Both the position numbers and the translations under genes were made by a program. A DNA stretch of 64,000 bases from an uncultured bacterium. GTDB lineage: Bacteria > Oederibacteriota > PGYV01 > CAWJRG01. Numbering within the stretch: position 1 is the first letter of the stretch; each line of letters begins with the position of its first letter. The stretch lies in assembly GCA_963845185.1 (NCBI GenBank), contig CAWJRG010000005.1, positions 288,001-352,000 of the forward strand. The letters are read 5' to 3'. Of this stretch, positions 1 through 64,000 are shown piece by piece. The notes under the pieces are model-generated. The model made no database searches. It was not told the DNA's origin and saw nothing but the letters and a program-made list of their open reading frames with translations.

Positions 1-3000
1 TTATACACGCTTATGTTCATCACATACGGGAACGGTATCGGCGTTATCGTTATTGTAACTGTCTGCGTGTTTGTATCCGTATATGTTATTGTCGCGCTCA
101 GCGTATTTGTCGCCGTATTTGTCGCAGTCATCGTTCTTGTATCTGTGTATGTTACTGTTAATGTTATTGTGTCCGTATATGTATATGTCTGCGTAAGTGT
201 GCTTGTATATGTGGACGTCGACGTTGACGTGTATGTAGGCGTATCTACAGGCGTATCTGTGCATGTTGATGTCAGCGTCACGGTGCTGGTTGAAGTCGCG
301 CTCACCGTGGACGTAAAAGTCGGAGTATCAGTAGTCGTATCAGTATATGTCGGTGTATCTGTAGTCGTGCTGCTTGGCGTCGGGCTTACAGTAGGCGTGT
401 ACGTAGGCGTATCCACAGGCGAATCTGTATATGTCGGCGTTGCCGTATCTGTCGGCGTGTCTGTATATGTGAATGTCGGCGTGTCTGTATCCGTATACGT
501 CGGCGTGTTTTGCACTGTATCTGTAAATGTCGGCGTCGCTGTGCTTGTGTATGTATCTGTCTGCGTGTATGTCAGGGTTATTGTTTTTGTCGCTGTGTAT
601 GTCGGCGTGAATGTTGCGGACAGTATCACAACCGTGAATGTCATTGTTATCGTATATGTAGGCGTCACCGTGTTTGTATATGTCGCAGTATTCGTGCTTG
701 TGTATGTCACTGTCATCGTGTACGTGGATGTCGGCGACAGCGTATTTGTATATGTCGGTGTCGACGTAGGTGTGTCCGACTGTGTATCTGTCACTGTTAT
801 TGTCCTCGTTGCCGTGTATGTCGGCGTGAATGTCGCGGACAGTATCACAACAGTAAATGTCATTGTTATTGTATATGTCGGCGACACCGTATCCGTATAT
901 GTTGCCGTATTTGTGCTTGTGTACGTCACTGTCCGTGTATACGTGGGCGTGGGTGACATCGTATCTGTGAATGTCGGCGTTGCTGTCGTCGTCACTGTCT
1001 GCGTATCTGTCAGCGTTATTGTATCTGTAGGCGTATTTGTCCTGGTTATTGTGTATGTCGGCGTATATGTCGCGGACAGTATTACAACCGTAAATGTCAT
1101 TGTTATTGTATATGTCGGCGTAACCGTATTTGTCACTGTTGGCGTCACTGTCATCGTGTCAGTGTATGTGTATGTATATGTCACTGTACGTGTGTATGTC
1201 GGCGTCGGCGACATCGTATCTGTGTATGTCGGCGTTGCCGTCGCCGTTACTGTCTGCGTGTCCGTCAGCGTTATTGTATCTGTCGGCGTATTTGTTTTGG
1301 TTATGGTGTATGTCGGCGTGATTGTCGCGGACACTATCACAACCGTGAATGTCATTGTTATTGTGTATGTCGGCGTTATCGTGGATGTGTCAGTCATTGT
1401 CACTGTGGTGGTATCTGTAAATGTATATGTATATGTTACCGTGCGGGTATATGTAGGTGTCGGTGACTGAGTATTTGTGAATGTAGGCGTCGGCGTAGGC
1501 GTGTCAGACTGCGTGAACGTAGGCGTAAATGTCCTGGTATCTGTCACTGATACTGTAATAGTCACGGTTGAAGTAAAAGTCGGCGTATCGGTCACTGTAA
1601 CAGTATTTGTGTATGTGTATGTTACTGTCTGCGTGTATGTAAAAGTATACGTCCTGGTAAATGTAACTGACACTGTGTTTGTCACGGTTAAAGTATCAGT
1701 AGGCGTAGGAGTCACTGTAATAGTATTTGTGTACGTATATGTCACTGTGCGCGTGTATGTCGGCGTCGGCGACATGGTATTTGTGAATGTCGGCGTCGGA
1801 GTCGGCGTGTCAGACTGCGTGTATGTAGGCGTATATGTCCTGGTATCTGTCACCGACACTGTATTTGTTACCGTGTAAGTAACGGTCGGTGAAGGCGTAA
1901 CTGTAATAGTATCTGTGTACGTATATGTCACTGTGCGCGTGTATGTCGGCGTCGGCGATGCGGTGTCTGTGAATGTCGGCGTCGGAGTCGGCGTCATCGT
2001 CTGAGTATAAGTCGGCGTATATGTCCTCGTGAATGTCACTGACACTGTATTTGTATTTGTCGGCGTAAACGTAATTGTATCTGTCACTGTATTAGTCCGT
2101 GTGTATGTGTATGTCACTGTCTGGGTGTATGTGGGCGTCCGCGTATAAGTAAATGTCGGGCTCGGGTTCGGCGTATTTGTGCGTGTAGGCGTGTCTGTAT
2201 ATGTCGGCGACGCGCATGTGTCATGCATAACAACCGTGGACACAGCCGAAGCAGACATACCGGGGTATGAAAGCGAGGCATTATTGTTCCAGTTGCATGT
2301 CTGCAAATGCTGGTTGTTTGTCAGCCACATCTGCCATGTATAGCATCCCGTGAATCCGCCGGGTGTCGGAACAATAGACACCGTGCTTACACCGTTATTT
2401 GTATTGACGTTTATTGTTGATATTCCTCCGGCATTTACGTTTGAATTGTTGCTCCAGTTAAACTGCCAGCCGTCCGCGTTATCGCTTGACCAGTCGTCAA
2501 TAATGGTAAAATTCTGCGTCGCCCCGCCGCTGGTGTTGCAGAACACGAGGTTGAATGTAACATTATCATTGGTAGTTGTTATTGTCGTTTTGCTGGCTGA
2601 TTTTGTCAGGGTAAATAACGGCGTGGGTGTTGGCGTGATTGTGGGTGTCGGCGATACGCATAGGACATTAAATACAACAGGGTTTGAGAATTCCGGTACC
2701 AAGCTTGTAGCTCCTATACCTCCGACATTTGTAAAGCTCTGGGCGCAGGCCGATGTGGATGCCCACCACGTGTACGAACCGCTCTGGTCGCTTATGTTGC
2801 CAAGGTTCCAGCTTACCGGGCTTGTTCCGCTTGCGCCCGGGCTTGACCCCTGATATGCCAGCCCTGAAGGTACCGTGTCATACAGCACGGCGTTTGCCGC
2901 CACCCTTGGCACTAACACCGTAAAATTATTATATTCGTCCTGTACAGTGCCGTTGCCGTCACCTGACTGGTTCCCGACTCCCGGCCTCCAGTCTGTATAT

Positions 3001-4715
3001 GTGGCTCCTGCAGCGCAGCTGTAAGGGCTGCTAGTAGCTGCTGCTCCTGCGTCTGTCCATGACACCTGGTAACCAGTTGGTTCAGGCTGGCCAATTGCCC
3101 ATATTTTTGAGTTAAATATATAGTCTGTACCGTTTGTCGTCATATATGTCTTGGTCCTGTACCATGTGTTCCCTGTTATAACAATCGCGCTTGAAGCGCC
3201 GCCATACGTGCATGCTGTCCCGCCCCCGCATCTTTGTATTGCCATATACCCGTTTGCAGGCGCAGTGTCTATTGATAAAAGCAATGAATATCCGTAGTTT
3301 GCGGTCCCTGAAAGGCCGTTATTCCTTAAAATCACCAGGCCGTCTGCACCCGGATATGTGCCCGGGTTTATAAAAACATCTGCTTCAATTACTCCGGTGC
3401 ATACCTGCACATTGGAAGGTGTCGGGTCGTCAAGTAAAAGCGCAGGATATGATGATGACTGGCCTGCTCCTGTTAAAATCCTGTCCCCTGTATTGCACGG
3501 GTCTGAAATTGTCCACGTGCCGTTGTCGGTATTATAAGGCTGGAATTTCCATCCTGCCGGCGGCGTGGTTTCAGAAGAGCCTGTGTTTGTGTCGTCAAAA
3601 GCCCTTAGTGCCTTTAGCTGGTCGCCGTTTACCTGGTAATTTAGGTAATATGTTATGGTTACCGAAGCGCTGGGCAGTTTCATGAATGTGTCCACGCTTT
3701 CAAGCTTCTGCACTGATATTGCAGCCTGCCCGACTATCAGAGTCGCTGACGCGCTGGCATTGCTGCCCCCGCTTGTTGCGTTTGCCGTATTCGGCACTGA
3801 TGTGCCTGACGCCATTGCTGTTGTCATCCTCATCAATATCCATACAGTGCCTGATTTCGTGTATGTGGAGGTCGGGAATGTCCATGTTACTGTGCCTGAC
3901 GTTGCTCCAGCACCAGGTGAACTCACGCTTCCGCTATTTATCGAGCTTGGGCCGACAGACACCAAAGCAAGACTTCCTCCGCCCGGCAGGCTGTCTGTTA
4001 TTGTGAGCGGCCCGTTGCCGTATGTATAATCCATGGAAAATAATACAAGGTCCCCTACTGACTGCAATACACCCTCTACTCTCTTATCCAAAGTTATTGA
4101 ATTCGCCGGCGGTGTAGGCAGCGGCCAGCTGAAAATCTTTGTATCCCCGTTATTTGCGCAGGCGTTTGACTGGAAACCAGCCCAGTCGCTTGAAGCCAAA
4201 TTCGCGCTTTTCATTGCCGCCATCAGGTATAAAGTCGTTGCCCCGCACGAAGTGCCCATGTCAGCTGCCTGCGGCATGGTCAGGTTAAACTGCAGGCTTT
4301 GATTGTAACCGTCAAAAGAGCCGCTATTTGCGCATGTGTCGCAGGTTAGCGGTGTCGCAGCAGGAACCGGCAACTGATAGCCCATGTTGTTGCCTGTAGT
4401 TTGCGCGTTATTCGGATTTGGGGTATGCACATCAACTCCGTTAAAGCTTACTAAAAACATTTGTCCGCCTGTATTTGCAGGCGACCAGGTCCCGCTTGTG
4501 CTTACGGCTATATCAAGTTCGTTCTGGTTGTAAGCGTCGTGGCATACATTCATGGTTACGACAAATTGCTGCCCCCAGCCCGGGTTGGCAGGATTCATCG
4601 TCATTGATAGTATTGCAGGAATGCCAGCAAAGATATAATTGCCGGATAATAAAAATATTAGTATTATTATTCCTTTTAAAATATTTACCTTTTTAAACTT
4701 TTTCAGTATTTTCAT
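1..4715 (-). CDS. Giant Thr-X-repeat secreted surface protein, paralog 1 (type B), 3'-partial
   Basis: ATG at 4715 (MKILKKFKKVNILKGIIILIFLLSGNYIFAG..., signal peptide) is in frame with ...[18 protein letters not shown] at the window edge. The head aligns by eye with 12270..17927. It is absent from the ORF track because its stop lies outside the window. Confidence 0.9.
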   Translation of the reverse strand, partial: MKILKKFKKVNILKGIIILIFLLSGNYIFAGIPAILSMTMNPANPGWGQQFVVTMNVCHDAYNQNELDIAVSTSGTWSPANTGGQMFLVSFNGVDVHTPNPNNAQTTGNNMGYQLPVPAATPLTCDTCANSGSFDGYNQSLQFNLTMPQAADMGTSCGATTLYLMAAMKSANLASSDWAGFQSNACANNGDTKIFSWPLPTPPANSITLDKRVEGVLQSVGDLVLFSMDYTYGNGPLTITDSLPGGGSLALVSVGPSSINSGSVSSPGAGATSGTVTWTFPTSTYTKSGTVWILMRMTTAMASGTSVPNTANATSGGSNASASATLIVGQAAISVQKLESVDTFMKLPSASVTITYYLNYQVNGDQLKALRAFDDTNTGSSETTPPAGWKFQPYNTDNGTWTISDPCNTGDRILTGAGQSSSYPALLLDDPTPSNVQVCTGVIEADVFINPGTYPGADGLVILRNNGLSGTANYGYSLLLSIDTAPANGYMAIQRCGGGTACTYGGASSAIVITGNTWYRTKTYMTTNGTDYIFNSKIWAIGQPEPTGYQVSWTDAGAAATSSPYSCAAGATYTDWRPGVGNQSGDGNGTVQDEYNNFTVLVPRVAANAVLYDTVPSGLAYQGSSPGASGTSPVSWNLGNISDQSGSYTWWASTSACAQSFTNVGGIGATSLVPEFSNPVVFNVLCVSPTPTITPTPTPLFTLTKSASKTTITTTNDNVTFNLVFCNTSGGATQNFTIIDDWSSDNADGWQFNWSNNSNVNAGGISTINVNTNNGVSTVSIVPTPGGFTGCYTWQMWLTNNQHLQTCNWNNNASLSYPGMSASAVSTVVMHDTCASPTYTDTPTRTNTPNPSPTFTYTRTPTYTQTVTYTYTRTNTVTDTITFTPTNTNTVSVTFTRTYTPTYTQTMTPTPTPTFTDTASPTPTYTRTVTYTYTDTITVTPSPTVTYTVTNTVSVTDTRTYTPTYTQSDTPTPTPTFTNTMSPTPTYTRTVTYTYTNTITVTPTPTDTLTVTNTVSVTFTRTYTFTYTQTVTYTYTNTVTVTDTPTFTSTVTITVSVTDTRTFTPTFTQSDTPTPTPTFTNTQSPTPTYTRTVTYTYTFTDTTTVTMTDTSTITPTYTITMTFTVVIVSATITPTYTITKTNTPTDTITLTDTQTVTATATPTYTDTMSPTPTYTRTVTYTYTYTDTMTVTPTVTNTVTPTYTITMTFTVVILSATYTPTYTITRTNTPTDTITLTDTQTVTTTATPTFTDTMSPTPTYTRTVTYTSTNTATYTDTVSPTYTITMTFTVVILSATFTPTYTATRTITVTDTQSDTPTSTPTYTNTLSPTSTYTMTVTYTSTNTATYTNTVTPTYTITMTFTVVILSATFTPTYTATKTITLTYTQTDTYTSTATPTFTDTVQNTPTYTDTDTPTFTYTDTPTDTATPTYTDSPVDTPTYTPTVSPTPSSTTTDTPTYTDTTTDTPTFTSTVSATSTSTVTLTSTCTDTPVDTPTYTSTSTSTYTSTLTQTYTYTDTITLTVTYTDTRTMTATNTATNTLSATITYTDTNTQTVTITITPIPFPYVMNISVY

Positions 4716-4762
4716 GTAAATTTGACTTCCTTGTTTTTGTTTACACGTGCAAGTACTTTGTT

Positions 4763-4790
4763 TTAGACAACGAAATCCCGTTTAAGTTTC
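4763..4790 (-). promoter_or_regulatory. ECF-sigma-type promoter GAAAC-N17-GTCTAA
   Basis: GAAACTTAAACGGGATTTCGTTGTCTAA, about 50 nt upstream of the ATG; the motif recurs at 7 loci in the window. Confidence 0.75.
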
Positions 4791-4923
4791 GGTCTTTTTT
4801 TGTAATTTTTACTAATATTTTATACAATAAATTAAAGGAAATATGCCGGTTTGGCAAAATAATATTGATATTTTATATCTTATCCCCTGTTTTTGTCAAT
4901 AATTAATTATGGTTTTATGGTAT

Positions 4924-7900
4924 TTACTGCCCCATTTTAATTATTGCTGATAATTTAACTATTTTACGCTCTTTATTGCCTGTATTATCCACGCCTTCCA
5001 CCACGCATATATATGTCCCGCTTGATACTGTCTGGCCGCCTACGCTTTTTAAATCCCAGTTTATGCTGGCAGCGCCAAGGTCGCCGACAAGCGTCCTTAC
5101 AAGCTCGCCTGCTATGTTGTAAATCTTTATTTTTATTGTGCCGTTTGCGCTTGGCTGCCATGTGAATTTCAACGGTGTTGTCGTGTCTCCTGTGTACGGG
5201 TTCGGCAGCGGCTTTACGGTCCCAAGTACGCCGGCGCTTCCTTCGTTTAATATTGTAATTGACTTGCTTATCTTTGAGTTTACGCCCTGGCTTGTCTTTA
5301 CTATAATCTGCACCTCATATACCCCGCTCTGCAGGTAATCTCCCTGCGAATTTTTTCCGTCCCATGTCAAAGGCGGATTTGACGAAGTGTAACTGATTGT
5401 TATAGGCGGCGCTCCCTTGCCCACAGGGAATACGTCATTGCTGCCGTTACTATTGCTTAAGTTAAGCGAAACCTGGCCGCTGCCGCTATATGGCGCCCTT
5501 ATTGTCTGCACAAGTTCTCCAGCGCTGTTGAAGATATTCACCTGCACGTACTGGTCTTCATTAATCGCAGTTATCTGCTTTGTTATTATTTCCGAATGGC
5601 CGTACTGGTCCGTTGTAGTTTCCTTTATATAATACACCCCGTCCGCCACGTTCTGGCCCGCGCTGTTTGTCCCGTCCCACGTGAAATCAGAGTAAGTGTT
5701 TTTCTGCTGGTCAGGCGTTTGTATGCCGGGCACCCTTATTGTCAGCGCTGTCCCTGAGCCGGGCGACACCACTCCTGTCTGGCTGCCGTTCAGCAGCAGC
5801 TGTACCTGCTGCGCCTCCTGCGATGTAGTGGTATTTGCTATCGTTTTCACCAGCTCGCCTGCCTCGTTATACACGCTTATGTTCATTATGTACGGGAACG
5901 GTACAGGCGTTATAGTTATTGTGGGCGATTGGGTGAAAGTTACCGTGAATGTTATTGACGGCGTCATGGTGCATGTCTCGGAAAATGTTACTGTAAGTGT
6001 ATTTGTGTATGAGGCGGTTACGGTATATGTCGAAGTCGCGGACGCAGAAGCAGTCGAGGTCAGTGTGCGCGTCAGCGTGTATGTGGAGCTCGGCGTGTCT
6101 GTAACGGTATATGTGCGCGTATCCGTGACAGTATATGTCGGCGACAGTGTATTTGTCACTGACGGCGTTGCTGTCAATGTCATTGTATCCGTCAATGTGG
6201 GAGTATAAGTGATTGTGTCTGAAGGCGTGGCTGTATCAGTGATTGTGCGCGTCGCTGTTAATGTCATTGTATCAGTGAGCGTAGGTGTATAGGTGTAAGT
6301 ACAGGTGGGCGACAGCGTGTTTGTCACCGTAGGTGTGGCTGTGAACGTGCTCGTTTCGGTAAATGTCGCCGTATCTGTGCGTGTATACGTCACTGTCAGC
6401 GTGTCGGTCTGTGTCGCTGTTATTGTACCTGTATCTGACGGCGTTATCGTGTTTGACGCTGTGGGTGTGTCCGTAAAAGTGCTGGTCTGCGTGAATGTTG
6501 GCGTAAATGTGGCTGTATCTGTAGGCGACAATGTATTTGTGACGGTCGGTGTATTTGTAAATGTGCTCGTTGCCGTGAAGGTGGATGTATCCGTCTTGGT
6601 ATTTGTTAGTGTGCTGGTTTGGGTAAATGTCGAAGTGAATGTCGGTATAAAAGGCGTGCCCGTCACTGTAGCCGTATCTGTCTGTGTAAATGTCAAAGTC
6701 ACTGTCGGTGTGTTTGTCGGGGTGCCCGTTGGTGTGGCCGTAGGAGAGGCCGTCGCTGTGGACGTATAGGTTTTAGTAAGCGTTGCTGTGTATGTGGGCG
6801 TCCACGTGGGCGTATTTGTCGGTGTATCCGTAAGCGTAGGGTTTGGCACTGTATTTGTCAGCGTCGGCGTTGATGTGACTGTGTACGTGTACGTAGGCGT
6901 TTGTGTGCTTGTATAAGTATCGGTCACCGTGTACGTGCTTGTCGGCGTAGGCGAGTTTGTATATGTCGGCGTTGCCGTATATATCGGCGTATTGGTGGCT
7001 GATTTTATTATCTGCGTGAATGTCATTGTTATCGTGTATGTCGGCGTTATTGTGCTTGTCGCCGTCTGCGTCACCGTGAATGTATTTGTATTTGTGGATG
7101 TATATGTCACTGTCTGTGTATACGTGGGCGTCGGCGACGCTGTAACTGTATATGTAGGCGTTGCAGTCGGCGTGGATGTTTTTGTGTCCGTATTTGTCAC
7201 CGTGTTTGTGTCGGTTAATGTCGGCGTTATCGTATATGTCGGAGTATCGGTGGCAGATTTTATTATCTGCGTGAATGTCATTGTTATCGTGTATGTCGGC
7301 GTTATTGTGCTTGTCGCTGTCTGCGTCACCGTCATCGTGTCGGTAAATGTGAATGTATATGTAACTGTCTGTGTATACGTGGGCGTCGGCGATGCTGTAA
7401 CTGTATATGTAGGTGTTGCAGTCGGCGTGGATGTTTTTGTGTCCGTATTTGTCACCGTGTTTGTGTCGGTTAATGTCGGCGTTATCGTATATGTCGGAGT
7501 ATCGGTGGCAGATTTTATTATCTGCGTGAATGTCATTGTTATTGTGTATGTCGGCGTTATCGTGTTTGTCGCTGTCTGCGTCACCGTCATCGTGTCGGTA
7601 AATGTGAATGTATATGTAACTGTCTGTGTATATGTAGGCGTCGGCGTCGCTGTAACTGTATATGTAGGCGTCGATGTCGGCGTGTCCGTCAGCGTGAATG
7701 TCGGCGTTATTGTCTTTGTGAATGTTGCGGATACTGTATTTGTCAGTGTTGAAGTGTAAGTCGTCGTTGCCGTGATTGTATCGGTAAATGTGAATGTATA
7801 CGTCACCGTCTGGGTATATGTGGGCGTAGGCGATGCTGTAATTGTAAACGTCGGCGTATTTGTAGGAGTGGATGTTTTTGTGTCCGTATTTGTCACTGTA

Positions 7901-10900
7901 TAAGTATCGGTTATTGTCGGTGTTATCGTGTATGTCGGTGTAAATGTTGCTGATAAAGTCACCGGAGTGTACGACATTGTTATTGTATATGTCGGTGTTA
8001 TTGTATCTGTATATGTAGCTGTTACTGTCCTCGTGGCAGTGTATGTGAATGTATAAGTCACTGTCTGCGTGTATGTCGGTGTCGGCGATGCTGTAACTGT
8101 ATATGTCGGTGTCGTAGTAGGTGTGTCAGTCAGCGTAAATGTCGGCGTATACGTCTTTGTAAAAGTCACGGACACTGTAATTGTCACTGTTGAAGTATAA
8201 GTCGGCGTCGCTGTCACTGTAAGTATCTGTTTTTGTGTATGTGTATGTTGGCGAAGGCGTGTCTGTCAGCGTTATCGTAGGCGTATTCGTGAGCGTCGGC
8301 GGGTTTTGCGGCGTATTTGTCGCTGTCGTAGTGTTCGTAAATGTATATGTCACTGTCATCGTGTACGTATCTGTCGGCGACAGGGTGTTTGTGTATGTCG
8401 GCGAGCTGGTAGGCGTTGCTGACTGCGTGTCTGTTAATGTAATTGTCAGTGTTATTGTGTACGTTGGTGTAAATGTAGCTGATATTATAAACGGCGTGAA
8501 TGTAAGCGTTATTGTATATGTCGGCGTTGTTGTTTTTGTAGGCGTTGCCGTATTTGTGCTTGTATATGTCACTGTCTGCGTATACGTGGGCGTTGGCGAT
8601 TGCGTGTTTGTGTAAGTGGAGGTTGCCGTAGACGTCGGCGTGTTCGTGCGCGTCACGGTAATGGTTGGTGTTATTGTATATGACGGCGTAAATGTGGCTG
8701 ACAAAGTTATCGGAGTGTATGACATTGTTATAGTATATGTCGGCGTCTGTGACCTTGTCGGCGTAGCAGTGAATGTGAACGTATATGTCACTGTCTGGGT
8801 GTACGTAGGCGTTGGCGATGCCGTGATTGTATATGTCGGCGTCGCTGTCGGCGTGTCTGTCAGCGTGTATGTAAATGTTATTGTCCTGGTAAATGTCATT
8901 GACACAGTATTTGTCAGGGTCGGGGTATCAGTCCGCGTTGCCGTGGATGTGTCCGTATTTGTATATGTATATGTCACTGTTTGCGTGTATGTAGGCGTCG
9001 GCGATGCCGTATTTGTGTATGTCGGCGTTGCTGTCGGCGTGTCCGTCAGCGTATATGTGGACGTTATTGTCTTAGTGAATGTCACTGATACTGTATTTGT
9101 CTGGGTCGGAGTATCAGTCTCCGTAGAAGTCTTTGTGGCAGTAAATGTATATGTATATGTCACTGTCTGGGTGTATGTTGGTGTCGGCGATGCTGTGTTT
9201 GTGTTCGTCGGCGTTACAGTCGGCGTGTCGGTCAGCGTGTATGTAGGCGTTATTGTCCTGGTAAATGTAACAGTAACCGTGTTTGTCACAGTTGGAGTAT
9301 CAGTCAGCGTAGAAGTCCTTGTTGCAGTATTTGTGAATGTGTATGTCTGCGTCTGCGTGTATGTAGGTGTCATGGTGCGTGTGGCAGTGTATGTCGGCGT
9401 CCGCGTATATGTGTAAGTCGGCGTGAATGTAGGCGTCTGCGCCGCGCACTGGTCCTGCAAAAGTACCGTTGATACAACCGAGGGTACTCCATTAAAAGCC
9501 ACTGAAGCGTTATTATGCCAGTTGCATGTGTTATTTGACTGCGCGTTTCCTATAAACATCTGGAATGTAAAGCATCCTGAAAATCCCGTAGGTGTCGGCA
9601 CAAATATAAATTGAGTCCATCCGGCACTCGGAGTCCCGACATTGGCAGTTACGGAATATAATCCCGGCCCAGCCGGGCTGGTGTAATAAGGGTTCATATA
9701 TTGCCACTGGTCAGCAGAACCGCTCGACCAGTCGTCATAAACAGTAAAATTCTGCGTCACAGCGCCGCTGTTGTTGCATATTACCAGGTTAAATGTAAGC
9801 TGGTCGGTGTGGACGATGTTAGTCGTTTTACTGGATGTTTTTACCAGCGTAAATGCCGGCGTGGATGTCGGTGAAACCGTAGGTGTAGGCGACGTGCACA
9901 GCACGTTGAATACTGTCTGGTTTGAAAATACCGCTGCAGGGCTTCCTGCGCCTGAACCTGCAATACCTGCGACATTTGTAAAACTCTGGTTGCACGCATT
10001 TGTCGTGGCCCACCAAGTGTATGAACCGCTCTGGTCGCTTATATTACCAAGGCTCCACTCTACCATGGGGCTTGTGGTGCCTGCGCCGGGATTTGACCCT
10101 GAGTATGTCAACCCTGTAGGTACCGTATCATACAATGTAGTATTTGCCGATACCCTCACGTTGTATGTCAGGAAATTATTATATGAGTCCTGCGTTGTGC
10201 CGTCCTGGTCGTTTCCCTGCTCGGCTATGCCCGGCCTCCAGTCAGAGTTGGTGCCGCCATGGTCAGGGCATTCCCAGTTCGGGTCTGTGCTTGATGCGCT
10301 GCTGTCTGTATAGGTTAGCTGGTATCCGGTAGGCTCTGCCTGTCCCACCTGCCATACCTTTGCCTGGAAAGTAAATCCGTTTCCGCTTATAAGTATTTTT
10401 ACCCTGTACCATGTATTGCCTGTTATCACAAGTGTTGCAGGGTCAACAAAAGCAGGCCATGAGCAGGCTCCGCCGCCGCATTTTTGTATGCCAACATACC
10501 CGCCCGCAGGCGCAGTATCTATTGACAAAAGCAAAGAGTACGCGTAACCCGCGGCCCCATTCAGGCCGTTGCTTCGGATTATTATAAGAGCGTCCGCGCC
10601 TACGTAAGCGCCAGGATTAATCATAACATCGGATTCTATGATTCCGGAATCGCACATCTGCACATTCGCAGGCGTCGGGTCGTCCAGAAGTAGGTCAGGA
10701 TACACTTTGGCTCCGGTCACGCTTGCTGTTACTATCCTGTCGCCTGTATTGCACGCGTCGCTTATTGTCCATGTGCCATACTGGCCGCTACCGTTGCCGT
10801 CAGGCTGAGCTTTCCAGCCAGGCGGCGTTGAGCCCGGAGGATTATATGCCTGGTTTGGATTGTCGTCAAACATCCTTATTGCCTTTAACACATCCCCGTT

Positions 10901-11950
10901 TATCTGGTAATTAAGATAATATGTTATTGCCACTGTGGCGCTCGGCAGTTTCATAAATGTATTAACGCTTTGTGATTTCTCCAACGACAGGGCAACTGTG
11001 CCCACTGTAAGGGATGTCGTGGATGAGCTGTTGCTTGAGCCGTTTGTGCCTGTGGCTGTATTGTTTATCACTGTGCCTGTCGCTATCGCGCACGTCATCT
11101 GCAAAAGTATCCATACTGTCCCGCTTTTGGTATAAGTCGTGCTCGGCAAAGTCCATGATACCGTGCCTGACGTTGCGCCTATAGCTGGCGCTGATACGCT
11201 GCCTCCTGAGGGCGCCGGGTTCGGGCCGTAATCAACAAGCGCCAGGCAGCTGTTCGGAATCGGGTCGGTTATTACCGCAGAGCCGTCGCCGTATGTGTAA
11301 TCAACTTCATAAAGAACCTTATCCCCGACAAGCGCCAGCGTGCCCTCAACCCTCTTATGCACGCTTACTGCGGGTGTCGACGGCGCTGGCAATGGCCAGC
11401 TTAAAGCCTTGTAGCAGGACGCTGACAGCGCGCCCCAGTCGCTTGAGCCCATATTATTGTTTCTGCCGCCCACAAGCAGGTTTAATGTTGTCGCCCCGCA
11501 GCCCGCAGCTCCCATGTCCGTTGCGTTCGGCATTGTCAGAGTATATTGCGCATTTTCCTGCATGCCTGTGCCGCCCGAACATTCAGTGCAATTCGGCATA
11601 AAATTGCCTGGTTGCGGAATAACTACTCCTATATCTCCAGTGCTCGGGTTTGCAGTATGGACATCAACTCCTGCCACGCTCACCAAAAATATCTGTCCGC
11701 CTGTATTTGCCACACGTACTGTATTTTGTGTGCTTACGGCTATGGCATAATCAAAACTGTTATACTGGTCCACGCAATATGAAATAGTAACGTCGAATTG
11801 CTGTCCCCAGCCGGGATTTGTTGGATTCATGCTTACGGAAATTATTCCGTCTGCTTGTATTAAGGAAGGTATTATTAGGAATGATAATATGATAAGGCAT
11901 AAACTGGTGTTTTTAACTGCTTTAGGCGTCTTGTTCAAGATCGTTTTCAT
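4924..11950 (-). pseudogene. Giant Thr-X-repeat secreted protein, paralog 2 (type A), split by a 2-bp deletion at about 8222 (about 2342 aa if restored; may be an assembly error)
   Basis: ORF 8126..11950 (signal peptide, head, start of stalk) and ORF 4924..8217 (rest of stalk, FlgD-Ig/CTD) join into one gene colinear with paralog 4. The junction reads ctgtaa|gtatctgt where a sister repeat at about 1901 reads ctgtaatagtatctgt. Confidence 0.85.
7001..7765. repeat. 255-bp (85-aa) coding tandem repeat, about 3 units
   Basis: gattttattatctgcgtgaatgtcattgtt occurs at 7001, 7256 and 7511. Confidence 0.85.
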
Positions 11951-11990
11951 ATTTCATCGCCGCCTTTCAAATCCTTTCTTTTCTATACTA

Positions 11991-12018
11991 TTAGACAATA
12001 TTAAATAGAAAAAGTTTC
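11991..12018 (-). promoter_or_regulatory. ECF-sigma-type promoter GAAAC-N17-GTCTAA
   Basis: ttagac 11991-11996, 17 nt, gtttc 12014-12018 on the plus strand. Confidence 0.75.
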
Positions 12019-12075
12019 GCAAAAAACAGGCAATTCGTTTTATCTTGCGAAATTATTTCTTTTTACCCATATATA

Positions 12076-12104
12076 ATTATACAAAATAAAATACTTTGCG
12101 TCAA
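12076..12104 (-). promoter_or_regulatory. Sigma70-type promoter TTGACG-N17-TATAAT
   Basis: Near-consensus boxes, conserved at 30963-30991 in front of the other type A paralog. Confidence 0.65.
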
Positions 12105-12188
12105 GTTTTTATGTATATAAAATGATATTATTATTCGCAGAATTTAACAAGCCAACCATTAACTTATATTGATTCATTCTATATAAAC

Positions 12189-12216
12189 AAAAAGGCGGGA
12201 TTTTGGCCCGCCTTTT
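12189..12216 (-). terminator. Intrinsic terminator after paralog 3
   Basis: AAAAAGGCGGG-attttgg-CCCGCCTTTT hairpin with A/T tails. Confidence 0.75.
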
Positions 12217-12269
12217 CTATATTATAATGCTTGACTATATTTATATTTACTCTTGCTGTTTAATTATCT

Positions 12270-15200
12270 TCATTGCCCCGACTGAATTATTGCGGACAAT
12301 TTAACTATCTTCCTCGTTTTGTTTCCTATAGTATCCACGCCTTCAACCACGCATATATATGTCCCGCTTGATACTGTCTGCCCGCCCACGCTTTTCAAAT
12401 CCCAGTTTATACTGGCCGCACCCAGGTCTCCAACAAGCGTCCTTACAAGCTCCCCTGCGATGTTGTAAATCTTTATTTTTATCGCGCCGTTTGCACTTGG
12501 CTGCCATGTGAATATCAACGGCGTTGACGTGTCTCCAATGTACGGGTTCGGCAGGGACTTTATGGTCCCGAGCACGTCTGTGTTTCCTTCATTCAGTAAC
12601 GTTATTGACTTGCTCGCCTTTATGCTTATGCCCTGGTTTGTCTTTACCACAAGCTGTACCTCGTATACCCCGCTCTGCAGGTAATTTCCCTGCGCGTTCT
12701 TCCCGTCCCATGGCACATTCAATCCTGTTGTTGTATAGCCTATAACTATCGCCGGCGCTCCCTTGCCGATGCCGAATACATAATTATTGCTGCCTGTGCT
12801 GTTGCTGATGCTCAGCGATACCTGGCCGCTGCCGTTATACGGGGCTGTTATTGTCTGCACAAGCTCTCCCGCGCTGTTGAATATATTCACCTGCACGTAC
12901 TGGTCTTCGTTAATCGCGGTTATCTGCTTTGTTATTATATCTGAATGCCCGTACGGGTCTGTTGTCGTTTCTTTGATGTAATATGTCCCGTTTGTTACAT
13001 CCTGGCCAGCGCTGTTTGTCCCGTCCCATGTAAAGCTCGCGTACCCGTTTTTCTGCTGGTCAGGTGTCTCCAGGCCCGGCACCTTTATTGTCAGTGGTGT
13101 CCCTGAACCGGGCGCCACCACTGTTGCCTGGTTGCCGTTTAATAGCAGCTGCACCTGCTGCGCCTCCTGCGATGTCGTAGTGCTTACTATTGTTTTTACC
13201 AACTCTCCTGCCTCGTTATACACGCTTATGTTCATCACATACGGGAACGGCACTGGCGTTATCGTTATTGTCACCGTCTGCGTGTTTGTGGATGTGTATG
13301 TTATTGTCGCGCTTAGCGTGTTTGTCGCCGTGTTTGTTGTAGTCAATGTTCTTGTGTTTGTCCACGTCATTGTTGCTGTTATTGTGTCCGTGTATGTGTA
13401 TGTCTGCGTAAGTGTGCTGGTATATGTCGGTGTCGACGTTGACGTGTATGTAGGAGTATCCACCGGCGTATCTGTGTATGTCGATGTCAATGTGTATGTG
13501 TATGTCAGTGTAAGCGTGCTGCTTGAAGTAATGCTTACAGTAGGCGTGAACGTAGGCGTGTCTGTCGGCGTATTTGTGTATGTCGATGTATCTGTCGGCG
13601 TGCTGCTAGGTGTCGGGCTTACAGTCGGCGTATCCGTCGGCGTATCCACCGGAGAATTTGTATATGTCGGTGTTGCCGTATCTGTCGCTGTGGCTGTCGG
13701 CGTAGCTGTATATGTATATGTGGGTGTGCCCGTATCAGTTTCTGTACTTGTATAAGTGTATGTCGGCGTATCTGACGGGGTATCAGTTTGCGTATATGTC
13801 AGGGTCGTTGTTTTTGTCACAGTATATGTCGGCGTGAACGTCGCAGACAATATCACCACCGTAAATGTCATTGTTATAGTGCATGTCGGCGTATCTGTAT
13901 TTGTATATGAAGGCGTCGCCGTGCTTGTGTCCGTCACTGTCTGCGTATATGTGAATGTCGGCGAAGTTGTGTTTGTGTACGTGGGCGTTGCTGTCGGAGT
14001 ATCTGTCTGCGTGTCTGTCACAGTTATTGTCCTTGTTGCTGTGTATGTTGGCGTATATGTGGCGGACAGTATTACAACCGTGAATGTCATTGTTATAGTG
14101 TATGTCGGCGATACCGTATCCGTATATGTCCCTGTCGCCGTACTTGTGTCTGTCACTGTTTGCGTGTATGTAGGCGTCGGCGATGTCGTGTTTGTATATG
14201 TCGGCGTTGCTGTCGGCGTGTCTGTCTGCGTGTCTGTCACGGTTATTGTCCTCGTTGCCGTGTATGTCGGCGTAAATGTCGCGGACAGTATCACCACCGT
14301 GAATGTCATTGTTATCGTGTATGTAGGCGTTACTGTATTTGTATATGACGCCGTGTTCGTGCTTGTGTATGTCACCGTCTGAGTGTATGTGGGCGTCGGC
14401 GATGTGGTGTTTGTATATGTAGGCGTCGACGTCGGCGTATATGTCTGAGTATCTGTCACTGTTATTGTTTTCGTTACCGTATATGTTGGAGTAATTGTCG
14501 CGGACACTATCACAACCGTGAATGTCATTGTTATTGTGTATGTCGGCGTCACCGTATCCGTTGGTGTAGGCGTCGCTGTGCTTGTGTACGTCACTGTCCG
14601 GGTATATGTGGGCGTCGGTGATGCCGTGTTTGTATATGTCGGCGTGGGCGTGGGCGTGTCAGTCAGCGTAAATGTAGGCGTATATGTCCTGGTAAACGTT
14701 ACTGACACTGTGATTGTCATAGTTGGAGAAGGCGACGGCGTCACCGTCATTGTATCGGTAAAAGTATAAGTATATGTCACTGTTTGCGTGTATGTTGGCG
14801 TCGGCGATGCGGTGTTTGTGTATGTCGGCGTATTTGTCGGCGTATATGTTTTTGTATCCGTCACTGTCACCGTGTAAGTCGGGGTTGACGTTTGCGTTAT
14901 CGTAAACGTCGGAGTATATGTCGCGGACAGTATCACGACAGTGAATGTCATTGTTATCGTGTATGTCGGGGTTACTGTATTTGTCACTGTCGGTGTATAC
15001 GTCTTTGTGGCAGTGTACGTGAATGTATATGTCACTGTCTGCGTGTATGTTGGTGTAGGCGATTGCGTGTTTGTATATGTTGGTGTCGCCGTAGGTGTGT
15101 ACGTCCGGGTAAATGTCGGTGTCTGCGTATATGTATATGTAGGTGACAGCGTGTTTGTGAACGTCGACGTAGGTGTTGGCGTGGCGGTCTGCGTGTATGT

Positions 15201-17927
15201 AGGCGTATATGTCCTGGTATCTGTCACGGATACTGTATTTGTAACTGTTAAAGTAAAAGTCGGCGTCGGCGTCACTGTAATGGTATACGTATATGTATAT
15301 GTAACTGTCCGCGTGTACGTGGATGTCGGCGAAAGCGTGTTTGTGAATGTCGGCGTCGGCGTCGGTGTCTGCGTCTGCGTGAATGTAGGCGTATCTGTCC
15401 TGGTATCTGTCACTGACACTGTATTTGTCACTGTCAAAGTAAACGTGGGCGTCGGCGTCACTGTAATGGTATCTGTATATGTATATGTAACTGTCTGGGT
15501 GTATGTGTATGTCTGTGTATTTGTCCTTGTAAATGTCGGAGTGGGTGACGGTGTATTCGTGTTTGTCGGCGTAAATGTATTCGTGTATGTCGGTGTCTGC
15601 GAAGGCGTATCTGTCCTTGTAAATGTCGGAGTATAAGTAACTGTGTATGTAAAGGTATATGTGTAAGTGTATGTTGCTGTGTTCGTATAAGTGTCTGTCG
15701 GCGTCGGAGTCTTTGTATATGTGGGCGATGGCGTGTCTGTATAAGTAAACGTGCTTGTCGGCGTATCTGTCCTGGTAAACGTATATGTAGGTGTGAATGT
15801 AGGCGTGTATGTAAATGTTGGCGTATTTGGATTAACAGTCGGTGTCGGTGTCCTTGTCGGCGTTGCCGTGAATGTAGGCGACATGCATATAATGTTAAAT
15901 ACAACCGGGTTTGAAAATTCCGATACTATATTTGTCGCTCCTATGCCTCCCACATTTGTAAAGCTCTGGGCGCATGCATTCGTTGATGCCCACCAAGTGT
16001 ATGACCCGCTCTGGTCGCTTATATTACCGAGGCTCCAGCTTACAATGCCTCCTGAATCTGTCCCGCTCGGGTTTGACCCCTGATATGTCAGCCCTGTAGG
16101 CACTGTATCGTACAAAGTCGCGTTTGCCGCCACTCTCGGTATTAATACTGCAAAGTTATTATATGAATCCTGCGTTGTGCCGTAGTCGCCTGACTGCTGC
16201 CCGACACCCGGCCTCCAGTCAGTATATGTACCTGTGCCTGAGCAGTTCCAGGCAGCGTTGGACGCTGCTCCGGTATCTGTCCATGTAACCTGGTAACCTG
16301 TCGGTTCAGGCTGGCCCACCTGCCATACTTTTGCCTGGAATATATAATCACTACCGTTTGTCGTCATCCATGTCTTTGTCCTATACCATGTATCCCCGGT
16401 TATTGTCACAGAACTTGAAGCGCCGTTCCACGTGCAGCTTGAGCCTGCACATTTCTGTATAGCCATGAATCCGCCTGCGGGAGCCGTATCTATTGATAAA
16501 AGCAGACTGTAAGCTTCGGCATTGCCTCCTGATTGCCCATTGCTTCTCAGGATTACCAGTCCGTCTGCGCCCGGGTATGTTCCTGGGTTTATATAAATAT
16601 CAGACTCAATTATTCCTGTGCAAACCTGCACGTTCGAAGGAGTCGGGTCGTCAAGCAAAAGCGCGGGATATGAAGCTGTCTGTCCTGCTCCTGTCAATAT
16701 CCTGTCACCTGTATTGCACGGGTCTCCTATTGTCCATGTTCCATTGTCGCCGCTTGTAAATGGCAATAATTTCCACCCGGAAGGCGGCCCGCTGTTGCCG
16801 TATGTCCCTGTCGCTGTGTCGTCAAACGCCCTGTAGTCTTGGAGCTTGTCCCCGTTCACCTGGTAATTGAGATAATATGATATCGTCACTGTGGCGTTTG
16901 TCGCTTTCATAAATGTGGTTACGCTTTCCAGTTTTTCCACTGATATTGCTGCCTGGCCAACTATCAGCGTTGCTGACGCGCTTGCATTGGTTGAACCGCT
17001 TGTTGCGTTTGCAGTATTCGGCACTGACGTTCCTGACGCCATTGCAGTTGTCATCCTCATCAATATCCATACTGTTCCTTGTTTTGTATAGGTTGAAGCA
17101 GGGAATGTCCATGTTACCGTGCCTGACGTGGATCCTGCCGCAGGCGCGCTCACGCTCCCGCTGTTTATTGAGCTCGGACCTACAGACACCAAAGCAAGGC
17201 TTCCTCCGCCCGGCAAAGCGTCTGTTATTGTCAGCGATCCGTTACCGTATGTGTAATCTATTGAAAATAATACAAGGTCGCCGACTGACTGCAGAACTCC
17301 CTCTACTCTTTTATCCAAAGTAACTGAATTAGCAGGCGGCGTAGGTAATGACCAGCTTAATACTGCCCCTGAGCCGCTTGTACTGCATGCTCCATTTGAT
17401 AAAGCAGTCCAAAGACTCCCCCCAAAATATGAAGTTTGTGCTCCTATCAGTAAATTAAGTGTTGTCGAGCCGCATGCTGTGCCCATCTGCTGTGCGCTCG
17501 GCATTGTCAGGTTATACGACTCTGTAACCAACATGCCTGAACCGCTACCGCAATCAGTACAATTGGCAACAAATGGTGATGGTTGAGGCATATGATAGCC
17601 AAAATCAGTGCCGCTGCTTCCGTTATTCGGATTTGTGTCCGGAATGTTAATGCCATCACTGCTTATTAAAAATATCTGTCCTCCCGTCTGTGCCGGCTGG
17701 AATGTGCTGCTCGTGCTCACTGCTACAAGCAACTCATTGGGAGTAGAATACTGATCCACGCACATTTGCAAAGTCAGAATAAATTGCTGTCCCCAGCCCG
17801 GGCTTGCCGGTGCTATATTCTCAGAAATTATCTGCGGAGAGCCAGCGTAAAGTAAGCTGCCGGATAATATTAATATTATTATGCCAATAAAAATATTTAT
17901 CTTTTTTAAACTGTTTCGCATTCTCAT
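12270..17927 (-). CDS. Giant Thr-X-repeat secreted surface protein, paralog 3 (type B, 1885 aa)
   Basis: Signal peptide, DUF11-like and lectin-like head, Thr-X stalk of about 870 aa, C-terminal [17 protein letters not shown] and [29 protein letters not shown] modules. Confidence 0.92.
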   Translation of the reverse strand: MRMRNSLKKINIFIGIIILILSGSLLYAGSPQIISENIAPASPGWGQQFILTLQMCVDQYSTPNELLVAVSTSSTFQPAQTGGQIFLISSDGINIPDTNPNNGSSGTDFGYHMPQPSPFVANCTDCGSGSGMLVTESYNLTMPSAQQMGTACGSTTLNLLIGAQTSYFGGSLWTALSNGACSTSGSGAVLSWSLPTPPANSVTLDKRVEGVLQSVGDLVLFSIDYTYGNGSLTITDALPGGGSLALVSVGPSSINSGSVSAPAAGSTSGTVTWTFPASTYTKQGTVWILMRMTTAMASGTSVPNTANATSGSTNASASATLIVGQAAISVEKLESVTTFMKATNATVTISYYLNYQVNGDKLQDYRAFDDTATGTYGNSGPPSGWKLLPFTSGDNGTWTIGDPCNTGDRILTGAGQTASYPALLLDDPTPSNVQVCTGIIESDIYINPGTYPGADGLVILRSNGQSGGNAEAYSLLLSIDTAPAGGFMAIQKCAGSSCTWNGASSSVTITGDTWYRTKTWMTTNGSDYIFQAKVWQVGQPEPTGYQVTWTDTGAASNAAWNCSGTGTYTDWRPGVGQQSGDYGTTQDSYNNFAVLIPRVAANATLYDTVPTGLTYQGSNPSGTDSGGIVSWSLGNISDQSGSYTWWASTNACAQSFTNVGGIGATNIVSEFSNPVVFNIICMSPTFTATPTRTPTPTVNPNTPTFTYTPTFTPTYTFTRTDTPTSTFTYTDTPSPTYTKTPTPTDTYTNTATYTYTYTFTYTVTYTPTFTRTDTPSQTPTYTNTFTPTNTNTPSPTPTFTRTNTQTYTYTQTVTYTYTDTITVTPTPTFTLTVTNTVSVTDTRTDTPTFTQTQTPTPTPTFTNTLSPTSTYTRTVTYTYTYTITVTPTPTFTLTVTNTVSVTDTRTYTPTYTQTATPTPTSTFTNTLSPTYTYTQTPTFTRTYTPTATPTYTNTQSPTPTYTQTVTYTFTYTATKTYTPTVTNTVTPTYTITMTFTVVILSATYTPTFTITQTSTPTYTVTVTDTKTYTPTNTPTYTNTASPTPTYTQTVTYTYTFTDTMTVTPSPSPTMTITVSVTFTRTYTPTFTLTDTPTPTPTYTNTASPTPTYTRTVTYTSTATPTPTDTVTPTYTITMTFTVVIVSATITPTYTVTKTITVTDTQTYTPTSTPTYTNTTSPTPTYTQTVTYTSTNTASYTNTVTPTYTITMTFTVVILSATFTPTYTATRTITVTDTQTDTPTATPTYTNTTSPTPTYTQTVTDTSTATGTYTDTVSPTYTITMTFTVVILSATYTPTYTATRTITVTDTQTDTPTATPTYTNTTSPTFTYTQTVTDTSTATPSYTNTDTPTCTITMTFTVVILSATFTPTYTVTKTTTLTYTQTDTPSDTPTYTYTSTETDTGTPTYTYTATPTATATDTATPTYTNSPVDTPTDTPTVSPTPSSTPTDTSTYTNTPTDTPTFTPTVSITSSSTLTLTYTYTLTSTYTDTPVDTPTYTSTSTPTYTSTLTQTYTYTDTITATMTWTNTRTLTTTNTATNTLSATITYTSTNTQTVTITITPVPFPYVMNISVYNEAGELVKTIVSTTTSQEAQQVQLLLNGNQATVVAPGSGTPLTIKVPGLETPDQQKNGYASFTWDGTNSAGQDVTNGTYYIKETTTDPYGHSDIITKQITAINEDQYVQVNIFNSAGELVQTITAPYNGSGQVSLSISNSTGSNNYVFGIGKGAPAIVIGYTTTGLNVPWDGKNAQGNYLQSGVYEVQLVVKTNQGISIKASKSITLLNEGNTDVLGTIKSLPNPYIGDTSTPLIFTWQPSANGAIKIKIYNIAGELVRTLVGDLGAASINWDLKSVGGQTVSSGTYICVVEGVDTIGNKTRKIVKLSAIIQSGQ
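13860..14540. repeat. 219-bp (73-aa) coding tandem repeat
   Basis: cgt(a/g)aatgtcattgttat occurs at 13860, 14079, 14298 and 14517. Confidence 0.8.
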
Positions 17928-17969
17928 TACTGTATTGACCGCCTTATTTTGCTAAATTTTTACTATATT

Positions 17970-17997
17970 TTAGACAACAGAAAACAGCTTAAGTTTC
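17970..17997 (-). promoter_or_regulatory. ECF-sigma-type promoter GAAAC-N17-GTCTAA
   Basis: ttagac 17970-17975, 17 nt, gtttc 17993-17997. Confidence 0.75.
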
Positions 17998-18180
17998 GGT
18001 TAAAATTAAGGTTTTATTGACTCGCTTTCTATAATATTAAGGGATTTTGCCAAGGCCGCCTTTTTCTGTTTTACAATGCAATATTATATATCACAAATTG
18101 CTACGTGTAAATACATAAAATTTCTTTTTAAATTGCTTTATTTAGCTTTTTATCGAATGTACACTGGTATTTATGCAAAT

Positions 18181-18207
18181 AAAAAAGGCGGCTTTCACCG
18201 CCTTTTT
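18181..18207 (-). terminator. Intrinsic terminator after the DUF2723 genes
   Basis: AAAAAAGGCGG-ctttca-CCGCCTTTTT. Confidence 0.7.
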
Positions 18208-18313
18208 GCCCTATAATCTGCCAATATTGCAGATTATTTACCTTATAACCGCAATTTTTTTCCTTACAACCTTTCCTTCTGCCTGAATTTTAAGAAGATA
18301 TAGGCTGTTTACC

Positions 18314-20650
18314 CTATTTCTTTGCTTTTTCCGCCTGCTGAATTTGGTTGTACAAATTCACCAGTTGCGGGTCATTGCCAACTGTCTGTATTGCTTCTTT
18401 AAGTATATTTAATGCTTTGCCGGGTTGCCCCAATTTATAATATGTTTGAGCTATATCAGCGTAAATTCCGGCGCTTTTATCCCAATCCTCTGCTTTCTGA
18501 AAATATTTTAGTGCCTCCTCAAAATTGCTGTTTTTAAAATTATATACCCCTATATTTCTATATATTTCATTTGCCTTATATCCATATTCGAGTAAAAAGT
18601 CAAAATAATCCAACGCTTTTAAATACTTGCCGGCCGCCAACAAAGCAACAGCTTGATTAAACAGCGCTTCTAACTGCGTAGGCATATCAATATTTCCCAA
18701 CTGATATATATATTGTTGTAAAGCTGTTTTATTTTCACTGCCATATTTCATTGCTTCTTCAAACATATCCTTTGCCATTGGCCATAGCTTTTCGTTATAA
18801 TAAATTCTGCCTAATAATTCGTAAGCCTGATAATAATTTTCTTTTGTCTTAATAGTTTTCTTTAAATATTTTATCTGGTTATCTTTATCATTAAGTTCTT
18901 TGTAAACAAATGATAAGTCATAATAAATATGTGCAGTTTCTGAATCCTCAGGAAATAACAAAGCATAATTAAAATATTTTATTGCTAATGTATAATTTTT
19001 TTCTTCAAAAAACTCATAAGCTTTTTCAGCAAATTTTTCTTTATATAAAGAAACCAGCTTTTTATCATAATCAGTATTTGTATCATAAATACCACGACAT
19101 GAATAAATTTTATAAATTTCATCAGTTGTATTTTCATTTCTTGAATTTATTTTATAAAGTAACCCGTAAGTTTCATGGCTAAAATTACTTTTAAGAAATT
19201 CTTCAAAATTGCTCAAATAAAAATCATTATTTCCGGAAAATTTTCTGATTATATTGATTAAATTATTAGCAGAGCTTTGTGCGTCCATATTCAAATCTCC
19301 ATACTTCCGGTTAAAATCCTTTATTCCCCACATATATTGAAGTGAATAAATGCTTGCGTATTTAATATCCCGTGCCCTGTGTTCCACCCAGCGCAAATAT
19401 GTAATCGGCATTATAAAATAATCACCGTACGCCATATAAAAACTGCCCGGTTTTATCGTATCAAGGATATTATCCCCAAAATCATACGCAATAAAATTAT
19501 ACCGGTTATTATTTGTCTTAAACTGTAAAAATCCGGTATATAATAAAATGATAATTAAAAAAACAAAAAGGATGCCTTTGTAAACTTTCTTAATAAATAT
19601 TCCCGATATTAAATATATTCCGTTTATTGAAAAAATTGCCAATATATATAAGGAAGGCATTAGAAACGTTCCTGTCGCCCATTCGAATTTCTCTCCCAAG
19701 CGCAGAGAAAAAATTACTATAAATAGATTTACCAAAAATATGCTTAAATAAAGAAATGAAATTTCTTTTTTCACCTTTCTTAATGCATAAAATCCAATAA
19801 CGCCAAATATTCCAAATAAGTTAAAATTCGTAAAAAATAAACCAATTATTTCTTTTATGTGATATCCCTTGACAAATACTGACGGAAAACCACCATGCGA
19901 ATAACCGGATAAAAAAATTGTCCAGAATAAGTCCTTTAAATTATCGGGCCTGTCCATAAAAACAAAAATATTTTCATTTTCAGCCCTTATTGGCAAATAA
20001 ATATATGTGCTTAGGCCCAATAATAACAATAGCAGGCACTCGGCAAAATTTTTCCCTGTTAGTTTTCTCCTGTATTTATAGAATATAAATGCGAGAAAAG
20101 GCAAAAAAATCGCCATGCTTGGCCAGTGGTTTGTAAGCGAAAGCCCGAAAACATATATTATTAAATATAAATTTTTAATATCGAATGCATTTGACAAGCG
20201 CAAACTTAAAAATATTAAAACAGATAAAAATAAAAGATTTAAAATATATATCCCGCCTTTTGCTTCTATTGCCTGATTCCAGTAAATATATGAAAATGCG
20301 AGTATAAAGATACTTAAAAAATTTATATTTTTATTCTCATAGTGAAAAATTTGAAACGTAATTTGTTTGCTAAGATAATAAAACAATAATAGTACTAAAA
20401 TGGCAAGAAATATTGCAAATAAGTTTATTCTGAAAGCAGGCGAGCCAACCGGCAATAAACTAAATATTTTAGCCGCCATTGTAAAAAATGGGTATCCCGG
20501 CGGGTGGCTTATGCCGAGGGTGTATGCAGATGTTATTGTTTCAGGCGAGTCGTCATTCTTAAATGCCGGGAATGTGGTATAAATATATATTTGAAATATT
20601 GCAATTAGAGATAATAACAATACTATAATATCTTTATATTTTTTGGGCAT
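18314..20650 (-). CDS. DUF2723 (TMEM260-like) GT-C glycosyltransferase with C-terminal TPRs
   Basis: DDSPE...LGISHPPGYP motif after the first TM helix, GLSLTNHW, many TM helices, TPR-like helical repeats. Confidence 0.85.
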   Translation of the reverse strand: MPKKYKDIIVLLLSLIAIFQIYIYTTFPAFKNDDSPETITSAYTLGISHPPGYPFFTMAAKIFSLLPVGSPAFRINLFAIFLAILVLLLFYYLSKQITFQIFHYENKNINFLSIFILAFSYIYWNQAIEAKGGIYILNLLFLSVLIFLSLRLSNAFDIKNLYLIIYVFGLSLTNHWPSMAIFLPFLAFIFYKYRRKLTGKNFAECLLLLLLGLSTYIYLPIRAENENIFVFMDRPDNLKDLFWTIFLSGYSHGGFPSVFVKGYHIKEIIGLFFTNFNLFGIFGVIGFYALRKVKKEISFLYLSIFLVNLFIVIFSLRLGEKFEWATGTFLMPSLYILAIFSINGIYLISGIFIKKVYKGILFVFLIIILLYTGFLQFKTNNNRYNFIAYDFGDNILDTIKPGSFYMAYGDYFIMPITYLRWVEHRARDIKYASIYSLQYMWGIKDFNRKYGDLNMDAQSSANNLINIIRKFSGNNDFYLSNFEEFLKSNFSHETYGLLYKINSRNENTTDEIYKIYSCRGIYDTNTDYDKKLVSLYKEKFAEKAYEFFEEKNYTLAIKYFNYALLFPEDSETAHIYYDLSFVYKELNDKDNQIKYLKKTIKTKENYYQAYELLGRIYYNEKLWPMAKDMFEEAMKYGSENKTALQQYIYQLGNIDMPTQLEALFNQAVALLAAGKYLKALDYFDFLLEYGYKANEIYRNIGVYNFKNSNFEEALKYFQKAEDWDKSAGIYADIAQTYYKLGQPGKALNILKEAIQTVGNDPQLVNLYNQIQQAEKAKK

Positions 20651-20986
20651 TAAATTATCCTTTCAATTATTATTGTACTTTTCGCATTAATTTAACATAA
20701 AAAAATATTTTTTTCAGAAGTATTTTTTATGGGCATAAATATATCGGGTGGAATTTTTAGTATTTATTTTTTATAGTAAATCATGCCCGACGATTCATAA
20801 TTTTTTCCAAAAATCCGGGTCTGTTTCCTTGATTTTTTTCAAGGCAAAAAAGCTTGTTTTGCTGGTCGCCATTGCTCTCTAATAAGCAAGCGCCAACTGG
20901 CAATAAACGCCTTTCGATTGGTTTGTAATCATACGGAAACCGTTCCTTATTTCTAAAAACGCTTATAAAGGTATAAGCCGTTTACC

Positions 20987-23341
20987 TTATTTCTTTACTT
21001 TTTCCGCATGCTGAATCTGGTTATATAAATTTACAAGCTGCGGATCGTTGCCAAAGACCTGCATTGCCTCTCTTAAAGTGTTTAAAGCCTTGTACGGTTG
21101 TCCTAGTTTAATATATGTTTGGGCTATATCAGTATAATTTACGGCACTTTTATCTGATTCCGATGCTTTCTGAAAGTACTTTAATGCTTCTTCAAAATTA
21201 TTGATTTTAAAATTACATATCCCCATATTTTTATATACTTCAACCGCGGCGTAATTCTGTTCAAGTAAAAATCCGAATAAATCGAGTGCTTTTAAATACC
21301 TGCCCGAAGCCATAAATGCTGCAGCCTGTCCGGATAGCGCTTTAAATTGTGAATAAGTATTTATTTCATCTATCTGATTTACATATTGTTGAAGCATGGC
21401 CTTATTATCACTGCCGTATTGTATTGCTTTTTCAAACATTTCTTTAGCCATAGGCCATAATCTTTCATTAAAATAAATTCCGCCCAATACCTCATATGCC
21501 TTATAATAATTTTCCTTTGCTCTAAAAGTCTCTTTTAAATATTTTATCTGGTTATCTTCGTCACTGATCGCTTTATAAGCCAAAAATAAATCATAATAAG
21601 TATAAGCCTTTGCTGAATTCCAGGGAAATAACAATGCGTATTTATAAGTTTCTATTGCTTCCTTGTATCTTTTTTCATCAAAAAAATCATATGCTTGATT
21701 TGTTAATTGTGCGCTGTACAGCGATATAAGAGCTTTGTCATAATCATCTTTGGCCGCGAATATCCCCCTGAATGCATAATTTTTAAATATCCCCGCCGGA
21801 ATGTGTTCGTTTTCGGCCGCAACCCTAAGCAACAGGCCTTTTGATTTTAGTTTAAAATTACCAATGTGATTTTTCATTTTTCCGGGAAAACCCTGTGAAA
21901 AATAAATGTTTTTTTCAGGAAAATACTTTCCGGTTATATTGCCTATATTGTCCATTACATTTAAATAACCCTGCTTAAGGGTAATTTGCCCGTATTTTTT
22001 TACAATGCTGTTGATTCCCCATTCATGTGAAAGATTATATATTGTCAGAATATTGATGTTGTCCGCTTTATGTTGCACTATCTGCCTGTAGCTGGCCGGC
22101 AGTGCATAATTGTCCCCGTAAGGTATGTAAAAACTCCCTGGTTCCATAGTCGCGGCCACATTATTTTCAAAATCGTAGGAAAGGTAATTAACGCTGCTAT
22201 TATTTATACTGAAATTCAAAAAACCGGCACATAATAAAATTACGATTGAAAGAGAGTAAAACGTATTTTTTAAAAATATCGCTTTTGCGTTTTTTGACAA
22301 TAAATGCATTCCGTTAATTAAAAAAATAAACAGTATATAGATGCTCGGCATTAGGAAGGTTCCCGTTGCCCATTTATATATTTCACCCAAACGCAAAGAA
22401 AATACAACTATGAATAAATTGGTTAAAAGCATACTGAGATAAAAAAATAGAATTTCCTTTTTCCTGCGCCAAAGCTCATAAATACCCAAAATTATGAATA
22501 TCCAGAATACATAAAAATCTTTTAGTAATAAAGTAATAATTTCTTCTATTTGATAATTATTAATGTCTAAATTTGGCAAAGTTTTATGTTCATAACCTGA
22601 TAAAAAAATTAGCCGGAGGAAATCGCCGATATTATCAGGCCTGTCAATAAAAACAAAAATATTCTCATTTTGTATTCTTAAAGGCAAAAAAGCGTATACG
22701 CTTAATCCCAATAATAATAATATTAAGGATATTATGAGATTTTTTACGGCTAATTTTTCCCGGTATTTATAAAAAATATATCCCAGGGCCGGAAAAAAAA
22801 TCAGCATACTCGGCCAATGGTTTGTCAATGAAAGTCCAAAAATATAAATTAACAGGTAAAAACGCCCGGTATTAAATGTGTAAAACAAATTAAAACTTAG
22901 GTATATTAATGCCGATAAAAACAATAAATTCAGTATGTATATCCCGCCTTTTGCCTCAATAGTTTGATTCCAAAACAAAAAGGAAAAAGCCATGACAAAA
23001 ACCCCAAAACAATTTATGATTTTGTTATTGTCGTTAAAAATAAAATAGATATTTTTTTTGATTATGAAATAAAAAAGCAGCAGGGCCATCAGGCCGAGAA
23101 ATATTGCAAATAAGTTTATTCTGAAAGCAGGCGAACCAACCGGCAATAAACTAAATATTTTAGCCGCCATTGTAAAAAGCGGGTATCCCGGAGGGTGGCT
23201 TATTCCGAGGGTATATGCAGATGTTATTGTTTCAGGCGAGTCGTCATTTTTAAATGTCGGAAATGTAGTATATAGATATATTTGAAATATCCCGGCTAAA
23301 GAAACTATTAGTATTATAATTTCTTTGTATTTTTTAATCAT
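20987..23341 (-). CDS. DUF2723 (TMEM260-like) GT-C glycosyltransferase with C-terminal TPRs, paralog
   Basis: Same motifs as 18314..20650. ATG 23341 (MIKKYKEII) aligns with MPKKYKDII of the paralog. Confidence 0.85.
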   Translation of the reverse strand: MIKKYKEIIILIVSLAGIFQIYLYTTFPTFKNDDSPETITSAYTLGISHPPGYPLFTMAAKIFSLLPVGSPAFRINLFAIFLGLMALLLFYFIIKKNIYFIFNDNNKIINCFGVFVMAFSFLFWNQTIEAKGGIYILNLLFLSALIYLSFNLFYTFNTGRFYLLIYIFGLSLTNHWPSMLIFFPALGYIFYKYREKLAVKNLIISLILLLLGLSVYAFLPLRIQNENIFVFIDRPDNIGDFLRLIFLSGYEHKTLPNLDINNYQIEEIITLLLKDFYVFWIFIILGIYELWRRKKEILFFYLSMLLTNLFIVVFSLRLGEIYKWATGTFLMPSIYILFIFLINGMHLLSKNAKAIFLKNTFYSLSIVILLCAGFLNFSINNSSVNYLSYDFENNVAATMEPGSFYIPYGDNYALPASYRQIVQHKADNINILTIYNLSHEWGINSIVKKYGQITLKQGYLNVMDNIGNITGKYFPEKNIYFSQGFPGKMKNHIGNFKLKSKGLLLRVAAENEHIPAGIFKNYAFRGIFAAKDDYDKALISLYSAQLTNQAYDFFDEKRYKEAIETYKYALLFPWNSAKAYTYYDLFLAYKAISDEDNQIKYLKETFRAKENYYKAYEVLGGIYFNERLWPMAKEMFEKAIQYGSDNKAMLQQYVNQIDEINTYSQFKALSGQAAAFMASGRYLKALDLFGFLLEQNYAAVEVYKNMGICNFKINNFEEALKYFQKASESDKSAVNYTDIAQTYIKLGQPYKALNTLREAMQVFGNDPQLVNLYNQIQHAEKVKK

Positions 23342-23355
23342 TTTCACCCTTTTAT

Positions 23356-23514
23356 GACAGCGTTTGTTTTATCAAGCCGTCATTATGGCAGTCAAATAGT
23401 CCTATGGACTATTTGACGGGTAGTTTCCATAAGCTATCATATAAAAACTACCCGACAAAACATTACGCTGTCTTATACCCGCTCAAGTCCGGATTCTATC
23501 CGGACAAGCGGTAT
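23356..23514 (-). ncRNA. Structured 5'-leader element, copy A (long form)
   Basis: P1 ATACC-GCTT-GTCCGGA/TCCGGAC-TTGAGCG-GGTAT; P2 GACAGCGT-AA-TGTTTTGTC...GATAAAACA-A-ACGCTGTC, just before the RBS. Confidence 0.65.
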
Positions 23515-23715
23515 TAATTCATTTAAATTGTTCGTGTTCGCTGCACCCCATCAATTTAACATCAAATAATGTTTTTTTCATTAAAAATTCATGGGATTAT
23601 TTGCTGCTGTTCTTACCCTTTTTACAAATACACGCCAGCCATCTCCGCAAAGTAACCTTTGGCTGCGGCTACCGGATGTCGTGTTTCTGCCTTATAACTG
23701 CCTGCCTGCACAACT

Positions 23716-23743
23716 AAAAAAGGCGGCTTTCGCCGCCTTTTTT
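23716..23743 (-). terminator. Intrinsic terminator after paralog 4
   Basis: AAAAAAGGCGGC-tttc-GCCGCCTTTTTT. Confidence 0.8.
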
Positions 23744-23775
23744 AGTGAAACTTTTACTTATTCGCTATCCCTTTA

Positions 23776-26700
23776 TCACTGCCCCGCTTGAATCACCGCG
23801 GACAGCTTCACTATTTTGGTCTTTTTGTTGCCCATATTATCCACGCCCTGCACGACGCATATATACGTTCCGCTCGATACTGTCTCTCCGCCTACGCTCT
23901 TAAAATCCCATGTTATGCTGGCAGCTGCAAGGTCGCCTATCAGTGTCCTTACCAGTTCACCTGCTATGTTGTATATTTTTATCTTTATTACGCCGCCAGC
24001 GTTTGGTTGCCATGTGAATTTAACAGGCGTTGACGTGTCGCCTATATACGGGTTGGGCAGCATTTTTATGGTCCCTAGCATGTCGGTGTTTCCTTCGTTC
24101 AATAAGGTGACCGCCTTGCTTATCCTTGAAGTTAAGCCCTGGTTTGTCTTTACCACAATCTGTATCTCATAAACCCCGCTCTGCACATAGTCTCCCAGCG
24201 AATTTTGCCCGTTCCATGTCAGCGGAGGATTTGCAGAATCATAATTAATTACTATCGGCGGCGCCCCCTTGCCTACCGGGAATACGTCGTTGCTGCCGTT
24301 AACGTTGCTCAGGTTGAGCGATACCTGGCTTGTGCCGTTATACGGTCCTGATATTGTCTGCACAAGCTCTCCCGCGCTGTTGAATATATTTACCTGCACA
24401 TACTGGGTCTCGCTGATAGTTGTTATCTGCTTTATTATTATATTGGTATGCCCGTACTGGTCTGTTGTAGTTTCCTTTATGTAATATACCCCGTCTGCCA
24501 CGGTCTGGCCCGCGCTGGTTGTCCCGTCCCACGAATACTGCGCGTATCCGTTTTTCTGCTGGTCAGGAGTCTCAAGTCCCGGAACCTTTATCGTAAGCAG
24601 CGTGCCTGAGCCGGGCGACATTACCCCTGTCGGGGTGTTGTTCAGGAGCAACTGCACATCCTGCGCTTCCTGCGACGTAGTAGTATTTACTATGGTTTTT
24701 ACAAGCTCTCCAGCCTCATTATATACGCTTATATTCATAACATACGGGAAAGGAACAGGCGTTATTGTTATTGTGGGCGACTGCGTACCGGTTTCCGTAA
24801 ATGTTATTGACGGAGTCATGGTGCTTGTCTGAGAGAATGTTACTGTAAGCGTATTTGTGTATGACACGGTTACGGTATATGTCGCTGTCGCGGATGCGGA
24901 AGCAGTCGAGGTCAATGTGCGCGTCAGCGTGTATGTGTATGTCGGCGTACTTGTTACTGTATAAGTGCGAGTGTCTGTGACCGTGTATGTAGGCGACAGC
25001 GTGTCTGTTACTGTCGGAGTCGGCGTCAGTGTCATTGTATCTGTCAATGTCGGAGTGTCGGTAACCGTGCATGTAGGCGTATCTGTATTGGTAATTGTGC
25101 GGGTCGATGTAAGCGTCAATGTCTCGGTGAATGTCGGCGTATTCGTGTAAGTGTATGTCGGCGACAGCGTATTGGTCACGGTCGGTGAGTCTGTTTGTGT
25201 GCTTGTTTCGGTAAATGTCGCGGTATCTGTGCGCGTGGGTGTAGATGTCATTGTATCGGTTTCTGTCGGTGTCACTGTCCATGTGTCTGACGGCGTTATT
25301 GTGTTTGACTGTGTTACCGTGTCCGTAAAAGTGCTTGTCACCGTGAATGTCGGCGTGCATGTAGCCGTATCGCTCGGCGACAATGTGTCCGTCACTGTCG
25401 GCGTGTTTGTAAATGTACTTGTCTCCGTGAATGTGGGTGTATATGTCTTAGTATTTGTAAGCGTGCTGGTTTCAGTTGACGTAGATGTAAATGTAGCTAT
25501 GAAAGGCGTACCAGTCACTGTGGGCGTGTCTGTCTGCGTAAATGTCGGTGTCCACGTAGACGTGTTTGTCGGCGTGCCTGTGGGCGTAAATGTCGGTGTC
25601 CACGTAGACGTGTTCGTCGGGGTTCCCGTGGGCGTAAACGTAGGAGAAGCTGTGACCGTGTCCGTCTGCGTATATGTCGATGTATACGTCCTGGTTGCCG
25701 TCAATGTCGGCGTTATTGTGGCCGAGAATATTATCTGTGTGAATGTCATTGTTATCGTGTATGTCAGCGTCAGCGTGCTTGTGTACGTGCTTGTCTGCGT
25801 GTATGTGGGAGACGGCGAAGTTGTGTCTGTATATGTTGCTGTTGCCGTCGGCGTAGGCGTCAGCGTGCTTGTCAGCGTTAATGTATATGTCGACGTATAA
25901 GTCCTGGTTATGGTGTATGTCGGCGTGAATGTTGCGGACAGTATAACAACCGTGAATGTCATTGTTATGGTGTATGTCTGCGTTATGGTGCTCGTTACCG
26001 TCTGTGTAATCGTGTATGTAGCTGTATTTGTGGATGTATATGTCATTGTCTGCGTATATGTGGGAGTCGGCGATGTCGTGTCTGTGTATGTCGATGTTGC
26101 CGTCGGCGTAGGCGTCTGCGTACTTGTCAGTGTTAATGTATATGTAGACGTATAAGTCCTGGTTATGGTGTATGTCGGCGTGAATGTTGCGGACAGTATA
26201 ACAACCGTGAATGTCATTGTTATGGTGTATGTCTGCGTTATGGTGCTCGTTACCGTCTGTGTAATCGTGTATGTGGCTGTATTTGTGGACGTATATGTGA
26301 CTGTCTGCGTGTATGTGGGAGTCGGCGATGCTGTATTTGTGTATGTCGGCGTCGCAGTAGGTGTAGATGTTTTTGTATCAGTCGGTGTTATTGTATAAGT
26401 CGAGGTTAGCGTAGGCGTTGCCGTGAATGTCGGAGTAATGGTGGCCGAGAATATTATTGTCGTGAATGTCATTGTTATGGTATATGTCGGCGTTATCGTG
26501 GCTGTCACTGTCGGCGTCACTGTCATTGTGTCTGTATATGTGGATGTATATGTCACAGTACGCGTATAAGTGGGCGTCGGCGATGCTGTATCTGTGTATG
26601 TAGGCGTTGCCGTCGGCGTATACGTCAGAGTGTACGTCAGCGTTATTGTATCTGTTGGAGTATCTGTCCTGGTTATAGTATATGTAGGCGTAAATGTAGC

Positions 26701-29700
26701 CGATAATATCACAATAGTGAATGTCATTGTTATCGTATATGTTGGCGTTATTGTAGATGTGTCAGTAGGCGTCACTGTAACAGTATTCGTGTACGTGGAT
26801 GTGTATGTCACCGTGCGCGTGTATGTTGGAGTCGGCGATGCCGTATTTGTATATGTCGGTGTCGCCGTAGGCGTGTCGGTCAGCGTGAATGTGGGCGTGA
26901 ATGTCCTGGTAAATGTCACTGACACCGTGATTGTAAGGGTTGAAGTGAAAGTCGGCGTCGCTGTTACAGTATCGGTGAATGTGGATGTATATGTAACTGT
27001 CTGAGTGTAAGTAGGGGTTGGCGATGCTGTAATTGTATATGTAGGAGTATTCGTAGGCGTCGATGTTTTTGTATCCGTCAATGTCACGGTATATGTAGGG
27101 GTATTTGTAGGTGTTATAGTAAATGTCGGCGTATATGTCGCGGACAGTATCACAATCGTGAATGTCATTGTTATCGTGTATGTAGGCGTTATTGTGGGCG
27201 TTGCTGTAGGTGTATAAGTCTTTGTGTCCGTGTTTGTGTATGTATATGTCACTGTATTAGTGTACGTGGGCGTCGGCGATGCCGTGTTTGTAAATGTAGG
27301 TGTAGCCGTAGGCGTATAAGTCAGCGTGAATGTAGGCGTATATGTCTTTGTAAAAGTCACTGACACTGTGATTGTCACCGTATCAGTGTACGTCGGCGTC
27401 GCTGTAACTGTAATAGTGTATGTGTATGTATATGTCACTGTCTGCGTGTATGTGGGCGTAGGCGATGCTGTATTTGTAAATGTCGGCGTATTTGTCGGCG
27501 TATAAGTCCGGGTGAATGTCGGCGTAAATGTATATGTATATGTCGGCGAAAGCGTGTTTGTGAATGTCGGCGTAGGTGTTGCCGTATTCGTAGATGTGTA
27601 TGTCGGCGTATATGTCCTGGTAAATGTCACGGTATTTGTATATGTCGATGTCAAAGTCACTGTAATAGTGTATGTGTATGTATATGTCACGGTCTGCGTG
27701 TATGTGGGCGTCGGTGTTGTAGTGTTTGTGAATGTAAGCGTCGCCGTGGGCGTATCAGTCAGTGTATAAGTAGGCGTATAAGTCCTGGTATATGTAACGG
27801 ACACTGTAATTGTAACGGTATAAGTGTATGTCGGCGTAGGGGTTATGGTTATAGTATCCGTGTATGTGTATGTAACTGTGCGCGTGTATGTCGGCGTAGG
27901 CGTAGTTGTGTCTGTAAACGTAGACGTCGGCGTAGGCGTGTCGGTAAGCGTGTATGTAGGCGTATCTGTCTTGCTGACTGTCTGGGTCACTGTATTTGTC
28001 ACGGTCAGAGTATAAGTCGGCGTCGGAGTAACTGTAATAGTGTCTGTGAATGTATATGTAACTGTCACCGTGTACGTATATGTCGGCGTATATGTCTTTG
28101 TATATGTAGGCGTAGGCGTGAATGTAAATGTAGGCGTGCTTGTATCTGTGTATGTCGGCGACAGCGTGTTTGTAAGTGTATATGTGTATGTCGGTGTGTC
28201 ACTCCTGGTGTATGTCGGAGTGGGCGTCATTGTGTATGTCGGCGACAGAGTGTTTGTGAGTGTGGGAGTCGAAGTATATGTAACTGTTTTCGTAAATGTG
28301 TATGTCGGTGTTATTGTGAAAGTCGGCGACGAGCACTGGTCTGACAGAAGCACCGTGGATACAGGCGATGGCAGGCCGTTCCATCCGAGCGAAACGTTAT
28401 TGTGCCAGTTGCATGTGTTGTTTGACTGGGCATTGTCAAGGGCCATTACCCACGTAAAGCATCCAGTAAACCCTGTGGGTGTCGGCACCAACACAAATGT
28501 GGTCCAATATTGGCTCGGGGAGCCAACGCTGGCTGTCAGGGAATATATACCATTGCCTGCCGGTTGTATGTTATACGGGGTATTATACTGCCACTGGTCT
28601 CCCGGAGAGCTCGACCAGTCGTCATAAACAGTAAAATTCTGCATTATCGCGCCGCTGTTGTTGCATACCACAATGGTAAATGACAGCTGGTCTGTTTTTA
28701 CTATATTTGTGGTTTTGCTGGATGTTTTGGATATTGTAAATGCAGGAGTGGATGTTGGCGTGACCGTGGGTGTCGGCGATATGCAATTTACGTTAAATAC
28801 AACCGGGTTTGAGTATACTGTCGCAGGACCGCCTGCCCCCGTGCCTGATATGCCTGCCGTGTTTGTAAAGCTCTGGTTGCAGGCTGATGTCGATGCCCAC
28901 CACGTATATGACCCGCTCTGGTCGCTGATATTGCCGAGGCTCCAGTTTAACATACTGCCTGACAATGTCCCGGCCGGGTTTGAACTCTGGTATGTCAATC
29001 CAGTGGGTATTGTGTCAAACAATACAGTGTTTGCCGAAACCCTGGTGTTGTAAGTCATAAAATTATTGTATGAATCCTGCGTTGTGCCGTCCTGGTCATT
29101 TCCCTGCTCGCCCACGCCCGGCCTCCAGTCAGAGTTTGTTCCGCCGTGGTCAGGGCATTCCCAGTTTGTATTTGACTGGTCAGCGGCAGGCGCGGTCCAA
29201 TTTAGCTGAAATGCTGTTGGCTCTGCTGTGCCCACCTGCCATATCTTTGCCGCAAAAGTAAATCCGTTTCCGCTTATTTGTATTTTTACCCTGTACCATG
29301 TATTGCCTGTTATTACAAGTGTTGCAGGGTCAACATAAGTTGGCCATGAGCATGTCCCGCCTCCGCATTCCTGTACTCCCACATACCCGCCCGCAGGCGC
29401 TGTATCAATCGACAGCAGCAAAGAATATGCGTAACCGGCGTTTCCTGTCAGCCCGTTGCTTCGCATTACTATTAAGGCGTCAGATCCGGAATAAGAGCCC
29501 GGATTTATCATTACATCTGATTCTATGATTCCTGAGTCGCACATTTGTGCGTTTGCCTCGTTGGCAGGGTCGTCTAAAAGCAAGTCAGGATAAACCGATG
29601 TCCCGGTTACGCTGCCTGTCATTATCCTGTCTCCTGTGTTACAGGCGTCGCTTATTGTCCAAGTGCCGTTCTGGTTGTTTTGCGGCAGGAACTTCCATCC

Positions 29701-30831
29701 GCTCGGAGCAGTAGTGCTTGATGACCCGTTTGCATCGTCGTCAAACATCCTTATTTCCTTAAGCACGTCTCCGTTTATCTGATAATTAAGGTAATATGTT
29801 ATTGTCACTGACGCGCTCGGCAGTTTCAGGAATGAATTAATGCTTTCTGATTTTTGCAGGGACAGGGCAACTGTGCCCACTGTGAGGTTCGCCGTGGAGT
29901 TGGATGTTGCCGAACCGTTTGTACCTGTGACAGTGTTCGTTATAACTGTGCCTGTTGCTATTGCGCATGTCATCTGCAGCAGGATCCAGACCGTACCTGA
30001 CTTGGTGTAGGTCGTGCTCGGCATAGTCCATGACACTGTGCCTGAAGTTGAGCCAAGCGCAGGTGCGGTTACCGAACCCGTGCTTGGCGCTGGGTTCGGG
30101 CCGTAATCAACAAGCGCGAGGCAACCTCCACCGGGTATCGGGTCTGTTATTGTGGCAGCGCCGTTGCCGTATGTGTAATCAACAGAATAAAGGACTTTGT
30201 CTCCTACAAGCGCGAGCGTGCCCTGCACATTCTTATGCACGGTTACTGACTGCGCCGGCGTCGGAAGAGACCAGTTTAAGGAAGTAATATCGCATGCTGC
30301 CATGCCCTGGCCCCAGTTCTGCATATTATTATTTTCATAAGCAGCATAAAGGTATAAGGTTGATGCACCGCACCCGGATGCTCCCATATCAGTAGCCTGC
30401 GGCATTGTAAGCGTATACTGGACTGATACCGTTTCACCGCTTGTCGAGCCGCCGCATTCTGTGCAGTTCGGCGTAAAAGGGCTTGGAATGGAAACAGGCA
30501 GGCCCATCTGGCAGTTGTTCGGGCAAGGGTTCGCAGAATGCACATCGACGCCAAGCACGCTTACCAGGAATACCTGGCCGCCTGTGTTTTCAACCTGCGG
30601 CGTATTATGCGTGCTTACAGCTATGGCAAAGTCTCCGGCATTATACTGGTCAACGCAGTATGTGGCATAAACATTGAACTGCTGTCCCCATCCGGGGTTT
30701 GTGGGATTCATGGTCAATGAAACCATTCCGTCGGCTTTTATTATGGAAGGAATCAATAGAATTGATAAAATTATAAGGCACAAAGTGCCGCTTTTGAATG
30801 CTTTAGGCGTTTTACTCAATAACTTTTTCAT
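23776..30831 (-). CDS. Giant Thr-X-repeat secreted surface protein, paralog 4 (type A, about 2351 aa)
   Basis: Start moved to ATG 30831 ([13 protein letters not shown], aligning with [13 protein letters not shown] of paralog 2; AGGCGG upstream); same architecture as the other paralogs. Confidence 0.92.
25951..26740. repeat. 255-bp (85-aa) coding tandem repeat
   Basis: (c/a)gtgaatgtcattgttat occurs at 25951, 26206, 26461 and 26716. Confidence 0.8.
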
Positions 30832-30877
30832 CTTTAATCTCCGCCTTTTAAATCTCTTTTCCTTTGTTGACCTAATT

Positions 30878-30905
30878 TTAGACAACAATAACTGTCAAAA
30901 GTTTC
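30878..30905 (-). promoter_or_regulatory. ECF-sigma-type promoter GAAAC-N17-GTCTAA
   Basis: ttagac 30878-30883, 17 nt, gtttc 30901-30905. Confidence 0.75.
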
Positions 30906-30962
30906 GCTAAAAATCAAATAATCTGTTCTACCCACTAAAATTACTTTCTATTAAGTGTAGTA

Positions 30963-30991
30963 ATTATACATAAAATATTGATTTACGTCAA
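30963..30991 (-). promoter_or_regulatory. Sigma70-type promoter TTGACG-N17-TATAAT
   Basis: Homologous to 12076-12104. Confidence 0.65.
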
Positions 30992-31080
30992 GTTTTTTAT
31001 AGATAAAATGATATGAATTTGAAGAGGTTTTGTCTATACATGCGTAGAAACAGAATTTTGTTCCATTTTTGTGTAAATAA

Positions 31081-31109
31081 AAAGAGGCGGGCAAACAATC
31101 CCGCCTCTT
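31081..31109 (-). terminator. Intrinsic terminator after htrA
   Basis: AAGAGGCGGG...CCCGCCTCTT hairpin. Confidence 0.7.
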
Positions 31110-31153
31110 CTCTATATGATGATACTATAATATTTAGATTTCTTTACCGGCTT

Positions 31154-32539
31154 TTATTTCACCGTAAACGCCAGGTATATCATGGCATTGCCGCGTTCAA
31201 TCAGTACGACCACATCCCTGCCTCTTTCTGTTTTGCCCTTTGTTGCCTTTTCAAAATCATCCGTATTTTTTATTTCAACGCCGTTGATTTCATGTATGAC
31301 ATCGCCTTTCATTACTCCCGCCTCGTCCGCCACAGAATTATCCGCAACGTCTATAACAACAACGCCTATTTTTGCGGTAATGCCGTATTGCTGCGCTATG
31401 TCCGGAGTTATGTCATTTACCGTCATGCCGAAAGTTTCCGCCCCTTCTTTTTGCGCCGGCTGCTCCATTGCCTCGGTCCCCTCGGGTTTCTTTTCGCCGA
31501 CTTTGACTGAAATGTCTTTTTCATCGCCGTTCCTGACTATTTTTATTTTCGCCTCGGTTCCCACGTCTGTGTCTGCTATCATTCCCTGCAGTTCCCTGTA
31601 GGATGCGACTTTTTTTCCTTCATATTCTGTAATCACGTCGCCCCTTTTCAGGCCTGCCTTGTCCGCAGGGGTCCCTTTAAATACCTGCGCTATCAGGACT
31701 CCTTCTTTTACCTTGAAGTGTTTTGCCAGTTCAGGCGTAATTTCCTGTATACCCACGCCGAGCCATCCCCTTACAACCTTGCCTTGTTTTATGATGTCCG
31801 TGTAGATTTTTTTCGCCATGTTTACCGGTATTGCGAATCCCACGCCTTCATACCCGCCTGTGTTTGAGGCTATGGCGGAATTTATGCCGACGACTTCTCC
31901 GTTCAGGTTAATAAGCGGCCCGCCCGAGTTGCCCGGGTTAATGGCAGCGTCTGTCTGCAAAAAATTATCATACGGCCCTGCTCCTATTATCCTGCCTTTG
32001 GCGCTTATTATCCCGTGCGTCACGGTTTGCTCCAGGCCGAAAGGGCTGCCGACCGCCAGTACCCAGTCGCCGACGCTTAGCGCATCCGAATCCCCGAGAG
32101 GCAAAGCAATTAAATCCGGCGCTTCAATTTTAATTATGGCTACATCTGTTTCCTTGTCGGTCCCTATGACCTTTGCCTTGTATTCTTTTGTATTATAGAG
32201 TTTCACTGTTATCTCGTCAGCCTTTTCCACCACATGGTTGTTTGTGAGTATGTAACCCCTTTTGTCCACTATAAACCCGCTGCCGAGCGAAGTCCTTTTG
32301 AAAGAACCGTGCGGAACCCCGAAAAACCTCTCAAAAAAATCGTCGTTGAAAAAAGGGTCGTAATAAGGGTCCTGGCTTTGTTTTATCACCCTCACTGTCG
32401 AAATGTTCACGACAGCCGGCTTAACTTTTTCCGCGATTTCCGCGAAGCTCGCCGGTATGTACTTTACAGCGGCATTCGCATTCATGGCGAGCAGTATGCC
32501 CATTGCGGAAATTAAAAATAATTTGATTTTTGTTTTCAT
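31154..32539 (-). CDS. htrA: DegP/DegQ-family serine protease with two PDZ domains
   Basis: Signal peptide, SLGSGFI, TNNHVV, QTDAAINPGNSGGPL, two PDZ domains. Confidence 0.95.
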   Translation of the reverse strand: MKTKIKLFLISAMGILLAMNANAAVKYIPASFAEIAEKVKPAVVNISTVRVIKQSQDPYYDPFFNDDFFERFFGVPHGSFKRTSLGSGFIVDKRGYILTNNHVVEKADEITVKLYNTKEYKAKVIGTDKETDVAIIKIEAPDLIALPLGDSDALSVGDWVLAVGSPFGLEQTVTHGIISAKGRIIGAGPYDNFLQTDAAINPGNSGGPLINLNGEVVGINSAIASNTGGYEGVGFAIPVNMAKKIYTDIIKQGKVVRGWLGVGIQEITPELAKHFKVKEGVLIAQVFKGTPADKAGLKRGDVITEYEGKKVASYRELQGMIADTDVGTEAKIKIVRNGDEKDISVKVGEKKPEGTEAMEQPAQKEGAETFGMTVNDITPDIAQQYGITAKIGVVVIDVADNSVADEAGVMKGDVIHEINGVEIKNTDDFEKATKGKTERGRDVVVLIERGNAMIYLAFTVK

Positions 32540-32552
32540 GTTTGCCTCCTTA

Positions 32553-32652
32553 GCAAGAGTTTATTTTTGCAAGCCGTCAACAGGCGCAGCAAAAATATTA
32601 CTCTTGTTTACACCCGCTCCAGTCCGAGGCTATTGCCGAGGACAAGGGGTGT
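32553..32652 (-). ncRNA. Structured 5'-leader element, copy B (short form)
   Basis: ACACC..GTCC..GGAC-TGGAGCG-GGTGT, then ACAAGAGT-AA-TATTTTTGC..GCAAAAATA-A-ACTCTTGC, then TAAGGAGG and the htrA ATG. Confidence 0.7.
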
Positions 32653-32683
32653 TAGCATCTTTGCAGTGATTTATTTCATATTA

Positions 32684-32712
32684 TTAGACGTCTTTGATAT
32701 ATCAAATGTTTC
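32684..32712 (-). promoter_or_regulatory. ECF-sigma-type promoter variant GAAAC-N18-GTCTAA upstream of htrA
   Basis: TGAAAC...CGTCTAA; spacer is 1 nt longer than in the other copies. Confidence 0.55.
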
Positions 32713-32737
32713 ATACTTTATTAAAAAGCCCCCAGGC

Positions 32738-34156
32738 TTATTTTACCTTTGGCGTTGGTACCGGCTGTTGCTTTTCCGGAAAATCAGGCAGGTTGAAATT
32801 CTTAAGAGCGCCGGTATCCACGGAAAAAATCAAGCTTCTTTCCAGGACCTTTATGTAATATTCCTCTTTATTTTCGGCTTTTTTGCCAAGCAACACCGTG
32901 CCTATGTAAGCGTCTTTTTCACCCCACATTTTCAAAAACGGCGCCTTGGCGTCTATACCGTACAACTTTTCTTCCTGATCCGGGCTTAATTTGCCTTCTA
33001 TCTTTGTTTTATAATTGCACCAGTACAAACCTGCCAGCACGCTTGTAATATTAACTTTTGTTTTATCCACGTTTTTGGCTTCCTTTATTTCCCACGCAAA
33101 ATTATTTTTCCCTTTTTCCACGTTAGTTGCCCGTATCTCGATATCCCTGTATTTTATCTCCACCCTCTTTACCTTATCCTGCATGAATATAACGACCTGT
33201 TTGTTGACAAGCTGCCATATATCCGGTATCCCATTATAGCCGTATATGGGTATTTCCATTACCTGGTCCATGGTGTCGCTTTTTACATAAACGGTATTAT
33301 CCTTCTTGTCCTGCAGCCCGAAATATATGGTTTTCTTGGCATTGCCTTCGTAAAAAGATATGTGTTCCGGCGGATTGTCAAGCCCGTATTTTTTTAAATT
33401 TGCAGGAGTTTCCGGCTCCATTTTTTTTGCCTTGGCTCCTTTTAGACTGTTGTATACATCCCTGATTGTTTCGATTTTACCTATGTCGTTAACCGCTCCT
33501 ATTACTTTCCACGAATCAGGCTCTTCTTTGTCATTCAGCCTGACGAGGGTATACTCCTTATTTTTAAGCTTTACTTCAATTTTTGCGGTCTTACTCGTGT
33601 CAACCCTTATGGGCGTCTTATCCCTGTAATCAAAAAGCGTCTTCTCACAGTATGTTCTTAAGTTGTGGTCCAAAAGATAAACAACCTTGGGGTTCTCCGG
33701 CTTCATGGCGTACACAAGCGTTTTGCTCGGATTGTAAGCCCCGATATTTAATTTAAAATCTTTTTTGTCCTTTGTGATTATTTCCGTGGTGGCAAAAGGC
33801 GTATTCAGGTCAAAATCAGCCAGGTCCTGCGGCGTGAAATTGTCTATTGTCCTGTCCGCTATTGTGCCCGGATATTTGGCCAGTACTCCGCTTACTCCCA
33901 CTTCGTCGGTGTATGCCTTTATCGGTTCGTCAACCATCATGTCGTTGCCGACTTTTTTAAGCACTATCCTGCTTTTTGTGTCCCTGTTTGTAACTATCAG
34001 GGATGTAATATCATCCTGTTTTAACCCGTAAAAAAGCATTTCGTCCTGCATTTTTATGTCATAGTCTTTTTTCTTTTTTACAACGTCAACAAAATAAAAA
34101 TATCCGCCGAGAATTACAAGCACGCCGAGCGCGATCAGTATTTGTTTGCCTTTCAT
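32738..34156 (-). CDS. DUF4340-like membrane-anchored protein
   Basis: N-terminal TM helix, repeated DFDL/KYGLDNP modules, usual position after GldG-type ABC genes. Confidence 0.7.
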   Translation of the reverse strand: MKGKQILIALGVLVILGGYFYFVDVVKKKKDYDIKMQDEMLFYGLKQDDITSLIVTNRDTKSRIVLKKVGNDMMVDEPIKAYTDEVGVSGVLAKYPGTIADRTIDNFTPQDLADFDLNTPFATTEIITKDKKDFKLNIGAYNPSKTLVYAMKPENPKVVYLLDHNLRTYCEKTLFDYRDKTPIRVDTSKTAKIEVKLKNKEYTLVRLNDKEEPDSWKVIGAVNDIGKIETIRDVYNSLKGAKAKKMEPETPANLKKYGLDNPPEHISFYEGNAKKTIYFGLQDKKDNTVYVKSDTMDQVMEIPIYGYNGIPDIWQLVNKQVVIFMQDKVKRVEIKYRDIEIRATNVEKGKNNFAWEIKEAKNVDKTKVNITSVLAGLYWCNYKTKIEGKLSPDQEEKLYGIDAKAPFLKMWGEKDAYIGTVLLGKKAENKEEYYIKVLERSLIFSVDTGALKNFNLPDFPEKQQPVPTPKVK

Positions 34157-34167
34157 AATTTCCTCCT

Positions 34168-34333
34168 AAGAGTCCGTTGATTTTGCCGAGCGTCAACAGG
34201 CAGTCAAATAGTCCTGTGGACTATTTGACGGGTAGTTTCCATAAGTCATCTAATATAAAAACTACCCAGCAAAATCTTACGGAGTCTTGCACCTGTTCCA
34301 GTCCGAGGCCGTCAGGCCGAGGACAAGTGGTGC
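34168..34333 (-). ncRNA. Structured 5'-leader element, copy C (long form)
   Basis: GCACC..GTCC..GGAC-TGGAACA-GGTGC; AAGA.TCCGT-AA-GATTTTGC..GCAAAATC-A-ACGGA.TCTT, then AGGAGG. Confidence 0.7.
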
Positions 34334-34385
34334 GTTTTTATTTTTAATGTTTAATTATTCAACACTCAGCACCCAACACTCAAAT

Positions 34386-35958
34386 CTACTTTCCCGTCCT
34401 TCTCCTTATCAATACCATTACCCCTATCGCAAGTACAAGCAGCGGGAAAAATATGGTAGGCAGTATAAAAAGCATCCTGCCCTGTATTTTGGATATAAAA
34501 AGCGGTTCAAATGACCTGTCTTTTGGCCTTATTGCTATAGTATCCTTTTCCTCGGCTAGAAAGCCGACTGTGTTCAGGAATAAGTCCCTGTTGCCTGCCA
34601 CTGCAAAATATGTGTTGTTTGGGAACTCGGAACTGCCGAACACTGCAATGCCCGCTTTTGATGAATTTGTGGCTGAATCCCAGTCCGGTTTGAATAACGT
34701 GTTGTCTATGCTCGCAACAGCCGCAACTTCAAGCGGCCCTTTTTTGTTCTTGCCCGCGTTGTTGCTGACATAACCTTTCTTGATTCCCGCAAGGTCTGTT
34801 TCCCCCCAGGCAGCCGGGTTTGTCTTGGCCAGCCCCTGCAGGGTTACACCCGGTACGCCGCCTTTCAAATCAAAAGACCTGCATATGGGCAGAAGCGTCG
34901 CAACCGTGAATCCTTTTGTAATTTCATGCTGCTCGTACTGAGAATATCAGGGGCATGAGCACGTCCCCGCCGAGCATCTTGCTTATTTTATCCACTATTA
35001 CGTCGTTATCCGCGTAAATGCCGAAGGTTCTGAGCACCGCCTCCAGCTTTGGCGCGCGGGAAAAAGCCGGGTAAAGCAGGAAAACTTTGCCGCCGTGCCT
35101 TAAGTAATCCTCAATGTATTTTATTTCGTTATCAAACAGGTCCGTCTGCGGACCATCTATAATCAGCTCGTTGGCGTCATCCGGCACTTTTCCGGCATTG
35201 AAAAGTTCTATTTCCTGCGCCGCGTAATTTTCAGAGGTCATTTCGTCCTTTACAAGCGAATACGCGGCTTTGTCTGTAGGAGGGTTTTCAACGCTCGGCT
35301 CGCCGTGCCCTTTTGTAAAATAAATTTTCTTTTTTGTTTCCCTTGTCAGCCTCAAAATGCCGTTTATCAGCGTTTCTTCAGTCGGGTCGTCTATACGCTC
35401 CTGTGTTTTATTGTCCTTGCGGCTTATGACAACCACGCCGTACCTCGTCACGTTAAAAGCTTTCGCGAGGCCTGGCTGCCTGTCGGTATCCACGCTTTGG
35501 AATTTCACGTGCGGCGTGACTTTTTCAAACTGGTGCAGGTCATCCTCAATCCTGGCGTCCCTTTGCTTAACCGAGTAGAAATAATAAATTTCAACATCGG
35601 TTTTCAGGCCGCTTAAAATTTTATGCGACTGTTCGGAAAGCGTGTATTTTTTGTTTTTGGTAAGGTCAACCTGCAGGGTATGCACGGTAAATATCGCCTG
35701 CTCAATGCCTATTATCGCTATGACTATCAGCGAATATATCAGGGCGTTGGCACCGTACCTTGTCGTGCGGCTTGTGAAAAGCGTTTTCACCGTTTTGCGG
35801 TTTTGCCACATATAAAATCCGCTCATGACCGCCCCGAGCGCTATCATTATTATGGTTGCCACCTCAAACTCGGACCTTACAATTGCGATCAGGCTGCCTG
35901 CCAGCAGCAAAACAATTCCACCTATAAATATTGCCTGCATGAGTTTTTCGTTTTTCAT
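34386..35958 (-). pseudogene. GldG-like ABC transporter auxiliary protein, split by a 1-bp insertion at about 34943 (may be an assembly error)
   Basis: DLTKNKKYTLS, KIYFTKGHGE and GNRDLFLN motifs; removing one T from ATATTCTCAG restores ...PLISQYEQHEITKGF...DLKGGV. Confidence 0.8.
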
Positions 35959-35959
35959 G

Positions 35960-36733
35960 TTAGCCCCTCCACTGTTTTGATTCAAGGACCCGCAATGAAA
36001 GGAACAAAAAGAGCGCGGTAAAATTCAGGTAATAAATCAGGTCCGATGTGTCTATCATGCCCTTGGAAAAGGAACCAAGGTGCTCTATTATCGAAAGGTT
36101 TGTCAATATTTTCTGCCCTATGGGCCCGAGAGAACCTGCCTGCCATGAAATAACCCAGAATAAAAGCAGCAGCCCGAAACTTGCAACCGCGGCCACTATC
36201 TGGCTTTCCGTTAAAGTTGATATAAAAATCCCAAGCATTATAAACGCGCTGCCTACCAGTATCAGCCCGAGAAACCCGCAAAGCAGAGGAAGCAGTTCAA
36301 AATCCCCGGCGAACCTTAAGATAATAAAAGAAAGTCCTCCTCCCACAATCATGATAAGCAGAATCGTAAGTGCCGATAAAAATTTCGCCATCACTATGGC
36401 AAAATCGCTGACGGGATACGTAAATAAAAGCTCGGACGTGCCTTCCCTTTTTTCCTCGGCAAAAACCCTCATGGTAATTATCGGAACCATGAGAAGCAGT
36501 ATCACGGCCATGTTCTGGAAGTACGGCCTGAATACGCCGTCAATCATGGACAGTTCCGCGCCCCTGTAATACGACTGCATGCTGCGCATGGACATCATGG
36601 AATAATAGTTTATTATGCTTGTGAAAAAATAGCCGCTTAAGACCATGTAAACCACAATTATGGTATACGCTATCGGAAGGGCAAAAAATATTTTTAACTC
36701 CTTCTTGTACAGAGCCAAAAATTTCTGGTCCAT
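35960..36733 (-). CDS. ABC-2 type permease, GldF-like
   Basis: KKELKIFF..PIAY, ITMRVFAEEKREGTSELLFTYP, about 6 TM helices. Confidence 0.88.
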   Translation of the reverse strand: MDQKFLALYKKELKIFFALPIAYTIIVVYMVLSGYFFTSIINYYSMMSMRSMQSYYRGAELSMIDGVFRPYFQNMAVILLLMVPIITMRVFAEEKREGTSELLFTYPVSDFAIVMAKFLSALTILLIMIVGGGLSFIILRFAGDFELLPLLCGFLGLILVGSAFIMLGIFISTLTESQIVAAVASFGLLLLFWVISWQAGSLGPIGQKILTNLSIIEHLGSFSKGMIDTSDLIYYLNFTALFLFLSLRVLESKQWRG

Positions 36734-36734
36734 C

Positions 36735-37676
36735 TCACATTACCTCCTTCGTTACTAGTTTAAGGAAGACTTCTTCCAGGGTTAAATCCACTTTTTTGAG
36801 TTCCAGCAGCCCCCAGTCTTTCTTCACTATCTTGTTTACAACTTCTTTTCTTAAATCAGCGCCTTCTTCAGTATCTATATTATAAGCGTATGCGCCTTCC
36901 TCTATTTTTTCTGCCTCCGTGACTTTTGTCACTCCGCGTATTTTTTCAATTTCCTGCTCAAATTGGGCCTTTGGCGCTTCGACCTGCACGTATATCCTGC
37001 CCGATTTCTGGAAAGTCTTTGTTAAATTCTCAACCTTGTCCTGCGCCACGATTTTGCCTTCGTTTATTACCACCACCCTGTCGCATGTCATGTTTACCTC
37101 GGGCAGTATGTGAGTGGAAAGTATTATCGTACGCTCGCCCTTCATGTTTTTTATCAGGTTCCTTATTTCCTTTATCTGCTTCGGGTCAAGCCCTACGGTT
37201 GGTTCGTCAAGTATCAGCACTTCAGGGTCGTTAAGGATTGCCTGCGCCAGACCTACCCTCTGCCTGTAACCTTTTGACAGCTTTCCTATTATCATATTCC
37301 TGACTTCGGCAGCGCCTGCTTCCTCCATCGCCTTATTAATCCTGGCTTCGATTTTATCTTTGGGTACGCCTTTTATTTCAGCGATGAACTGCAGGTATTC
37401 ATGTACCTGTAACTCCTTGTAAAGCGGTACATTTTCAGGCATGTACCCGATTTTTTCTTTCGCGTGTACCGGGTCGCTGACAACGTCAATGCCTGCCACT
37501 TTCACCTTGCCTTCGGTAGGGGGGAAAAAACCGGTGATTACCCTCATGGTTGTGGTTTTGCCTGCTCCGTTCGGTCCCAAAAAACCGACTATTTCTCCTT
37601 TTTGAACCTCAAAGGAGACACCGTCGACCGCCACTTTTTGCCCGAACCTCTTCGTAACGTTTGTGAGTTCAATCAT
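36735..37676 (-). CDS. ABC transporter ATP-binding protein, GldA-like
   Basis: [28 protein letters not shown]. Confidence 0.93.
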
Positions 37677-37688
37677 ATCTGCCTCCTA

Positions 37689-37789
37689 GCAAGAGTTTAT
37701 TTTGCAAACTGTCAACAGGTGCAGCAAAATATTACTCTTGCTTGCACCCGTTCAAGTCCCAGGCTCCAAGAGCCTGGGACTAGTGGTGC
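37689..37789 (-). ncRNA. Structured 5'-leader element, copy D (short form)
   Basis: GCACC..GTCCCAGGCTC/GAGCCTGGGAC-TTGAACG-GGTGC; GCAAGAGT-AA-TATTTTGC..GCAAAATA-A-ACTCTTGC, then TAGGAGG. Confidence 0.7.
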
Positions 37790-37814
37790 TATTTAATATT
37801 CTGTTTATTAACAA

Positions 37815-38972
37815 TCAGCTGATAATATTCACTCTAACATAAAAATCCCCGTATTTGCCGGTTTTTATGTTTCTCGCTCCCTTGCCTTTTATTTTTAGCA
37901 GCGCGCCGGGCTTTATTCCGGCAGGGACTTTAACGAGCAGCTTCTCGTCATGGTGCGGTGCTGTTACTTTAATCTTCCCGCCGGATCTCGCGATGTCTTC
38001 CTTGATTTTTATCGCGCAGTATATGTCGTCGCCCTGCCTTTTGTATTTCCCGCTTTCTCCGACTTTAAATATCACGTATAAATCACCGCGTATGTCCTGA
38101 TGCGGTTTATTATGCCCCTGCTCTTTTATTTTTATTTTTGTGCCTTCGGCTACGCCCTCAGGGATTTTTATTTTTATTTTTTTGATTTCCTCAATCGCGC
38201 CCGAGCCGCCGCACTTTGTGCACGGTTTTGACGAAAGCGTGCCCTTGCCTCCGCATCGCGGGCATGTCTTATTTATAATAAATCCGCCCTGCGAAAACTG
38301 TATTGTGCCCCTTCCTCCGCATGTCTGGCAAACGCTCACTTTCGCGCCTGCCTCGACTCCAGAGCCCTCGCATGCAGTGCAGGTCTCCATACGCGGTACT
38401 TTCACTATTGCCTCGCCGCCGGTTAACGCTAGCTCAAAAGGTATATTCAGGCGCACCGTAACGTCACCGCTTTCCTGGTCGTCCTGCTCCACATCTTCAT
38501 CTTCAAAGCCCGAATAACTTCTTCTTGCGTTGGCCGTTCCATTGCCGAAGAACATGTCAAAAACATCTCCAAACCCGCCAAAATTGGCGGATTGCCCCTG
38601 CCTCGCGCCCCTACCAGAGAACAAATCGCCCAGTATGTCCGAGAGGTCAAACTGCGCTCCGCCGCCTCCGGAAGAAAAACCCTGCCAGCCTGCGCCGCCC
38701 TGCCCGCTGCCTGGCCTAAAATTTGAAAAATCATATCCTCTTGACTCGGCGTCGCGTAACTGCTCGTATTTCCATTTTTTATCTTTATCCGTCAGGACTT
38801 CGTATGCTTCGTTTATTTCCTTGAATTTTTCCTCTGCCTGCTTGTTCCCGGGATTCAGGTCAGGGTGGTATTTTTTCGCAAGCTTCCTGTATGCAGACTT
38901 AATATCATTTTCTGTGGCGCCTTTGGCTACGCCCAGTATATTATAGTAATCTTTTACGGGCACGTTAATCAC
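37815..38972 (-). CDS. dnaJ: Chaperone DnaJ
   Basis: J domain with HPD, G/F-rich region, four CxxCxGxG motifs. Confidence 0.93.
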
Positions 38973-39066
38973 ACCCTTTGCCGGTTATTGATTTGTTATT
39001 TTGGCTAACCATTATATATGAGAACGGCAATTATTTTCAATATGTTTTTTTAAAAGATCGGTTTTA

Positions 39067-39112
39067 TTTATCAAAGCGCCGCAGCCCGAAAGGCTGCGGC
39101 AGCTTTGATAAA
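39067..39112. terminator. Long hairpin after groEL (terminator or mRNA stabiliser)
   Basis: TTTATCAAAGC-GCCGCAGCC-cgaaa-GGCTGCGGC-a-GCTTTGATAAA. Confidence 0.6.
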
Positions 39113-39158
39113 TCCTATACTTCACATTTCATTTTTTGCAATAAACTAACAGCTGTCC

Positions 39159-40862
<1,704 letters not shown>

Positions 40863-40919
40863 TCATACAGCATGCCGGCCTGCTTTTTTATCCAAACCGG
40901 CAATCAGCTGTGAATGTAA

Positions 40920-41210
40920 TTACCCTTCAATAATTGCCAGCACGTCTTCCTCGGTCATAATAAGCAGCTCTTCGTCGTTCATTTTGATTTCAGTGCCGCC
41001 GTATTTGGAATAGAGAATTTTATCTCCGACCTTTACTTCCATCTGCTTTTTCTTGCCGTCATCAAGGATTTTTCCGGTGCCTGCGGCAACAACTTCGCCC
41101 CTGGACGGCTTTTCTTTGGCAGTATCGGGTATTATGATTCCGCCCTTTTTTATTTCCGCCTCTTCCATGGGTTTTACTACAATGTGGTCTCCAAGTGGTT
41201 TTAGCTTCAT
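40920..41210 (-). CDS. groS: Co-chaperonin GroES
   Basis: LKPLGD, GGIIIPDTAKEKP, KYGGTE. Confidence 0.97.
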   Translation of the reverse strand: MKLKPLGDHIVVKPMEEAEIKKGGIIIPDTAKEKPSRGEVVAAGTGKILDDGKKKQMEVKVGDKILYSKYGGTEIKMNDEELLIMTEEDVLAIIEG

Positions 41211-41312
41211 GCTTTCCTCCTTTCTTGTATTTTATTTTTTTTGCATTCATGTTTCAGGGGGCGAGCGATTGGCTCGTCCCCTGTTTTCTACTTCGTAATT
41301 TTATATACGGAT

Positions 41313-43247
41313 TCAGCTCTTTTTCTTTTTGTCCTCGTCTACTACCTCGTAATCAGCGTCAACCACGGTGTCGTCTTTCTTATTCGCGCCATGGCCGTCA
41401 TTGCCCGCCGCCTCCGGCCCTGCTCCCGGCCCGGCGCCCTGCTGTCCGCCGGACTGCTGGTACATCTGGGTCGCGACTTTGTGCCATTTTTCAGTCAGGT
41501 CCTCATTCGCTTTTTTCATTGAATCTATTGACCCGCTTTTTACCGCGTCCTTGAGTTTGCTTACGCCGTCTTCCATGTCTTTCTTGTCCTGAGCGCTCAC
41601 TTTATCGCCGACTTCCTTCAGCGTCTTTTCAGCGTTATATATCATGCTTTCGGCCTGATTTTTGACGTCTATTTCATCTTTTTTCTTCTTGTCCTCTTCA
41701 CGGTATTTTTCCGCGTCCTTTACTATCCTGTTGATTTCATCTTCTTTCAGCCCCGAAGACGCGGTTATTGTGATTTTCTGTTCCCTGCCGGTCGCCATGT
41801 CTTTTGCCGTCACATGCATTATGCCGTTCGCGTCTATGTCGAATGTCACTTCAATCTGCGGCACTCCCCTGGGCGCGGGAGGTATGCCGTCAAGGTGGAA
41901 CCTGCCTATGGTTTTGTTGCCCGATGCCATTTCTCTCTCTCCCTGCAGCACATGTATCTCAACGCTTGTCTGGTTATCGGCCGCAGTCGAGAATATTTCG
42001 CTTTTTTTCGTCGGTATGGTCGTGTTCCTGTCTATTAATTTGGTAAACACGCTCCCGAGCGTCTCTATGCCGAGTGAAAGCGGCGTGACATCAAGCAGCA
42101 ATACATCCTTTACTTCCCCCTGCAGCACGCCAGCCTGTATTGCGGCTCCTACTGCTACAACCTCGTCAGGATTTACGCCCTGATGCGGTTGCTTGTCGAA
42201 TAACTTTTTTGCTATATCCACAACAGCCGGCATCCTGGTCATGCCTCCAACAAGCACAACCTCGTTAATATCTTTTGCCTCAAGGCCCGCGTCCTTTAAA
42301 GCCTGCTTTACGGGATTCACTGTCCTGTCAATTAAATCGCCCACAAGCTGTTCGAGCTTTGCCCTTGTAAGCGTGATAACAAGATGCTTCGGGCCCGACG
42401 CGTCAGCAGTGATAAAAGGAAGGTTGATTTCGGATGTGGCTGTGGAAGAAAGCTCTATCTTTGCTTTTTCAGCAGCCTCTTTGAGGCGCTGCAAAGCCAT
42501 CCTGTCTTTTTTAAGGTCAATGCCTTCTGTTTTCTTGAATTCATCAGCAAGCCACTCCATTATCCTCTGGTCAAAATCATCTCCGCCGAGATGTGTATCT
42601 CCGTTTGTTGATTTTACCTCAAAAACCCCGTCGCCTATTTCCAGTACGGAAATATCAAACGTGCCGCCTCCGAGGTCGTAAACCGCTATTTTCTCGTTTT
42701 TCTTTTTGTCAAGGCCGTACGCAAGCGAAGCCGCTGTCGGCTCGTTTATTATGCGCAGGACTTCAAGCCCGGCTATTTTTCCGGCATCCTTTGTTGCCTG
42801 GCGCTGGGAATCGTTAAAATAAGCCGGCACGGTTATTACCGCCTGGTTTACCTTTTCGCCAAGATACGCCTCTGCGTCGGCTTTTAATTTCATCAAGATC
42901 ATTGCCGAAACTTCCGGAGGGCTGTATTTTTTCCCCATCACTTCAACGTTCGCGTCTCCGTTTGACGCCTCGACAACCTTAAACGGCACCATTTTTATTT
43001 CGCTGCCTACCTCGGAAAATTTCCTTCCCATAAATCTCTTTATTGAGAATACGGTATTCTCCGGGTTTGCTATTGCCTGCCTTTTACCGGGAAGGCCCAC
43101 CACCCTCTCGCCTGTTTTATTAAAGCCAACAACCGACGGGGTTGTCCTGTTGCCCTCGGAATTTACAATGACTTTCGGCTCCCTGCCTTCCATTACAGCA
43201 ACGCAGGAATTTGTTGTTCCTAAATCTATTCCAATAACTTTTGCCAT
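41313..43247 (-). CDS. dnaK: Chaperone DnaK
   Basis: [25 protein letters not shown]; start at ATG 43247 after AAGGAG. Confidence 0.98.
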
Positions 43248-43287
43248 GATTGTTCTCCTTTGCAAGAGTTTTTATTATTTTTATTAT

Positions 43288-43311
43288 GGGCGATTCTTGA
43301 ATCGCCCCTGC
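43288..43311 (-). repeat. REP-like palindrome in the dnaK leader
   Basis: GCAG-GGGCGATTC-aa-GAATCGCCC. Confidence 0.5.
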
Positions 43312-43405
43312 TTATTTAACATTACAATCTTTCCACACATTGTAAAAAGCCTCAATACTTTCTTTCCACTTTTTATTGATTATTCTCAAAGTCAACAATA
43401 TATAG

Positions 43406-43421
43406 AGCAATACCTGTGCCA
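43406..43421 (-). promoter_or_regulatory. Sigma54 (-24/-12) promoter of the dnaK operon
   Basis: TGGCAC-AGGTA-TTGCT matches TGGCAC-N5-TTGCW exactly. Confidence 0.7.
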
Positions 43422-43493
43422 CAAAAAATATGCTTATTTTTAAGGGGTTTTTTAAGATGAGATTTTTAATTTGTTTTAATATAAAACACTGCC

Positions 43494-43510
43494 TGTTTCA
43501 CTTTGAAACA
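43494..43510. promoter_or_regulatory. Palindromic candidate enhancer (UAS)
   Basis: TGTTTCA-ctt-TGAAACA, about 100-115 nt upstream of the predicted sigma54 transcription start. Confidence 0.45.
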
Positions 43511-43637
43511 AGAAAACCCTCTATGTATTAAGCTGGCTGGCTTTCTTCATAGTAATCATAGTTTACACATCTTGGTTAAACAGCCCTCGTCAAAGCTACG
43601 GTTAGCAAGCAAGTTATAATCTTGTCTTATTTTTTAC

Positions 43638-43666
43638 TTGAACTTAAAACACGTATAGTATAAAAT
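43638..43666 (+). promoter_or_regulatory. Sigma70-type promoter for tRNA-Ala
   Basis: TTGAAC-N17-TAAAAT. Confidence 0.5.
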
Positions 43667-43689
43667 TGATGACACTCAAAATCAAATTT

Positions 43690-43812
43690 GGGGCAGGGTC
43701 AGGCTTCGCCCGACAAAGCGATTGGAAGATGAAGCTTGATTAAGTGTTTGCTCCCTTCGGTCGCAAGGGCACTTCAGCTCAGGAATCCGGCTGCGCCGGA
43801 TAACTGAGCCAC
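43690..43812 (+). repeat. tRNA-Ala 5'-end-derived structured element
   Basis: GGGGCAG [insert] AGCTCAG ... AACTGAGCCAC (near reverse complement of GTAGCTCAGTT). Confidence 0.5.
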
Positions 43813-43840
43813 TTTTGGAATGATATTTTTAAATTAAAGT

Positions 43841-43916
43841 GGGGCAGTAGCTCAGTTGGGAGAGCGCGGCGTTCGCAACGCCGAGGCCGGCGGTTCGATC
43901 CCGCTCTGCTCCACCA
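43841..43916 (+). tRNA. tRNA-Ala (anticodon CGC)
   Basis: Cloverleaf, G3:U70 pair, CGGCG-TT-CGC-AA-CGCCG, GTTCGA, CCA. Confidence 0.95.
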
Positions 43917-43925
43917 TCCTATATA

Positions 43926-43954
43926 GTAGAGACGACCCGTCGGGTCGTTTCTAC
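43926..43954. repeat. GTAG-type REP palindrome
   Basis: GTAGAGACGACCCG-t-CGGGTCGTTTCTAC. Confidence 0.6.
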
Positions 43955-44068
43955 TTCATTTATGATTCCTCCCGTAAATATAAAACATCTTTTTAATGAC
44001 ATTTCATAAATTATATGCTAAAAATATATTTAATAAAAGCGCATTGTTTGCGCGGAAAGAGGCAAATC

Positions 44069-44344
44069 ATGACCCATGTAAAAGGTAAAAACAAAGGCAA
44101 GGTTATGCTGTACGCTTTAAGCACCTGTATATGGTGCAAGAAAACAAAAAAATTTCTTAATGAGCTTGGCGTGGAATACGATTATGAGGATGTTGACCTG
44201 CTCGAGGGCGAGGAAGAAAAAAAGATGGAAGCCGAAATAAACAAATGGCGCAATAACCCTTCTTTCCCTCTGATTGTTATTAACGACAAAAAAGTAATCT
44301 GCGGTTATGAAGAAGAAGAAATAAGAAAGGCGCTTGAAAAATGA
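44069..44344 (+). CDS. Glutaredoxin-like protein
   Basis: [14 protein letters not shown] (CxxC), SFP; ATG 44069 follows GAGG. Confidence 0.88.
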
Positions 44345-44856
44345 AGGAAAGAATCCAGATTCCCAAGGAAGACATAGACAGGCTTTATGACAGGCTAAAA
44401 AAAGAAGCCGAAGCAGGCGGCTACCACCTGAACCCGGATGTGGAATTTACAAAAGGCCTCATTGAAAGCCTTTTGATAAATGAGAAAAGGTACGGTTACT
44501 GGGCATGCCCGTGCAGGCTCGCGACCGGAAACAAGCAGGAAGACCTTGATATAATTTGCCCGTGCGATTACAGGGACGCGGATGTTGCCGAATGCGACGC
44601 ATGCTATTGCGCCCTGTATGTGTCAATAAAAGTGCTAAGCGGCGAAATAAAGGCGCATTCAATACCTGAACGCAGGCCGCCAAAAGAAGTAAGGCAGGTA
44701 AAAGCAGCGCAGCAGCCTGCGCCTTCAACTATCAGTTCCCTTCCAATGCCGGTGTGGCGGTGCAAGGTCTGCGGTTACCTCTGCGCCCGCGACGGCCCCC
44801 CAGAAATCTGCCCAATATGCAAGGCAAAAAAAGAAAGGTTTGAGAGATTTTTGTAG
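44341..44856 (+). CDS. Ferredoxin-thioredoxin reductase catalytic domain fused to a rubredoxin-like domain
   Basis: CPC..CPC..CYC motifs; C-terminal [16 protein letters not shown]. Confidence 0.88.
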
Positions 44857-44893
44857 CAGGCTGATTGGTTTTATTTGATAATAATAATCCAAA

Positions 44894-45080
44894 GGAGAGA
44901 TGCCCGAGTGGTCGATGGAGCACGCCTGGAGAGCGTGTGAACCGCAAGGTTCCGGGGGCTTGCGGCCTTTGACGCAAGGCGAACGAGCGCCGAGCGATTA
45001 GCGAGGTGGAGCCGAGCGTAAGCGAGTGAGGGAGGCCTGCGCAACGAGCGGGTAGCGAGCAAAGCAGCCGAATCCCTCTT
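44894..45080 (+). pseudogene. Degenerate tRNA-Ser(GGA) copy with an insert of about 110 nt in the T-loop
   Basis: First 65 nt nearly identical to the tRNA at 45106; insert 44959-45068; then CGAATCCCTCT without an intact acceptor strand or CCA. Confidence 0.75.
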
Positions 45081-45105
45081 ACCTAAATATGGTTTGCTGA
45101 GATAT

Positions 45106-45193
45106 GGAGAGATGTCCGAGTGGTCGATGGAGCACGCCTGGAGAGCGTGTGAGCCGCAAGGTTCCGAGGGTTCGAATCCCTCTCTCTCCGCCA
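45106..45193 (+). tRNA. tRNA-Ser (anticodon GGA)
   Basis: 88 nt, long variable arm, CACGC-CT-GGA-GA-GCGTG, CCA. Confidence 0.95.
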
Positions 45194-45208
45194 GGCTTTA
45201 TATTATTA

Positions 45209-45340
45209 AAGGGATCCGAAACGAACGAGCGCCGAGCGAACAGCGAGGAAAAGTTAGGAGTAGCCGAACGTAAGCAAGTGCGGGATGCCTGCGCAGCGAG
45301 AGAGTAGCGAGCATAGCAGTCGAACCCCTCTCTTTTCGCA
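45209..45340 (+). repeat. tRNA-linked repeat, copy 2
   Basis: Inverted T-arm copy (AAGGGATCCGAA), core similar to 44980-45068, then a degenerate tRNA-Ser 3' end (CGAACCCCTCTCTTTTCGC). Confidence 0.7.
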
Positions 45341-45419
45341 AGAATATTAAACCTTCTTTGGAACACGGAAATACAGATGTTAAAGAAAAAAATCTAATGC
45401 ATTATAATCATTTAAAAAA

Positions 45420-46853
45420 TCAATACTGCCCTATTTGTGTCCATGTATTCCTGCTTATATAGTCTGCCGTTCCAAGTTCCCCGCTTCCGGATCCCGTTGC
45501 CCACAGTGAACCGTCATTTTTTATTGCCAGGCTGTGATATCCGCCTCCTGCTACCACGCTTACCCCGGAAAGGACCTGTACAAAACTATCCCTGTTGTTG
45601 TTATCACCTGTGCCGAGCTCTCCATCATTATTGTACCCCGTTGCCCATAACGTACCGTCGTTTTTTAAAACCAGAGTATGATCTCCGCCTCCATCCATTG
45701 CAGTAACTCCTGTCATAATCTGTATAAATATAGTCCTGTCTGCCAGATCACCTGTGCCAAGCTGCCCATAAAAATTTGCCCCGGCTCCCCATAATGTCCC
45801 GTCATTCATCAACACTAAGCTGTGCCTGAATCCTGCGGCTATGGCACTAATTACTCCAGTTAGTCCGGTTACCTGCGTAAACGCATAACAGGCAGTAGTA
45901 TTTCCTATGCCAAGTTCTCCTTGTTGATTCAACCCGCTTGCCCACAATGTTCCGTCGTTTTTTAATACCAGACTATCGTTTACTCCGCCTGCTATTGCAA
46001 TTACTCCTGACATTCCGGGTACCTGCGCAAATGAATCACTGTTCACGACTCCCATGCCAAGCTGGCCATACTCGCCGTTGCCAACTCCCCATAGTGTACC
46101 GTCATTTTCTATTGCTAAGGTATAATTTCCTTTTCCTGTAATGGCGGTTGCCCCTGTCAATAATTGTGTAAATGAATAGTATATTACACTGCCGCAGGCG
46201 TCCATGACGCCTGTTATCCAGACTGTTCCGTCATTTTTTAATATTGAGCTATGATTGCTTCCTCCTGTAAATTCATTTACGCCTGACACTGCCTGCACAA
46301 ATACGCAGCTGTTAAGTGTATTACCCAGCCCGAGTTGCCCGTTAGCGTTATCGCCGGCTACCCATAACGTTCCGTCACTTTTTAATGCCAAGCTATGAAA
46401 TTGTCCGCCCGCTATTTTTGCCGCATCAAATACCGGGACCGTTACTGTTATTGTCGGAGTAGCTGAAAAAGTTGAACCGGGAGGGACCGGTGTATCCGTT
46501 GAAGTCCCTGTATCTCCCGGGGTTCTTGTCGGGAACATCGTTATTGTTGTTGTAATTGTGGGGGTATTTGTAAATGTTGAACAATTGGTGCAGGAAATCG
46601 TAACCGAGCATGTAAAAGTATTTTGCAGAACAATTGTCAGTGTGCTTGTCGCCGTATACATTGCCGTCGCACTCGGCGTTGGTGTCTTCGTATATGTAAA
46701 TACCGGCGATTGCTGTGTTTGTATCTGCGTATTCGTTATTGCTGGAGTGTTTTTTGCCTGTGGTTCCGTTGGAACCGGTAATTTTCTGCAGCATCCATTG
46801 ATTATTATTATCCCGATTAAGATTATAACTATTGAAAACCATATTCTTTTCAT
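45420..46853 (-). CDS. Lipoprotein with Thr-rich linker and RCC1-like beta-propeller
   Basis: Lipobox-like IINGCC; repeats of AGG.HSL.LK.DGTLW..G.N..GQLG.G. Confidence 0.85.
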   Translation of the reverse strand: MKRIWFSIVIILIGIIIINGCCRKLPVPTEPQAKNTPAITNTQIQTQQSPVFTYTKTPTPSATAMYTATSTLTIVLQNTFTCSVTISCTNCSTFTNTPTITTTITMFPTRTPGDTGTSTDTPVPPGSTFSATPTITVTVPVFDAAKIAGGQFHSLALKSDGTLWVAGDNANGQLGLGNTLNSCVFVQAVSGVNEFTGGSNHSSILKNDGTVWITGVMDACGSVIYYSFTQLLTGATAITGKGNYTLAIENDGTLWGVGNGEYGQLGMGVVNSDSFAQVPGMSGVIAIAGGVNDSLVLKNDGTLWASGLNQQGELGIGNTTACYAFTQVTGLTGVISAIAAGFRHSLVLMNDGTLWGAGANFYGQLGTGDLADRTIFIQIMTGVTAMDGGGDHTLVLKNDGTLWATGYNNDGELGTGDNNNRDSFVQVLSGVSVVAGGGYHSLAIKNDGSLWATGSGSGELGTADYISRNTWTQIGQY

Positions 46854-46882
46854 ATCAGAACCTCTATTTATTTCTTTCTTAT

Positions 46883-46910
46883 TTAGACAATTTTTACCAG
46901 AAAAAGTTCC
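46883..46910 (-). promoter_or_regulatory. ECF-sigma-type promoter GGAAC-N17-GTCTAA
   Basis: ttagac 46883-46888, 17 nt, gttcc 46906-46910. Confidence 0.75.
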
Positions 46911-47076
46911 AATTATTTTAAAATTGTTGTTTGTGCTTTTTAAATATCCTTATTTTATGGAATATGATGAGAAAATTACAGGTTAAAGATATATCTGGGT
47001 CTTTTGCCGAAAGCAAATCTTTATAAAAACTTAAAAATCGAAATCAAAAATCGAAGATATTATATGTTTCAGAATA

Positions 47077-47529
47077 TTATTTTTGTCTTTTCCTTTTAAA
47101 AAACTTTTTTATTATTTCCGCACATTCTTTTTGCATTACACCTTTTATTACCTTAACTTTATGATTGTTCTTTTTGTTGTTTATTATTTTATAAACACTA
47201 CCGCATGCTCCGGTTTTCGGATCGTCTGCGCCAAAGACAAGCTTACCAACTCGCGCTAGTATGATCGCTCCTGCGCACATTGCGCAGGGTTCTATAGTAA
47301 CATATAAGCTTGTGCCTATCAATCTCTCGCTATTTAATTTTTTTGATGCTTTTTGAATTGCCAGAATTTCGGCATGGCCTGCCGGATTTTTTTTGCTTTT
47401 TATTAAATTATGCGCTCTGCTAATTATCTTTTCGTTTTGAACTATTACAGCGCCTACAGGTACCTCGTCTTTTTTATAGGCTTTTTCAGCCTCTTTTAAT
47501 GCCTCTTTCATATAATAAGTATGTTTCAT
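47077..47529 (-). CDS. tadA: tRNA adenosine(34) deaminase
   Basis: EVPVGAVIV, HAE, EPCAMC; ATG 47529 follows GGAG. Confidence 0.92.
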   Translation of the reverse strand: MKHTYYMKEALKEAEKAYKKDEVPVGAVIVQNEKIISRAHNLIKSKKNPAGHAEILAIQKASKKLNSERLIGTSLYVTIEPCAMCAGAIILARVGKLVFGADDPKTGACGSVYKIINNKKNNHKVKVIKGVMQKECAEIIKKFFKRKRQK

Positions 47530-47573
47530 TATTTCTCCGATTTTATTTGGTTTCTGCTGCTGCTTCACCTTCA

Positions 47574-47605
47574 CCCTCACCCTAACCTTCTCCCGTCGAG
47601 GGAGA
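47574..47605 (+). repeat. CCCTCACCCTAACC-type palindromic repeat interrupted by the IS
   Basis: CCCTCACCCTAACCTTCTCCC-gtcga-GGGAGA, continuing as AGGGGAT at 48884. Confidence 0.7.
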
Positions 47606-48883
47606 GGTAATATGAAAAGAAGGCACCCCCAGGTATAATGGTAACGTGGCGTGTGTTAGCACCCACAACATTAAAAACCTAGGAGGTGCCGTATGTTGTA
47701 TCTTGGTGTGGACGTGCACAAGAACGTGTCTTATGTTACAGCGGTGACAAAAGAAGGTCAAGTCAGATTTAGAGGAGCTCTTTCAAACAGGACAGAGGAT
47801 TTTAAGAAAATGCTGGCTGAGATTGGAGAGGAATGCGAAGCGGTAATTGAGACAACGTACTGCTGGGGAGTAGTGTACGACCTTTTGGAGGAACTCGGCG
47901 TAAAGACAAAATTGGCGCATGCGCAGAAGCTGAGAGCGATAGCGGAAAGCCAGATAAAAAACGATGTAAGGGATTCGGAGATATTGGCCCATTTGTTGAG
48001 AGCAAATTTAATACCGGAAGTATATGTGCCGTCGAAGGAAATAAGGCTTAAGAAGAACATATTAAGAGAGAGGCAATTCCTGGTGAGCACACGGACAGCT
48101 GTAAAAAATAGGGTGCACCAGTTATTGACAAGGAACCATATAGATACAAGCGTACACAGCGATTTGTTTGGGAAAAAAGGCAGGGACACAATAGAAAGAG
48201 TCGAACTGGTAAAAAGCGAACGTGAATTGCTGAACCTCGAGATGCATTTGGTGGACGAACTTAATACAGGAATAAAGGCAACAGAAAAACTTGCAAAAGA
48301 AATGACAGGGAAAGATAGATATGTGGAAATAATAAAGACGGTACCTGGATTTGGAGAAGTTCTTTCAAAGGTAGTGGCGTTTGAAATAGTTGATATAAAT
48401 AGATTCTCTAAGGCAAAACGATTAGCGTCATATGCCGGATTGGTTCCAAGCGAATATGCGAGTAATAAAACAATACATAGAGGTCCGATAATAAGGCAGG
48501 CAAACAAACATTTAAAATGTGCGTTTGTAGAAGCAGCTTGGACAGCGGTAAGAAGTTCTTTGTATTTTAAATCAATATACTTGAACGTAAAAAGCCGCAG
48601 AGGTTCAAACAAGGCAATAATAGCAGTTGCAAGGCACATGGCAGAAATAATATTTAAAATGCTCAAAGAAAATCGTGGTTATGAAGAAAGGATATATAAA
48701 AAATATACTTATAGGCCGCTCTGTTTTCCCCTGAGTCAGTAAATCTTCTGGGCTGTGGGAGAGGTTAGAGGGCCTTAATTTGATTTGTTATAATGCCGGG
48801 TGAAAAGAACTGCGGCGAAGAGAAGGTTAATTAACATTTTAGCCCTTATACTTGGATTTGTGCTTGACAAGCCTTTTCAGAGA
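47606..48883 (+). mobile_element. IS110-family element, probably IS1111 subgroup, 1278 bp
   Basis: GAGA at both junctions; subterminal inverted repeat TGAAAAG (47613) / CTTTTCA (48873); outward TTGACA at 48864; non-coding right end of about 140 nt; removal restores the target palindrome. Confidence 0.85.
47693..48742 (+). CDS. IS110-family transposase/recombinase
   Basis: LGVDVHK, IET, KNDVRDS (DEDD residues); TVPGFG, LASYAGLVP.EYAS, IIAVARH. Confidence 0.93.
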   Translation: MLYLGVDVHKNVSYVTAVTKEGQVRFRGALSNRTEDFKKMLAEIGEECEAVIETTYCWGVVYDLLEELGVKTKLAHAQKLRAIAESQIKNDVRDSEILAHLLRANLIPEVYVPSKEIRLKKNILRERQFLVSTRTAVKNRVHQLLTRNHIDTSVHSDLFGKKGRDTIERVELVKSERELLNLEMHLVDELNTGIKATEKLAKEMTGKDRYVEIIKTVPGFGEVLSKVVAFEIVDINRFSKAKRLASYAGLVPSEYASNKTIHRGPIIRQANKHLKCAFVEAAWTAVRSSLYFKSIYLNVKSRRGSNKAIIAVARHMAEIIFKMLKENRGYEERIYKKYTYRPLCFPLSQ

Positions 48884-48916
48884 AGGGGATACTTATTCTA
48901 ACAACACTCCCCCGTT

Positions 48917-50758
48917 TTAATCTCCAAGATCAGCGGTTGCTATTTCCTTTTGCCCAGATATCTTTACTTTCTCCGGCTTGTGAATCCATCCGAATTTTTT
49001 TATGTATAAATACCATTTTACAAAGCAGTCTGCCACAATTATTACTACCAATATAAGCATCAACGCGGATAAAAAAGCGTTGAGATTGCCGTTAAAATTC
49101 TTCGCGGACAGATAGTTGTTAAATATATTCTCCAAACCTGCGGTCACAGTTGTCACCAGCATAAAAAGCATCGGAATAAAAGTGACAAGCCCGTATGCCT
49201 TGTTCCTGTTGTTTTTCATTATTACCGATGTCCCGATTGCGAGCGCCGCGGTCGCCAGAAGCTGGTTTGCCACTCCAAACATGGGCCAGATAGTGGATAT
49301 ATCCCCGTTATACACGAGATAACCCCACGAGAAAACTATTACAGCGCTTGTAATGACAACGCCCGGCACCCATTTCCTGTCGCCGAGTTTTTTAACAGCA
49401 CTCCCGGAAATATCCTGCAGTATATACCTCGCTACCCTTGTGCCTGCGTCTATTGTGGTAAGGATAAAAAGCGCCTCGAACATTATAATAAAATGGTACC
49501 AGTACCCCATCAGGGTTTTCATCCCGGGTATACCCGAAAATATATGCGCCATGCCCACAGCAAGCGATACTGCGCCTCCTGGCCTGCCTGCGACGTTTTC
49601 CTGAACCATTGCCGAAAGGTTGGCCAGATTAACAGGAGTCAGCGCGAGTTTCGCAAAAACTTCAGGCTTGCAGTTGATGGCAAAATAATCCGCAGGTACA
49701 AGCGCGGTTGCCGCTATCAGGGCCATTACAGAAACAAAACCTTCCACAAGCATGGCGCCGTAGCCTATCGCAGGCATGTCTTTTTCGCTGTTTATCATTT
49801 TAGGGGTCGTGCCTGATGATATCAGGGCATGAAACCCGGATATTGCCCCGCAGGCTATTGTTATGCATACGTAGGGCCAAACCTTGCCCGGTATTATTGG
49901 CCCTCCGCCGTGAATAAAAGGCGTAAATGCCGGCATCTGTATTTTCGGCATTACAAAAAATATGCCTATTGCCAGCAACCCTACTGTCCCAAGTTTGAGG
50001 TATGAACTTATATAATCCCTTGGCACAAGCAATAGCCACACAGGAAGCACAGAAGCAAAAAATCCGTATACCGCAAGCATGATTGCCAGTTGTTTCTTGT
50101 CGTATGTAAAAGCCGCTGCCATGCCGGAATGCTGGATATAATGGCCGAAGAACACGCCAAAAAGAAGAAGCGCCACGCCTATCGCAGATGCCTCGATTAT
50201 TTTATCCTTGCGCAGCTTTGTCATGTAAATACCCACAAGCATTGCTGTCGGTATTGTCACCGCTATTGTGAATGTGCCCCATGCGCTCGCCGAAAGCGCA
50301 TTTACTACTGCTATGGACAAACCTGCGAGGGCCGTTATAATAATGAAGAGTACCCCTGCTGCTGTTGCTCCGCCTGTGATTTTTCCTACATAATCACGTG
50401 CTATGTGATGAAGCGAGGCTCCGTTATGCCTCACAGACGCGAAAAGGATTACGTAGTCATGCACAGCCCCTGCCAGGACCGCTCCTATAAGAATCCAGAG
50501 AAAACCGGGCAAAAAACCGAATTGCGCTGCCAGAACAGGCCCTATTAAAGGCCCTGCGCCGGCAATCGCAGCAAAATGATGGCCGAATAGCACAAATTTA
50601 TTTGTAGGCAGATAATCATGCCCATCCTCTAATTTATATGCCGGGGTTTTCCTTTTTGGATCTATGGCAAGTACTTTTGCCGCCAAAAAAGCCGAATAAA
50701 ACCTGTATGCTAGGGTAAAAACAAGTAAAGTGATTATTAAAATAATTACGGCGTTAAT
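48917..50758 (-). CDS. cstA: Carbon starvation protein A family transporter
   Basis: LFGHHFAAIAGAGPLIGP, ACGAISGFH; the frame extends upstream to an ATT codon at 50758 (then NAVIILII...AYRFYS) behind GAGGTG. Confidence 0.9.
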   Translation of the reverse strand: MNAVIILIITLLVFTLAYRFYSAFLAAKVLAIDPKRKTPAYKLEDGHDYLPTNKFVLFGHHFAAIAGAGPLIGPVLAAQFGFLPGFLWILIGAVLAGAVHDYVILFASVRHNGASLHHIARDYVGKITGGATAAGVLFIIITALAGLSIAVVNALSASAWGTFTIAVTIPTAMLVGIYMTKLRKDKIIEASAIGVALLLFGVFFGHYIQHSGMAAAFTYDKKQLAIMLAVYGFFASVLPVWLLLVPRDYISSYLKLGTVGLLAIGIFFVMPKIQMPAFTPFIHGGGPIIPGKVWPYVCITIACGAISGFHALISSGTTPKMINSEKDMPAIGYGAMLVEGFVSVMALIAATALVPADYFAINCKPEVFAKLALTPVNLANLSAMVQENVAGRPGGAVSLAVGMAHIFSGIPGMKTLMGYWYHFIIMFEALFILTTIDAGTRVARYILQDISGSAVKKLGDRKWVPGVVITSAVIVFSWGYLVYNGDISTIWPMFGVANQLLATAALAIGTSVIMKNNRNKAYGLVTFIPMLFMLVTTVTAGLENIFNNYLSAKNFNGNLNAFLSALMLILVVIIVADCFVKWYLYIKKFGWIHKPEKVKISGQKEIATADLGD

Positions 50759-50812
50759 GATGGCACCTCATAAATAATTTTTAATACAGTCAGTTATTAA
50801 CCCCCTGTTTAT

Positions 50813-51133
50813 TTATTGATTTTTTGGCGTATCTTTCTTTCCAAAAAGCTTTTCTATTGCCTCCCCCATATGCTTAAAAGCCCTGCCTATTTTTCTGCCT
50901 ATCCTAGTTATGATATTTCCAGTTGATTTTTCTACTGCGCCAGCAGTGTACGTAGTTGCCTCGGCAGCGACCTTTACCGCCTTCTCAGTGTTTTTTTCTA
51001 CAACTTTAACTTCCTTGCCTGTGTCTTTTGCAAGCTTTTTAACGTCTTTTGTGATTTTCCCTTCGGATTGATCCGCGTAAACACCTGCTGTCAAAACTAA
51101 AACTACTGCCAACAACACTGTAATTCTTTTCAT
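50813..51133 (-). CDS. Small secreted hypothetical protein (Lys-rich, helical)
   Basis: Signal peptide ending VYA; GGAGGTG RBS. Confidence 0.7.
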   Translation of the reverse strand: MKRITVLLAVVLVLTAGVYADQSEGKITKDVKKLAKDTGKEVKVVEKNTEKAVKVAAEATTYTAGAVEKSTGNIITRIGRKIGRAFKHMGEAIEKLFGKKDTPKNQ

Positions 51134-51349
51134 CTCACACCTCCGGCTTAAATACCCTGTAACAATTTTTCTACAGGGTTGTTTTCTACGGGAACGCTTT
51201 TTTATTTATACAATAATTTAAAGCTTTTAGCAATATTGAATTAATTAATAAGGCAGGTAAACGAGGGATAACCCACAATTAATTATATTTGATATAAAAG
51301 CAACAAAATGCTCTAATTTAGAAATATACTTTAAAATTGCTTAATATTA

Positions 51350-52546
51350 TTACGGCGTAAATTTTACTATTCTTTTGTTTCCGGAATCTGCCACATACAC
51401 CGAGCCTGCATTGTCCGCTGCAATACCTACAGCCCACATGGCAAACTGCATATTGCCGCTTCCCTGACTTCCCCATTGTGCTATATAGTTGCCTAAAGAA
51501 TCAAATTCCTGCACCCTGTAATTAAAAGAATCAAGTACAAACACATAGCCTGAGCTGTTTACGGTAACTGCGTAAGGAGACTTAAATTGCCCGTTTAAAG
51601 TTCCTTGAGTTCCCCATTGTGTTATATAATTACCTGATAAGTCAAATTTCTGTATTCTGTTATTTCCGGTATCAGCAACATATACTGCTGCATTTGCAAT
51701 ATCACCCGCTATACCATATGGATAACTAAAATTTCCGTTTCCGCTTCCTGTACTTCCCCATTGCAATATATATGCTCCGGTTGACGAAAATTTTTCTATC
51801 CTGTTGCTGTATGTATCTGTCACATATACCGAGCCTGCACTATCCACTGCTATGCCGTAGGGTACCATAGTGCCCGGTCCCTGGACTCCCCATTGTGTAA
51901 TATAATTGCCTAATAAGTCAAATTTTTGTATTCGGTAATTATATATATCCACTACATATACTGCTGAATTAATTTTATCCACTGCTATCCCGTACGGCAT
52001 ATTAAATTGCCCGTTGCCGCTTCCGGCGCTGCCCCACTGGGTTATTGAATTTCCATTTGAATCATATTTTTGCACCGCAAAACCATCAGAAGTGCCGCAA
52101 GTCCATTGTGTAACATATACATTATTACTGCTGTCTGCTGCTATGCCCATAGGTGTGCTTACCGGCGTTGTCCCTATTCCCGTGCAATACCACGCTGAAT
52201 TTACCGGCGTAAGCGTAGATGTTGCTGTCGGAGTTTGTGTCCCGGTAAGACAGTCACATGTATTTGTATATGTAGGTGTTTTTTGCGGCGTTATTGCGCC
52301 CGTACAGCAGCCAGTTATTGTTATTGTAAATGTTGGCGTATTTTGAGGCGTGTTTGTTGCTTTATTTGTAGGTGTGTTTGTCAAAACCGGCGTGCCTGTT
52401 ATTATTCCCGTAGGTGAATTTATAGTTACCGCCGTATTTGTTGCCGCAGGCGCTGTTGGACCCGGTAATTTTTTACAGCATCCGGCAATCATTGCAATAC
52501 TTGCAGAAAAAATAATCATACATACCAGTAACATGTTTCTTTTCAT
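51350..52546 (-). CDS. Lipoprotein with Thr-rich linker and NHL-repeat beta-propeller
   Basis: MIAGCC lipobox; repeats of GQF..PYGIAVD...VYV.D..N.RIQKF. Confidence 0.88.
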   Translation of the reverse strand: MKRNMLLVCMIIFSASIAMIAGCCKKLPGPTAPAATNTAVTINSPTGIITGTPVLTNTPTNKATNTPQNTPTFTITITGCCTGAITPQKTPTYTNTCDCLTGTQTPTATSTLTPVNSAWYCTGIGTTPVSTPMGIAADSSNNVYVTQWTCGTSDGFAVQKYDSNGNSITQWGSAGSGNGQFNMPYGIAVDKINSAVYVVDIYNYRIQKFDLLGNYITQWGVQGPGTMVPYGIAVDSAGSVYVTDTYSNRIEKFSSTGAYILQWGSTGSGNGNFSYPYGIAGDIANAAVYVADTGNNRIQKFDLSGNYITQWGTQGTLNGQFKSPYAVTVNSSGYVFVLDSFNYRVQEFDSLGNYIAQWGSQGSGNMQFAMWAVGIAADNAGSVYVADSGNKRIVKFTP

Positions 52547-52622
52547 TTTACGCCTCCATTGATTTTTTTACTTCTATCACACAATAAGCGCTTTGTCAAA
52601 TTACATAATCTTTGGATATGTA

Positions 52623-52650
52623 TTAGACAATTTTCATAAAAAAAAGTTCC
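52623..52650 (-). promoter_or_regulatory. ECF-sigma-type promoter GGAAC-N17-GTCTAA
   Basis: ttagac 52623-52628, 17 nt, gttcc 52646-52650; flanking sequence also resembles 46883-46935. Confidence 0.75.
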
Positions 52651-52725
52651 AATTATTTTGAAAATAATTGTTTGCAAAGGTTCGGGGCATGAAAAAATCG
52701 CGGCTTATAGCCAAGCAATTTATAA

Positions 52726-55623
52726 TTACTGAAAAAGCATTTCTTCGGGTATTGGTGTTATTTTTTTGCCGTTAGGCATGATAATATATGACGTAGTATA
52801 CATGGAGTAGCGATATTGCTTCATTTTTATACTTATATTATGAAATCCTTTACTAAGGTATATTGTTTTAATTACCGGTATTTCCACATTAGCGATATTA
52901 TAAAGCGACTGGGATATTCCTTCTTTGGCTTGCACTGTAAAAACTTCTTTGCCGTCTATAAATATCTGCGTGTCCTGTCCGCCGCCCGTTATCCCGAACT
53001 CATATTCGCCTTCGTTGTCTGTTTTTATCCTGCCAGACCACTCGCATGCCATATAGTCGTCAAATCCATCCTTCCATTTCCTCCCCTCCATAGTTTCGGC
53101 AAGCCACCTGTCATAAATAGCGGATGTTATATCCTCCCTGATTAAAGAAGCACCTTCGCCTTTTGCGAACTGGCTGTATGTCCCTTTCAACCCGTTTTGC
53201 CTTATTTCTTTCACAAACCTGCCGTATTTTGCCGGTATAAAATTATCATTGCCCGACCCTTTGATATATACTTGCTCTTTCCCCGTTATTGAATCTGCCT
53301 TGATATCTATATTATATATGGAAGCGAAAAACTTTATTTCATCCGTTATGCCTCCTGTCAACCTGATTCTTTTTCCGTTGATTCTAAGCGAAGGATTGTT
53401 GAAATTTTCAAATTTTAATATATACGTGCCATTGTCAAATATCCTTATGCCTCCCCTAAAAGCGCCGGGTACATGGATATTCCTGCCCGACTGCGCGTCA
53501 AAATTAAATACTCCATCCTGTTGTTTTCCCGAGTTATCATAAAACCTCAACCCTGCCATTTCCCTTATGTCGCTTTCTGGTATTTTAAAAGTTATTACGT
53601 CGATATTCGTGTCATAATAATACGGGCAAAGAACATAAAAAAACATGTAATCCGACATTGTGGCGGTCCATTTGCGGCCTTTATAAATTGTCATTTCGGC
53701 ATTCGGAAACCTTTTTTTAAAGAAATCAAAAGCGTCCTTGTAAAAAGAATCCAAAATTAAAATTACGTCTTTTTGGCCGTAAGGAAACATCAAAAGGCTT
53801 TCAATTGAAAACTGCTGCTTTGCGAAAAGTTCAGGCTTTTTATTTCCATGAAAATAAATATTTTCTCCCATAAACGGTACACCGTGCCAGCCGCCGTAAA
53901 AATACTGGCTCGCGTATATATCGCATTTTTCACTGTTTGTTTTGTATATATTGTTGAATTTGTATTCGATCGGAGAATAGCCCATGCTGATGTCAGGGTC
54001 GTTTACCATTTTTGAAAAATAAGTATCTATGCCGGACACGCACGCTGCCAGTACCGCGAAGGCCATGATAACCTTTGCCGCCAGCTGTTTAAATCCTGCG
54101 CTTACATTCATAAGATAGTTTATTGCTATTGCCATTATTAAAAAGGCGTCGCCAAACACTATTATCCCCCTCTGTGTGCTTGGCGGTGACCAGTAATATG
54201 AAAAAATGCCTGGCAGTAAGCCTCCTATAAAAAGCAAAACCGCTATAAAAGATACCCTGCTTTTTATGCTGGATAAAGCTATGCCTGCTCCCAGCAGGAA
54301 AAAAGCTGTCTCGATATTTCCCAGCACTGGCTTGCCCGGATAATTCAGCCATGTGCTCTGGCTCCCTTTAATTGTCAGCATGCCAAGATATGCAGAAATG
54401 TTGCTGATTATTTCATTTGTATTCTTGGCGGCAATCGCGGATACGTATGAAAAATATCCATGCACATCCATTAATATGTATATAATGAGCGGTATCAGCG
54501 ATAAAATAAAGCATGTTATAAAAACCCATAAATCGCCTGTCATTTCTTTGGCTGTATCATACCTTTTCTCTTTTTTGGCGCGCAGCAGCTCATAGGCAAT
54601 ATATACGGCTAGCATTAAAACAAATATTTTATCTGCATTATAAAAATACAGCGACCATCCTGCTATTGCACCGGAAAAAGCTAGCGACAGCCGGCTCCGC
54701 TTTACAAAACCGTATATTGCCAGCCCTATACCCGCCCATACGAAAAAGTTTGTCAGCGGCACCAGCAGCATCCACCTGGATATATGAATGTAAACATGAT
54801 TGCACGCGAAAATGCAGGATGATAAAAAAGCTGTGTCTGTCTTGAAAAATAATCGCAAAAAAAGGTAAAAGGATATTATTGTAACAACGGCGCTGACAGC
54901 AGCCGGAACCCTTAATACTGCCGTATTTACTCCGAACAATTGGTAAAAAAAAGACAGGAAATATGACCCTACCAGATCCGTATTCCACGGGTTGTAACTG
55001 CCTGAATACAACAACGGTTTGTACGTGCCGTTTATTATGCTGAAAGCCTTATCAGAGAACAGCACCTCGTCGCTGGTTACCCCGGGGAATATGCGCCCTA
55101 TGGCGTAGAAACGTGTGAAAGCGGCAAGTCCTATAAGAAATATAAGTGCAATTATATCTAAAAATATTCCAGGGCTGCGTTTTGGCTCAACTATTCTTCC
55201 CCTGTTAAGCATTATTGCGCTAAACCCGGCGGCTATGATTATGAACTGCGCTATTAATGGCAGCTTGTCTAAATGATTATTAAAACCCACTGTTAAAAAA
55301 ATAATGCACGCGCATAAAACAAGGAAAATAATCGATTTAAAGTTCAGTTCAATGCTGTAGCCAGGTTCGACGGGCAGGGATTTGTCTGTGTTTTTATCTT
55401 TTGCCCCAGCAAAAATTCTCGTCACGAGCCATATTGAAAATATTAAAAGCAGGAAATAAAGCCAGACCAGTGAAGTAAATTGTATTATGACAACCTGTAT
55501 TATGACTGCGGCCGCAAGTGTCAGGATTGGCTTTTTAAGGATAGCGCCCTTTATGCCTGAAAAAAATTCAGTAATTGCCGCTGGTTTTTTGTTTTTACTA
55601 TTTTCCCTTCTTTTTTGTTTCAT
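52726..55623 (-). CDS. GT39/PMT_2-like GT-C glycosyltransferase with C-terminal PA14-like domain
   Basis: RFYAIGRIFPGVTSDE acidic loop, many TM helices, GLKGTY..EWSGRI..GEYEF..IFIDGK..L.KGFHNI. Confidence 0.78.
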   Translation of the reverse strand: MKQKRRENSKNKKPAAITEFFSGIKGAILKKPILTLAAAVIIQVVIIQFTSLVWLYFLLLIFSIWLVTRIFAGAKDKNTDKSLPVEPGYSIELNFKSIIFLVLCACIIFLTVGFNNHLDKLPLIAQFIIIAAGFSAIMLNRGRIVEPKRSPGIFLDIIALIFLIGLAAFTRFYAIGRIFPGVTSDEVLFSDKAFSIINGTYKPLLYSGSYNPWNTDLVGSYFLSFFYQLFGVNTAVLRVPAAVSAVVTIISFYLFLRLFFKTDTAFLSSCIFACNHVYIHISRWMLLVPLTNFFVWAGIGLAIYGFVKRSRLSLAFSGAIAGWSLYFYNADKIFVLMLAVYIAYELLRAKKEKRYDTAKEMTGDLWVFITCFILSLIPLIIYILMDVHGYFSYVSAIAAKNTNEIISNISAYLGMLTIKGSQSTWLNYPGKPVLGNIETAFFLLGAGIALSSIKSRVSFIAVLLFIGGLLPGIFSYYWSPPSTQRGIIVFGDAFLIMAIAINYLMNVSAGFKQLAAKVIMAFAVLAACVSGIDTYFSKMVNDPDISMGYSPIEYKFNNIYKTNSEKCDIYASQYFYGGWHGVPFMGENIYFHGNKKPELFAKQQFSIESLLMFPYGQKDVILILDSFYKDAFDFFKKRFPNAEMTIYKGRKWTATMSDYMFFYVLCPYYYDTNIDVITFKIPESDIREMAGLRFYDNSGKQQDGVFNFDAQSGRNIHVPGAFRGGIRIFDNGTYILKFENFNNPSLRINGKRIRLTGGITDEIKFFASIYNIDIKADSITGKEQVYIKGSGNDNFIPAKYGRFVKEIRQNGLKGTYSQFAKGEGASLIREDITSAIYDRWLAETMEGRKWKDGFDDYMACEWSGRIKTDNEGEYEFGITGGGQDTQIFIDGKEVFTVQAKEGISQSLYNIANVEIPVIKTIYLSKGFHNISIKMKQYRYSMYTTSYIIMPNGKKITPIPEEMLFQ

Positions 55624-55631
55624 TAAATATT

Positions 55632-55660
55632 ATTATATCCCCCTGTGCCATGCCAGTCAA
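55632..55660 (-). promoter_or_regulatory. Sigma70 promoter 8 nt before the ATG (leaderless-type)
   Basis: TTGACT-N17-TATAAT-N8-ATG, no SD. Confidence 0.65.
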
Positions 55661-55700
55661 TTTATTTTTGTAACGGAGCTTTCCCTTTTATATTGAGAAA

Positions 55701-58586
55701 TTACTGATAAAGCATTTCTTCCGGTATTGGGGTTATTCTTTTGCCGTCAGGCATAATAATATATGATGCCATATACAGGGCAATCGTATGTTGATTTACT
55801 CTTATCCTGATATTATGGAAGCCTTTTTTTAGGAGTATTTTTTTGCCCTCAGGTTCTTGCACGTTTGGTTTGTACCAGCCCTGCAATGAATCGTCTATAA
55901 AATATGTTGAATATACCTGCTTGCCGTCTATAAATATCTGCGCGTCCTGCCCCCCGCCTGTTATTCCGAATTTATATTCGCCTTCCTTGTTTGTTTTTAT
56001 CCTGCCCGACCATTCGCATATAAGATAGGTCTCAAATCCTTGTCCCCACTTTCTTCCTTCCATATCTTCGAGAAGCCACCTGTCATAAATAGTGGATGTT
56101 ATGTCCTCCCTGATTATAGGCGCGCCTTCGCCTTTGACATACTGGCTGTATATCCCTTTCAGCCCGTTTTGCCTTATTTCTTTTACAAACCTGCCGTATT
56201 GCACTGGTATAAAATCATCATTGCCCGGACCTTTGATATATATTTTCTCTTTCCCCGTTACAGAATCTGCCTTGATATCTATATTATATATGGAAGCGTA
56301 AAGTTTTATTTCATCCGATATACCTCCTATCAACCTGATTCTTTTTCCGTTGATTTTAAGCGAAGGGTTCCTGAAATTTTCAAACTTAAAAATATAAGTA
56401 CCGTTTTCAAATATCCTTATGCCTCCCCTAAAAGCCCCGGCTACCGGTATATTCCTGCCGGATTGCGCGTCAAAATCAAACATGCCATCCTGCTGTTTCC
56501 CCGAATTATCATAAAACCTCAACCCTGCCATTTCCCTTATATCGCTTTCAGGTACCTTGTAAGTTATTATGTCAATACCAGTATCATAATAATACGGGCA
56601 AAGGATCCACATTACCATATTTTCCGACACTTCGTTAGTCTGCCATTTACGTCCGTTATAAATTGTCATTTCAGCGTTTGGGAATCTCTTTTTAAAAAAA
56701 CTAAAAGCGTCTTTATAAAAAGAATCCAGTATTAAAATCACATCTTTTTGGCCGTAAGGGAACATTAAAAGGCTCTCAATTGGAAACTGCTGCTTCGCAA
56801 AAAATTCCGGCTTTTTACGTTTATAAAAATAAATACTCCCTCCCATAAAAGGCACGCCTCGCCAGCCACCCTCAAAATATTTGCTCAAGTACATGTCGTA
56901 CTTATCACTGTTTTCCCTGCATATGCCGTTGATTTTATATTCAATCGGTGAAAAACCAAGGCTGATATCAGGGTCATTTGCCATTTTTGAAAAATAAGTG
57001 TCTATACCCGACATGCAGGCTGCCAGTACCGCAAAAGCCATAATAACCTTTGCCGCCAGTTGTTTAAAGCCTGTGCCTATATTCATAAGAAAATTTATTG
57101 CTATCGTTATTACTAAAAAAGCCGCGCTCAGAGCTATTATTGCCCTCTGGGTGCTTGGAGGTAGCCCATAATGTGAAAAAATTCCGGGCAGTAGTCCGCC
57201 TAAAAAAAGCAAAACTGCTATAAAAGATACCCTGCTTTTAACAGTGGCTAGCGCTATGCCTGCTCCCAGCAGGAAAAAAGCTGATTCAATATTGCTAAAC
57301 ACGGGCCTGTCTGGATAATTTAACCATGTGCTTTGTGTGCCTTTAACCGTCAGCATGCCAAGGTATGACCCGATATTTTTAATTATTTCCGCCGTGCCGT
57401 TGGCGGTAATGGCCGCTACGTATGAAAAATATGCGCGGGTATTGGTTATCACGTACATTATGAGCGGGATCAGGGCTAAGACAAAACAGATTAAAAAAAC
57501 CGATAAATAAGAAGATATCTCTCTTGCCGAGTCATACCTCTTCTCTTTTTTGGCGCGCAGCAGCTCATATACAATATATACGGCCAGCAGCAAGACAAAA
57601 ATTTTATTGGCATTATAAAAATACAGCGACCATCCTGCAACTGCCCCGGCAAAAGCAAGCGACAGCCGGCTGCGCTTTACAAACCCATATACTGCCAGGC
57701 CGAAACCCGCCCAAATAAAAAATGGTGTCAGGGTTTGTATATGCATCCACCGGGATATATGGAGGTAAACGTGGTTGCTGGCAAAAATAGCAGACGAAAA
57801 GAATGCGGTTTCCGTCTTAAAAAACAAACGCAAAAAAAGATAAAAAGACGCCACCGAGAGTATCGAGAATAACGCGGTCGGAACTCTCAGAATTGCCGTA
57901 TTTACCCCGAAGAACCGGTAAAAAACCGAAAGCACATAGTAACCGGCGCTGGCAGCCTGGTCAGTGCCGCCGACGAACACAGACGGTTTGAATATGCCGT
58001 TTACTATATTAAGGGCTGTTTCCGAAAGCAGCACCTCGTCGCTGTTCACCCCGGGGAATATGCGCCCTATTGCGTAAAAACGGCTGAAAGCCGTAAGCCC
58101 GATAAGAATTACAAGTGCTGTTATGTCCAAAAATATGCCGGGGTATCTTTTAGGCTCAATGATTCTTTCCCTGTCAAGCAGGATTGCTATGAATCCGGCC
58201 GCAATGATTATAAACTGCATTATTACAGGAAATTTATCCAGCCGTTTATTAAAAATCACTGCGGAAAAAATAATATAAGCGCATAACACAAGAAAAATAA
58301 CCGATTTGAGGTTAAATTCAATTCCCCTGTCGGGTTCGACAGGTAGGGATTTGTCTGTATTTTTATCTTTTGCCCCAGCAAAAATTTTCGGAACGAACCA
58401 TATTGAAAATACCAACAGCAGTAAATACAACCAGAACAATATGGCTGTTTGTATCAAAACAACCTGTATGATAACTGCTGTTACAAGTATCAGGAGTGGT
58501 TTTACAGGAATGGCGCCTGAAAAATATTTCGGAATCGTCTCATCTGTTTGTGTATTTTTGAGGTTTTTACTTTTTTTTTGTTCCAT
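55701..58586 (-). CDS. GT39/PMT_2-like GT-C glycosyltransferase with PA14-like domain, tandem paralog
   Basis: Colinear and highly similar to 52726..55623 (GVNSDE). Confidence 0.78.
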   Translation of the reverse strand: MEQKKSKNLKNTQTDETIPKYFSGAIPVKPLLILVTAVIIQVVLIQTAILFWLYLLLLVFSIWFVPKIFAGAKDKNTDKSLPVEPDRGIEFNLKSVIFLVLCAYIIFSAVIFNKRLDKFPVIMQFIIIAAGFIAILLDRERIIEPKRYPGIFLDITALVILIGLTAFSRFYAIGRIFPGVNSDEVLLSETALNIVNGIFKPSVFVGGTDQAASAGYYVLSVFYRFFGVNTAILRVPTALFSILSVASFYLFLRLFFKTETAFFSSAIFASNHVYLHISRWMHIQTLTPFFIWAGFGLAVYGFVKRSRLSLAFAGAVAGWSLYFYNANKIFVLLLAVYIVYELLRAKKEKRYDSAREISSYLSVFLICFVLALIPLIMYVITNTRAYFSYVAAITANGTAEIIKNIGSYLGMLTVKGTQSTWLNYPDRPVFSNIESAFFLLGAGIALATVKSRVSFIAVLLFLGGLLPGIFSHYGLPPSTQRAIIALSAAFLVITIAINFLMNIGTGFKQLAAKVIMAFAVLAACMSGIDTYFSKMANDPDISLGFSPIEYKINGICRENSDKYDMYLSKYFEGGWRGVPFMGGSIYFYKRKKPEFFAKQQFPIESLLMFPYGQKDVILILDSFYKDAFSFFKKRFPNAEMTIYNGRKWQTNEVSENMVMWILCPYYYDTGIDIITYKVPESDIREMAGLRFYDNSGKQQDGMFDFDAQSGRNIPVAGAFRGGIRIFENGTYIFKFENFRNPSLKINGKRIRLIGGISDEIKLYASIYNIDIKADSVTGKEKIYIKGPGNDDFIPVQYGRFVKEIRQNGLKGIYSQYVKGEGAPIIREDITSTIYDRWLLEDMEGRKWGQGFETYLICEWSGRIKTNKEGEYKFGITGGGQDAQIFIDGKQVYSTYFIDDSLQGWYKPNVQEPEGKKILLKKGFHNIRIRVNQHTIALYMASYIIMPDGKRITPIPEEMLYQ

Positions 58587-58594
58587 TAAATCTT

Positions 58595-58623
58595 ATTATA
58601 TAACCCTGCGTTATGCCCGTCAA
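58595..58623 (-). promoter_or_regulatory. Sigma70 promoter 8 nt before the ATG (leaderless-type)
   Basis: TTGACG-N17-TATAAT-N8-ATG, no SD. Confidence 0.65.
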
Positions 58624-58790
58624 TTTATTTTTATAAATAATATAATTCCATACATCTTCAAAGTATGTAAACCCAGAAAATTTAGAATCAACCGTGTGCA
58701 TTTTTTATCATTAATTTCTGCCGTTTTTATATTGCTCTATTTTCGATTTTCCGTTCTCGATTATCGGATTTTTGCCTGCGGCAAAAATCA

Positions 58791-58865
58791 TGGCGCGCCT
58801 GGAGGGAATCGAACCCTCGCACATGGCTTCGGAGGCCAATGCTCTATCCGCTGAGCTACAGGCGC
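58791..58865 (-). tRNA. tRNA-Arg (anticodon CCG)
   Basis: GCGCCTG/CAGGCGC acceptor stem, CT-CCG-AA loop, CCA. Confidence 0.92.
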
Positions 58866-58884
58866 GCATTTTTTTCTGAAATTA

Positions 58885-59022
58885 TGGCGCGTTCACCTAG
58901 GAATTGGCTGCTTCGCGGCTACCCGCCGCTGCGCTGCTCCTCCTCGTCCGCCTTTCGCTCGTTCCTGCTCGCTCATCACCCATTTAGGGTACGGCGGACT
59001 CGTTTCAATTCCTGACTGCCGC
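58885..59022 (-). repeat. tRNA-linked repeat, copy 3
   Basis: CAGGAATTGAA (inverted T-arm of tRNA-Arg ACG), core ending GCGGGTAGCCGCGAAGCAGCC, then AATTCCTAGGTGAACGCGCCA. Confidence 0.65.
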
Positions 59023-59065
59023 TTAATGATTTTCTTTATTGCCTTCTTTACTTATATTAAAGTAT

Positions 59066-59141
59066 TGGCGCGCTCGGCAGGAATTGAACCTGCGACACCT
59101 TGATTCGTAGTCAAGTGCTCTATCCGCTGAGCTACGAGCGC
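59066..59141 (-). tRNA. tRNA-Arg (anticodon ACG)
   Basis: GCGCTCG/CGAGCGC acceptor stem, CTTGA-CT-ACG-AA-TCAAG, CCA. Confidence 0.95.
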
Positions 59142-59208
59142 GCGTTTTGATTTTTGATTTATGTTTCCCCCGTATTATACAGCAGTTCCATAGCCTTTCA
59201 ACAATATT

Positions 59209-60771
59209 TTAGGCTTTTTTCCGGCTTTTAAGATTTGATTTATTGCCAATTTTCAAAATGCCTTTTATCAGATCCATGTCATATTCGTCAAAATGCCTGA
59301 AAACAAATACGGATAAAACAATGAACGCAATGCTGAAAATAATTACTTCAATAAGGAAAAAAATCCAGTTCATTCTGACAGATATAAACTTATTTACTAA
59401 ATAATAAGCAGCATATGATATTAATATGGAAAGTGCCGGTTTAAAAAACACGCGAGCAAAATTTAACCTGTATTTCAAAAGTTTGTAAAACAGAATATAC
59501 ATTGCGGTTGCGCTCGCGAACATTGATATTGCAGTGCCTGTCAAAGCGCCGGACAGCCCGAACTTTCTCGCGAGTATTATGCTTAAAATGATATTCATGG
59601 CAGCGCCCAAAAGCGAAATTATCATCGGCCCGTTCACTCTTTCGAGGCCGTTCAGCAGGTTTATTGCTGAATAACCAAGCAGGTTGTAAGTGTACGCGCC
59701 TGCCAGGAAAACCATGACAACATACACACTTTCATACCCCGGGCCAAGCCACAAATTCACAAAATCATTTCCGAATATTATTATTCCCGCGCACATGAAT
59801 AAAGCCGCAAAAAACATGTATTTGTTGGCTTTTTCATAAAGTATTTCCATTTTATGCATCTGGTCTTTGGCCCTTAACTCGGACGCGGCCGGTAACAGAG
59901 AGGTAAGCCCCAGCATATCCGGCAGCGTGGATATGTATTTTGCCATATTCGAGCCTATCTGGTAAAAACCGGCAACTACAGGGTTTAAAAAATACCCGAG
60001 CACCAGCTTGTCCACATTATAATTTACAGTCCCGGCAATTCGCGTAACAAGCATTTTAAGGCTCAATGAAAGCATTTCTTTCAGCCTTTTAAAGCTGAAC
60101 AGCACTGGGTTAAATGACAATCTGAGGAAAACTATCCTGGTAAAAACAAGTATTAATATTGTTTCCGCTATTATAGAAAGCATCTGTACAATGGTTATGC
60201 CTTTTATTCCGAATCCGGCATAAAGCACCACGATAAAAAGTATAAACCTTGCTGTGCCTATTATTATATGAAGGATATTATAGATATAATATATATTGAA
60301 CCCGCTTAATAAGTATCCGAAACTTAGCAGAATAAAATTCACGATAAAAATATAAAAACTGAAGCCCAGCACAAACCTGGCTTTTTCAAGCAGCGGCTGG
60401 TCTACTTTAAAAAAAAGTTTTATCAGCTGGTTTTCCGAAACCATGAATAAACCCGTGAAAACCAGCGCAATAACAAAATAAAAAACAAAAAGCGTGTTAA
60501 GTATTTCATTTATTTTACCGGATTCTTTTTCAGGGTCGTATTTTGGTACAAAAACCGCGACCGCCGAAGGCGTCTGCAGGCTTAAGAATTCCATAAAAGC
60601 AAGTATGGTCCATGTAAGCGTCCATATTCCGAATGTTTCCTTGCCGACAAATTTTAGAATCAAGGGGGTTATGATAAAATTTATGGGTATCAAAATGCAG
60701 AAATAAATTATGTTTGTTATTGAATTCTTCTTGAGCCTGCTCTTGAGCGGTTCGTCAAGGTATTTGTTCAA
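59209..60771 (-). CDS. Wzx-like oligosaccharide flippase (MOP superfamily)
   Basis: About 14 TM helices; KNSITN..TPLI...GKETFGIW, DKLVLG, WLGPGY. Confidence 0.8.
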   Translation of the reverse strand: MNKYLDEPLKSRLKKNSITNIIYFCILIPINFIITPLILKFVGKETFGIWTLTWTILAFMEFLSLQTPSAVAVFVPKYDPEKESGKINEILNTLFVFYFVIALVFTGLFMVSENQLIKLFFKVDQPLLEKARFVLGFSFYIFIVNFILLSFGYLLSGFNIYYIYNILHIIIGTARFILFIVVLYAGFGIKGITIVQMLSIIAETILILVFTRIVFLRLSFNPVLFSFKRLKEMLSLSLKMLVTRIAGTVNYNVDKLVLGYFLNPVVAGFYQIGSNMAKYISTLPDMLGLTSLLPAASELRAKDQMHKMEILYEKANKYMFFAALFMCAGIIIFGNDFVNLWLGPGYESVYVVMVFLAGAYTYNLLGYSAINLLNGLERVNGPMIISLLGAAMNIILSIILARKFGLSGALTGTAISMFASATAMYILFYKLLKYRLNFARVFFKPALSILISYAAYYLVNKFISVRMNWIFFLIEVIIFSIAFIVLSVFVFRHFDEYDMDLIKGILKIGNKSNLKSRKKA

Positions 60772-60820
60772 TTTTGCTCCGTTTATTTTATATTTTTATG
60801 CAGCCAATATCCAGTTGAAT

Positions 60821-62062
60821 TTATTCAGAAAGTATTTTAAAAAGGCAAAACAGCGCGGTTTGCGCCGCCCTTGTCCTTATTACTTCCCTGCTGCCGCCGA
60901 ACATATTCTTAAATGTCTTTGTTTCCCCTTTATAATCTATGGCAATATAAACAAGCCCAACCGGTTTTTCCTTGCTCCCGCCGCTTGGGCCTGCTATTCC
61001 TGTTATTGATATAGCAATGTCTGTCCTGAATTTTTCTGCGCATGCCTTTGCCATTCCTATTGCGCTTTCCTCGCTCACGGCCCCGAATCTAGTGATCACT
61101 TCTTCTTTCACGCCGAGCACGCCTGTCTTTATATCGTTTGAATATGAACTCAGTCCGCCTGCAAAATATTCTGAGCTGCCCGGAATGCTTGTAAGCCTGA
61201 AAGAAAGCAGGCCCGCGGTGCAGGACTCTGCCGTTGAAATTGTAAGCTTTTTCTCCTTCAGAAGCGCTGCCACTTTGGATTCAAGTGTTTCATCGTCCGA
61301 ACCGTAAATGTTTCCGCCCACGCGCGCATAAATTTCACTCGCCAGTTTGTCAATCATGCAGCCGGCTTTTTCCTCATCTTCGGCTTTCGCTGTCAGCCTT
61401 ATGTCTATTTCCGTTTGATGCGCGAGCAGGGCGATTGTGGGGTTCCTTGATTCTTTGAATATATCCTCTATTTTCTCATTCACGAGCGATTCAGGCATGC
61501 CCACAACTTTAAACACTTTTGATTTTATCACCATGTGCTTCCCGCCCATTTTTCCTATCAAATACGGTATCAGGGTATTTTCCATCATGGGGTGCATTTC
61601 GTCGGGAACGCCGGGCATTGCAGCTATTATTTTCGAATTGTGTTCAATGATAAACCCAGGCGCTGTGCCGACTTTATTTTCAATGACAAGCGCGCCGTCA
61701 GGGATATATGCCTGCACTTTGTTGTTTTCAGGCATTTTTATATTGCGCATTGCAAAATAATTTTCAATTTTTAAAATTGTGGCTTTATCTATTATCAGTT
61801 TTTTCCCCGTAAGCTGCGCTATAGCGTCCCTTGTGACATCGTCAACTGTAGGCCCGAGCCCGCCTGTCATTATGACCGCATCGCACCTGTCAAGCGCGAT
61901 GGCAATCGCTTGTTTTACCCGCTCGACGTTGTCGCCTACTGCGGTTTTATAATAAAGGTTTATGCCGGCTTCAGCCAGCTTTTTTCCTATAAAAATCGAG
62001 TTGGTGTCTGTTATCTGGCCAAGCAGCAGCTCTGTTCCTGTCGTTATTACTTCCGCGTTCAC
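60821..62062 (-). CDS. cinA: Competence/damage-inducible protein A (MoCF-like plus PncC domains)
   Basis: GTELLLGQITDTN, GGLGPTVDD, TAESCTAG, GAVS, ITGIAGP. Confidence 0.93.
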   Translation of the reverse strand: MNAEVITTGTELLLGQITDTNSIFIGKKLAEAGINLYYKTAVGDNVERVKQAIAIALDRCDAVIMTGGLGPTVDDVTRDAIAQLTGKKLIIDKATILKIENYFAMRNIKMPENNKVQAYIPDGALVIENKVGTAPGFIIEHNSKIIAAMPGVPDEMHPMMENTLIPYLIGKMGGKHMVIKSKVFKVVGMPESLVNEKIEDIFKESRNPTIALLAHQTEIDIRLTAKAEDEEKAGCMIDKLASEIYARVGGNIYGSDDETLESKVAALLKEKKLTISTAESCTAGLLSFRLTSIPGSSEYFAGGLSSYSNDIKTGVLGVKEEVITRFGAVSEESAIGMAKACAEKFRTDIAISITGIAGPSGGSKEKPVGLVYIAIDYKGETKTFKNMFGGSREVIRTRAAQTALFCLFKILSE

Positions 62063-62916
62063 TTGAGCGATTCTTTCGCCTTTGCTACTATAGGTTCGAT
62101 TAAGTTCATGAACTCAAGCGGTATTACGAATTTCGTCGAGTTGTTCGCGCCAAGCGCCTTTAATGACTCGAAATACTGTATAAGCATGGTTTTTGAGTCG
62201 ATATTTTTCGCTGCGGAAAATATCTGAGCAAGCGCCTGCGAGTAACCCTCTGCCCTTAAAATCTGCGACTGCCTGTCGCCCTCGGCTTTCAATATCTGTG
62301 CCTGCTTGTCGCCCTCGGCAACAGTTATCGCTGCCACCTTTTTTCCTTCTGCTTCTATAACAAGCGCCCTTCTTGTCCTTTCGGCAGACATCTGCCTGTT
62401 CATGGCTTCCTGTATTTCCCTTGGCGGTGTTATTTCCCTTATTTCCACCGACGTCACTTTAACGCCCCACCTTTCGGTTACCTCGTCGAGCTTTGTCCTT
62501 AAAAGCGTGTTTATCTGTTCTCTTTTCGCTAGCACTTCGTCAAGGTTTATATCGCCGACTATCGCCCTCAATGTCGTAGTCGCTATGCCCTGCGATGCGC
62601 CAGCAAAATTCTGCACCTGCACAACGCTTTTTACCGGTTCGGTCACCTTCCAGTAAATCAGGAAATCAATGGAGATTGGCGCATTGTCTTTTGTGATGCA
62701 AGTCTGCTGCGGTATTTCAAGAAACAATTCCCTTAAATCAACCCATACTGGCCTGTCCACACCGAAAGGTATTAAAAGCACAAGGCCCGGGCCTTTATCG
62801 CCTATGCACCTTCCAAGCCTGAAAATAACAATCCTGTTATACTCCGGCACGATTTTAATCAGCGTAGGGAGCATAATAACCACCACTACAACTACTGCGA
62901 TGATAATTGCCATCAT
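62059..62916 (-). CDS. SPFH/stomatin-like protein
   Basis: FRLGR..GPGL, ITKDN, RQMSAER.RRA. Confidence 0.92.
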   Translation of the reverse strand: MMAIIIAVVVVVVIMLPTLIKIVPEYNRIVIFRLGRCIGDKGPGLVLLIPFGVDRPVWVDLRELFLEIPQQTCITKDNAPISIDFLIYWKVTEPVKSVVQVQNFAGASQGIATTTLRAIVGDINLDEVLAKREQINTLLRTKLDEVTERWGVKVTSVEIREITPPREIQEAMNRQMSAERTRRALVIEAEGKKVAAITVAEGDKQAQILKAEGDRQSQILRAEGYSQALAQIFSAAKNIDSKTMLIQYFESLKALGANNSTKFVIPLEFMNLIEPIVAKAKESLK

Positions 62917-62919
62917 TTT

Positions 62920-64000
62920 CTATTCCTCCTTTTTTCTTGGTATTTTTTTGACTTTAACTTTCATTCCCTGTATTTCCAGTACTTCAACAATGTCCCTTGG
63001 ATTTATTGTATCGTCTGAAAACGCCTGCCAGTCTTCTCCTCCTATGTTGGCTATGCCGTCAATTGCGGAAATGGCGGTTGTTGCCACGCCCTTTGCGCCT
63101 ATAATGCTTTGCGTCCCGCTCACCACTCGCCTGGCGTGCGCCTTCAAAATCAGCATAACTACAAGCACGAAAAATACTATTGTTATCAGTACCATTGTCC
63201 CTATTAAAAAATACGACGCTGCCCATTGCTCTCCCATGCCGCGGCTGGGAAATAAAAGCAGTGAGCCTATCACAAGCGAGGTTATGCCGCCCACTGTCAA
63301 AATACCGTGCGTGGGCGCAAGCAAATCTGCGATAAATAGTATAACCGCAAGCAGGATAAGTATTATGCCCGCGATATTAATCGGCAGGCTTTCAAATCCG
63401 ATAAACGCCAGCACTATTGCAATGGCTCCTGCCACTCCCGGCAGTATGGCGCCCGGGTTTGCGAGTTCATATACAAGTCCGTAAATACCCACAAGAAAAA
63501 GCACATAGGATATGTTCGGGTCAGTAATGTAGTGCAGGAATTTATGCTTTATTGTCGGTGATATTTCCCTTAATTTATAATTTTCGGTCCTTATCACTAT
63601 TTCTCTGCCGTTAATTTTCACCTTTCTTTTATCCATTTTTTTCATTAAATCATCCATATCTTTGGCGGTATAATCAATTACTTTGCTTTTCATTGCCTCT
63701 ATTTCAGAGGAAGATATATTCTTGGTTATCGCTTCTTCCGCCCATTTTTCGTTCCTTCCGCGCATCCTTGCCAGATTTTTTATATACGCGATGGCGTCGT
63801 TTGTTATTTTCTCTGACAGGCTGTTGCCCTGGAAATCAACCGGATGCGCCGTGCCTATGTTGGTGCCTTCGGCCATTGCCGCGATATTTGATGCCATTAA
63901 AATAAAAACCCCTGCCGACGCAGCACGGGAGCCCCTTGGCGATACATAAACAGCAACTGGAATACTGCTTGAAAGCATTCTTTCAACTATCTTACGCATA
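62920..64000 (-). CDS. nfeD: NfeD-family membrane serine protease, 5'-partial
   Basis: RAASAG, TNIGTAHP, TM region, C-terminal OB fold (GEDWQA); paired with the SPFH gene. Confidence 0.9.
   Translation of the reverse strand, partial: MRKIVERMLSSSIPVAVYVSPRGSRAASAGVFILMASNIAAMAEGTNIGTAHPVDFQGNSLSEKITNDAIAYIKNLARMRGRNEKWAEEAITKNISSSEIEAMKSKVIDYTAKDMDDLMKKMDKRKVKINGREIVIRTENYKLREISPTIKHKFLHYITDPNISYVLFLVGIYGLVYELANPGAILPGVAGAIAIVLAFIGFESLPINIAGIILILLAVILFIADLLAPTHGILTVGGITSLVIGSLLLFPSRGMGEQWAASYFLIGTMVLITIVFFVLVVMLILKAHARRVVSGTQSIIGAKGVATTAISAIDGIANIGGEDWQAFSDDTINPRDIVEVLEIQGMKVKVKKIPRKKEE

Follow-up and report, generated by a model that had tools for sequence, protein, structure and literature searches.

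TMEM260-family GT-C enzymes within a threonine-stalk gene array of a Goldbacteria-group genome: probably shared rather than private protein-glycosylating machinery

The serine-rich repeat (SRRP) adhesins of streptococci and staphylococci are served by GtfA/B and the accessory Sec system, the enzymes being cytoplasmic, of the GT-B type and encoded in a conserved dedicated locus. In actinobacteria and fungi, PMT enzymes (GT39) O-mannosylate Thr/Pro-rich linkers from a lipid-linked monosaccharide, and the bacterial PMT is typically one general enzyme. The general O-glycosylation of Bacteroidota acts on a D-S/T-hydrophobic motif, with its core OTase and ligase undiscovered (PMC12871550). Human TMEM260 (CAZy GT117, PF11028, PDB 9RQL/9RQM/9RQN) acts on extended peptides, with palm contacts at positions -3 and -1 and other enzyme contacts at +1 (10.64898/2026.03.17.711096), and the R264A exchange abolishes its activity. 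The founding TMEM260 paper goes no further than noting distant homologs (PMC10214176), and the literature searched, a coverage outside which most subscription papers lie, held no characterised bacterial GT117, PF11028 or TMEM260-like member.

The window analysed in this study, a stretch of 64,000 nucleotides from an uncultured bacterium of the Goldbacteria group (genome G000), carries four paralogous secreted Thr-X proteins (TX1 to TX4), all encoded on the - strand, each with a T-x-T-x stalk of 880-1,200 residues and a T9SS-type tail; the preliminary description of four such paralogs, each with hundreds of Thr, was confirmed. TX1 (1..4715, -) comprises a signal peptide, an all-beta head of ~660 aa and a T-x stalk, and its ORF extends 946 bp past the window to a FlgD-Ig/T9SS-type tail, the complete ORF being 1,886 aa. 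TX2 is split by a single frameshift near 8218-8225, at a place with no homopolymer, which may be a mutation or an assembly error; its N-terminal half (8126..11950, -) holds the signal peptide, the head and the start of the stalk, and its C-terminal half (4924..8217, -) the T-x stalk, followed by two FlgD_ig domains and a T9SS type A sorting domain (TIGR04183, 31.8 bits, cut-off 23). TX3 (12270..17927, -; 1,885 aa, 514 Thr) has its head at residues 28-690, its stalk at 679-1564 and a TIGR04183 tail of 26.4 bits, while TX4 (23776..30831, -) is 2,351 aa long from ATG, contains 691 Thr when counted from an upstream TTG, and consists of a head, a T-x stalk of ~1,200 residues and a tail of 29.5 bits, both judged against the same cut-off of 23. 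The features of T9SS cargo, i.e., a signal peptide (judged by eye in the Thr-X proteins) and a type A C-terminal sorting domain, are present in TX2, TX3 and TX4. The array runs past the window, where two further head-family genes are found (G000:C5:280270-285783).

In the window paralogs, Thr makes up 40-46% of stalk residues, and a Thr is followed two residues later by another in 86-92% of cases; for TX4 this fraction is 0.92, whereas none of 200 shuffles exceeded 0.51, and 114 of its 552 stalk Thr are flanked on both sides by hydrophobic residues. Conserved repeats of 62, 73 and 85 residues run through the stalks (quasi-repeats of 62 and 73 residues in TX3, and of 62 and 85 in TX4), and Pro-free runs of at least 11 contain 56-66% of the stalk residues. 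For the head domain, no Pfam match above cut-off was obtained (DUF11 is weak in 6/9), all Atlas matches were below 0.9, and the Foldseek matches, of Ig and lectin-like type, were only partial; the predicted model of the TX3 head (pLDDT 72) shows a lectin-like beta-sandwich surrounded by DUF11-like Ig folds.

Between TX3 and TX4 lie GT2 (18314..20650, -; 778 aa, GC 0.30) and GT1 (20987..23347, -; 786 aa, GC 0.32), previously read as DUF2723-motif/TPR membrane proteins of a TMEM260-like GT-C type. This assignment was borne out: GT1 and GT2 match PF11028 with 90.1 and 90.0 bits, well above the cut-off of 24.2, and both carry TPRs, GT1 matches human TMEM260 (PDB 9RQL) with E 4.8e-18 over residues 17-451, and a 41-sequence profile matches 9RQL with E 8e-72, the sequence match spanning the GT-C core and the palm. 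The enzyme model (pLDDT 92.6) gave GT-C matches with Z ~25 and rmsd 3.9-5.8 over 367-440 residues; 9RQL is not among these structure matches, which include Pmt2 (Z 25.4) and also ArnT and ALG12, enzymes that modify lipids and glycans.

The catalytic base and most donor residues are kept, as D36, H51, Y252 and D412 of GT1 equal human D52, H67, Y267 and D441, with the same residues in GT2. The donor-phosphate residue R264 is replaced by Leu in GT1 (L249) and GT2, with no adjacent Arg, and the mannose-contact residue R355 by Thr (T330 in GT1). Among 91 lineage paralogs, the four kept positions are retained in 91/91, 90/91, 89/91 and 88/91, respectively, R264 in 78/91 and R355 in 8/91; G000:C1:69759 and C9:80492 are paralogs of GT1 and GT2 that retain the Arg. 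The change of R264 to Leu is common to 8/32 close homologs from several assemblies, each with Gly at the E354 position, which looks like coupled remodelling; to judge from these residues, the donor site of GT1 and GT2 is remodelled. We withhold the label "mannosyltransferase" from GT1 and GT2, because R264 and R355 define the human mannosyltransferase site and not the Pfam family. On the acceptor side, the x residues of a T-x tract fall on the positions contacted in the human enzyme (-3, -1 and +1).

Neither PF11028 genes nor Thr-X genes are special to this locus. G000 contains 25 PF11028 genes, 28 other GT-C (PMT_2) genes and 161 Thr-X ORFs among 2,722 crude calls, and is the highest of 41 genomes in both PF11028 genes and T-x pattern matches; a PF11028 match is also present in the control genome of Bacteroides thetaiotaomicron. 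PF11028 clusters of G000 stand beside Thr-X genes (within 600 bp) in 6/22 cases, against 92/1,198 genes (p=0.006), and 5 of its 13 head-family genes, spread over three loci whose enzymes come from different tree branches, have a PF11028 gene within 10 kb. The preliminary description had proposed dedicated enzyme-substrate pairs and had made them depend, in advance, on gene linkage in related genomes; the local excess stood in G000, but no conserved linkage was found in relatives. Eight of them show no excess of enzymes next to Thr-X genes (3/56 vs 16/237), in 10 relatives 0/57 head-family genes are at most 10 kb from a PF11028 gene (37/57 are on contigs without one, many of them short), and a further linkage count in related genomes gave 0/5. 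Co-occurrence across genomes was not seen either: 6/41 phylum genomes have 3-16 PF11028 genes yet no T-x10 tract, 2/41 have T-x tracts with no PF11028 match, and G027, G034, G031 and G040 combine 99-2,848 T-x matches with 0-1 PF11028 genes. The correlation per Mb is not significant (rho 0.22 in all 41 genomes, 0.23 within the order), and a correlation of raw counts in the order (rho 0.60, p 0.002) was not relied on, since normalisation per Mb removes it. Copy numbers of enzymes and Thr-X genes are uncoupled across the phylum.

Terminator-like hairpins stand between the enzymes and the Thr-X genes, one after GT2 (18182..18207, -) and one, a 15-bp perfect hairpin with T tracts, between TX4 and GT1 (23713..23746, -); only individual hairpins are cited because the counts of the promoter/terminator scan equal those of shuffled sequence. 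An AT-rich promoter-like motif, common to the upstream regions of other expanded-clade copies, precedes GT2 (20679..20727, -) and GT1 (23547..23589, -). These hairpins, and the fact that the enzymes have promoter-like motifs of their own, speak against an operon shared with the Thr-X genes, and a dedicated operon was rejected on synteny, co-occurrence and terminators. Directly after GT2 lies what is left of a CTD-bearing gene, its final ~25 codons (18238..18312, -) with a terminus of the KKIAVIR type. Over 74 nt this remnant shares 84% identity with the end of G000:C1:87793, a gene situated ahead of a sister enzyme. A dispersed palindromic repeat (23353..23526, no strand assigned; ~95 blastn hits on 6 contigs) is not specific to this system.

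GT1 and GT2 belong to a recent burst of 14 in-paralogs from the orthologue G000:C9:977113, and the gene conserved beside this ancestral orthologue encodes a Wzy_C-TPR ligase (13/59 loci in relatives, two orthologous groups). The burst copies are under purifying selection (dN/dS ~0.2 in 9/10 pairs, the tenth pair being saturated) and are domain mosaics, with divergence greatest in the palm, the acceptor-contacting part: GT1 and GT2 are 95% identical in the sugar-recognition motif, 58% in the TM part, 59-67% in the TPRs and 35% in the palm. Burst sites of G000, some of which are not independent because they have duplicated flanks in common, are directly downstream of a Thr-X gene in 5/12 cases, more often than by chance: the figure is 47/1,170 for other genes and 1/135 for those of low GC3. 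Accessory genes with low GC3 are, as a class, depleted beside Thr-X genes, and the idea that any accessory gene adjoins them was rejected on this count. The burst recurs in a second assembly, where its 12 sites are for the most part different ones, and G000 has one cleanly empty site; in the second assembly, 2/12 sites (a figure that depends on our own threshold) are downstream of a Thr-X gene vs 3/65 in the background (p ~0.08), which is a weak replication. The closest paralogs of GT1 and GT2 follow a GGDEF gene or, in relatives, stand between core genes, the position following ftsK is occupied by a Thr-X gene in G000 and by an enzyme copy in L176, and at L171 of the second assembly a clade copy is again upstream of a head-family gene. 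Phage carriage of the clade was confirmed for none of 32 candidate stretches in viral contigs, and the 430-nt flanks of 15 copies showed neither transposon-like ends nor a terminal repeat in common, sharing only a short start region and the promoter-like motif. The locus is no new self-contained system; it is one of many places where copies have landed.

Since GT1 and GT2 are copies of a family that has multiplied and scattered across the genome, they look like shared machinery; they are probably shared, protein-glycosylating enzymes and not private ones for their neighbours. It seems unlikely that they are kept here as specific glycosylators of TX1-TX4. The enrichment in G000, its three head-family loci, the arrangement at L171 and the palm divergence, which is compatible with client specialisation, favour such pairs, but the missing linkage in relatives, the uncoupled copy numbers, the different tree branches at the three loci, the whereabouts of the closest paralogs and the terminators and promoter-like motifs all weigh against them, so that the pairing first proposed is not supported. 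That GT1 and GT2 are inactive or repurposed, e.g., as periplasmic holdases that bind extended Thr-X chains while other paralogs catalyse, is improbable: the Leu at R264, a residue essential in the human enzyme and retained by most paralogs, would suit it, whereas its recurrent pairing with Gly at the E354 position, the low dN/dS and the intact D52, H67, Y267 and D441 equivalents would not.

It is possible, though we doubt it, that the enzymes act on a lipid-linked or envelope glycan, or on sequons in folded Ig-like domains, with the stalks being modified by other GT-C enzymes or folding unmodified, and with co-location due to shared variable slots and recombination at conserved CTD ends. The Wzy_C-TPR neighbour, the uncoupled counts, the alternative occupants of the ftsK slot, the CTD remnant after GT2 and the stalk repeats with their Pro-free runs, which are compatible with beta structure, are all in line with this. 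Against it are the depletion of low-GC3 genes beside Thr-X genes, and the retention of the palm with its D441 equivalent and of the TPR lobe, both of which recruit peptides in the human enzyme.

The explanation that we prefer, with confidence about evenly balanced, is a dispersing, diversifying periplasmic O-glycosyltransferase family, probably serving the genome-wide Thr-X secretome, two members of which, GT1 and GT2, came to lie in a variable array. The inner-membrane GT-C core would bind a polyprenyl-phosphate-sugar of cytoplasmic origin, and Sec-exported, still extended polypeptides would pass through the periplasmic TPR/palm groove, where the D441 equivalent would activate the Thr hydroxyl. 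The likeliest bulk acceptors would be the T-x-T-x tracts of ~160 secreted proteins, the four of the window included, and glycosylation would precede export via an SprA/PorV-type translocon reading the C-terminal tail. At 0.25-0.33 nm per residue, the sugar-coated stalks could form soluble extended tethers of ~200-400 nm carrying the Ig/lectin-like head. The constant donor motif and variable palm of the paralogs suggest, at the level of sequence, different x-T-x preferences. As a candidate for donor supply, the genome has a DPM-synthase-like gene of glycosyltransferase family GT2 (C10:903709; E 1e-27 to 5MLZ); a mannose-1-P guanylyltransferase-like fusion matched below cut-off, and there was no GtrA flippase match and no ManC match. 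For export, an SprA-like protein is present in 40/41 genomes (an SprA-like ORF of 2,145 aa has a best E of 9e-20, below cut-off), PorV gave two matches over cut-off, and GldM was found in 0/11 genomes, in a search where no control gave a match either. In favour of the preferred explanation are the family, fold and kept residues, the contacts of the human enzyme at the x positions, the burst with its divergent palms, the 5/12 sites downstream of Thr-X genes and the top counts of G000 in both PF11028 genes and T-x matches. Several points speak against it: the 28 PMT_2 genes could do the same job, the fold also matches ArnT and ALG12, human TMEM260 is selective for the IPT sequon, which is absent from the window stalks, and in human cells it is POMT1/2 that serve disordered mucin-like regions (PMC11292533). 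The uncoupled counts across the phylum, the Leu at R264, the missing GtrA and ManC matches, the weak replication and the non-independent sites count against it too.

To hypothesize further, and only tentatively as we find it rather doubtful, a Wzy_C-linked GT117 ancestor may have given rise to at least a dozen paralogs that hop between sites and shuffle domains, their variable palms reading different x-T-x contexts, a ~160-protein T9SS-like secretome being coated into 200-400 nm glyco-stalks. If such a diversifying system is true, GT117 would gain its first function in bacteria, and its pairing with Wzy_C would point to the missing OTase and ligase of Bacteroidota O-glycosylation. The genome supplies 25 natural enzyme variants together with an obvious candidate acceptor class; if T-x transfer proves real, this would mean a bacterial route to mucin-like protein glycosylation, an enzyme panel with varied acceptor grooves for glyco-engineering, and a hint where to seek the unidentified Bacteroidota OTase (PMC12871550).

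Compared with known systems, the array resembles the SRRP adhesins in its giant stalks of alternating hydroxy-amino acids, adhesive-type head and nearby glycosyltransferase genes, but the enzymes here are periplasm-facing GT-C proteins, and neither the conserved linkage nor the co-occurrence across genomes of a dedicated SRRP/GtfAB-type locus is found. With PMT (GT39) it has in common a GT-C enzyme, the fold match to Pmt2 and candidate Thr-rich extended acceptors, although the family is a different one and the enzymes here form a diversifying multigene set. Human TMEM260 has the same GT-C core, Rossmann-like palm, TPR lobe and D52, H67, Y267 and D441 equivalents as GT1 and GT2; it differs in serving a long IPT-domain sequon with Dol-P-Man, whereas here there are 25 copies, a longer TPR lobe and, in GT1 and GT2, neither R264 nor R355. 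The Bacteroidota system belongs to another phylum and has a short D-S/T motif, as opposed to T-x tracts and multi-copy enzymes, but the predicted periplasmic O-glycosylation of exported proteins, the candidate SprA/PorV components and the type A tails are alike, and the conserved pair of Wzy_C-TPR and GT117-TPR genes would suit its proposed OTase-plus-ligase scheme.

The array occupies a 31-kb stretch in which all genes lie on the - strand: TX4 (23776-30831), GT1 (20987-23347), GT2 (18314-20650), TX3 (12270-17927), TX2 (11950-4924) and TX1 (4715 to past the window edge). As the preliminary description recognised, the TX proteins are four paralogous secreted Thr-rich proteins, and two co-oriented membrane enzymes, GT2 and GT1, lie between paralogs 3 and 4. 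Each TX protein has a signal-peptide-like start, a head of ~660 residues (pairwise identity 55-70% among the four), a stalk of ~880-1,200 residues in which Thr alternates strictly and makes up 40-46%, and a C-terminus with a pair of FlgD-Ig domains and a T9SS type A tail, over the cut-off in 3/3 tails tested. Quasi-repeats of 62, 73 and 85 residues make up the stalks and recur between paralogs. An all-beta model of the head (pLDDT 72) combines Ig folds of the DUF11 type with a lectin-like sandwich; structure and domain searches gave no clear match over the whole domain. TX2 is split by a single frameshift near 8218-8225, where there is no homopolymer; several further Thr-X genes of the genome look split (11 same-strand pairs overlap, part of them as normal neighbouring genes do). 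Where homologs of the head or of the enzymes carry a name, it is Candidatus Goldiibacteriota/Goldbacteria, a lineage reported as cellulolytic in the available part of PMC7031533, in which “threonine”, “linker” and “glycosylat” have zero occurrences.

Terminator-like hairpins separate GT1/GT2 from the TX genes, and 3' of GT2 stands a remnant of the end of another gene with a C-terminal sorting tail (CTD), a sign of recombination inside the array. A palindromic repeat at 23353-23526 is dispersed, with ~95 matches genome-wide, including small tandem arrays on contig C9. Directly upstream of the array (31154-43265) are folding- and export-related genes: dnaK, groEL, dnaJ, a DegP/HtrA protease and a Gld-like transporter set (ABC, permease, ABC_transp_aux/DUF7088, DUF4340). 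Farther on come an IS110-family transposase (47693-48742) and two paralogous PMT_2 + PA14 GT-C genes (52726-58586 and 59209-60771), which adjoin a flippase-like gene; downstream of them is a gene for a Thr-linker NHL lipoprotein (51350-52546).

GT1 and GT2 are members of PF11028/GT117, and both pass the PF11028 (DUF2723) profile. The likeness to TMEM260 also held: the alignment of GT1 with the human protein spans the GT-C core and palm (profile E 8e-72), and its model (pLDDT 92.6) matches ALG12, STT3, Pmt2 and ArnT with Z ~25. According to the available part of the human TMEM260 study (10.64898/2026.03.17.711096), D441 acts as the base; activity requires D52, H67, R264 and Y267, and R355 adds to it; the peptide is recruited in extended form by the TPR lobe and contacted at positions -3, -1 and +1 around the Thr. 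Both window enzymes retain D52, H67, Y267 and D441, with R264 replaced by Leu and R355 by Thr. Among 91 lineage paralogs, retention is 91 for D52, 90 for H67, 89 for Y267, 88 for D441, 78 for R264 and 8 for R355; Leu at the R264 position occurs in 8/32 close homologs, always with Gly at the E354 position. Because of this pattern of retention and replacement, the family looks like an active GT117 family for which mannose is not established as the sugar here, and the donor site of the window pair is remodelled.

The 91-row enzyme tree (FastTree, midpoint-rooted) contains several vertically inherited orthologous groups and a burst of 14 copies in this genome; the burst is the sister of C9:977113 and encloses two copies that come from another family. 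Low GC3, a common start region and promoter-like motif, dN/dS ~0.2 and a mosaic domain make-up mark many burst copies. Identity between GT1 and GT2 is 35% for the palm, 58% for the TM part, 59-67% for the TPRs and 95% for the sugar-recognition motif. The 12 burst sites come after parB, a GGDEF gene, a kinase, a transporter and others, and five of them directly follow a Thr-X gene, as do 47/1,170 other genes and 1/135 low-GC3 genes, which amounts to a partial preference for such neighbours, the sites not being independent since some have duplicated flanks in common. The same burst is present at 12 sites (L167-169, L171-176, L178, L183, L204) of one unbinned metagenome assembly whose neighbour genes match those of our genome. 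Two of these sites are common to both; L167 is occupied by an enzyme copy and cleanly empty in our genome, and 2/12 follow a Thr-X gene by the threshold used (3 counting a CTD gene) versus 3/65. Individual enzyme copies in our genome include one of the burst clade that two inserted transposase-like ORFs, IS3-like by eye, interrupt (C5:466250-469905); a chimera with start and sugar-recognition motif like the burst clade (74%) and a body from another group (22-26%; C9:86527-88521); and two copies stacked with a remnant of TPRs just ahead of rpsL-rpsG (C11:116464-121456), a site filled in L175 too.

The window locus is not unique in this genome (99% complete, 11 contigs), which has 25 PF11028 genes and 33 PMT_2 matches, 28 of them other GT-C genes. 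Thr-X ORFs, defined by 15 or more Thr within 40 residues, number 161 of 2,722 crude calls and make up 15.7% of the genome. An SprA-like protein of 2,145 aa (C9:181574-188011) scores below the cut-off, with SprA-like matches in 40/41 relatives; together with PorV-like proteins and CTD-like tails on ~105 ORFs it suggests a T9SS-like export route in the phylum. C25 proteins are also encoded. GldM gave no match, but that search lacked any control signal. Candidates for donor supply are a DPM-synthase-like GT2-family protein and a mannose-1-P guanylyltransferase-like fusion; GtrA and ManC had no match in this genome.

Here, 6/22 enzyme clusters have a Thr-X gene at most 600 bp away, versus 92/1,198 other genes (p=0.006). 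In relatives the enzymes are not enriched beside Thr-X genes (3/56 clusters versus 16/237 genes, p=1; 59 loci from 8 of the 10 relatives with full match lists, 4 clusters dropped for short flanks, controls being 40 regions from 7 of the 8). The TX head family occurs in 22/24 genomes of the order, and a PF11028 gene lies no more than 10 kb from its members in 5/13 cases here and in 0/57 among the matches listed for 10 relatives, where 37 copies are on contigs without a PF11028 gene and 81 weaker matches fall outside the count. Nor did co-occurrence hold across 41 genomes: six with 3-16 enzymes lack T-x10 tracts, two with tracts lack an enzyme match, two well-assembled ones have >2,300 T-x matches each and one enzyme, and counts per Mb do not correlate significantly; both counts are highest in our genome. 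The gene ancestral to the window pair has a conserved neighbour, a Wzy_C-TPR gene that lies immediately upstream in 13/59 loci. This Wzy_C-TPR + GT117-TPR pair, conserved in two orthologous groups (C9:977113-981395, C6:122044-126269, where Wzy_C seems split into two ORFs, L036, L040, L044, L048, L054 and others), is a candidate two-step primer/ligase glycosylation module.

It is an even question whether the GT117 paralogs serve as common machinery glycosylating Thr-X proteins. The enzymes, seated in the inner membrane, would take sugar from a polyprenyl-phosphate carrier and pass it to Thr of Sec-exported, extended chains before SprA-type export. Most of the sugar would in all likelihood go to T-x tracts, since it is at the x positions that the human complex makes its contacts (114/552 Thr of the TX4 stalk have hydrophobic residues on both sides) and since, we reason, such beta-prone tracts would need solubilising. 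Against this acceptor count the selectivity of human TMEM260 for an IPT sequon (available parts of PMC10214176 and 10.64898/2026.09.21.753134) and the service of unstructured regions by POMT1/2 in human cells (available part of PMC11292533); the 28 other candidate GT-C genes and the uncoupled phylum-level pattern also count against it. Action on other acceptors, with positional co-location with Thr-X genes, is a tentative and somewhat improbable reading. The dedicated pairs of the preliminary description, GT1/GT2 with the TX genes around them, are unlikely given background-level linkage in relatives. That the window pair is inactive or repurposed is a little less likely still.

We found no characterised bacterial GT117/PF11028 member in the literature searched. 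The window system does not belong among dedicated adhesin-glycosylation loci, from which it differs in linkage. A 2025 review (available part of PMC12871550) describes the Bacteroidota OTase and ligase as undiscovered and proposes homologs of eukaryotic O-mannosylation as a place to look; of 14 control genomes, PF11028 occurs solely in Bacteroides thetaiotaomicron, whose protein may be a candidate for the missing Bacteroidota O-OTase. The Thr-X/GT117 observation is real, and is a variant of a kind already known.

Follow-up and report, generated by a model that had tools for sequence, protein, structure and literature searches.

A two-hairpin repeat that precedes Shine-Dalgarno sequences in an uncultured bacterium and faces gene ends in a sister family

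The stretch of DNA analysed here (called the window; 64,000 nucleotides from the source genome, that of an uncultured bacterium) contains four copies of a repeat of about 100 nt that carries no genes and consists of two hairpins, P1 and P2. A preliminary description had proposed a four-copy, covarying element ending at the ribosome binding sites of a DUF2723, an htrA, a DUF4340 and an ABC ATPase gene. The coordinates of the copies were confirmed, as were the gene identities by Pfam, and all four copies lie on the minus strand, sense to the gene downstream:

20987..23341, minus strand, TMEM260-like (DUF2723) gene with TPR, following copy 1
23356..23514, minus strand, copy 1, P1 (23475-23514) and P2 with a nested module; ends 6 nt before a weak Shine-Dalgarno-like GGGTG (23345-23349), start codon at 23341
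23391..23453, minus strand, nested two-hairpin module M, inserted in the upper stem of P2 of copy 1
31154..32539, minus strand, htrA (trypsin and two PDZ domains), following copy 2
32553..32652, minus strand, copy 2, simple P1 (32610-32652) and P2; Shine-Dalgarno sequence GGAGG at 32545-32549
32738..34156, minus strand, DUF4340 gene, following copy 3
34168..34333, minus strand, copy 3, P1 (34289-34333) and P2 with a nested module; Shine-Dalgarno sequence at 34162-34166
34203..34267, minus strand, nested module M of copy 3
36735..37676, minus strand, ABC transporter ATPase gene, following copy 4
37689..37789, minus strand, copy 4, simple P1 (37744-37789) and P2; Shine-Dalgarno sequence at 37682-37686

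Copies 2 to 4 abut a Shine-Dalgarno sequence (SD) as described, whereas the one following copy 1 is weak. The nested two-hairpin module of 63-65 nt inside P2 of copies 1 and 3 was missing from the preliminary description. Copy 4 lies about 25 nt past the dnaJ stop codon, probably inside an operon. Copy 2 is identical at 96 of 100 positions to its orthologous copy in a congener, the site of copy 3 is empty at the congener locus L207 (where the gene is 88% identical), and a paralog of the DUF2723 gene at 18314-20650 has no element upstream.

Folding of the mRNA strand gave z scores of -6.3 for copy 2 and -7.7 for copy 4, equalled by none of 200 shuffles; values for the opposite strand were comparable (-7.8 and -7.6). 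The claim of a covarying structure is borne out by an alignment of 32 sequences, in which 90.7% of cells are paired compared to 72.2% after shuffling (0/500 shuffles reach 90.7%) and both sides have changed in 21 of 31 pairs, with a shuffle that ignores relatedness and a structure taken from the same 32 sequences. Among the loop bases described as invariant, the GTAA/AAC internal loop is present in 115 of 126 parsed units, whereas the apical TGAC varies. Large insertions occur in both hairpins. The SD is mostly open in predicted folds of 89 units (mean unpaired probability 0.58-0.66 over the SD core), and ensemble averages revealed no alternative fold that pairs it. The first base of the linker covaries with the base before P1 (Fisher p 6e-9) and with the third base after P2 (p 1.5e-9) in 111 units that are not independent of each other. 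Terminal inverted repeats are not seen: in 111 units, no more than 6 of the 12 terminal bases agree.

Evidence on the functional strand is split. G.U and A.C mismatches in the core stems number 54 and 57 without the two outermost P1 pairs and 60 and 110 with them; TC/TC mismatches, which read as tandem GA on the opposite strand, occur in 47/155 P1 hairpins, and 76 of 111 units form a better fold when read from the opposite strand. The mRNA strand is favoured by a U.G that is nearly constant in P1.

In line with the preliminary description, the element matches no known riboswitch or other Rfam family: Rfam 15 at gathering threshold returned only four tRNAs in the window and nothing on the copies, and with E-value thresholds the best match touching a copy scored 18.7 bits against a threshold of 100. 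Resemblances to hairpin and twister-sister ribozymes, attC sites and HEARO ends failed inspection by eye. No description of the element was found in the literature, though one could be contained in the supplementary motif tables of comparative RNA screens.

The copy number of four was wrong. A scan of the source genome gave 157 P1 and 163 P2 matches, against none in the reversed genome, which combine to 165 loci, none of them inside a called gene. Sense orientation and SD adjacency hold genome-wide: 155 loci aim into a downstream gene, and co-directional gaps carry 141 sense and 6 antisense copies. The SD core lies 2-4 nt past P2 in 106/135 parsed loci (background 8.3%) and exactly 3 nt past it in 79. 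Because 9 of the 11 loci on a contig's minority strand still aim into the next gene, polarity tracks genes and not replication. The element has no ATG of its own, and no -10 or built-in promoter at constant distance was seen in 118 flanks of the source genome. The 100 downstream proteins inspected by eye include ribosomal, ATP synthase, cell wall, amino acid, lipoprotein and unknown functions and share no common pathway. P1 and P2 types combine nearly freely, and both nested modules and a 7-unit tandem array occur. A circular rod-shaped intermediate was considered and rejected: some tandem junctions close a near-perfect helix, while others include 10-35 nt of flank.

Within one order, 12 of the 24 genomes carry the element; no copy was found in 75 other genomes. 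A pattern scan of the genome collection yielded at least 68 loci; among the matches listed 11 were true elements and the others chance P1-like matches. Two matches in viral contigs both lacked the structure. A sister family shows the opposite polarity: at 24 of 27 loci the element faces the end of a convergent gene, so copies at gene 3' ends do occur among relatives. The loop corresponding to GTAA/AAC is mostly a 1x1 A.A mismatch there. These loci mostly adjoin terminator-like hairpins, and what follows the element is an SD in the source genome and an A-run or a stop codon in relatives. At L018/L053 a IIC-like 3' remnant lies between terminator and element. Since sister-family copies are mostly beyond terminators and outside host mRNA, a leader role cannot be ancestral.

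When 34 congener loci were mapped onto the source genome, 13 sites were filled and 21 unfilled according to the catalogue; among the latter, one proved to be filled and four contained remnants. Comparison of L183 and L196 with their empty sites revealed identical SD and spacer, i.e. in the cleanest pairs the SD is host-derived. In several pairs (L189, L207, L233) the SD spacer is not the same at the filled and the empty site; the element may therefore on occasion supply or alter the SD. Two orthologous sites are occupied by different P2 subfamilies. Copies end exactly at P2 but are variable on the 5' side, which replaces host bases; P2-only copies exist, and tandem duplicates often include the upstream flank. 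L189 has AG on both sides of the element. In 13 orthologous pairs the element is 86% identical (1076/1254), compared to 54% at four-fold sites (481/893) and 70% in 30-nt flanks. Three orthologous copies are 93-96% identical in loops as well as stems, with silent sites at about 60%, and in these three the ortholog is the best match of 166. Random paralogous copies are already 73% identical, however, and among 15 pairs the ortholog ranks first in only 3, within the top ten in 9 and at 62 or worse in 4; homogenisation among copies therefore explains part of the conservation.

No mobilising enzyme was found in searches for Y1, RAYT, TnpB, IS110 and reverse transcriptase (RT) genes. The source genome has no Pfam Y1_Tnp match and no TnpB was found. 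An NCBIfam RAYT model detected two sub-cutoff RAYT-like genes (C1 234014-234571 and C5 416743-417438), which we rejected as cognate because they carry or adjoin a different hairpin family with GTAG, the nearest copies of the element lying at 8 and 17 kb. The genome also contains further hairpin repeats. The element model R1 at E<=1 found nothing near 30 Y1 loci of relatives, 5 IS110 loci or 5 RT loci, and Y1 genes are present in 7/12 carriers and 8/12 non-carriers. IS110 occurs in the three most copy-rich genomes but also in one without the element, and its ends and targets look unrelated by eye. No autonomous partner with the element's ends was seen in these draft genomes, which often drop IS copies. 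GIY-YIG and DUF559 genes are present, as is a gene of the RNase E/G family; an RNase J model remained below cut-off.

The structure, the number and polarity of the copies, their distance from the SD, the occurrence of both filled and empty sites and the reversed polarity in the sister family are best explained, in our view, by a mobile repeat without genes that resembles REP2, follows a strict landing rule and is probably retained as a stabilising or insulating leader; we propose this tentatively and consider it nearly as probable as its negation. Within one bacterial order the element is gained and lost, duplicated, and swapped between sites, and in the source lineage landing leaves the P2 end 2-4 nt before the host SD. 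Copying may proceed via a folded single strand whose P2 end pairs or recombines with a short purine-rich target, putatively the SD here and, in the sister family, the A-run facing the U-tract of a terminator; such pairing would lead each lineage to repeat the donor's kind of site. The element is probably retained at many sites because its folded leader would shield the following cistron against decay from the 5' end and leave the SD open, and would thereby stabilise or insulate the message. Of the proposed new cis-regulatory RNA, the structure, the absence of an Rfam match, the SD adjacency and some orthologous conservation stand. A dedicated cis-regulatory or riboswitch-like RNA is not supported, given targets that share no pathway, an SD that is mostly open, site turnover and antisense copies at gene 3' ends in the sister family. 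The alternative offered with it, a non-autonomous mobile repeat, fits the spread better, though not as a MITE or REP in random orientation.

The element could instead be selfish single-strand DNA of the REP/BIME or IS200/IS605-end kind, without host function, its non-mRNA strand read by an HUH transposase and its conservation due to gene conversion and hairpin-templated repair. We regard this as unlikely, yet to be taken seriously: HUH-type transposases read imperfect hairpins with fixed bulges, according to the available text of PMC8266576, the mRNA strand has no G.U excess while the other carries tandem GA, tandem and mosaic arrays occur, the best match is non-orthologous in 12 of 15 pairs, and the genome holds RAYT-like genes and other hairpin repeats. 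Against it, the GTAG/GGAG tetranucleotide stands at the hairpin foot in only 1/124 cases before P1 and in 0/135 before P2 on the other strand, inverted REP pairs are missing, the RAYT-like genes go with another hairpin, Y1 loci neither lie near the element nor track its carriers, polarity follows genes and not the lagging strand, and loops are conserved with stems at three orthologous sites. That element RNA is reverse-transcribed at the target like a SINE, primed by pairing with donor sequence after P2, would suit the precise P2 end, the variable 5' side, P2-only copies and the flank in tandem duplicates, and the source genome has six group II intron RT copies inserting at gene starts. Such a retroposon is nevertheless very unlikely, as RT occurs in only 2/24 genomes and none of the 11 other carriers, and no clear target-site duplication is seen (end match 2.2 nt on average versus 1.7 nt permuted, 0/2000, an excess that linker pairing accounts for in large part).

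Fixed loop bases in P1 and P2 and the fixed 3-nt SD spacing also agree with an RNA motif bound by one protein, acting as a small-RNA decoy in the sister family and as an SD-side translational regulon here. In the sister family, 11 of 26 flanks have a -10-like hexamer 1 or 4 nt ahead of P1 (about 1.7 expected, with related flanks), most adjoining hairpins carry a T-run on the strand of the element as well, and L131 has a terminator-like hairpin without a convergent gene. We consider this motif improbable: targets share no pathway, the occupied sites change from one congener to another, the A-runs preceding the hairpins mostly exceed in length the T-runs that follow, as would be expected of host terminators, the fabG copies are antisense within an operon, and no candidate protein was found. 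A ligand-sensing riboswitch or self-cleaving ribozyme would explain covariation, fixed loop bases and SD adjacency; it is hardly to be expected, since the family search gave no match, the genes that follow have no relation to one another, ensemble averages lack a fold sequestering the SD, both hairpins tolerate large insertions and the element is antisense in the sister family.

More broadly, an old order-wide structured RNA, stand-alone in one family, may have become in another a self-spreading translation-start module that finds SDs via linker pairing, so that over 100 genes with no relation to one another would answer to a single RNA structure and perhaps to a single RNA-binding protein; this scenario is doubtful. 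The opposite landing sites in two families offer a natural test of target choice and domestication of bacterial repeats, an open question for REP2, REP and BIME. A landing rule set by base pairing would make it a compact targeting mechanism, and stabilisation of messages by the leader would make it a portable expression part; failing both, the element is a lineage marker and one more unexplained repeat.

Neisseria REP2 (CREN) and the Borrelia plasmid repeats IR-A/IR-B are dispersed intergenic repeats of 100-180 bp whose spreading mechanism is given as unknown in the available text of PMC3184786. As described there, they share with the element two internal stem-loops, the lack of terminal inverted repeats and a sense position directly upstream of genes, but about 25 REP2 copies bring their own promoter, ribosome binding site and ATG, whereas the element has neither ATG nor fixed -10, and SD and start codon exist at its empty sites. 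Unlike REP2 as described, it stops before the host SD, occupies 165 loci, falls into subfamilies with compensatory changes and has the opposite polarity in a sister family. Group II introns of the IIB1 lineage target start codons. The element, unlike group II introns, lies before the SD and not in the start codon, measures about 100 nt and has neither ribozyme domains nor an ORF. It resembles them in being mobile and landing at expression signals, IIC introns targeting terminators (PMC8643678). With REP/BIME/REPIN, as portrayed in the accessible part of PMC8266576, it has in common high-copy extragenic imperfect hairpins, fixed bulges, tandem or mosaic arrays and lineage restriction; unlike these it has no GTAG/GGAG guide, flanks no RAYT gene, is strictly polar towards genes and combines two different hairpins in direct order instead of inverted pairs. 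IS200/IS605 ends (PMC6006769, in the portion available) similarly have two unlike hairpins, no terminal inverted repeats, no clear duplication and a site next to a short motif, whereas the element has no constant target tetranucleotide across lineages, no replication-tied polarity and no TnpA or TnpB linked to its ends. The bcr repeats of Bacillus cereus differ in that bcr1-3 are MITE-like and fixed SD spacing is not reported in the available text (PMC3446304); they are transcribed, intergenic and located in UTRs and operons, and bcr3 correlates with longer mRNA half-life (PMC3446304).

The four copies claimed by the preliminary description are present in the window, all minus-strand and in the sense orientation relative to their downstream genes, which were assigned by Pfam to TMEM260-like/TPR, HtrA, DUF4340 and ABC ATPase proteins (copies 1-4, respectively). 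In each copy, a first hairpin, P1 (RYACC-N-CT-Y-GTCC, a variable hairpin, GGAC-TKGA-N-C-G-GGTRY), is joined by a 3-nt linker to a second, P2, with an 8-bp lower stem, a GTAA/AAC loop, a T-rich upper stem and a small apical hairpin. Copies 2-4 end, as proposed, beside the ribosome-binding site (2-3 nt before GGAGG), but copy 1 stops 6 nt short of a GGGTG. Folding of copies 2 and 4 was far superior to that of shuffles on both strands. Rfam matched only tRNAs in the window, with nothing near threshold at 32400-37900, in line with the earlier remark that no known riboswitch was recognised in it. Window positions 4924-30888 show an alternating arrangement of DUF2723/TPR genes and genes for several very large proteins that carry FlgD-Ig domains at the C-terminus.

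Features in the window and in contigs C1, C5 and C9 of the source genome (G000)
Window 23391-23453: module M, a nested two-hairpin insert, in copy 1
Window 34203-34267: module M nested in copy 3
C9 916438-917176: seven-unit tandem array of the element, head-to-tail, 100-bp period, without spacers
C9 699.9-701.9 kb: group II intron with RT; with five more copies (L006-L010, L243), six near-identical
C1 234014-234571: RAYT-like gene
C5 416743-417438: RAYT-like gene

The proposed covariation was upheld: among 32 sequences, 21 of 31 pairs changed on both sides, none of 500 shuffles reached the scores and slid controls were far lower. A 45-match alignment from relatives gave the same picture, though this alignment was fitted to the model. 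P2 lower stems were diverse (51 distinct among 117 units); of the loops described as invariant, GTAA/AAC was found in 115 of 126 units but the apical TGAC was not constant. The evidence on the functional strand is divided: G.U and A.C pairs were equally frequent in the core stems (54 vs 57, two outermost P1 pairs excluded), TC/TC mismatches in 47 of 155 P1 hairpins correspond to tandem GA on the opposite strand, and 76 of 111 units had a lower RNA energy on the opposite strand; the almost invariable U.G of P1 speaks for the mRNA strand.

Profiles of P1 and P2 made from pattern matches yielded 157 and 163 matches in G000 and none in the reversed genome used as control, and these collapse into 165 element loci. 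A covariance model matched 145 of 150 candidates scored (1245 candidates in all). Against our own 2771 gene calls, which are approximate, no locus lies inside a called gene. Co-directional gaps contain 141 loci in sense orientation and divergent gaps 14; of the others, 6 are antisense and 4 convergent. The upstream gene is at most 30 nt away at 33 of the 141 co-directional loci, so many copies lie within operons. P2 was parsable in 135 loci, and the core of the Shine-Dalgarno sequence (SD) starts 2-4 nt past its lower stem in 106 of these (background 8.3%) and 5-7 nt past it in 9, with no SD core within 14 nt in 20. The start codon follows 7-20 nt farther on in 106 of the 115 loci with an SD core, and even minority-strand loci of a contig are mostly directed into the next gene (9/11).

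Within the order, the model matched 12 of 24 genomes, and it matched none of 75 other genomes of the phylum sample, with 39 candidates scored in each. Those named records that contain true copies bear the label candidate division FCPU426 or "unclassified". In the sister family f10, 27 loci comprising most of 39 matches were inspected: 24 lie opposite a convergent gene end, 22 adjoin a GC-rich terminator-like hairpin as read by eye, 4 overlap the fabG stop codon and none adjoins a genuine SD. A genome of another family shares the fabG copy, which is missing from G000. Two of three loci in G001 are of the SD type, and one G008 copy, on the opposite strand, has its start at the 3' end of a tRNA. 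Gene-end copies of f10 and SD copies of G000 thus represent one structure in two polarities, with P2 always against a purine-rich run. G008 copies L115 and L128 stand beside the 3' ends of tRNA-Leu, and a repeat of the tRNA 3' end flanks one of them.

A metagenome scan returned 58 loci, including, among those listed, at least 2 chance matches and at least 4 of the sister-family type. Among the matches listed, 34 were placed at orthologous G000 sites, 13 filled and 21 unfilled in the catalogue; of the latter, L192 is actually filled and L212, L215, L223 and L230 correspond to remnants. At L183 and L196 neither the SD nor the spacer differs between the filled and the empty site, while the bases 5' of the SD are replaced, so the SD belongs to the host. 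At the atpD site (L189, 91%) the element, itself ending in AG, is placed after the AG of the host AGGAGG, and at L193, L232 and L233 it lies between the SD and a common promoter-like sequence. Conversely, 15 G000 loci were mapped to congeners and two sites were truly empty, one of them that of window copy 3; window copy 2 is common to a congener (96/100 identical). An inverted P2 within the junction was seen in 10 cases. Similarity between nearest neighbours had a median of 0.86, with just 5 of 111 units at 0.95 or above, and the types of P1 and P2 combine almost freely, indicating an old recombining family and no recent burst. Covariation links the first base of the linker to the base preceding P1 and also to the third base after P2, so either end could pair with the same linker, a putative junction feature.

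Thirteen orthologous element pairs share 86% identity, against 54% at four-fold sites, 70% in flanks and 73% between random paralogous copies. When the 166 loci were ranked as matches, the ortholog came first for 3 of the 15 pairs, was among the ten best for 9 and took rank 62 or worse for 4. Some copies were hence kept in place, loops included, and others replaced or converted, which lends a local function moderate, not decisive, support.

Module M (63-65 nt; a GTAG...CTAC hairpin and a second palindrome) occurs at about 55 loci genome-wide (44 pattern matches; 75 profile rows, self-reverse matches included), inserted at numerous points within P1 and P2 as well as in other hairpin repeats. 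The group II intron copies directly follow ATGA at gene starts where ends were inspected, and the element is just upstream of the intron at two sites. At L018/L053 the sequence just after the element is presumably a group IIC-like intron 3' end; it lies, on the opposite strand, between the element and a terminator position, and RT was not detected in that genome. An IS110-family element with a long 3' non-coding end (L001, L244, L248, L250) is common to G000 and G014, with proteins 67-83% identical.

No mobiliser of the element was identified among these candidates. The two RAYT-like HUH genes of G000, detected by NCBIfam and overlooked by Pfam Y1_Tnp, go with GTAG-type hairpins, inside and around both, that differ from the element; an IS with palindromic ends is inserted into such hairpins at about 15 places. 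Y1 gene presence does not follow element presence, RT occurs in 2 of 24 genomes, IS110 occurs in 5 with ends that look unrelated, and TnpB was not found. The covariance model placed no element near 40 Y1, IS110 or RT loci.

The best explanation of the observed fold, spread, spacing, turnover and two polarities is, tentatively, a mobile repeat kept as an mRNA-stabilising or insulating leader. The element would be copied via a folded single strand, its P2 end engaging a short purine-rich target that resembles the donor's own flank. Hairpins can protect RNA against 5'-end-dependent decay by RNase E/G, and an RNase E/G gene is present in G000. Copies may be retained since two stable hairpins 5' of the SD would block such decay, and the hairpins might also prevent base pairing between the SD and RNA upstream of it.

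A selfish HUH-type repeat, against which stand the loops conserved at some orthologous sites and the different hairpins of the two RAYT-like genes, seems a rather less probable reading. The near-constant P2 loop would suit a protein-binding regulon or decoy, which we consider unlikely; the 100 genes within 32 nt downstream of an element share no common pathway. Retroposition, for which the RT-bearing introns of G000 might speak and the scarcity of RT against, is improbable. A riboswitch or ribozyme, compatible with the covarying stems but not readily with gene-end copies, is the least probable.

In comparison with known systems, the element fails the test of the REP guide tetranucleotide (PMC8266576), those of the IS200/IS605 target and polarity features (PMC6006769) and that of MITE terminal inverted repeats. 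No description of it came up in the literature searches. The closest working likeness is to Neisseria REP2 and Borrelia IR (PMC3184786), whose promoter-RBS-ATG feature the two-hairpin element lacks.
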